From: Acutalibacteraceae bacterium
GTDB taxonomy: Bacteria; Bacillota; Clostridia; Oscillospirales; Acutalibacteraceae
Reading direction: 5' to 3'
Assembly: GCA_045534855.1 (NCBI GenBank)
Contig: JAZSKL010000002.1
Location: 1-30,113, forward strand
DNA length: 30,113 nucleotides
Shown: one piece after another, positions 1 to 30,113 of the stretch
Numbering within the stretch: the first letter of the stretch is position 1
How the letters are laid out: each line of letters opens with the position of its first letter
Program-made: the position numbers and the translations under genes
The notes under the pieces: generated by a model
Seen by the model: the letters and a program-made list of their open reading frames with translations, nothing else
The model's database searches: none
What the model was told of the DNA's origin: nothing

Positions 1-1412
1 TCCGACTTTATCTGCGGTTCAAACTGGAACGGAGTATAAGGCTTCGGCACAAAGCTTGAAACGCTTATTCCTACATTTACCGACTTACCCTTTGGACGGT
101 TTGGTGTATCGTAATATGCGTTTACTATTTTCTGGCCAAGCTCTGCTATACCTCTTAAATCATCGTCCGTCTCGGTCGGAAGACCTAACATAAAATAAAG
201 CTTAACCTGCGTATATCCACCCTCAAAAGCAGTACGGCAGGTGCGCAGTATCTCTTCCTCTGTTATATTTTTATTTATAACATCGCGAAGTCTCTGCGTG
301 CCGGCTTCAGGCGCAAAGGTGAGTCCGCTCTTTCTTAAATGGCTTATTTTTTCAAGCAGTTCAGGTGAGAAATTATCGATTCTCAATGACGGCAACGACA
401 TACTTACCTTTTCCTCATTAGTCCAATCAAGCATATCATTAAGAAGCGGTTCAAGCTTGCGGTAATCGCTTGTACTCAAAGAAGAAATCGAAATTTCATC
501 ATAACCCGTATTTTCGCAAAGAGTTCTTGCCTGTTTATTGATAACCTCGGGGCTTTTTTCTCTTACGGGGCGGTATATAAATCCTGCCTGACAAAATCTG
601 CAACCTCTTATACAGCCTCGGAAAATTTCCTGAACAGCACGGTCATGAACTATTTCAATATACGGAACAACAAAGCTTTCGGGGTAATGCGCCTTATCCA
701 AGTCCTTGATAATACGTTTTTTAACGGTTTTTGGAGCTGTATCCTTTGCGGTAACACTCGCTATTGTACCATCCTGATTATAAGAAAACTCATAAAGACT
801 CGGTACATAAACGCCTTCAATCAAAGCAGCTTTTTTCAAAAACTCTTCCTTGCTGTAACCGTTATTTTTAGCCTCTTTATAAAGGTCGATAAGCTCGAGG
901 TCTACCTCCTCGCCCTCGCCAAGGAAAAATAAATCAACAAAATCGGCAAGAGGCTCGGGATTGCAAGCACAAGGACCGCCTGCAACCACCAAATTTTTAA
1001 GTCCCTTACGCTCACTCGCTTTAAGCGGTACACCGCCAAGATGAAGCATATTAAGCAAATTAGTATAAGAAAGCTCATACTGTAATGTAAAGCCTATAAT
1101 ATCAAAATCAGATAAAGCATCCCTGCTTTCAAGCGCGAAAAGCGGGATTTTTTCGTTTATCATAACCTTTTCGAAATCCACCCACGGCGCAAAAAAGCGC
1201 TCGCACCAAATATCCTCACGCTCATTAAAGGCGGAATAAAGTATTTTCATTCCAAGATGCGACATTCCCACCTCATAGGTATCGGGAAAACAAAACGCAA
1301 AGCGCACATCTACCTTTTCCTTATCCTTTACAACGCTGTTAAGCTCACCGCCTGAATAACGACCCGGCTTTTGAACGGTAAGCAACAGCTCTTCCAATCG
1401 TTTATTATCCAT
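1..1412 (-). CDS. TIGR03960-family radical SAM protein, 3' end beyond the window's left edge
   Basis: Translated by hand. ATG at 1412-1410 behind AGGAG gives MDNKRLEELLLTVQKPGRYSGGELNSVVK...FAFCFPDTYEVGMSHLG. The CxxxCxxC motif EIFRGCIRGCRFCQAG lies at 614-591, and FVPKPYTPFQF lies near the left edge. Same frame at all points checked; missing from the ORF track because there is no stop in the window. Confidence 0.9.
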   Translation of the reverse strand, partial: MDNKRLEELLLTVQKPGRYSGGELNSVVKDKEKVDVRFAFCFPDTYEVGMSHLGMKILYSAFNEREDIWCERFFAPWVDFEKVMINEKIPLFALESRDALSDFDIIGFTLQYELSYTNLLNMLHLGGVPLKASERKGLKNLVVAGGPCACNPEPLADFVDLFFLGEGEEVDLELIDLYKEAKNNGYSKEEFLKKAALIEGVYVPSLYEFSYNQDGTIASVTAKDTAPKTVKKRIIKDLDKAHYPESFVVPYIEIVHDRAVQEIFRGCIRGCRFCQAGFIYRPVREKSPEVINKQARTLCENTGYDEISISSLSTSDYRKLEPLLNDMLDWTNEEKVSMSLPSLRIDNFSPELLEKISHLRKSGLTFAPEAGTQRLRDVINKNITEEEILRTCRTAFEGGYTQVKLYFMLGLPTETDDDLRGIAELGQKIVNAYYDTPNRPKGKSVNVGISVSSFVPKPYTPFQFEPQIKS

Positions 1413-1413
1413 T

Positions 1414-3318
1414 TTATTCTCCTTTTTCTAAACTTTCAGCGGCAATTTCCCATTCGCTCATAGCATCGGTAAGTGCCGCAGAAAGCTCTTCACGCTTTTG
1501 TTCAAGTTCATTAAGCTTTACATAATCACTTATATTTTCTTCCTTGCAAAGTTCATTTTCTATATCGCTTAATTCCTGCTCAAGTCTTGCAATTTTTTCC
1601 TCCGCCTTTTTAAGTGCGCGCTCACGCCTTGCCTTTTCTTTAAGCGGAGTTGTAAAGCTTTTCTTCCCTGCCGTTTTCTTTTCCTTCGGAATATTTATCT
1701 CTTCAAGCTTTATACTTTGAAGCTGTTGCTCATATTGCTCATAGCCGTATTCATAAAGCGTAGCAGAGCCGTTTTCAAAAACAAGCAGCTTTTCGGCAAG
1801 TCTTTTAACAAAATAACGGTCATGGGAAACGAATATCAATGTACCGTCATAACCCGTAAGCATTTCTTCAAGCGTTTCCTTACCTATAATATCCATATGG
1901 TTTGTAGGCTCGTCAAGAATAAGCACATTGGGTTTACTCTTAAAAAGCTTACAAAGTGCCAGACGAACACGCTCGCCGCCCGAAAGCATATCAACCGTTT
2001 TAAAAACATCCTCACCGCTGAAAAGAAATGCTCCCAAAGCGCTTCGGCATTCAAAGTCATTAAGGTGGGGATAATCGTTCATAAAGTTCTGCAAAACCGT
2101 TTCATTACCGCTGTAACGCGCCATTTGCTGGTCAAAATATCCTACCTTAACACCGCCGCCGAAATGAAAGCTTCCGCCAAGCGGTTTTATTGCACCTACA
2201 AGCGTTTTCAGCAGGGTTGATTTTCCAAGCCCGTTACCGCCGATAATTCCTATACGGTCGCCCCGCAACACATCAAAGCTTACGGTTGAAAGGGGTCTTT
2301 CATACCCTATATCAAGTTCCTTTACCGCAAGAACATCGCGGGCAGAACGGGTTTCGGCTGAAAAGGCCAAATGAAATGTGCGCTTATCCTCATTCTCGGG
2401 AGCATCGATTTTATCCATACGCTCAAGCTGTTTGATTTTAGACTGCGCCATAGCCGCCTTGGTTGCCTTATATCTAAAACGCTCAACAACCTGCTCAAGA
2501 TGGGCAATTTCACGCTGTTGCGCCTCATACTGTTTTGACAGCAGCTCTCTTCTTTCTTTTTTCTGCTTTACAAAATCGCTGTAATTACCAACATAACGCT
2601 GTGTTTTGCCATGTTCTATTTCGTAAACCGTGCTGACCGTTTTATCCAAAAACATACGGTCATGGGATACAATAACAAACGCCTTTTTATAGCTCTTCAA
2701 GTATTCTTCAAGCCAACGTACTGCCTCAATATCAAGATGGTTTGTAGGCTCATCGAGCAATAAAAGGTCAGGCTTGGAGAGAAGCAGTTTTAAAAATGCA
2801 ATTTTAGTACGCTGTCCCCCCGAAAACTGCGAAAGCGGTTTATATTTTTCTTCATCGGTAAAGCCAAAGTGACGGATAGCCGCCTCATACTCCTTTTCAA
2901 AGTAAAAACCGCCCATATTATTAAAGCGTTCAAGCAATGCAGTATATTCCTCTATTGCACCGCCGTCATTACCGCTTTCCATTATAGTTTGAAGCTCTGA
3001 AAGTCTCGCTTTCATTGAAAGGATTTCACTATATGCCTTACGCAGTTCACCTACAAGCGTTTCACTGTCATCCTCAAAGGTCATCTGGTCAAGCACACCG
3101 ATAATAGGCTTCCCCGAAAAAGCAAAGCTGCCGAGTTTTCCGTCCTCTCGCTCGCTTATTTGCAATTCACCTGAAATCAGCCTTAAAAGGGTTGTTTTTC
3201 CGCAACCGTTGCGACCCACAACACCAATACGGCTTTCGGTGTTTATTTCCATATCTATCTGTTTTAAAATCGGCTCACCCGAAAGGTCAACCGCACCGTT
3301 GCTTATTATAAGTTGCAT
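1414..3318 (-). CDS. ABC-F family ribosome-associated ATPase (two NBDs, linker, C-terminal coiled coil; YheS/YdiF/Uup-like)
   Basis: Two Walker A motifs (GRNGCGKTT, GGNGLGKST), signatures FSGGQ and LSGGE, DEPTNHLD and DEPTNHMD, no TM segments. Start reassigned to ATG 3318 (MQLIISNG) behind AAGGGG rather than TTG 3381. Confidence 0.93.
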   Translation of the reverse strand: MQLIISNGAVDLSGEPILKQIDMEINTESRIGVVGRNGCGKTTLLRLISGELQISEREDGKLGSFAFSGKPIIGVLDQMTFEDDSETLVGELRKAYSEILSMKARLSELQTIMESGNDGGAIEEYTALLERFNNMGGFYFEKEYEAAIRHFGFTDEEKYKPLSQFSGGQRTKIAFLKLLLSKPDLLLLDEPTNHLDIEAVRWLEEYLKSYKKAFVIVSHDRMFLDKTVSTVYEIEHGKTQRYVGNYSDFVKQKKERRELLSKQYEAQQREIAHLEQVVERFRYKATKAAMAQSKIKQLERMDKIDAPENEDKRTFHLAFSAETRSARDVLAVKELDIGYERPLSTVSFDVLRGDRIGIIGGNGLGKSTLLKTLVGAIKPLGGSFHFGGGVKVGYFDQQMARYSGNETVLQNFMNDYPHLNDFECRSALGAFLFSGEDVFKTVDMLSGGERVRLALCKLFKSKPNVLILDEPTNHMDIIGKETLEEMLTGYDGTLIFVSHDRYFVKRLAEKLLVFENGSATLYEYGYEQYEQQLQSIKLEEINIPKEKKTAGKKSFTTPLKEKARRERALKKAEEKIARLEQELSDIENELCKEENISDYVKLNELEQKREELSAALTDAMSEWEIAAESLEKGE

Positions 3319-3349
3319 ATAATACCCCTTAAAATTATCTATCTTTTTT

Positions 3350-3378
3350 ATGATACTACAAAACATTAATTTTTGCAA
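3350..3378 (-). promoter_or_regulatory. Putative sigma-A promoter for the ABC-F/radical SAM pair
   Basis: On the minus strand: TTGCAA (3378-3373), 17 nt, TATCAT (3355-3350), about 30 nt upstream of ATG 3318. Confidence 0.5.
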
Positions 3379-3387
3379 CAATTATGA

Positions 3388-3416
3388 TTGACAAGTGTAT
3401 ATTTATGTGATAAAAT
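3388..3416 (+). promoter_or_regulatory. Near-consensus sigma-A promoter with extended -10 for the RpiR-MFS operon
   Basis: TTGACA (3388-3393), 17 nt, TGa-TAAAAT (3411-3416). Confidence 0.75.
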
Positions 3417-3421
3417 CACAT
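3405..3421. promoter_or_regulatory. Perfect 7-3-7 palindrome over the -10 box, candidate operator
   Basis: ATGTGAT-AAA-ATCACAT overlaps the TAAAAT -10 hexamer. Confidence 0.5.
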
Positions 3422-3463
3422 TCGTGCTTTTCAAAATTGAGATTTTTTCAAAAGGAGGTATAT

Positions 3464-4315
3464 ATGCAAAACAATATTTTTGCCGAACTTAAATCGCAAT
3501 ATGATTTTTTAACCAAGACCGAAAAACGTATTGCGGATATTCTTCTTAATTCGCCTCAATATTTCATTAACTATTCAATAACACGCCTTTCGGAGTTTTC
3601 GGGCGCTTCACAAGGAAGTATAAATAATTTTGCAAAAAAAATTTGCGGTGGTGGCTTTGCCGCATTGAAGCTACGTGTTGCCGCCTGTCTTTCCTCATTT
3701 AACGAAAAACCGTTTGCCACAGCGGATAACGCACAGGGTATAAAGGGCGCACTTGAATTGAAAGTCAATGACTGTATAACCGCCTTTAAAAACACGCTGG
3801 CGGTTAACGAAGAACAAACACTTAAAGCGGCAGTCGATATGATACTTTCTGCAAAGCGTATTGAAATATACGGTACATTCAGTTCGGGTATAGTAGCAAA
3901 CGATTTTTGTCATCAGCTCATACAATTAGGTATACCTACCGCCTACGTGGCGGACTCACTTATGGCTTCGGTATCAGCTTCCATGCTTGATAAGGACTGC
4001 CTTGTAATCGCCGTTTCATCCTCCGGTAGAACCAAAGAAATTATAGACAGCGTCAGAATAGCTAAAGAAAACGGTGTTAATGTAATCTGTATGACCGCCG
4101 ACAAAAGTTCCCCCTTGGCAAAAATGTCCGAAACCGTACTTGTAGCCGCCGCAAGCGATATTGCAATAAGCGAACGGATGAGTGAGATACGTATGTCACA
4201 GCTATTCATTATAGATGCGCTATGCTCTTACATAAGAAGCATAATTTACGAAAACGGTAAAGATAAATATTATAAGCTGCTTGATATTATAAATTCGCAC
4301 AGCATAAATGATTAG
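3464..4315 (+). CDS. MurR/RpiR-family transcriptional regulator (HTH + SIS)
   Basis: N-terminal LTKTEKRIAD...ITRLSEFSGASQGSINNFAKKICGGGFAALKL HTH and a SIS domain (IYGTFSSG, AVSSSGRTKE, MTADKSSPLAK). Start at ATG 3464 behind AGGAGG. Confidence 0.9.
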   Translation: MQNNIFAELKSQYDFLTKTEKRIADILLNSPQYFINYSITRLSEFSGASQGSINNFAKKICGGGFAALKLRVAACLSSFNEKPFATADNAQGIKGALELKVNDCITAFKNTLAVNEEQTLKAAVDMILSAKRIEIYGTFSSGIVANDFCHQLIQLGIPTAYVADSLMASVSASMLDKDCLVIAVSSSGRTKEIIDSVRIAKENGVNVICMTADKSSPLAKMSETVLVAAASDIAISERMSEIRMSQLFIIDALCSYIRSIIYENGKDKYYKLLDIINSHSIND

Positions 4316-4326
4316 AGGTTCTTTAT

Positions 4327-5532
4327 ATGTCATTATCAAAACAGGCTAAAAACGCATTTTTTATAGGCACTCTTTGCTCCACCTCCTACCTTGCAGTGTA
4401 TTTTTCAAGAAATACACTCGGTGCGGTAAAGCAATCAATGGTGAATGACGGCGATTTCACCTTTGAACAAACCGGTCTTTTCTCCTCACTGTTTTTTATA
4501 GCCTATGCAATAGGTCAGCTCATAAACGGAATAATAGGAGATAAAATTAAAGCAAAATATATGATAAGCTTCGGTCTTATTCTTGCCGGTATTAGCAACC
4601 TTGTTTTCTGTAACGCAGGCAGTAATTACATAGTTTCTGCCGTTTCATACTGCTTTACAGGCTTTTTCCTTTCTATGATATACGGTCCTATGACCAAAGT
4701 GGTTTCGGAAAATACAGAACCTATCCACGCAACCCGTTGCAGTTTAGGGTATACACTCGCCTCCTTTTTAGGTTCGCCGCTCGCAGGTATTATAGCCGTA
4801 TTTTTAAGCTGGCAGGCAACCTTTGCCGCAAGCAGTTTAGTACTTATTGTAATGGGTATTATCTGTTTCAGCATATTCCGGTTGCTCGAAAAAAAAGAAA
4901 TAGTAAAATACGGTCAATACAAACGCCAAAAGGGTGCAGGCGGCGGTTTAAAGCTTCTTATAAAGCGCCAGATAATAAAATTTACAATTGTTTCAATGCT
5001 TACGGGAATTATACGCACTACCGTAGTTGAGCTTCTTACCTCATACTTTGCACAATACCTCCATTATAACGATAAAAATTCCAAGCTTACATTCACCGCA
5101 ACAACATTTATAATATCTTTAACCACCTTTATTTCAATATTTATTTACGAAAAATTAGGCAGAAACATAAACCGCTCTGTTCTGATATTCTTTTTCTCCT
5201 CCGCCGTTTTCTTTATGCTTGTTTTTATTGTAAAATTACCGATTTTAAACATTGCATTTTTAGTGCTTGCAATAATGTCTTCAAACGCCGCCGCCACTAT
5301 GCTGTGGAGCGTTTACTGCCCTAGTCTTTACGATACGGGTATGATTTCCTCTGCAACAGGATTTTTGGATTTTGTAAGCTATATGTCAGCAGCCGCATCT
5401 GCCGCCATATTCCCGTTGCTTATAAAGCCTATAGGTTGGCACGGTCTTATTGCCGTATGGTTTGCTATAACCGCAATAGGCGTTATAATATGTATTCCAA
5501 TTAAACAAAAGCATAAAACCGAAACGGCTTGA
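4327..5532 (+). CDS. MFS transporter, resembling the organophosphate:Pi antiporter/sugar-phosphate (GlpT/UhpT-like) group
   Basis: 401 aa with about 12 hydrophobic segments, YFSRNTLG in TM1 and the GQLINGIIGDKIKAK loop motif; 11 nt downstream of the RpiR gene. Substrate class is inferred. Confidence 0.8.
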   Translation: MSLSKQAKNAFFIGTLCSTSYLAVYFSRNTLGAVKQSMVNDGDFTFEQTGLFSSLFFIAYAIGQLINGIIGDKIKAKYMISFGLILAGISNLVFCNAGSNYIVSAVSYCFTGFFLSMIYGPMTKVVSENTEPIHATRCSLGYTLASFLGSPLAGIIAVFLSWQATFAASSLVLIVMGIICFSIFRLLEKKEIVKYGQYKRQKGAGGGLKLLIKRQIIKFTIVSMLTGIIRTTVVELLTSYFAQYLHYNDKNSKLTFTATTFIISLTTFISIFIYEKLGRNINRSVLIFFFSSAVFFMLVFIVKLPILNIAFLVLAIMSSNAAATMLWSVYCPSLYDTGMISSATGFLDFVSYMSAAASAAIFPLLIKPIGWHGLIAVWFAITAIGVIICIPIKQKHKTETA

Positions 5533-5557
5533 TATAATACAACTTGTTATAATATAT

Positions 5558-5594
5558 AAAAGTAGTGGGCTTAATTCAATCGCCCACTATTTTC
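5558..5594 (+). terminator. Likely intrinsic terminator, possibly bidirectional
   Basis: AAAAGTAGTGGGC - 11-nt loop - GCCCACTATTTT. A second weaker hairpin TATCTAAACA...TGTTTAGGTA follows at about 5596-5621. Confidence 0.7.
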
Positions 5595-5637
5595 ATATCT
5601 AAACAGCTTTTTGTTTAGGTAAAAACATCAAAAAGGG

Positions 5638-5668
5638 TTGACTTGAACCCCTAGGTGCAACTTATAAT
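5638..5668 (+). promoter_or_regulatory. MerR-type promoter architecture (19-bp spacer with dyad)
   Basis: TTGACT (5638-5643), 19 nt, TATAAT (5663-5668). Dyad TTGAACC-CCTA-GGTGCAA matches at 6 of 7 positions and starts at the edge of the -35 box. Confidence 0.55.
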
Positions 5669-5703
5669 AATTCACATTTAGTTCATTTTTATTAAATTAG
5701 CTA

Positions 5704-5732
5704 TTGAATTTTAATATGTAAAGTGGTAAAAT
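5704..5732 (+). promoter_or_regulatory. Putative sigma-A promoter with extended -10 for the polysaccharide operon
   Basis: TTGAAT (5704-5709), 17 nt, TGg-TAAAAT (5727-5732). RBS AAGGGAG lies upstream of ATG 5842. Confidence 0.6.
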
Positions 5733-5841
5733 AAGTTAGAATAGTACGATTATAGCTATTTTACCCTAAAATTTTTAATATAGTTTAGAAATATTTAATA
5801 TTTTAACTTTTCTTTAATGAAAGGGAGCGACCTTTAAAATT

Positions 5842-6618
5842 ATGGCTAACAAAGAAAACATTAACAAGGAATATTATACGATAGACCTGTTACATATTGC
5901 AAAAAGTATGTGGAAACGGGCTTGGCTTATAGCTGTATCTGCCTTTCTTTCGGCAGTAATAGGCTTTTGTATTTCGGCATTTTTAATTGCACCAACCTAT
6001 TCATCATCAATTATGCTTTATGTTAATAACAGTTCTTTTTCACTCGGTAATACAAGCTTCAGTATAAGCTCTTCTGAAATAACAGCCGCACAAAGTCTTG
6101 TAAAAACCTACGGCGAAATTTTGAATAACCGTACAACATTAGAGCGTGTTATTGAAAAAGCAGATGTTGATTATACCTATCGCGAGCTTTCTGATATGAT
6201 AGTTGCCACCCCTTCAAACGAAACCGAGATTATGAAGGTTACTGTAACTACTGAAGACCCGAAAGAATCCGAAAGAATAGCCGATTGCATTGCAGAGGTG
6301 CTTCCCATAAGAATCGCTGAGATTATTGACGGTGCTTCTATGGAGGTTGTTGACTCGGCGGTTGCAGAATACGAAAAGGTAGCCCCAAGTATAACTAAAT
6401 ATACCGCTGTAGGTATGTTTTTAGGTGTTTTGATTTCAGCACTCGGAGTAATAGTTGCAGCATTACTTGATGATACTATACATGATGATGACTATATTTT
6501 AAGAACCTACGATTACCCCATCCTTGCAAAAATCCCCAATCTTTTAAATGTTTCTAACAAACAATACTCATATTATTCAGATAGCAAGAGTAATAGCAAC
6601 AATAAAAAAAGCACATAA
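5842..6618 (+). CDS. cpsC: Polysaccharide co-polymerase / chain-length regulator (CpsC/Wzz/YveK-like)
   Basis: Starts YYTIDLLHIAKSMWKRAWLI, has two TM segments flanking an extracellular loop, PTYSSSIMLYV and VAPSITKYTAVG motifs, and precedes a BY-kinase. Confidence 0.9.
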   Translation: MANKENINKEYYTIDLLHIAKSMWKRAWLIAVSAFLSAVIGFCISAFLIAPTYSSSIMLYVNNSSFSLGNTSFSISSSEITAAQSLVKTYGEILNNRTTLERVIEKADVDYTYRELSDMIVATPSNETEIMKVTVTTEDPKESERIADCIAEVLPIRIAEIIDGASMEVVDSAVAEYEKVAPSITKYTAVGMFLGVLISALGVIVAALLDDTIHDDDYILRTYDYPILAKIPNLLNVSNKQYSYYSDSKSNSNNKKST

Positions 6619-6638
6619 CGGAAAGCCGGTGATAGTTA

Positions 6639-7394
6639 ATGTCATTTCTTCATAAGAGGCGTTCAGCCACATTTTTTACCCACAATGAAAATTCCAAAAC
6701 ACTTCATAAAAACCTCGAATTTACCGCAACAGAGCAATATAAGCTTTTAAGAACAAATCTTGAGTTCACCCTACCCGAGGGCGATACCTGCCCTGTAATA
6801 GGTGTTACAAGCTCTATGCGTGGCGAAGGAAAAAGTACAACAGCCATAAACCTTTCGTATGTACTTGCAGAAAAAGGCAATCGTGTACTTTTGATTGACG
6901 GTGACCTGCGTATTCCTTCGGTAGCTAAAAAATTAGAAATCGAAAGTAATCCGGGTCTTACCGACCTGCTTATGGGTAAAGGTGCGCAAATCGGTGATTT
7001 TCAATCGCAGATTTTAACTAACTGGTACATACTTCCCTCCGGAAGTATCCCACCAAACCCTTCGGAGCTTCTCGGTTCAAGAAGAATGGAGGCTATTCTT
7101 CTTGATTTAAGGAATAAGTTTGATTATATTATCATCGACCTGCCCCCCGTTAACCTTGTATCCGATGCGCTTTCCATATCAAACCTCATCAGCGGTATGA
7201 TAGTTGTAATACGCGAAGATTATACCGAAAAGAAAGAATTGGAATACTGCTTCAGGCAATTAAAGCTTTCTGAAACCAATATTTTAGGTTGTGTAATGAA
7301 TGAAGCAAAATCCGGCAACACTTCTTACGCTAAATACAAAAAATATAAATACTATAAGTATTATCAAAGCCGGTCCGCAAAAGAAAATGTATGA
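6639..7394 (+). CDS. cpsD: CpsD/CapB-family bacterial tyrosine kinase
   Basis: EQYKLLRTNL, Walker A GEGKSTT, A' LIDGDLR, PPNPSELL, Walker B IIIDLPP and a C-terminal tyrosine cluster. Confidence 0.93.
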   Translation: MSFLHKRRSATFFTHNENSKTLHKNLEFTATEQYKLLRTNLEFTLPEGDTCPVIGVTSSMRGEGKSTTAINLSYVLAEKGNRVLLIDGDLRIPSVAKKLEIESNPGLTDLLMGKGAQIGDFQSQILTNWYILPSGSIPPNPSELLGSRRMEAILLDLRNKFDYIIIDLPPVNLVSDALSISNLISGMIVVIREDYTEKKELEYCFRQLKLSETNILGCVMNEAKSGNTSYAKYKKYKYYKYYQSRSAKENV

Positions 7395-8080
7395 TAGATT
7401 GGCATAGTCATATATTACCCGCTGTTGATGACGGCAGTAAGGATATCAAGGAAAGCCTTGCTCTTTTAAGGTTGCTTGCAAATCAAGGATGTGATATCTG
7501 CATAGCCACACCTCACTTTTTCGCTAATGACGAAACTGTTGATAAGTTTTTAGAACGCAGACAAACAGCTTTTGAAAGCATCCAACCCGTTCTTTTCAAA
7601 AAAGCGCCCAAAATTTATCTCGGTGCCGAAGTAAAGTATTATAACGGAATAAGCCGAATGCAAGACCTTGAAAAGCTTAAAATCCAAAACACAAAAAATC
7701 TGCTTTTAGAAATGCCTTTTTCTAAATGGACTGAATATACTTTAAGAGAGCTTGATGAACTTTCTCGAACAAAAAGCTTTAAAATAGTATTGGCTCATAT
7801 CGAAAGATACCTCAACTTCCAAAACGCAGACACATTTGAACGCCTTTTGGAAAACGGTATTCTGATGCAAGCAAATGCAGGTTTTTTCAACGGTTTTTCA
7901 ACTCGCCGAAAGGCGGTTTCAATGTTGGGTAATTCGCAAATACATTTTATCGGTTCTGATTGCCACAACACCTCTTCTCGTCAACCGCAAATAGGTAGTG
8001 CCTACAAAATTATTGAAAAAAAATTAGGCACAGAATTTGTTAATCAGTTTAATGAGTACGGTTACTCCGTACTGTTATAA
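7391..8080 (+). CDS. cpsB: CpsB/CapC PHP-family tyrosine phosphatase
   Basis: DWHSHILPAVDDGS, ATPHF, LAHIERY, GSDCH; 4-nt overlap with cpsD. Confidence 0.92.
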   Translation: MIDWHSHILPAVDDGSKDIKESLALLRLLANQGCDICIATPHFFANDETVDKFLERRQTAFESIQPVLFKKAPKIYLGAEVKYYNGISRMQDLEKLKIQNTKNLLLEMPFSKWTEYTLRELDELSRTKSFKIVLAHIERYLNFQNADTFERLLENGILMQANAGFFNGFSTRRKAVSMLGNSQIHFIGSDCHNTSSRQPQIGSAYKIIEKKLGTEFVNQFNEYGYSVLL

Positions 8081-8112
8081 AATTCAAAATTTATTTATAC
8101 CGAAAGGATGAA

Positions 8113-8745
8113 TTGAAAATGAAAAAAGTATTAGCTCTTTGTCTCGCATTAGCACTTGTTTTAAGTTTAGGTGTCAGCGCTTTTGCTGCAAAAGGTGCTT
8201 TTATTCAAAGCCCCTCAAACAATCAGAGCCCTGTAGTGGTTGGTTTTAACGGTGGTAACGGCTGTTTATCCAGACCTATCGTTACAGGCTACGGCGACCG
8301 CGAAAGCTTAAGCCCCGAGGACGTAGCAAAAATTGAAGAAGCTTATAATGAAATCGCCAATGCAAATAACCCCGGCAATCTTGTCAGCGGTCTTGGTGAA
8401 GGCAACTTCGCTATCAGCGACCTCTTTGATTTAAGCTTCTCTGATTGCGGTCAGAATCATGACGGTCACGGTAATTTTGATATTACCTTAAAACCTGAAA
8501 CCCTCAATAACTTCCACGCACTTATCCGCAAAACCCAAAACGGTTGGGAAATTGTAGAGAATGCTACCGTAAACGGTAATCACCTCCTCTTCACTGCTGA
8601 TTCCGATGCTGTTTACGCTATAGTTGTTGGTACAAAAACTTCCTCTCCGCAGACAGGTGACAGCTCCAATATTACACTTTATGCTGTATTTATGGTAGTT
8701 TGCGCTGCAGGTTTTGTTTTCAGCTGCAAAAAGTTTGCAAAATAA
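8113..8745 (+). CDS. Small sortase-substrate cell-wall protein of unknown function
   Basis: Sec signal (MKKVLALCLALALVLSLGVSAFA; alternative ATG at 8119). C-terminal SPQTG at 8644-8658 is followed by a hydrophobic helix and a KKFAK tail. Confidence 0.8.
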   Translation: MKMKKVLALCLALALVLSLGVSAFAAKGAFIQSPSNNQSPVVVGFNGGNGCLSRPIVTGYGDRESLSPEDVAKIEEAYNEIANANNPGNLVSGLGEGNFAISDLFDLSFSDCGQNHDGHGNFDITLKPETLNNFHALIRKTQNGWEIVENATVNGNHLLFTADSDAVYAIVVGTKTSSPQTGDSSNITLYAVFMVVCAAGFVFSCKKFAK

Positions 8746-8769
8746 TAATTAAAAAAGGTAACAAATTTT

Positions 8770-9750
8770 ATGAAACGCTTGCGAGGACACTCCAAAAAGC
8801 TTTTGGCCCGTCTTCTTATCGCAATTTTAACCTTTTCTATCATCACAACTCTTACCTCCTGTAAGGAAGACGCAGAAAAGTTTTCTAATACGGATTTTAA
8901 CGATTATACTATTGAATACGGCGGCAAGGAATATTCACCAAAGAGCAATGTTGAGACCTTTTTGGTTTTAGGACTTGATAAATTCGAGGATTCATCCGCC
9001 GATATTTCTTATAACAACGATAAACAGGCTGATTTTTTGCTGTTGTTTGTTCTTGATAACAACAGCAAAAAATGTACCGCGGTTCATATCAACCGTGACA
9101 CTATGGCTGATATGAATATTTTGGGTGTTGCAGGACAGAAAATAGATACCGTTAAAAAGCAGATAGCTTTAGCTCACACCTACGGTAACGGTGATAAAAC
9201 GAGTTGCAGGAATACGGCAGATGCAGTATCCGGTATTTTGCACGGTATTAAAATCGACCATTATATCTCATTGACCCTTGACTCGGTTGCTGTTTTAAAT
9301 GACCTTGCAGGCGGTGTTGAAGTAACGGTTTTAGATGATTTTACCGGTATAGACGATACTTTGAAAAAAGGGCAGACCGTAACCCTATTCGGAGAGCATG
9401 CACTACGCTATGTACGTACCCGTTACGGACTTGACGACAGTAGCAACAATACCCGTATGGCACGTCAGAAACAGTATCTCAACGCGCTTTACGCAAAGGT
9501 TAAAAAGCTTGTTGAGCAGGACGAGGAGTTTATTGTAGATGCCTCATTAAAGATGTCCGATTATATTGTATCTGACCGCTCGGTTAACCGATTGCAGGAG
9601 CTTGCCCAAAAAATTACCACCTATGAATTCTGTGGTATAAAGGATATAGAAGGCAAAACGATTATGGGAGAAAAATATGTAGAATTTTATCCCGATGAAA
9701 ACTCTACCAGAAAATTAGTTATAAGCCTTTTGTACCAACCTAAAAAATAA
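8770..9750 (+). CDS. LCP (LytR-CpsA-Psr) family glycopolymer transferase with a lipoprotein-type signal
   Basis: FLVLGLD, QADFLLL, HINRDT, IALAHTYG, ALRYVRTR and RMARQKQYL motifs. Lipobox LTSC has its Cys at 8860-8862. Confidence 0.88.
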   Translation: MKRLRGHSKKLLARLLIAILTFSIITTLTSCKEDAEKFSNTDFNDYTIEYGGKEYSPKSNVETFLVLGLDKFEDSSADISYNNDKQADFLLLFVLDNNSKKCTAVHINRDTMADMNILGVAGQKIDTVKKQIALAHTYGNGDKTSCRNTADAVSGILHGIKIDHYISLTLDSVAVLNDLAGGVEVTVLDDFTGIDDTLKKGQTVTLFGEHALRYVRTRYGLDDSSNNTRMARQKQYLNALYAKVKKLVEQDEEFIVDASLKMSDYIVSDRSVNRLQELAQKITTYEFCGIKDIEGKTIMGEKYVEFYPDENSTRKLVISLLYQPKK

Positions 9751-9807
9751 CCGCCGTATTAAACGGCAATTTATGATTTAATTATTAAAAATAAGGGGGA
9801 TTTAAAA

Positions 9808-10515
9808 TTGAACAGTAATGCGAATACCGTGACACAAGATAATATTTCTGAATCCCCCGTAAAAACCCCACAAACCGAAAATATAACATTAACCCCACAA
9901 AGCCGAAGAGTTGCTTATCGCTTTTTTAAGCGCAGCTTTGATATCATCTTTTCTGCTTTGGGACTTATTGTTTTGTTTATTCCGCTTATTATTGTATCGT
10001 TGATAATTATAATAGACAGTCCCGGTGCTTCGCCTATTTACGTTCAAAAAAGAGTAGGCAAAAACGGAAAAGAATTTAAGTTTTATAAATTCCGTTCAAT
10101 GATTCCCAATGCCGAAAAATTATTAGACGGGCTTCTTGATAAAAATGAGGTTGAAGGTCCGGCATTTAAAATAAAAAACGACCCGAGAATTACTCGTTTT
10201 GGTCGTATTATACGCCGTTCAAGCATTGATGAGCTGCCACAGCTTTGGAATGTTTTAAAGGGTGATATGAGCCTTGTAGGTCCCCGTCCCCCGTTACCGA
10301 GAGAGGTTAAAATGTATAACGAGTACCAGCTCCAGCGTTTATTGGTTACTCCGGGTATTACCTGCTATTGGCAGATACAGCCTCGAAGAAACAGCTTTTC
10401 ATTTGATGAATGGCTTGAGTTTGATTTAAAGTACATAAAAGAACGCTGTTTTAAAACCGATTTAAAAATTCTTCTTAAAACCGTTTGTGCTGTATGCGGC
10501 TTGGAGGGCGAATAA
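9808..10515 (+). CDS. Priming sugar-1-phosphate transferase (Bac_transf domain only)
   Basis: FKRSFDIIFS, KFRSM, DPRITRFG, SIDELPQLWNVLKGDMSLVGPRP and PGITCYWQI; TTG start behind AAGGGG. Confidence 0.93.
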   Translation: MNSNANTVTQDNISESPVKTPQTENITLTPQSRRVAYRFFKRSFDIIFSALGLIVLFIPLIIVSLIIIIDSPGASPIYVQKRVGKNGKEFKFYKFRSMIPNAEKLLDGLLDKNEVEGPAFKIKNDPRITRFGRIIRRSSIDELPQLWNVLKGDMSLVGPRPPLPREVKMYNEYQLQRLLVTPGITCYWQIQPRRNSFSFDEWLEFDLKYIKERCFKTDLKILLKTVCAVCGLEGE

Positions 10516-11702
10516 TGCCTAAAAAGCCAAAAGATAAGCTTAAAATTGCCATGCTTGGTCATAAGCGCATCCCCTCAAGAGAGGGAGGCGTTGAAGTAGT
10601 TGTTGAACAGCTTTCTACACGTATGACCGGATTGGGACATTCGGTGACCTGCTATAACCGTAAAGGTCACCATGTAAGCGGTGCAGACTTTGACACTGCT
10701 ATTACTAAAGAATACAAAGGCGTAAGACTAAAAAATGTTTGGACTCTTGATAAAAAGGGTCTTGCTGCAATGACATCATCATTTTCTGCTGCTGTTTTGG
10801 CAGCTTTCGGAAAATATGATGTCGTTCATTTCCATGCCGAAGGTCCTTGCGCTATGCTTTGGTTCACAAAGCTTTTTCGTAAAAAATGCATAGCTACTAT
10901 ACACGGTCTTGATCACCAAAGAGCTAAATGGGGAAAATTCGCTTCATGGTATATCCGTTTCGGCGAAAGATGTGCTGCACATTTTGCTGATGAAGTAATT
11001 GTTCTCAGTAAAAATGTGCAGAATTATTTTATGGAAAAATACGGCAGAGAAACGGTGTTTATTCCAAATGGAGTTACTGCACCAAATACCGAAAATGCCG
11101 AAATTATAACCGACCTTTATTCCCTTAATCGGGATTCTTATATTCTGTATCTCGGGCGTCTTGTTCCCGAGAAAGGCGTTGAATATTTAATTGACGCATT
11201 TGCCGAAACCCAAACCGATAAAAAGCTTGTTATAGCAGGCGGTTCATCCGATACCGCAGAATATGAAAAACTGCTTAAATTAAAAGCCGAAAAGGACAGC
11301 CGTATAATATTCACCGGTTTTGTTGAGGGTAAAACACTTGATGAGCTTTACAGCAATGCCTACATATATGTTTTACCAAGCGACCTTGAGGGTATGCCTT
11401 TAAGCCTTTTGGAGGCTATGAGCTACGGCAACTGCTGCCTAACTTCAGATATTGAGGAATGTGCAAGCGTTATAGAGGAATACGGTATTACATTCCGCAA
11501 AGGCGATATAAACGACCTGAAATCAAAGCTTCAGATGCTTTGCGACAATACTGATACCGTAAACAAATTCAAATCCCAAGCATCTGAATACATTAGCCAA
11601 AAATATAATTGGGACGATGTAACAAGCAAAACACTTGCTTTATACGGTGTTCCTGCTGCCGCCATGGAGGAAAAACAAAATGAAAGTATTGCTCATAAAT
11701 AA
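10515..11702 (+). CDS. Glycosyltransferase family 4
   Basis: KIAMLGHKRIPSREGGVE, YLGRLVPEKG and EGMPLSLLE (E-x7-E). Start at ATG 10515 overlaps the upstream TAA (TAATG). Confidence 0.92.
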   Translation: MPKKPKDKLKIAMLGHKRIPSREGGVEVVVEQLSTRMTGLGHSVTCYNRKGHHVSGADFDTAITKEYKGVRLKNVWTLDKKGLAAMTSSFSAAVLAAFGKYDVVHFHAEGPCAMLWFTKLFRKKCIATIHGLDHQRAKWGKFASWYIRFGERCAAHFADEVIVLSKNVQNYFMEKYGRETVFIPNGVTAPNTENAEIITDLYSLNRDSYILYLGRLVPEKGVEYLIDAFAETQTDKKLVIAGGSSDTAEYEKLLKLKAEKDSRIIFTGFVEGKTLDELYSNAYIYVLPSDLEGMPLSLLEAMSYGNCCLTSDIEECASVIEEYGITFRKGDINDLKSKLQMLCDNTDTVNKFKSQASEYISQKYNWDDVTSKTLALYGVPAAAMEEKQNESIAHK

Positions 11703-12885
11703 ATTCCTTTATCCCAAAGGCGGTTCTGAAACCTATCTTTTCAAATTAGGTGAGCTTTTAAGCGAGCGCGGGCACGAGGTTCAGTATTTCGGTATGGAAC
11801 ATGAGGGAAGAATTGTTGGCAACCGCGTAAACTCATATACTGTGGATATGGATTTTCATGGAGGAAGCAAACTTTCAAAACTCACCTACCCCATTAAAAC
11901 CATATATTCATCACAAGCGCGAAAAAAAATTCGTGCCGTACTTGATGATTTTAAACCCGATGTTTGCCACCTTAATAATTTTAATTTTCAGTTAACCCCA
12001 AGCATTATTTTAGAAATTGTTAAATGGCGCAAAAAAGCAAAACAAAAATGCAAAATTATTTATACCGCGCATGACAGTCAGCTTGTTTGCCCAAATCACC
12101 TTATGCAAAATCCCGTAACGGGCGAAACCTGCACCAGATGCTTAGGCGGTCATTTTAAGAACTGCGTAAGCGGTAAATGTATTCATTCCTCTTCGGCAAA
12201 AAGTTTTATCGGCGCTATGGAAGGATACTTCTGGAAGCTTAAGGGTACATATAAGTATTTTGATGCAATAATTTCTCCGAGCGCATTTTTAAGCGAGAAA
12301 CTTTCAACAAATTCTGTTTTGAAAGAAAAAATCACCGTTTTAAATAATTTTATTGAACATACTTCTTTGGATGAAAACAATATCCAAAAATCAGATTATA
12401 TAATTTACTACGGCAGATACTCAAAAGAAAAAGGCATTGAAACCCTTTTAAAGGTAGTAGACCGCCTGCCGGATATACAATTTGTTTTTGCAGGAAACGG
12501 CCCGCTTGAGGATGAAGTAAACAAGCGCAAAAACATCATTAACAAAGGTTTTTTGTTGGGAGATAACCTTAAAAAAGTTATTTCAGAAGCGCGTTTTACC
12601 GTGATGCCGTCTGAATGTTTTGAAAATTGCCCCTATTCGGTTATGGAAAGCCAGATTTACTTTACTCCCATAATCGGCGCAAACTTGGGCGGTATTCCCG
12701 AACTTATTAAAGAATCTGAAACGGGCGAGCTTTTTGAAAGCGGCAACGCCGAACAGCTTTATGAAAAGGTATTATCTCTTTGGAATAATGCCGAAAAGCT
12801 TAAAAAATATACCGAAAACTGCAAAAATGTAAAATTCATCAATGTTGATGAGTATTATACAAAATTACTTGATCTCTATTCATAA
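11680..12885 (+). CDS. Glycosyltransferase family 4
   Basis: MKVLLINKFLYPKGGSE, YYGRYSKEKG and ENCPYSVME. ATG 11680 behind GGAGG; overlaps the upstream gene by 23 nt. Confidence 0.92.
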   Translation: MKVLLINKFLYPKGGSETYLFKLGELLSERGHEVQYFGMEHEGRIVGNRVNSYTVDMDFHGGSKLSKLTYPIKTIYSSQARKKIRAVLDDFKPDVCHLNNFNFQLTPSIILEIVKWRKKAKQKCKIIYTAHDSQLVCPNHLMQNPVTGETCTRCLGGHFKNCVSGKCIHSSSAKSFIGAMEGYFWKLKGTYKYFDAIISPSAFLSEKLSTNSVLKEKITVLNNFIEHTSLDENNIQKSDYIIYYGRYSKEKGIETLLKVVDRLPDIQFVFAGNGPLEDEVNKRKNIINKGFLLGDNLKKVISEARFTVMPSECFENCPYSVMESQIYFTPIIGANLGGIPELIKESETGELFESGNAEQLYEKVLSLWNNAEKLKKYTENCKNVKFINVDEYYTKLLDLYS

Positions 12886-12898
12886 AGAGGTGGATTTT

Positions 12899-13924
12899 TT
12901 GGAAAATAAAAGGGAGTACTGGGTAGATAATTTAAAGGTTTTTGCCTGCATTTTAGTTGTACTTGGGCATTTTTTTCAAAGTATGCGTTCTTCGGGAATT
13001 ATGTCTTACTCCCCTGCTGCGCTTTGGTTTGACAAAACGATCTACTTTTTCCATGTGCCTGTGTTTTTTATCTGCAGCGGGTATTTATATCAGAAATTAT
13101 GCAACACTACCACCCTTAACGGTTGGAAGAATAATATTTTCAAAAAGATTATTTCATTAGGTATTCCTTATGTTGTTTTTTCTGTAGCAACCTGGTGCTT
13201 AAAAACATTGTTTGCTGATTCTGTAAATCAAAAGGTTGATAATATATTCACCTCTTTGTTTATAAAGCCTATTTCGCCATATTGGTATTTATATGCGCTT
13301 TTCTTTATGTTTTTTATAATACCAACCTTTAAAAATAAATATACCGCACTCGTTGGTATTTTAATCGCGTTGGCACTGAAAATAATAACTTTTACCCCAC
13401 TAATATCCGATATATATTCCTTAACTATAATTTTTGAAAATTTGATATGGTTTGTTGCAGGAATGAGCATATATTCATTCGGCGCTGATATGAAAATGAA
13501 AAATAATATTCATCTTTCATTAAGTCTTGTATCGGTTTTCGCTTTTATACTTTCAAGCGTTTTACTTAAAATTTACAACATCGAGCATAGTGTAATCAGC
13601 TTTGCAATGGGAATACTTGGCTGTTTTGCTTTTGTTTTACTTTTCAAAGAGCTTCAAAGATTCAATTTTTTAAACAAGCTGTTTTCCTATTGCGCTAAAT
13701 ATACTTTACCCATATTTTTAATGCACACGATTTTTGCCGCTGCTTTAAGAGCTGTCTTAAATAAAGTAGGCTTAACATCATCCGTAATTCATTTTACGCT
13801 TGGTTTATTTATAAGCTTTTTAGGGCCGGTAATCGCAGCATTTATAATGTCAAAAATTAAATTTTCGGACTTTATTCTATACCCTAACAAATATATAAAA
13901 ACCGCTAAAAAAGAGGGAAAATAA
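12899..13924 (+). CDS. Acyltransferase family 3 (probable polysaccharide O-acetyltransferase)
   Basis: WVDNLKVFACILVVLGH, FHVPVFFICSGY, PYWYLYAL and IFLMH motifs, about 10 TM segments. TTG 12899 behind GAGGTG is the more plausible start. Confidence 0.88.
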   Translation: MENKREYWVDNLKVFACILVVLGHFFQSMRSSGIMSYSPAALWFDKTIYFFHVPVFFICSGYLYQKLCNTTTLNGWKNNIFKKIISLGIPYVVFSVATWCLKTLFADSVNQKVDNIFTSLFIKPISPYWYLYALFFMFFIIPTFKNKYTALVGILIALALKIITFTPLISDIYSLTIIFENLIWFVAGMSIYSFGADMKMKNNIHLSLSLVSVFAFILSSVLLKIYNIEHSVISFAMGILGCFAFVLLFKELQRFNFLNKLFSYCAKYTLPIFLMHTIFAAALRAVLNKVGLTSSVIHFTLGLFISFLGPVIAAFIMSKIKFSDFILYPNKYIKTAKKEGK

Positions 13925-15012
13925 TGCCTAAAAAACTACACGGCACGGTTATTGCTACATACCGTTGCAAGGCCAAATGCACTATGTGCAACAGATATAA
14001 AGTACCTTCCTTGCCCGAAGAGGAAATTTCTATAGAAACAATAAAAAAATTACCCGAAATGTATTTTACAAACATTACGGGCGGTGAGCCGTTTATTCGC
14101 GATGACCTTAAAGATATTGTTCGTGAGCTTTACAAAAAAAGTGAACGCATCGTTATTTCAACCAACGGTTTCTTTACCGAAAAAATAGTTGACCTTTGTA
14201 AAGAATTTCCGCAGGTAGGAATAAGAATTTCGATTGAAGGTCTTGAACAGACTAATAATGAAATCCGTGGTCTTGATGACGGCTTTAACCGAGGTTACAC
14301 TACCCTTAAAACTTTGGTTGATATGGGTATGAAGGATGTTGGTTTCGGAATGACGGTGCAGGACAAGAACGCACCCGATTTAGTACCGCTTTATGATATT
14401 TCGGATGAGCTTAATATGGAGTTTGCAACAGCTTCGCTTCATAACAGTTTTTATTTTGTGGAGTCCAACAATATCATCAATGACCGTCTTATGGTGGCTC
14501 GGAATTTTGAAGAGCTTATAAATAAGTTATTAAAGTCTAACAGTCCTAAAAAATGGTTCAGAGCTTACTTTAATCATGGTCTTATCAATTATATTTTCAG
14601 CCAAAAAAGGCTTTTGCCCTGCGATATGAGCTTTGACACATTTTTCATTGACCCGTTTTCCGATGTAATGCCTTGTAACGGTACTAAAGAAAAGGCGGTT
14701 ATGGGCAATCTTAAAGACCAAAGCTTTGATGAGCTATGGAACAGCGAACAGGCAGAAAAAGTTCGTAAAAGCGTGCGTTGCTGTGACAGAAACTGCTGGA
14801 TGATAGGCTCGGTATCCCCTGCTATGCACAAATATATTTGGGTTCCTTTTTTCTGGGTGCTTAAACATAAATTCCTTTTCTTCTGGAAGAAGAAAAAATA
14901 CTCTATGTATGAAAATAAAGTTGTAAGAGATTTTCGTGACGGTAAAATAACCAAAGAACAACTTGATGCTTGTTCAACCTGCGAAAAATATCATAACCCC
15001 ATTAAACAATAA
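13924..15012 (+). CDS. Radical SAM / SPASM-domain protein
   Basis: TYRCKAKCTMC (CxxxCxxC), ITGGEPF, ISTNG, and a SPASM-like LPC...IDPFSDVMPC...MGNL...ELWNS...CCDRNC region; extra CSTC near the C-terminus. Confidence 0.92.
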   Translation: MPKKLHGTVIATYRCKAKCTMCNRYKVPSLPEEEISIETIKKLPEMYFTNITGGEPFIRDDLKDIVRELYKKSERIVISTNGFFTEKIVDLCKEFPQVGIRISIEGLEQTNNEIRGLDDGFNRGYTTLKTLVDMGMKDVGFGMTVQDKNAPDLVPLYDISDELNMEFATASLHNSFYFVESNNIINDRLMVARNFEELINKLLKSNSPKKWFRAYFNHGLINYIFSQKRLLPCDMSFDTFFIDPFSDVMPCNGTKEKAVMGNLKDQSFDELWNSEQAEKVRKSVRCCDRNCWMIGSVSPAMHKYIWVPFFWVLKHKFLFFWKKKKYSMYENKVVRDFRDGKITKEQLDACSTCEKYHNPIKQ

Positions 15013-15028
15013 CCGATTGGGTGGCATA

Positions 15029-16132
15029 ATGAACGTTTTAATTATCAATCCGATAATATATACATCCGAAACAAGAAATATACCGAAGGTTTCTTCTATA
15101 AAGGACTCTATGATATATGACCTTTGCCTTGCTTTTTACGAAGAAGGTCATAATGTTACACTCTATGCCGCTGAGCAATATAAGCCCACCGTTTCGGAGA
15201 GTTATCCTTTTGAAATCATATGGGATAAATGCTCTTTTGAAAAAATATTTTCAGCCCATCGTATACCTATTCTTTCCGGGCTTAAAAAATATATAAAAAA
15301 TAATCGCGATAATATTGATTTGATAATTACAGGTGAGGTTTTTTCTTTTAATTCACTTACCGCCTACCGCAAGGCCCCTAAAAAAACAATAGTATGGCAT
15401 GAGCTCGCCAAGCATAACCGTATGTTAAAAAAGCTCCCTTCGAAACTGTGGTACAACATTATAGCCCGTTTTTGTTTCAAAAACGCTTTAATTATTCCGC
15501 GCTCAGCCGATGCAGGTAAATTCATCAAGCAATACTGCAAAAATGTATCTGATGATTTTATTGACCATGGCGTTAATCTTGATAAATTCAGCTTAAGCCC
15601 CAAAAAAGATGATTATTTTATTGTTTGCTCGCAGCTTATAGAAAGAAAAAAGATTGACGGAATAATAGAAAAATTTGCAGAATATATAAAGAAATTCAAT
15701 GCAAACGAACTTTTATATATTGTTGGTTCGGGCGATTTGGATAACCACCTTAAAGAAAAGGTTGCAGAATTAAAGCTTACAGAAAAGGTTATATTTACAG
15801 GCAAGTTACCGCATTCGGAATTGGTACCTTTACTTTCAAAAGCAAAAGCTTTGCTTATAAATACCATAAAAGATAACAGTATGATTTCAATAGTAGAATC
15901 CATTGCCGTTGCTACTCCGATAGTTACTACAACTGTTCCGCTTAATTCTGAATATATAATTGCAAATGAACTTGGAATAGCAAAAGAGTGCTGGACTTGC
16001 GATGATCTTAACACAATCAGTACCAACAACGATTATTATATAAGCAACTGCCTAAGCTATCGCGATAAATTATCTACCAAATACAAGGTAAAACAGTTTT
16101 ACGAATATTCACAGAAACAGCGCAAAGGATGA
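15029..16132 (+). CDS. Glycosyltransferase family 4
   Basis: HGVNLDKF, SQLIERKKIDG, IVGSG, FTGKLPH and DNSMISIVE (D-x7-E variant). Start reassigned to ATG 15029 (MNVLIINP). Confidence 0.85.
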   Translation: MNVLIINPIIYTSETRNIPKVSSIKDSMIYDLCLAFYEEGHNVTLYAAEQYKPTVSESYPFEIIWDKCSFEKIFSAHRIPILSGLKKYIKNNRDNIDLIITGEVFSFNSLTAYRKAPKKTIVWHELAKHNRMLKKLPSKLWYNIIARFCFKNALIIPRSADAGKFIKQYCKNVSDDFIDHGVNLDKFSLSPKKDDYFIVCSQLIERKKIDGIIEKFAEYIKKFNANELLYIVGSGDLDNHLKEKVAELKLTEKVIFTGKLPHSELVPLLSKAKALLINTIKDNSMISIVESIAVATPIVTTTVPLNSEYIIANELGIAKECWTCDDLNTISTNNDYYISNCLSYRDKLSTKYKVKQFYEYSQKQRKG

Positions 16133-17169
16133 TAGGTTTGAATAAGGATCTTGTTACGGTTATAATCCCTATATACAATGTAGAAAAATATCTTGACCGT
16201 TGTATTACAAGTATTGTAAATCAAACCTACCGCAACCTTGAAATCTTGCTTATTGATGATGGTTCTCCCGATAACTGCCCAAAAATATGCGATGATTGGG
16301 CGAAAAAAGATGAGAGAGTACGGGTTATTCATAAGCAAAACGAGGGTCTCGGATTTGCGAGAAACACTGGCATAGAAAACGCCAGCGGAAAATTCATCTG
16401 TTTTTTCGACAGTGATGATTACATAGATTTAAACACGATAGAACAATCCGTTTTTCTTGCAAAATCAAGCAATGCAGATGTTGTAATATTCGGGCTTAAT
16501 ACCGTAGATAAAAATAATAATGTAATTCAAAGCTTTATCACCTGCTCAAATCCGAATATTTTTTCAGGCGATGAAGTAATAAATAATTTTTTGCCGGAAT
16601 ACATAGCCCCTGACCCACATGGTGACGGAAGCCGTAAATTTTATATGAGCTCTTGTGTTTCTCTTTACTCCCTTAAAATGATAAGGGATAACAACTTCCG
16701 TTTTGTTTCCGAACGAAAAATAATTTCAGAAGATATTTACTCGCTTATTGAACTGTTTTCCTATGTTAAAAAGGTTGCAATTTTACCTGAAGCTTATTAT
16801 TATTACTGCGAAAACGAAACCTCGTTAAGCCACACCAAAAGAAGCGACCGCTACGAAAAAATCAAATATTTTTATTTGGAATGTATTAAGCTTTGCAAAT
16901 CGTTAGGATACAGCGATGAAATACTGAAACGCGTATCAAAGCCGTATCTTGCATATACAATATCGGCATTAAAACAAGAATGTGCCGTTTTTAAGGATAA
17001 AAAAGAACTTAAAAGAGAAATCAAAAAAATATTTAATGATGATGTTCTGCAGACAGTTTTAAAGCAAAACAAGGGTGATAAAGTAAGCTTTACCCGCAAA
17101 ACGCTGTTTTTTACCATAAGAAATAAAATGTATAACACAGGTATACGGTTATTAAAACTAAAGGCGTGA
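16129..17169 (+). CDS. Glycosyltransferase family 2
   Basis: VTVIIPIYNVEKYLDRC, IDDGSPD, NEGLGFARNTG, FFDSDD and SED motifs. Confidence 0.93.
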   Translation: MIGLNKDLVTVIIPIYNVEKYLDRCITSIVNQTYRNLEILLIDDGSPDNCPKICDDWAKKDERVRVIHKQNEGLGFARNTGIENASGKFICFFDSDDYIDLNTIEQSVFLAKSSNADVVIFGLNTVDKNNNVIQSFITCSNPNIFSGDEVINNFLPEYIAPDPHGDGSRKFYMSSCVSLYSLKMIRDNNFRFVSERKIISEDIYSLIELFSYVKKVAILPEAYYYYCENETSLSHTKRSDRYEKIKYFYLECIKLCKSLGYSDEILKRVSKPYLAYTISALKQECAVFKDKKELKREIKKIFNDDVLQTVLKQNKGDKVSFTRKTLFFTIRNKMYNTGIRLLKLKA

Positions 17170-17179
17170 TACACTTATA

Positions 17180-18235
17180 ATGGATAACAAGAAAGTTGGG
17201 ATTTTAACCTTTCACCGTGCGGATAATTTAGGCGCTGTTTTACAGGCTTATGCGCTACAAAAATCCCTTGAACAATGCGAAAATATACAAGCCGAAATAA
17301 TTGATTATAAATGTGAAACGGTGGAAAATACCAAACGCCCCAAAAAAGGCGCTTCTTTAAAAGGAAAAATAAAATCCTTGGCTATGCTGTTTTATTATCA
17401 CATAAAACATAAAGGCTTTGAAAACTTCAGAAAAAAGCGCTTGAATTTATCAAATGGCGTTTTTGATAAAAATAAAATTAAGAAATGCGCTGAAGATTAC
17501 GATATATTTTTCACCGGTAGCGATCAGGTATGGAATTTGGAATGTTCAGGCAATGATATGACCTATTTTCTTGATTTTGCTCCCGAAAATAAAATAAATG
17601 TATCTTATGCCGCAAGTATAGGCGCTTATAAATATACTAACGAGGAAGAAAACCAAATCCTCACGCTCTTAAATAGGTTTAATGCCGTTTCGGTAAGAGA
17701 AAATACAGCAAAGCTTTTTTTGGAAAATCTTGGAATTTCAGATGTTTCTGTTTTGCCTGACCCTGTATTTCTTTTGGATACAGACCATTGGAAAAAGGTT
17801 ATGAGTAAACGGCTTTGCCGCCAAAAATATCTTCTCGTTTACCTTATTCAAGAGGATGTAAATGTTATAAAAAGTGCCGAAGTCTATGCCAAAAAACACG
17901 GGCTTAAAATAATTAACAACAAAAAGAGCATTGAATTTATATTGCATAATTCCCCTGCGGAATTTCTTTCCTTTATTTATCACAGTGAATGTGTTTTTAC
18001 AAATTCATTCCATGGTACGGCATTTTCGCTTATATTCGAAAAACCGCTTTGCGCCGATATTGAGCTTAAAAACGGCGGTGTGAATGACCGCATAAATGAT
18101 TTGCTTACTTGCACAAACACTCAAAAATGTATTTTAAATAAGAATGATATAAAACCTTTTTCTCGTAATATTCAAAGTTCATTAAACATTATGAGAAACA
18201 ATGCTTTTAATTATTTCAACGATATTCTTCAATAA
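17180..18235 (+). CDS. Polysaccharide pyruvyl transferase family protein
   Basis: GILTFHRADNLGAVLQAYAL, TGSDQVWN, SYAAS, SVRE, LPDPVFLL and TNSFHGTAFS motifs. Confidence 0.9.
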   Translation: MDNKKVGILTFHRADNLGAVLQAYALQKSLEQCENIQAEIIDYKCETVENTKRPKKGASLKGKIKSLAMLFYYHIKHKGFENFRKKRLNLSNGVFDKNKIKKCAEDYDIFFTGSDQVWNLECSGNDMTYFLDFAPENKINVSYAASIGAYKYTNEEENQILTLLNRFNAVSVRENTAKLFLENLGISDVSVLPDPVFLLDTDHWKKVMSKRLCRQKYLLVYLIQEDVNVIKSAEVYAKKHGLKIINNKKSIEFILHNSPAEFLSFIYHSECVFTNSFHGTAFSLIFEKPLCADIELKNGGVNDRINDLLTCTNTQKCILNKNDIKPFSRNIQSSLNIMRNNAFNYFNDILQ

Positions 18236-18255
18236 TTTTATGGGAATAAACAAAA

Positions 18256-19260
18256 ATGAAACAAACCTTTTTTACGGCAAACCATAAAAATGCCGATATA
18301 CGCAAAAAAAGCTCATCAGGCGGAGTCTTCACCGCTGTTTCAGACAAATGGTTTGAAATTCACGGTGAAAAAGCCGTTATATACGGATGTACTTTGGATG
18401 AAAATCTGAATGCAGTTCATATCCGCGCCACACAGCCTGAATATCGTAACCTTATGCGCGGCTCTAAATACATACAATCGGATATTTCGGGTGTTTACAA
18501 TGAAATAGCAAACGATATTTCGAACAATTGGTTTGTACTTTTTTCGGGTACACCCTGCCAAGTATCTGGATTGAAGGCTTTTCTGAAAGCCAAAAACATT
18601 GATTTTAGCAATTTCCTTTTTACCGTTGATTTTGTTTGTCACGGTGTTGGCAGCAACCGTTTTTTTGAAGACAATATTAAAAATTTAGAAAAAAAATATA
18701 AAAGCCGTGCCGTTTTTTGCTCTTTTAGAGCTAAAAGCCGCCCCGATAAGCTTCAAGAAATGGAAGTTCGTTTTGAAAACGGAAAAAAATACAATTCCCA
18801 AAGTGCAAAATATGATTGGTTTTTTTCTGTATATAATTCAAAAAACTATATACTCCGCCCATCCTGCTATAACTGTAAATTTGCAAAACCTGAACGTATG
18901 GCAGATATAACATTAAGCGATAACTGGGCAGGATATGCCAATAAAAGCCCTTATCTTTCCGCAATAATTGCGAGCAGCGAAAAAGGCAAAGATTTGATAG
19001 AAAACTGCTCTTTCTGCCTTGACTTTAACGAGGTATCACAACAAGATGTTTATCAAGAACATCTTTATCACCCGACCAAGCTTTCTGAAAATCGGAATAA
19101 ATTTATTGAAATTTATAAAAAAGATGGATATCTTGCCGCTCAAAGGTATGTTGGCAACAACACCGTTAAAGGCAAATTCCGTTACCTTGCAGCAAAAATA
19201 ATCAATAAGCTTCACTTGAGAAAAATATTTAAAATGCTTAAAAGTGTATCAAAGCGCTAA
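18256..19260 (+). CDS. Coenzyme F420 hydrogenase/dehydrogenase beta-subunit (FrhB)-like protein lacking an N-terminal ferredoxin
   Basis: RKKSSSGGVF, MRGSKYIQS, FSGTPCQV, DFVCHG, LRPSCYNC and ADITLSD motifs. Confidence 0.87.
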   Translation: MKQTFFTANHKNADIRKKSSSGGVFTAVSDKWFEIHGEKAVIYGCTLDENLNAVHIRATQPEYRNLMRGSKYIQSDISGVYNEIANDISNNWFVLFSGTPCQVSGLKAFLKAKNIDFSNFLFTVDFVCHGVGSNRFFEDNIKNLEKKYKSRAVFCSFRAKSRPDKLQEMEVRFENGKKYNSQSAKYDWFFSVYNSKNYILRPSCYNCKFAKPERMADITLSDNWAGYANKSPYLSAIIASSEKGKDLIENCSFCLDFNEVSQQDVYQEHLYHPTKLSENRNKFIEIYKKDGYLAAQRYVGNNTVKGKFRYLAAKIINKLHLRKIFKMLKSVSKR

Positions 19261-19271
19261 CGGAGCAGGCT

Positions 19272-19466
19272 ATGAAAGAAAACAAACAAATCCCTGTATT
19301 ATTTACATCTGAAAAAGATTGCTGCGGCTGCGCTGCTTGCGCTGCTGTATGCCCTAAAAACGCAATTTCCATGATTGCGGATGAGCTTGGCTTCAAATAC
19401 CCTTATATTCAAGAAGAAAAGTGCGTAGTTTGCAAAAAATGTATTGAAATCTGTACTTTTAAATAA
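19272..19466 (+). CDS. 2[4Fe-4S] dicluster ferredoxin, standalone, 64 aa
   Basis: CCGCAACAAVCP and CVVCKKCIEIC motifs; own RBS (GGAG). Confidence 0.88.
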   Translation: MKENKQIPVLFTSEKDCCGCAACAAVCPKNAISMIADELGFKYPYIQEEKCVVCKKCIEICTFK

Positions 19467-19498
19467 TACTCCCTTTAAAAACCGAGGTCATAAATTAA

Positions 19499-20794
19499 AT
19501 GAATAGTTTCCCGATTCTAAAAATCAAAAAACGCCCGCAACCTATATGGTTTATAATCTTTATAATAATTATGCCGTTTACATTCGGCACAATATTGAAC
19601 TTGTTAAGGTTGCCTAACGCAATAAAATATTCATTGGATATTTGCTGGATTGCTTTAATTGTATTGATGGCATTTAATTTGAGCCGTAAACGTATTGCGA
19701 TAGAAAAAAGCAGTCTGCATATATATTTATGGATTTTAGCATTTGTTGTTTTTACGGCTGTTGTTTATATATTTAATTACCAATCCCCGCTATATTATTT
19801 ATGGGGCTTCAGAAATAACTTCCGCTTTTATATATTCTTTTTTGCCTGTATTCTTTTTCTTAAAAACAATGATTTAATTGATATTTTTAAAGCCTTAGAT
19901 GTTTTATTTTGGGTTAACTCATTTGTTTGCGTTATACAATATTTTATTTTCGATATAAAGCAAGACTTTCTCGGCGGATTATTCGGCGCTGAAAAAGGCG
20001 GAAACGGATATCTTAACATATTTTTTGTTATCTACGCCACAAAAACCATTGTAAATTATCTTAATCGCCTTGAACCACTTGCCGGCATGCTTGTAAAATG
20101 CGCTTTTATATTGGTTATTTCGGCATTTGCGGAGTTAAAATTTATATACATTGAATTTGTTGTAATTATCGCGGTTGCGGTACTTATTTCAAACTTTACA
20201 TGGCGAAAATTCGGAATAATCATAGGCGGCACCATTGGCATAATATTAGCTATAATGCTGCTTGAACGGCTTTTCCCGTTTTTTAATGACTTTTTAACCA
20301 TTGAGCGAATAATGGATATTTCATATTCAAGCGGATACTCCAGCGCCCATGAGCTTAACCGATTAACCGCCATACCGCAGATTTCGGATACTTACCTTAC
20401 AGATACATCGGATAAACTTTTCGGATTGGGACTTGGAAACTGCGATACCGCAAATTATGACTTTTTAAATACGCCTTTCTACATTAAATATGCCGATATA
20501 AAGTATCATTGGTTCTCAACTTCATTTTTATATTTGGAAACCGGCTTTATAGGTCTTACTTTTTTCCTTGGCTTCTTCATTTTTTTAATGCGCTACAGTT
20601 TGAAGCAGAAAAAAGCAATGAATAATAATCCCTATCCGTCATCGATTTGTCAAATATCGGCAATTATTGCGGTTATGAGTATTATGATAACCATTTACAA
20701 CTCCTCGCTCCGTTCAGAAGCAGGATATTTAATTTACTTTATGCTTGCTCTCCCCTTTATTATTAAAAAAGAGGGCGGTGAAGTTCGTGAATGA
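19499..20794 (+). CDS. wzy: Wzy polymerase / O-antigen-ligase-like polytopic membrane protein
   Basis: About 10-11 hydrophobic segments with one large late loop ending in LFGLGLG, plus its position in the operon. Polymerase versus ligase cannot be resolved by eye. Confidence 0.65.
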   Translation: MNSFPILKIKKRPQPIWFIIFIIIMPFTFGTILNLLRLPNAIKYSLDICWIALIVLMAFNLSRKRIAIEKSSLHIYLWILAFVVFTAVVYIFNYQSPLYYLWGFRNNFRFYIFFFACILFLKNNDLIDIFKALDVLFWVNSFVCVIQYFIFDIKQDFLGGLFGAEKGGNGYLNIFFVIYATKTIVNYLNRLEPLAGMLVKCAFILVISAFAELKFIYIEFVVIIAVAVLISNFTWRKFGIIIGGTIGIILAIMLLERLFPFFNDFLTIERIMDISYSSGYSSAHELNRLTAIPQISDTYLTDTSDKLFGLGLGNCDTANYDFLNTPFYIKYADIKYHWFSTSFLYLETGFIGLTFFLGFFIFLMRYSLKQKKAMNNNPYPSSICQISAIIAVMSIMITIYNSSLRSEAGYLIYFMLALPFIIKKEGGEVRE

Positions 20795-21593
20795 TACCCA
20801 AAGGGTTGTAATTGATATGTTTTGTGAATTTATAAAGATTTGCAAAACTCTCAATTTAAAATGGTTTATGATAAACGGCAGCGCATTGGGAGCGGTTAAA
20901 TACAGCGGATTTATCCCTTGGGATGATGATCTGGATGTTGGGCTTTTAAGAGCGGATTATGAAACCTTTTTAGAAAAAGCCGGAGATTTGCTGCCTGAAC
21001 ATATTTTTCTGCAAAATTACCGTACCGATAAAAACTTTCCACATATTTACAGCAAATTAAGAAACAGCAATACTACCTTTATTGAACCGGGTGTTGCAAA
21101 GATAAATATGAATCATGGTATTTTTCTTGATATTTTTCCGCTTGATTACTACCCGCAAGAGCCAACCTTGGTTAAAAGGCTTTGCAAGCGCAAAAAAATA
21201 CTTAATTGGAAGGTATGTTGCGCTTTAAAGGATAAATCCAAGCTTAAAATACGAGTACGCAACCGCATTTTCAGATTTTTGGGTTACCACAAAAAAACAG
21301 CCAAAACTTTAGCAAAAATGGATGCGCTTTTCGCCTCGTTTAGCAGCGATCAAAAAAGCCTGTGTAATCACGGTGACCGCATGGTAAATAAAGGCGTGCT
21401 CGATATATCGGTATACGGTCAGGGCACAAAAATGTCCTTTGAGGGGCTTGAAGTTCTCGTTCCTGAAAGGTATGATGAATATCTTACTCATAAATACGGT
21501 GATTGGCGGGAAGACCCACCTGAAGAGAGCCAAAAATCCCATCATATTGTAGATATTTTAGACACTGAAAAATCATATAAAAATTATGTTTGA
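20787..21593 (+). CDS. licD: LicD-family nucleotidyl/phosphotransferase
   Basis: GSALGAVKYSGFIPWDDDLD, GIFLDIFPLD and FEG...VPERYDEYLTHKYGDW. GTG 20787 is the likely start and overlaps the wzy stop. Confidence 0.9.
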   Translation: MNDTQRVVIDMFCEFIKICKTLNLKWFMINGSALGAVKYSGFIPWDDDLDVGLLRADYETFLEKAGDLLPEHIFLQNYRTDKNFPHIYSKLRNSNTTFIEPGVAKINMNHGIFLDIFPLDYYPQEPTLVKRLCKRKKILNWKVCCALKDKSKLKIRVRNRIFRFLGYHKKTAKTLAKMDALFASFSSDQKSLCNHGDRMVNKGVLDISVYGQGTKMSFEGLEVLVPERYDEYLTHKYGDWREDPPEESQKSHHIVDILDTEKSYKNYV

Positions 21594-21609
21594 TTTACAA
21601 AAAATTACG

Positions 21610-21638
21610 TTGTATTTAGTGCGTATTTATGTTAGAAT
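21610..21638 (+). promoter_or_regulatory. Putative sigma-A promoter with extended -10 for the giant protein gene
   Basis: TTGTAT (21610-21615), 17 nt, TGt-TAGAAT (21633-21638). No terminator hairpin seen after licD. Confidence 0.55.
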
Positions 21639-21721
21639 ATTATAAGAAATTACATATACATTAAAAAGAGCTATAATGGTGTATATGATTATATAAATTT
21701 TAAAAAAATGGAGGATGAATT

Positions 21722-24700
21722 ATGATTAAAAAATTCAGCAAAAGATTATTGCCTGTATTATTGGCAATAATGCTACTCTTATCCACTATGCCGCTTGGTA
21801 TGATTTCCTCGGCAGCAACTACGCTTACCTTACTCGACGGTGCAGTTACTGTTACAGATTCAAACGGTACAGGCAAACTTTCAAATGGTGTTGTAACAAT
21901 TACAGCTACAGGTTCTATCATTTCTAAAAAAACCAATAGTATTACAATCACCAATGAAACCAGCTCAAAATCAAATCTTTCTTTCGACTATACTACTACA
22001 TACGCAAATTCCTTTAAAATCGCAGGCGTATCCGAAAATGCATCAGGTTCTTACAGCGTTATATTAGAAAGTGGCGCTTCTCTTTCGATAGAAATAGTAT
22101 CAAACTCCGGTTTGAGCAATAGAACTGCAACGCTAAATTTAAGTAATTTAAGTTTAGCTGCTGCTGCTGATTCTTCAAATGTTACCTTTGAATATAACAG
22201 TACATACGGAAGTATTACAGTTGATGGTGCTGCAACCTCTAATGGTGATGTTTTAAATATACTACTCAGCGGTGCCACTCTCGCTGCCACTCCGGTTAGC
22301 GGTGCTCAATTCTTAGGTTGGGTAAATGCAAAAGATAATTCTGTTATTTCTTCTGAATTATCTTATCACTATCAACCGTCCCAAGACATAACCATTAAGG
22401 CTATATTTATAGGTGCTGATTCCGAACCGTACTTTATGATAGGTGCCATATCTACCAGTACCTTTAGCTACGGTTTTTTATCAACACAAAAAGCAACCAT
22501 TTACTCTGTTCCATCCGCTGCATATATTTTTGATAATCTCAACGATGCCGCTAATGCCAGCGCTGCAAGTGCAAACCATAAAGCAATTGTTCTTTTAAAC
22601 AGTTCAACATTACCGGCCGGTGATTATACTATTCCCGCAGGTGTTACATTACTTATACCATTTAACAATACAAACTCGTTGTATAAAACAAATCCCGAAT
22701 TTGAGCTAGGCTCAAATTACAAAGCACCTACTGTATACCGTACCCTTACTTTAGCAGATGGAGCCAACCTTATTATTAACGGTGAAATGAGTCTGTCTGC
22801 AAAGCAGGCTACTGCACAAGGAAGCCGTAAAAACGGTGGTTCACCAACCGGCGATATCAGTATAGTAAAAATGGAGGGTGACAGCTCCATCACCATTAAC
22901 AATGGTGCTACTCTTTATACTTATGGCTTTATAACCGGTTCGGGTTCTGTTATCGCTAAAAACGGTGGTAGCGTTTATGAAAACTTCCAGATAATGGACT
23001 TCCGCGGCGGTACACAAGCAACCCAAATGAAAAACGGCGTTTTCCCGATTTCCCAGTACTATATTCAAAACATTGAAGTTCCGCTAACTCTTGAGTATGG
23101 TTCAAAGGAATATAGCACAGCTGCTATTACTATGAGTGGTTATGATATATCTACTGCGGTTAATTTTATAGGTCCAAGCAACTGTATGTTTGACCTTACT
23201 GCAGGTAGTGTTACCAAGTATTATGACGGCTCTTCTGACCGCTTGTACATAGAGCTTAACGGCGATATGTCTATCTCAACTATCAAAATGGATCTGGGTT
23301 TAAGCTCACTTGATTCTGAAGAATTTGAGCTTCCTATCAATGGTAATATTTCCGTTAATGTTAAAACCGGAAGCAATATTTCCGTTTCGCAGGATGTTGC
23401 TATGCTCCCCGGTGCAGAAATTAACATTGATGAGGGTGCTACCTGCAAATTAAACAAAGGCTATAACATTTACCTTTATGATGCAGATTCTTGGGGTAAC
23501 TACTGTGCTCCTGCCAATGTTAAACTTATCCCCGTTGAATATGCACCGGGTAAAACCTATACCCGTACCGAAGCCGAACTTGTTGATGCTAAAATCGTAA
23601 TTGACGGTTATATAGATGCTTCTGAAGGTTATGTATATTCCACTAATGGCGGTGCAAACATATACAGTAACGGAACAGGCGTTGCAAAAGTGCAAGCCGG
23701 TACACAAAAAGTTACTTATCAAGTAACACAAATGAAAGAGGTATCTGACTCCGTATATACCCCAATCACAATAGAACCCGTATGGCTCAAAAATGCTGAT
23801 GGTACGTTCTTATATTCCGGCACAGATACCTACACCTATGAGAATGGTAAGTGGGTTTGCACAAACCATACAACCGTTACCGATGCAGCCGTTGAACCCA
23901 CCTGTACCAATACCGGTCTTACAGAAGGTTCGCACTGCTCTGCCTGCGGTATGGTAGAAGTTGAACAAATTGAAATAGGAGCAACCGGTCACGAATATTC
24001 CTCAAGCATTACTACCGAACCCACCTGCGATAATTCAGGAGTTTTGACCTATACCTGCAACACCTGCGGCGACAGTTATGAAGAAGTTATCGCTCCTACA
24101 GGTCATAAGGAATATACATCCGAAATCACAACCCAGCCCGGTTGCGAAACCGAGGGTGTTACAACCTTTACATGCACCGACTGCGGTCATACCTACACCG
24201 AGCCTATTGCTCCGTTAGGTCACAGCTATACTTCAAGTATAACAACCCAACCCGGTTGTGAAACTGAGGGTGTTACAACCTGGACTTGCGGCACATGTGG
24301 TCACAGCTACACCGAGGCTATCCCAGCTAACGGTCACGATTACAGCATTATAAATGTAATCGCTCCCACCTGTACTACAAACGGCCATACAACACATACC
24401 TGTGCAGTTTGCGGTGACAGCTACAAGGATACCGTAACTTCTGCTACCGGCCACAGCTATGGCGATTGGGTAATTATTACCGCTCCTACTTGTGAAGGCA
24501 CCGGCAGCGAGCAAAAGGTTTGCGCTACTTGCGGCGATGTACAAACACAGGTTATTGATGCTAATGGTCACAGCTACTCCGATGAATTTACCGTTGATGT
24601 TGAGGCTACCGATGTTACAGCAGGTTCTAAATCAAAGCATTGCGCTAACTGCGACAGCACTACCGATGTTACCGTAATTCCCGCAAAAACAAACTTTACC

Positions 24701-27700
24701 GCTGATATCAGCGATACCGCTACAATTAACGGCTATACCGGTGATATAAACGGCACTATTACAATTCCTACAACACTTAACGGTGTTGCGGTTGCCGCTA
24801 TTACAGATGATGCTTTCAGCGGCAAGGACATTCAGTTTGTTCTTTATGACGGCACTATTGCACAATGGAAAAATATTTCTGTTAATACAGCAGTTGCTTT
24901 CCCGAATGCTAAAATAGTTTACCTCGGCGAAACAGTAGGCGATGCTGATGTAAACGGCACAGTTGATGCTTACGATGCAGTTGCTTTAAGAAATATAATA
25001 CTTGGTAATACAACAGTTACCGAAGTTACCGCATATACAGCCGATACCACAGGTGACGGTAAGGTAAATGTTAAGGATTTGGTTCGCTTAAAGAAGCATT
25101 TGGCTGATGAAAACATTTATATGGGAATTAACTATTCCGCTCCTATAGTTCAATCCTTTTCATTAAATCGTTATAACAGTTCTGCAAATCAGGTTGCTAC
25201 GCTTTACAGCGTAGCAACTGTTGCAAACGCAGAGCCTGAAATAAATGATTACGAATCTTTCTTATTCAATCTTGCACTTTTAGAAGAAGTTGCGTATGTA
25301 TATACCACAGAAGTAAAGCCAGGTGCTGACCCGCTTGACCTTGTTATTAAATACGTTCGTACCGGTGTTGACCGCTATAACAGCGGTTCTTGGGAAATTA
25401 TGGCAGGTAAAGAAGATACTCAATTTGCCGAATTCCTTATTATGTTACAAGACGGCATCAATGCGGAAGCTACCTGTGAAGAAGAAAAAATTCATATTGA
25501 TGCTTTAAAAAATATTAACAACTTCTACCTTCCCAACGGTGACTGGGCAGACCTCGGTCATATGTTCGGCACAATGGATATAACCTACCATAATAAAGGC
25601 AGCCAAAACCATGCCGATGTTGGCGGTTGGGCAGGTGACCTTGTTGACCTTTTAGAGCTTTCCGATATTAAAGGTGTTTCAGGCGATCTTGAAACAATGG
25701 TTACAGATATCCGCAAAAACTACCTTGGAAAAAACTTATCTGACCCCGGTTTACCCAGCTTTAGCAATACCGATATTTATGGCGATATTGATGCATTCTA
25801 TGTAATGAAGAATCTTTATGCTCAAAAATATGAGTTCGGCGTTTTAACCGGAATCATTATGGAATATTTCACCGAGGATCTTGATAACGAGTTCCGTGCA
25901 GAGTATTTACTTGAAAACCGTCTTGGTACAACAGGTACACGCGCTCAAATCCGCGATGCTGTTTATACCGAGTACACCACAAACAAGGTTATTTCTACAC
26001 TTGAGGGCACAAGAGAGTTTACTTCAAGCGATCTTCCCACATTAAGACGTGCTTGCTGTTATGCATTTGCAGATTACCTTTGCGAGCTTGCAGGTGACTA
26101 TGTTGACAGCATTTCAAACCCCTATTTAAGCGTTTTCTCAAATAATATTACAAGCATCGCTCCCGGTGTTACACAGGAAATCAAGTATGCAACCTCCGCT
26201 GACAACAAGCAGATGGTATACTATGTTGCAACCGCTGATATTACAAGAAGCGATGTTGATGTATTTGCAAACTACAATGAAAACGACCCCTCAAAGGGTT
26301 GGGAGCTTTCCCGTGTTCTTGATCAGGCAAATGCCGCACAGGAAAAGTACGGAAATCCCGAAAGCCCCTACTACATTGAAAATTACAATGTAGTAGCAAG
26401 TACAAACGGCGCAGGCTTCAATATGGCTACAGGTGAGCCGGGCGGCTTGCTTGTTATGGGCGGTGTTGAATACCAATCCATAAATTCTAACGGATTTTTC
26501 GGTATTTTAAAAGACGGTACACCCGTTATAGGCACTACCGAAGAATACAAAACCATTTACAAAGGCAAGGTTAGAGACGGTATTGCAGCCTTTGGCGATA
26601 CCCTTGTTAAAGACGGTAAGATAGTTACTACAAATAATTCCGGCCGTGCAAGCCGTACTGCTGTTGGTATAACAAAGACCGGCAAAGTAGTTCTTATGGT
26701 ACTTGATGGCCGTCAGGAGCCTGTTTCCTGCGGCGGAAGTATGTTAGAAATAGCTCAGATTATGCTTGATGCAGGCTGTGTTCACGCTGTAAACCTTGAT
26801 GGCGGCGGTTCTACCACCTATGTTGCAAAGCCTGTTGGTTCTGATGAGCTTGCAGTTGTAAATAAGCCTTCTGACGGCTATGCTCGTTCTGTAAGTACCT
26901 CTCTTATGATCGTTTCCACCGCACCGAGCTCTACCAAGTTCGATCATGCAGTTCTTAATACAGAATATGATTATCTCACAATCGGAACAAGCATTAAAGT
27001 AACTCCCGTAGGAGTAAGCGCTACAGGTAATGTTACCGATCTTCCCGAAGGTACCTCTTGGGCTGTTTCCGATACTCGTTGGGCAACTATTTCCGAAGAT
27101 GGCATATTAACCGCTAAGAGAAATGGTACTATAACCATTAACCTTATGCTTGGTGAAGAAATCATCGGAACAAGAACTATTGATATTGTTACTCCGCAAA
27201 ACCTCTACTTTACAAAAACTAACTTAAATGCTGTTTACGGTGCAAATATAACACTTCCTGTTGTTGCTCTTTATAACAATCAGCCGGTTGCTATAAACGC
27301 AAATGACATTGTATTTACACCTAACAACAACGCAGGTACTGTTAACAACTTTGTATTTGTAGGCAATGAAGTTTCAGGTATAAAGGTTGTAAATATTACC
27401 GCAAGTCTTGCTGCAAATCCCGATATGACAGCAACTGTTAATATCAACCTCTACAAGCAAGGCGAAACCACATTTGACTTTGATCAAGCAACAGGCGGCG
27501 ACCGCGAACTTGCTTGGGATCGTCAAGTATCCAACTCAACAACACTTGACGGTATCACCTATACCGCAGTTGATACCGACAGCAAAATGGTAACCTCTTA
27601 TATCGTTGCTATCGATATGACTACCATTTCTATCCCCCCTGTACTTAACGACCTTCTTTATATGCTCCCCGGTGCCGATGTTGAAGGCGCTTCCGCTTGG

Positions 27701-30113
27701 TCATTCCTTTGCCAGTTGGCAGAGCGTATAAGCGATCTTAGTGTTGTTTCTGCCAAACTTAAATTCGACCCGAATTTTGATGTTGATTACTCTGAGCTTA
27801 AGCTCATAAATGAGTATTTCAATCTTGAAGAGGCTATTTTCGATGCCGAAACCAACACCCTTACAGTAAACCTCAGATGGATTAAACAAACAAAGGCTAT
27901 TGACCTTGATGTTGCTAACCCGATATGCATAGTTAACGGTATTAAGCTTACTCCGAAATCTGATGCTGACTGGGGTGCAAAAAACAGCTTAACCGTTGAA
28001 AATACAGGTAACATAGGCTACCAAATTTATATGCGTGCAAGCGCTCTTTACAGCTTTGCACAAAAGCCTGAAAATCAAGAAACATACGGCATTTATCCTT
28101 ATTCTAACCCCAATCTTTCTTCTGATTCAGGCGGTTACTTCGAGTACACCTACAAGGAATTCTATGATACATATACCCTCGTAAACAAAACAAAGAACGG
28201 CTGGGCTAACGAAGACGGCGCATTTGTTTATTATGTCGAAGGCGAAAAGCTTACCGGCGTTAAAATGGTAGATGGCTACTATTATGACTTCGGTACTAAC
28301 GGTAAAAACGCAGGTCAAACCAAGTATACAGGCGTATTCTTTGATGAAACCGCTAACGCTTACCGTTATTCAAAGCTTGGCGAAATTGCTACAGGTTGGC
28401 AAACCATAAACGGCGAGTGGTATCATTTCAATGCAACCACAACAAACGCTACTACCGGCAAAGTTAAGATGTATGGTGTTTACTACACCTTCGAAGAAAC
28501 CGGTAAACTTACCACAGGTGTTTGGGGTAAGACCTTCCAGGGTACACGCTATTACTACGGCCCCAGCTACTACGCTAAGGGTTGGTACAATATTGATGGT
28601 GTTGACTACTTCTTCAAAAACGGCTACCGTTGCGAGGGAATAGACTACCATAAGGCTTCCGCAGCTCCTACTTACTGGTATGACTTTGGTCCTGACGGTT
28701 CAACCGCTACCCGTCTTAACGGTATTTACTTCATCGAAGGCGAATATCGCTACTTTGAGGACGGTCTTGCAACCGAAAAGCACCTCTTTAAATTTGGCAA
28801 CGATTACTACTACTCCGTTTATAACGGCGTAATCGTAACCAACAAAACCTTAAATACAGCTTCTACAAATTGCGATATGCCTAAGGGCACATACACATTC
28901 GGCCCTGACGGTAAGATGTTAGGTTCCAACCCCAACGGTGAAATCGTTGAGTTTGATGGCGAGCTTTACTACTACGAAAGCGGTAAGGGCGTTGAAAAGT
29001 ACCTTGTAAAGGTTGACGGCGAATACTACTTTGCTCAATATAAGGGTAAGCTTGTAACTAACCAGACCATTAACGCATTTGCTACCAACTGTGATATGCC
29101 TAAGGGTACTTACACATTCGGTCCTGACGGCAAAATGTTAGGCTCAAGTGCTGAAGGAGAAATTGTTGAGTTTGAGGGCGAGCTTTACTATTACGAAAGC
29201 GGTAAGGGCGTTGAAAAGGGTCTTGTTAAGGTTAATGGTGACTATTACTTTGCTCTTTACAAAGGTAAAATACTCACCAACAAGATTTATAAGACCTATA
29301 TGACCAACTGTGATCTTCCGAACGGTCGTTATGAGTTCGGCGCAGACGGCAAGATGCTCCAGGGTATCGTTAATAAAGACGGTGTTCTCTACTACTACGA
29401 AAACGGTAATGGTGTTGAAAAGGGTCTTATCAAATACGGCGATGACTACTACTTCACTCTCTATCAGGGTAAGATTCTCACCAACAAGATTTACAGCACT
29501 TATATGACCAACTGCGATCTTCCAAACGGTCGTTATGAGTTCGGCGCAGACGGTAAGATGCTCCAAGGTATCGTTAACAAGGATGGCGTTCTTTACTACT
29601 ACGAAAACGGTAAGGGCGTTGAAAAAGGTCTTATCAAATACGGTGATGACTACTACTTCACACTTTATCAAGGTAAGATTCTTACCAATAAGATTTACAA
29701 AACCTATTTAACCAACTGCGATCTCCCGAACGGCCGTTATGAGTTTGGCGCAGACGGTAAAATGCTCAACGGCATTGTTGAAAAAGAAGACGGTTTATAC
29801 TTCTACCACAATGGTGTGGGCGCTGAGCGCGGTTTGTTTGAATATGAGGGTAACTACTACTTTGCTTCTTACCAAGGCAAGTTGGTTGTAGGTAAATCTT
29901 ACAAGGCTTATGCTACAAGCTGCGATTTACCTGTTGGTACTTATGAATTCGGTGCAGACGGTAAGATGCTCAACGGATTTGTTGAAAAAGAAGATGGCAT
30001 CTACTTGTATTACAATGGTCAGGCATCCGCGCGCGGCTTCTTTGAGTTTGAGGGTGACTACTACTTCTCATCTTACAAGGGCAAGATAGTAACCAACAAG
30101 GTTTACAAAGCTT
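21722..30113 (+). CDS. Giant secreted multidomain surface protein with a phosphodiester glycosidase domain (at least 2797 aa, 3' end beyond the window)
   Basis: ATG 21722 behind GGAGGA, signal peptide MIKKFSKRLLPVLLAIMLLLSTMPLGMISSA. Translated by hand in one frame to the window end (...YFSSYKGKIVTNKVYKA) with no stop seen. Absent from the ORF track, consistent with no stop codon. Confidence 0.93.
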   Translation, partial: MIKKFSKRLLPVLLAIMLLLSTMPLGMISSAATTLTLLDGAVTVTDSNGTGKLSNGVVTITATGSIISKKTNSITITNETSSKSNLSFDYTTTYANSFKIAGVSENASGSYSVILESGASLSIEIVSNSGLSNRTATLNLSNLSLAAAADSSNVTFEYNSTYGSITVDGAATSNGDVLNILLSGATLAATPVSGAQFLGWVNAKDNSVISSELSYHYQPSQDITIKAIFIGADSEPYFMIGAISTSTFSYGFLSTQKATIYSVPSAAYIFDNLNDAANASAASANHKAIVLLNSSTLPAGDYTIPAGVTLLIPFNNTNSLYKTNPEFELGSNYKAPTVYRTLTLADGANLIINGEMSLSAKQATAQGSRKNGGSPTGDISIVKMEGDSSITINNGATLYTYGFITGSGSVIAKNGGSVYENFQIMDFRGGTQATQMKNGVFPISQYYIQNIEVPLTLEYGSKEYSTAAITMSGYDISTAVNFIGPSNCMFDLTAGSVTKYYDGSSDRLYIELNGDMSISTIKMDLGLSSLDSEEFELPINGNISVNVKTGSNISVSQDVAMLPGAEINIDEGATCKLNKGYNIYLYDADSWGNYCAPANVKLIPVEYAPGKTYTRTEAELVDAKIVIDGYIDASEGYVYSTNGGANIYSNGTGVAKVQAGTQKVTYQVTQMKEVSDSVYTPITIEPVWLKNADGTFLYSGTDTYTYENGKWVCTNHTTVTDAAVEPTCTNTGLTEGSHCSACGMVEVEQIEIGATGHEYSSSITTEPTCDNSGVLTYTCNTCGDSYEEVIAPTGHKEYTSEITTQPGCETEGVTTFTCTDCGHTYTEPIAPLGHSYTSSITTQPGCETEGVTTWTCGTCGHSYTEAIPANGHDYSIINVIAPTCTTNGHTTHTCAVCGDSYKDTVTSATGHSYGDWVIITAPTCEGTGSEQKVCATCGDVQTQVIDANGHSYSDEFTVDVEATDVTAGSKSKHCANCDSTTDVTVIPAKTNFTADISDTATINGYTGDINGTITIPTTLNGVAVAAITDDAFSGKDIQFVLYDGTIAQWKNISVNTAVAFPNAKIVYLGETVGDADVNGTVDAYDAVALRNIILGNTTVTEVTAYTADTTGDGKVNVKDLVRLKKHLADENIYMGINYSAPIVQSFSLNRYNSSANQVATLYSVATVANAEPEINDYESFLFNLALLEEVAYVYTTEVKPGADPLDLVIKYVRTGVDRYNSGSWEIMAGKEDTQFAEFLIMLQDGINAEATCEEEKIHIDALKNINNFYLPNGDWADLGHMFGTMDITYHNKGSQNHADVGGWAGDLVDLLELSDIKGVSGDLETMVTDIRKNYLGKNLSDPGLPSFSNTDIYGDIDAFYVMKNLYAQKYEFGVLTGIIMEYFTEDLDNEFRAEYLLENRLGTTGTRAQIRDAVYTEYTTNKVISTLEGTREFTSSDLPTLRRACCYAFADYLCELAGDYVDSISNPYLSVFSNNITSIAPGVTQEIKYATSADNKQMVYYVATADITRSDVDVFANYNENDPSKGWELSRVLDQANAAQEKYGNPESPYYIENYNVVASTNGAGFNMATGEPGGLLVMGGVEYQSINSNGFFGILKDGTPVIGTTEEYKTIYKGKVRDGIAAFGDTLVKDGKIVTTNNSGRASRTAVGITKTGKVVLMVLDGRQEPVSCGGSMLEIAQIMLDAGCVHAVNLDGGGSTTYVAKPVGSDELAVVNKPSDGYARSVSTSLMIVSTAPSSTKFDHAVLNTEYDYLTIGTSIKVTPVGVSATGNVTDLPEGTSWAVSDTRWATISEDGILTAKRNGTITINLMLGEEIIGTRTIDIVTPQNLYFTKTNLNAVYGANITLPVVALYNNQPVAINANDIVFTPNNNAGTVNNFVFVGNEVSGIKVVNITASLAANPDMTATVNINLYKQGETTFDFDQATGGDRELAWDRQVSNSTTLDGITYTAVDTDSKMVTSYIVAIDMTTISIPPVLNDLLYMLPGADVEGASAWSFLCQLAERISDLSVVSAKLKFDPNFDVDYSELKLINEYFNLEEAIFDAETNTLTVNLRWIKQTKAIDLDVANPICIVNGIKLTPKSDADWGAKNSLTVENTGNIGYQIYMRASALYSFAQKPENQETYGIYPYSNPNLSSDSGGYFEYTYKEFYDTYTLVNKTKNGWANEDGAFVYYVEGEKLTGVKMVDGYYYDFGTNGKNAGQTKYTGVFFDETANAYRYSKLGEIATGWQTINGEWYHFNATTTNATTGKVKMYGVYYTFEETGKLTTGVWGKTFQGTRYYYGPSYYAKGWYNIDGVDYFFKNGYRCEGIDYHKASAAPTYWYDFGPDGSTATRLNGIYFIEGEYRYFEDGLATEKHLFKFGNDYYYSVYNGVIVTNKTLNTASTNCDMPKGTYTFGPDGKMLGSNPNGEIVEFDGELYYYESGKGVEKYLVKVDGEYYFAQYKGKLVTNQTINAFATNCDMPKGTYTFGPDGKMLGSSAEGEIVEFEGELYYYESGKGVEKGLVKVNGDYYFALYKGKILTNKIYKTYMTNCDLPNGRYEFGADGKMLQGIVNKDGVLYYYENGNGVEKGLIKYGDDYYFTLYQGKILTNKIYSTYMTNCDLPNGRYEFGADGKMLQGIVNKDGVLYYYENGKGVEKGLIKYGDDYYFTLYQGKILTNKIYKTYLTNCDLPNGRYEFGADGKMLNGIVEKEDGLYFYHNGVGAERGLFEYEGNYYFASYQGKLVVGKSYKAYATSCDLPVGTYEFGADGKMLNGFVEKEDGIYLYYNGQASARGFFEFEGDYYFSSYKGKIVTNKVYKA
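23858..24685 (+). repeat. Seven tandem Cys/His repeats of about 38-39 aa in the giant protein
   Basis: Consensus H-x-Y-x(6-8)-P-T/G-C-x3-G-x5-C-x2-C-G-x(10-13)-GH, e.g. GHSYTSSITTQPGCETEGVTTWTCGTCGHSYTEAIPANGH. The first unit is longer and the last lacks the first Cys. Confidence 0.9.
24938..25105 (+). other. Type I dockerin domain inside the giant protein (about aa 1073-1128)
   Basis: Two Ca-binding loop-helix repeats: GDADVNGTVDAYDAVALRNIILG and ADTTGDGKVNVKDLVRLKKHLA. Confidence 0.85.
26156..26917 (+). other. Phosphodiester glycosidase (NAGPA/DUF2233, PF09992-like) domain in the giant protein
   Basis: IAPGV, STNGAGF, SRTAVG, LMVLDGRQ, AVNLDGGGST (NLDGGGST at 26792-26815) and NKPSDG..RSV, in the family's order. 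Confidence 0.9.
26945..27190 (+). other. Ig-like (Big_2-type) domain following the NAGPA domain
   Basis: SWAVSDTRWATISEDGILTAKRNGTITI resembles the W-x-S-S-D...A-x-V...G-x-V-T-A Big_2 pattern. Confidence 0.6.
28196..30113 (+). repeat. C-terminal aromatic/Gly beta-hairpin repeats (cell-wall/choline-binding-like), including 73- and 68-aa super-repeats with T(N/S)CD(L/M)P
   Basis: GWxxxxGxWYxF-type units from 28196. Repeat Cys codons at 28871, 29090, 29309, 29513, 29717 and 29921 give periods of 219, 219, 204, 204 and 204 nt; the array runs off the window. Confidence 0.9.

Follow-up and report, generated by a model that had tools for sequence, protein, structure and literature searches.

A giant wall-docked protein with a TelC-like and NAGPA core, encoded inside a capsule locus of an Acutalibacteraceae bacterium, is a candidate editor of the locus polymer

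A capsule locus of the Wzx/Wzy type in an Acutalibacteraceae bacterium contains, between its putative wzy and its wzx, the gene of a giant surface protein whose predicted enzyme core joins a TelC-like Lipocone domain to an NAGPA phosphodiester glycosidase domain. We give an even chance to the reading that this protein edits or releases the polymer of its own locus at a sugar-1-phosphate or undecaprenyl-pyrophosphate anchor. The whole finding is comparative and computational, built on sequences and structural models.

A giant gene embedded in a capsule locus

The window, that is the whole stretch of DNA analysed (30,113 nt; contig JAZSKL010000002.1 of assembly GCA_045534855.1), is one entire contig of a MAG with a genome completeness of 77%, and the giant open reading frame is therefore interrupted by the assembly. 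The capsule locus, which includes LCP and LicD genes, occupies 5842-21593 on the + strand (Table 1). Its one-strand gene set holds LCP, CpsB, Wzz/CpsC, CpsD, a priming transferase, glycosyltransferases, Wzy and Wzx. Wzx is encoded on contig C84 of the same assembly, and we infer both the identity of Wzy and the contiguity of the two contigs. An operon with LicD and LCP genes had been proposed in an earlier note on this DNA, and the Pfam matches to both families bear this out.

Table 1. Features of the capsule locus and of the giant gene. Nucleotide positions refer to the window and residue numbers to the giant protein.
Feature	Position (nt)	Residues (aa)	Strand	Basis
Wzz/CpsC-like chain-length protein	5842-6618		+	Pfam Wzz E 9.6e-16
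CpsD-like tyrosine-kinase ATPase	6639-7394		+	Pfam AAA_31 E 4.9e-15
CpsB phosphatase	7391-8080		+	Pfam CpsB_CapC E 2.8e-43
Small secreted protein, 210 aa	8113..8745		+	Translation; C-terminal SPQTG, hydrophobic stretch, basic tail
LCP (LytR-CpsA-Psr) glycopolymer-to-peptidoglycan phosphotransferase	8770..9750		+	Pfam LytR_cpsA_psr E 2.7e-22
Initiating polyprenyl-phosphate hexose-1-phosphate transferase (Und-PP-sugar linkage unit)	9808..10515		+	Pfam Bac_transf E 4.6e-66
GT4	10485-11702		+	Pfam
GT4	11635-12885		+	Pfam
Acyl_transf_3	12842-13924		+	Pfam
Radical SAM/SPASM	13924-15012		+	Pfam
GT4	14963-16132		+	Pfam
GT2	16129-17169		+	Pfam
Pyruvyl transferase	17180-18235		+	Pfam
FrhB-like	18256-19260		+	Pfam
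Multi-pass membrane protein, 431 aa	19499..20794		+	Translation strongly hydrophobic
LicD-family phosphotransferase	20745..21593		+	Pfam LicD E 1.3e-39
Spacer between LicD and giant, 128 nt	21594-21721		+	Promoter-like boxes and ribosome-binding site, no terminator
Giant, N-module	21722..24796		+	Model pLDDT 90.1 (m02bd8d121153), VIA, Pfam
Signal peptide		1-31	+	Signal-peptide-like N-terminal segment
CBM-like beta-sandwich		~31-150	+	VIA Z 7-10 to CBMs
InlB B-repeat		~159-229	+	Pfam Flg_new_2, weak
Right-handed parallel beta-helix		~260-720	+	VIA structure search
Cys-rich ~38-aa repeats		~725-1025	+	114-nt tandem repeat at 24128-24337
Dockerin type I	24938..25102	1073-1127	+	Pfam Dockerin_1 E 9.1e-11
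TelC-like Lipocone domain	25241..26095	1174-1458	+	Model pLDDT 90.4 (m78c47609bc2c), VIA, profile
NAGPA/DUF2233 phosphodiester glycosidase domain	26108..26923	1463-1734	+	Pfam E 1.7e-35; fold Z
Ig-like Big_2 domains (~aa 1740-1935) and ~265-aa region (aa 1935-2200)	26936..28321		+	Pfam Big_2 E 6.7e-4
Cell-wall-binding (choline-binding-type) super-repeats, ~68 aa, at least 8 copies	28364..30112		+	Tandem repeats 204-219 nt

The regulatory module (5842..8080) has orthologues in the loci of relatives at 46-77% identity. The small secreted protein that follows it looks like a sortase substrate from its C-terminus, its NCBIfam matches being to LPXTG-type termini only, and its gene is kept at the same position in four relatives (G007, G014, G026 and G005; 30-43% identity). 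The LCP protein passes the cut-off of NCBIfam TIGR00350 (67.6 bits versus 62.3). The priming transferase looks hexose-type rather than HexNAc-type, as judged from its closest NCBIfam models, which are of the EPS_sugtrans, WbaP, WcaJ and RfbP type. The repeat-unit genes together span 10485..19260 (+). One of them, the radical SAM gene, is 80-89% identical in 16 other loci, against 27-62% for all else. The multi-pass membrane protein matched nothing in Pfam or NCBIfam and is probably the Wzy polymerase; a putative Wzy lies immediately 5' of the giant, or one gene earlier with LicD or an unassigned ORF in between, in ~24 other loci. LicD scores best in NCBIfam against a cholinephosphotransferase model, although its 70.9 bits stay under the cut-off of 225.

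The giant ORF (21722-30112, + strand) encodes 2797 aa and is still open at the contig end. Contig C84 carries the final 47 aa of the giant, followed by a Wzx flippase (Pfam PF01943, 73.4 bits) and a membrane-anchored PTP-like phosphatase. The ORF end on C84 matches the C-terminus of the giant from an 87%-identical relative, in which the genes 3' of the giant match the C84 Wzx (78%) and phosphatase (67%). The true length of the giant is ~2,890 aa, with an expected gap of ~43 repeat codons between the contig of the window (C202) and C84. Wzx is also found 3' of the giant in G010, G007, G026, G024 and G149. Since wzx lies downstream, the giant gene is embedded in the operon, where the earlier note had placed it after the operon's end. 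The same note's description of a same-strand gene 128 nt beyond LicD agrees with our scan of the spacer, which found no terminator-like site in 21594-21721. The spacer does contain promoter-like sites at 21649-21677 and 21661-21689, and the nearest relative (L059) has kept its 3' ~55 nt, TATGATTATATA and GGAGG among them; from these features the giant probably has its own promoter.

The enzyme core

The earlier note described a secreted protein (at least 2797 aa) that carries wall-binding-like repeats and an intact-looking NAGPA domain, and ORF, Pfam and translation agree with this description. Two parts were missing from that description, the beta-helix N-module and a catalytic-looking TelC-like domain directly ahead of NAGPA. 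In an exhaustive VIA search the latter matched TelC (5UKH, chain 5ukh_A) with Z 10.1 over 205 residues at 16% identity (model residues 15-299); the runners-up scored 4.9 (next row overall) and 3.8 (next match for the helical part). A profile of the TelC-like family matched 5ukh at E 0.0065, and Foldseek, run on the two-domain model, did not recover TelC. Because a Z of ~10 can occur by chance between helical bundles, support for the TelC assignment is moderate, not strong. Conserved residues in our alignment A1 are H1280 (in GHMFG), D1299, W1303, D1306 and D1309, D1351, D1355 and D1357, and the arginines 1392, 1411 and 1442. The aspartate pair six residues apart (D1351, D1357) fits the signature of the TelC family (Burroughs et al., section 12, 10.1101/2025.01.14.632903). 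The likeness to Streptococcus intermedius TelC, a lipid II phosphatase toxin, thus covers the helical Lipocone fold, the conserved His/Asp residues and the second Asp six positions on.

The NAGPA domain gave Z 31.9 to 3ohg and ~25 to vertebrate NAGPA, with a Foldseek E of 1e-16. Its Pfam envelope covers aa 1555-1730 (nt 26384-26911) and the fold-level domain ~26108-26923, which replaces the start at 26156 given in the earlier note. The catalytic loop (D1693-GGGS-1697) and R1722 are intact; the DGGGS motif and the arginine are assigned after PMC13474241. Vertebrate NAGPA (EC 3.1.4.45; 6PKY, 6PKU, 6PKG) and the Bacteroides DUF2233 protein (3OHG) share with the giant the fold (Z 25-32), the invariant DGGGS loop that holds the catalytic Asp, and an Arg spaced like R316, which binds phosphate. 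The giant differs from both in sequence (~23% identity) and in its extracellular bacterial setting. It also carries Gln in place of the phosphate-contacting Thr260 of the vertebrate enzyme, whose GlcNAc-recognizing Glu-Thr pair (human E226/T227) is not mappable, as the loop aligns poorly with bacterial sequences. Predicted endolysins of gut phages contain NAGPA domains as well, a hint that substrates of this class are located in the wall.

Because the helical domain ahead of NAGPA is TelC-like, the sequence and the model assign the giant to the prok-TelC + NAGPA family, the Bacillota giants in which a TelC-like Lipocone domain followed by NAGPA forms the predicted core. The other family traits, namely a secretion signal, Big_2 domains, wall-binding repeats and variable binding modules, are present as well.

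Binding and display modules

The beta-helix of the N-module matched beta-helix adhesins, tailspike depolymerases and AlgG/AlgE4/WceF in VIA searches (Z 8-12), and Foldseek returned nothing significant for the N-module model. We make no depolymerase claim, because Foldseek was empty and the VIA match is to a generic beta-helix alone. A dockerin sits at the joint of the N-module and the enzyme module. In three relatives (G010, G014 and G007) a gene upstream of the giant encodes the N-module as a protein of its own, with this dockerin at its end; in G059 its gene lies downstream and is cut by the contig end, and no dockerin was detected there. In the source genome, this separately encoded partner (CBM, beta-helix, Cys-rich repeats and dockerin) has been fused to the front of the core. 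Pfam detected no cohesin in the enzyme module; cohesin genes are present elsewhere in the genome. The region aa 1935-2225 has no Pfam match, and an Atlas score of 0.81 for it is a lead without an assignment. From aa 2215 onward the ~68-aa super-repeat is plain, and the array leaves the contig end. By Pfam the choline-binding-type repeats are weak (E 5e-5 to 1e-4; Choline_bind_1 at 22.6 bits versus a cut-off of 20.5, Choline_bind_3 at 23.6 versus 27 and thus below it). From its sequence the giant is a predicted Sec-exported surface protein that is docked to the wall by these repeats.

Such an architecture would also suit a polymer-anchored adhesin or surface scaffold, with the locus polysaccharide as the wall ligand of the C-terminal repeats, adhesion through the CBM and beta-helix, and a core that would only clear or remodel wall polymers locally for the insertion and display of the giant. 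The parts are all there (wall-binding repeats, a CBM-like domain, a beta-helix of adhesin/autotransporter type, Ig domains and a dockerin), as are cohesin genes in the genome, and anchor-polymer genes beside the genes of anchored proteins are a well-known arrangement. Phosphocholine teichoic acid is such a wall ligand for choline-binding proteins and pyruvylated SCWP for SLH proteins, and co-located genes are known from B. anthracis (csaB with sap/eag) and in C. difficile (the cwp and PSII loci). However, no part of the giant is better conserved than the core: its 62% identity between species is on a par with LCP and the priming transferase, compared with 39-42% for the N-module and the wall-binding repeats, which resemble the glycosyltransferases and Wzy in this respect. 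As the catalytic motifs are kept too, catalysis is indicated as the selected function. The beta-helix match, moreover, is generic (Z 8-12). We therefore regard a role as scaffold or adhesin as quite improbable.

Genomic context of the family in relatives

The core was counted at 201 places in species-representative genomes, in >100 clusters at 50% identity, and its carriers are mostly uncultured gut or rumen Oscillospiraceae and Acutalibacteraceae. The earlier note had reasoned that random placement of giant genes relative to cps loci would speak against a link. Synteny favours a link instead. In each of the four relatives with usable context, the close orthologue is housed in a homologous cps locus, and strict cps markers are found at 47 of 65 informative species-level loci from other species. 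Among other large NAGPA genes of the same order, which served as control, none of 12 had cps markers. In cps-linked loci the order is usually Wzy-[giant]-Wzx, with Wzx immediately 3' of the giant in 20/58 loci and Wzy or LicD immediately 5' in 21/52; a tree of the core shows cps context on either side of its midpoint root. A cps locus is not an obligatory setting, since 13-18 of the 65 loci have no cps genes nearby. In sister locus L162, Wzy, Wzx and the phosphatase follow one another in this order with no giant among them, and one entire family of the order has no NAGPA at all. The giant is therefore an optional add-on, and the polymer can be made and handled without it. No immunity-like small gene was conserved beside the giant in a survey of the neighbours at these loci.

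Burroughs, Nicastro and Aravind described the NAGPA-fused prok-TelC giants of spore-forming Bacillota in a computational study and read them as weapons (10.1101/2025.01.14.632903). On that reading the modules would bind foreign Gram-positive cells, the core would destroy lipid II, lipid-linked precursors or the anchors of teichoic acid and capsule, and the position in capsule loci would reflect mere co-regulation or the proneness of cps loci to recombine. Several observations fit: the classification as conflict systems and the reshuffling of ligand-binding domains between close species (10.1101/2025.01.14.632903), the fast evolution of the N-module and the wall-binding repeats, the predicted phage endolysins with NAGPA, the 13-18/65 loci away from cps genes, and a locus that can do without the giant. 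TelC, the namesake toxin, degrades lipid II, works only when it acts from outside the cell, and is paired with the immunity protein TipC (10.1101/2025.01.14.632903). Against this stand the conservation of the wzy-wzx position over the core tree and the 0/12 result for other large NAGPA genes. Unlike the TelC-TipC pair, the giant has no conserved immunity-like small gene beside it, and its downstream neighbour, here and in 20/58 loci, is Wzx. It is, by sequence, Sec-exported, wall-docked and fused to NAGPA instead of carrying a delivery domain of the LXG/T7SS kind, and a wall-docked giant is badly placed to reach the membrane of another cell. Taken together, a competitor-directed weapon seems unlikely for this protein.

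The likeness to the published family is close (a TelC-like + NAGPA core, Ig-like and wall-binding repeats, very large size, secretion, occurrence in Clostridia, variable binding modules). The present gene differs from its description in lying between wzy and wzx and in the fusion to a dockerin-ended beta-helix partner. The main text of Burroughs et al. makes no mention of Wzx, LicD, Stealth or LCP context (10.1101/2025.01.14.632903). The family as such appears in its section 31, so the earlier note's view that no such system had been described does not hold.

LicD, Stealth and a phosphatase as candidate partners

LicD is a frequent neighbour of the giant. It lies directly 5' in the source genome, in the 87%-identical relative, in G031 and in G149, and it is present in 11 of the 65 loci. 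An obligatory partnership is rejected, LicD being missing where the orthologues are closest at genus level (G010, G007, G014 and G026). A search of the source genome, which is 77% complete, turned up no choline kinase (PF01633). Stealth, the bacterial relative of GNPTAB, is encoded 1-2 genes 3' of the giant in G026, G024 and 9/65 loci; it is rare overall (16/401 genomes), and no Stealth gene was found in the source genome. A general rule by which Stealth covers and NAGPA uncovers was rejected, because in 401 genomes of the order the 10-kb surroundings of the 15 other Stealth loci contained no NAGPA gene.

The two enzymes could nevertheless form a write/erase pair with the giant: LicD (in relatives, Stealth) would attach a group to the repeat unit through a phosphodiester, and once the polymer is exported NAGPA would take off the sugar cap so that a phosphomonoester stays behind, much as GNPTAB and NAGPA do in the eukaryotic mannose-6-phosphate pathway. 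The adjacency of LicD and the Stealth genes near some giants speak for such a pair. It is nonetheless very unlikely. Apart from the negative Stealth survey and the loci of close orthologues without LicD, most giant-bearing loci have neither enzyme in their flank. In addition, the known products of LicD are phosphocholine or polyol-phosphate, which are not glycosyl phosphates, so an NAGPA-type glycosidase could not cleave them. A dedicated two-step pathway of NAGPA and the extracytoplasmic PTP-like phosphatase is likewise unsupported; orthologous phosphatases occur in cps loci without a giant and in a family without any NAGPA.

Proposed function

The prototypes of the two catalytic domains attack a carrier-PP-sugar or sugar-1-phosphate linkage from opposite sides: TelC cleaves where undecaprenol meets the diphosphate, and NAGPA where the anomeric carbon meets the phosphate. 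This predicted target chemistry would correspond to the reducing-end linkage unit of every polymer from such a locus, which would be Und-PP-sugar before LCP transfer and sugar-1-P-6-MurNAc after it. We suggest that the N-module and the wall-binding repeats may bring the conserved core to the polymer of the cell's own locus, where the core would either cut this polymer loose from an anchor in lipid or peptidoglycan or strip sugar-1-phosphate decorations. Bound capsule would thereby become released or remodelled polymer, and stalled lipid-linked intermediates would be cleared; the giant would be an optional accessory and not a biosynthetic step. The intact motifs, the operon embedding, the synteny at 47/65 loci with the 0/12 control and the lack of a conserved immunity-like gene are consistent with action on the cell's own polymer. 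The cps-free loci (13-18/65), locus L162 without a giant, a priming transferase that looks hexose-type and the giant's likely promoter of its own argue against it, and access may be a problem for a wall-docked giant of 2,890 aa whose substrates would include membrane-bound Und-PP intermediates.

Known enzymes offer partial parallels. Pneumococcal Pce/CbpE is a phosphorylcholine esterase on choline-binding repeats that edits the cell's own LicD-decorated wall polymer. With the role proposed here it shares a repeat-held surface enzyme acting on a phosphodiester of the cell's own wall polymer; it differs in being small, in its metallo-beta-lactamase fold, in cutting a phosphocholine ester and in not being encoded by a capsule operon. 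WceF of Pantoea stewartii (6TGF), AlgG/AlgL and PslG are secreted, in-operon enzymes that trim, epimerise or release their own polymer, and WceF and AlgG share the parallel beta-helix fold with the N-module (VIA). These enzymes act on glycosidic bonds inside the chain, whereas phosphate-linked anchors are the predicted target of the giant's core. Contrary to the view in the earlier note, exopolysaccharide operons that encode a modifying enzyme for their own polymer have been described before, with AlgL, PslG and WceF as examples.

A broader and more tentative proposal, possible though not probable in our view, is that the TelC-like + NAGPA core is a dedicated extracellular anchor-cutter of Gram-positive Wzx/Wzy pathways, an optional release or recycling step in which the finished polymer would be freed from undecaprenyl pyrophosphate or from the sugar-1-phosphate-MurNAc bond made by LCP. 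If so, this step would set the balance between capsule retention and shedding of free EPS in hundreds of gut Oscillospirales species, and the published weapon reading would be wrong for the cps-embedded members of the family. The Gram-positive switch from wall-bound capsule to released exopolysaccharide is poorly understood, as is the handling of polymer stuck on the scarce undecaprenyl carrier, and the conserved pair of extracellular enzymes, with its gene between wzy and wzx, offers a testable candidate for an anchor-cutting step. The cps context also gives a specific reason to revisit inter-bacterial conflict as the sole published interpretation of the family. Finally, the natural fusion in the source genome ties the dockerin-ended beta-helix protein to the enzyme module.

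Organization of the capsule locus and the giant gene

The window comprises all of contig C202 from a fragmented MAG with 325 contigs (1.83 Mb, 77.5% complete). Its co-directional ORFs together form a Wzx/Wzy-type capsule (cps) locus, in the order Wzz, CpsD-like ATPase, CpsB, a 210-aa secreted protein, LCP, a Bac_transf priming transferase, three GT4, an acyltransferase, a radical SAM/SPASM protein, GT2, a pyruvyl transferase with its FrhB-like partner, a 431-aa multi-pass protein that is probably Wzy, and LicD. No flippase gene is present in the window. The giant ORF carries a NAGPA domain (Pfam E 1.7e-35), a dockerin (aa 1073–1127) and weak choline-binding repeats. The earlier note had described the capsule locus and, beyond a 128-nt gap lacking a terminator, a secreted ORF of at least 2797 aa with NAGPA and repeats; all of this is correct, and we found no terminator-like site in the LicD–giant gap. 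The same note had placed the giant after the operon, whereas the gene lies inside it. Contig C84 of the same genome (L058, 1–4264) encodes on its minus strand the final 47 codons of a wall-binding-repeat ORF, then Wzx, then a phosphatase-like protein. These 47 residues share 70% identity with the very C-terminus (aa 2845–2891) of the giant at L059, the locus of the nearest public relative, whose core is 87% identical to that of the window and whose aa 1–2801 are collinear with our 2797 aa. The genes 3′ of the L059 giant match the Wzx (78%) and phosphatase (67%) of C84. Judged by these matches, the C84 minus strand very probably continues the window, giving a true giant of ∼ 2890 aa and the order Wzy–LicD–[giant]–Wzx–phosphatase. 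In G010, G007, G026, G024 and G149, too, a Polysacc_synt flippase is encoded 3′ of the giant orthologue and co-directional with it. The LicD–giant gap contains promoter-like boxes, and its last ∼ 55 nt before the giant ATG are conserved with L059, the remainder of the spacer not; these features suggest that the giant probably also has a promoter of its own.

Features of the window and of other contigs and loci
Location	Coordinates	Strand	Feature
Window	3–1412; 3395–5532	-; +	Upstream flank: TIGR03960-family B12-binding radical SAM protein (cut by contig end), MurR/RpiR-type regulator, MFS organophosphate-type transporter
Window	1414–3381	-	ABC-F protein, ribosomal-protection type; NF000355 463.6 bits (cut-off 380)
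Window	5842–21593	+	cps locus, every ORF on this strand
Window	8113–8745	+	Secreted protein, 210 aa
Window	13924–15012	+	Radical SAM/SPASM protein
Window	17180–19260	+	Pyruvyl transferase and FrhB/FdhB-like protein
Window	21722–30112	+	Giant ORF, open to contig end, 2797 aa
C84	4087–2750	-	Wzx, 445 aa
C84	2716–1385	-	Single-pass membrane protein, 443 aa, extracytoplasmic PTP-type CX5R motif (Y_phosphatase3 in relatives)
C84	1378–137	-	MFS-like transporter
C133 (own genome, G000)	3986–4645	-	Second LicD-family gene, 130 bits
L021	10706–11173		VanZ

Structure and family of the enzyme core

The core (aa 1160–1740) was modelled from a 42-sequence alignment (pLDDT 90.4). Its C-terminal half adopts the NAGPA/DUF2233 fold (3OHG, Z 31.9; vertebrate NAGPA, Z ∼ 25) and retains the invariant DGGGS loop and an Arg spaced like human R316, both features of NAGPA (PMC13474241). 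The N-terminal half (model residues 15–299) is all-helical. Its sole above-background match among 48,161 chains was Streptococcus intermedius TelC (5UKH, 205 residues), with a Z score of 10.1 that is moderate for a helical domain; the next row overall reached 4.9, and the next for the helical part 3.8. The best non-NAGPA match of the family profile was also 5UKH (E 0.0065). Conserved motifs of the helical half (GHMFG, ADxGGWAGDxVD, and DxYGDxD with two Asp six residues apart) agree in their His and Asp residues with the published TelC-family signature (Burroughs, Nicastro and Aravind, 10.1101/2025.01.14.632903). Large Bacillota proteins of exactly this build, with a prok-TelC plus NAGPA core ringed by Ig and cell-wall-binding domains, are described there; the giant is an additional member of this computationally described family. 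The authors interpret such proteins as conflict systems. Neither operon embedding nor dockerin fusion appears in the main text of their paper. We consider it unlikely that the giant is a weapon.

Genomic context across Clostridia

The synteny search proposed in the earlier note found the homologues to be non-randomly placed: each of the four close orthologues whose context was usable lies immediately 3′ of a homologous cps locus. Scanning species-representative genomes with the core alignment gave 201 places, of which 80 were kept. Nearly all of these are labelled Oscillospiraceae, Acutalibacteraceae or unclassified Clostridia MAGs, with other family labels on a few, and many come from the gut of goat, sheep and deer. 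Capsule markers occurred in 47 (strict) or 52 (loose) of the 65 informative loci, defined by at least two other genes. The directly downstream gene is Wzx in 20/58, and the directly upstream gene Wzy or LicD in 21/52. A control with the same seeds covered 12 further large NAGPA genes from the same order, all without the TelC-like domain, and detected no capsule marker in the 20–40 kb surrounding them (0/12). NAGPA is very common in the order (122/151 genomes), so the cps link is specific to the giant's subfamily. A few shorter NAGPA-only proteins that adjoin LicD are also cps-linked (G031, G149, G005), and at least one fifth of loci lack a cps link. On the core tree, loci with cps context fall to either side of the midpoint root, with at least nine changes in this quick tree; the context is no single-lineage quirk.

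LicD adjoins the giant here, in L059, G031 and G149, and is present in 11/65 loci; it is absent from those of G010, G007, G014 and G026, and is a frequent partner, not an obligatory one. Stealth, the bacterial kin of GNPTAB, comes after the giant in G026, G024 and nine loci. Stealth and NAGPA as a general pair are ruled out, since the 15 other Stealth loci in 401 genomes all lack a nearby NAGPA. We regard it as improbable that LicD or Stealth writes a modification that NAGPA erases. The PTP-like phosphatase is ruled out as a specific partner because it is also found in giant-less cps loci. L162 has the same order (rSAM...GT2–Wzy–Wzx–phosphatase) with the giant absent, and its family is entirely without NAGPA; the giant is thus an optional gene inserted between wzy and wzx, outside the synthesis machinery. 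In at least five loci (L021 and L059, where it lies downstream of Wzx, among them) the genes 3′ of the giant include VanZ, placed after Wzx or Stealth; as a Lipocone superfamily member it is a second such enzyme in the operon.

N-terminal module and proposed role

A second model (aa 31–730, pLDDT 90.1) resolves a CBM-like β-sandwich, an InlB B-repeat and a right-handed parallel β-helix. The β-helix matches are generic (Z 8–12) and include autotransporter adhesins, phage tailspike capsule depolymerases, AlgG/AlgE4 and WceF; that the giant serves as a polymer-anchored adhesin or scaffold seems to us quite unlikely. In G010, G007 and G014 the N-terminal module is a separate dockerin-ended protein of 863–999 aa, encoded just upstream of an enzyme protein with its own signal peptide; in G059 it is encoded two genes downstream. 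In the window the dockerin falls precisely where the two modules meet, and the signal peptide of the enzyme module is gone, a natural fusion which argues that the two modules work together. Cohesin domains occur elsewhere in the genome (C235 and C58; L141 and L142; PF00963, 44.9 and 31.3 bits), so a cohesin–dockerin system is present that could receive dockerin proteins such as the relatives' unfused N-terminal module.

Family membership and conserved operon position are the established points about the giant; for its mechanism we infer the following. TelC cleaves lipid II at the bond joining undecaprenol to the diphosphate (10.1101/2025.01.14.632903), and NAGPA cleaves between the anomeric carbon and phosphate (10.1101/2025.01.14.632903; PMC13474241). 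Every polymer from such a locus would contain both bonds in its reducing-end linkage unit, which the priming transferase builds and LCP then moves to peptidoglycan. Identity of the core (62%) is near that of LCP (59%) and Bac_transf (56%) in the conserved 5′ module; that of the N-terminal module and repeats (39–42%) is near that of Wzy and the glycosyltransferases (27–40%), which fits a division of labour in which each part tracks its own set. The shared linkage unit and this conservation by module favour a giant that cuts the anchor of, or edits, the cell's own locus polymer, to which we give an even chance. The giant is a widespread, conserved and testable candidate of predicted function.

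Other features of the locus

The protein at 1414–3381 scored 660 bits with the OptrA model, far under the cut-off of 1450, and is taken as an ABC-F relative with no OptrA call. The 210-aa protein ends in SPQTG, a hydrophobic stretch and a basic tail, and in sequence resembles a sortase substrate; a counterpart (30–43% identity) occupies the same place between cpsB and the LCP gene in G007, G014, G026 and G005. The radical SAM/SPASM gene is 80–89% identical (median 88%) across 16 loci in other species, and all its neighbours only 27–62%; it had no NCBIfam equivalog match, the nearest models (peptide-maturase, NirJ, AhbD) scoring far under cut-off. The pyruvyl transferase and FrhB/FdhB-like pair recurs in related loci (L061, L115, L138, L162) and suggests a pyruvylated repeat unit, despite which the giant has no SLH domain. 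The G+C content of the glycosyltransferase/Wzy/LicD block (12000–22000) is 32–36%, compared with 40–46% in the giant gene (22000–30113) and at the contig's left end, a contrast that fits a variable cps cassette exchanged horizontally.
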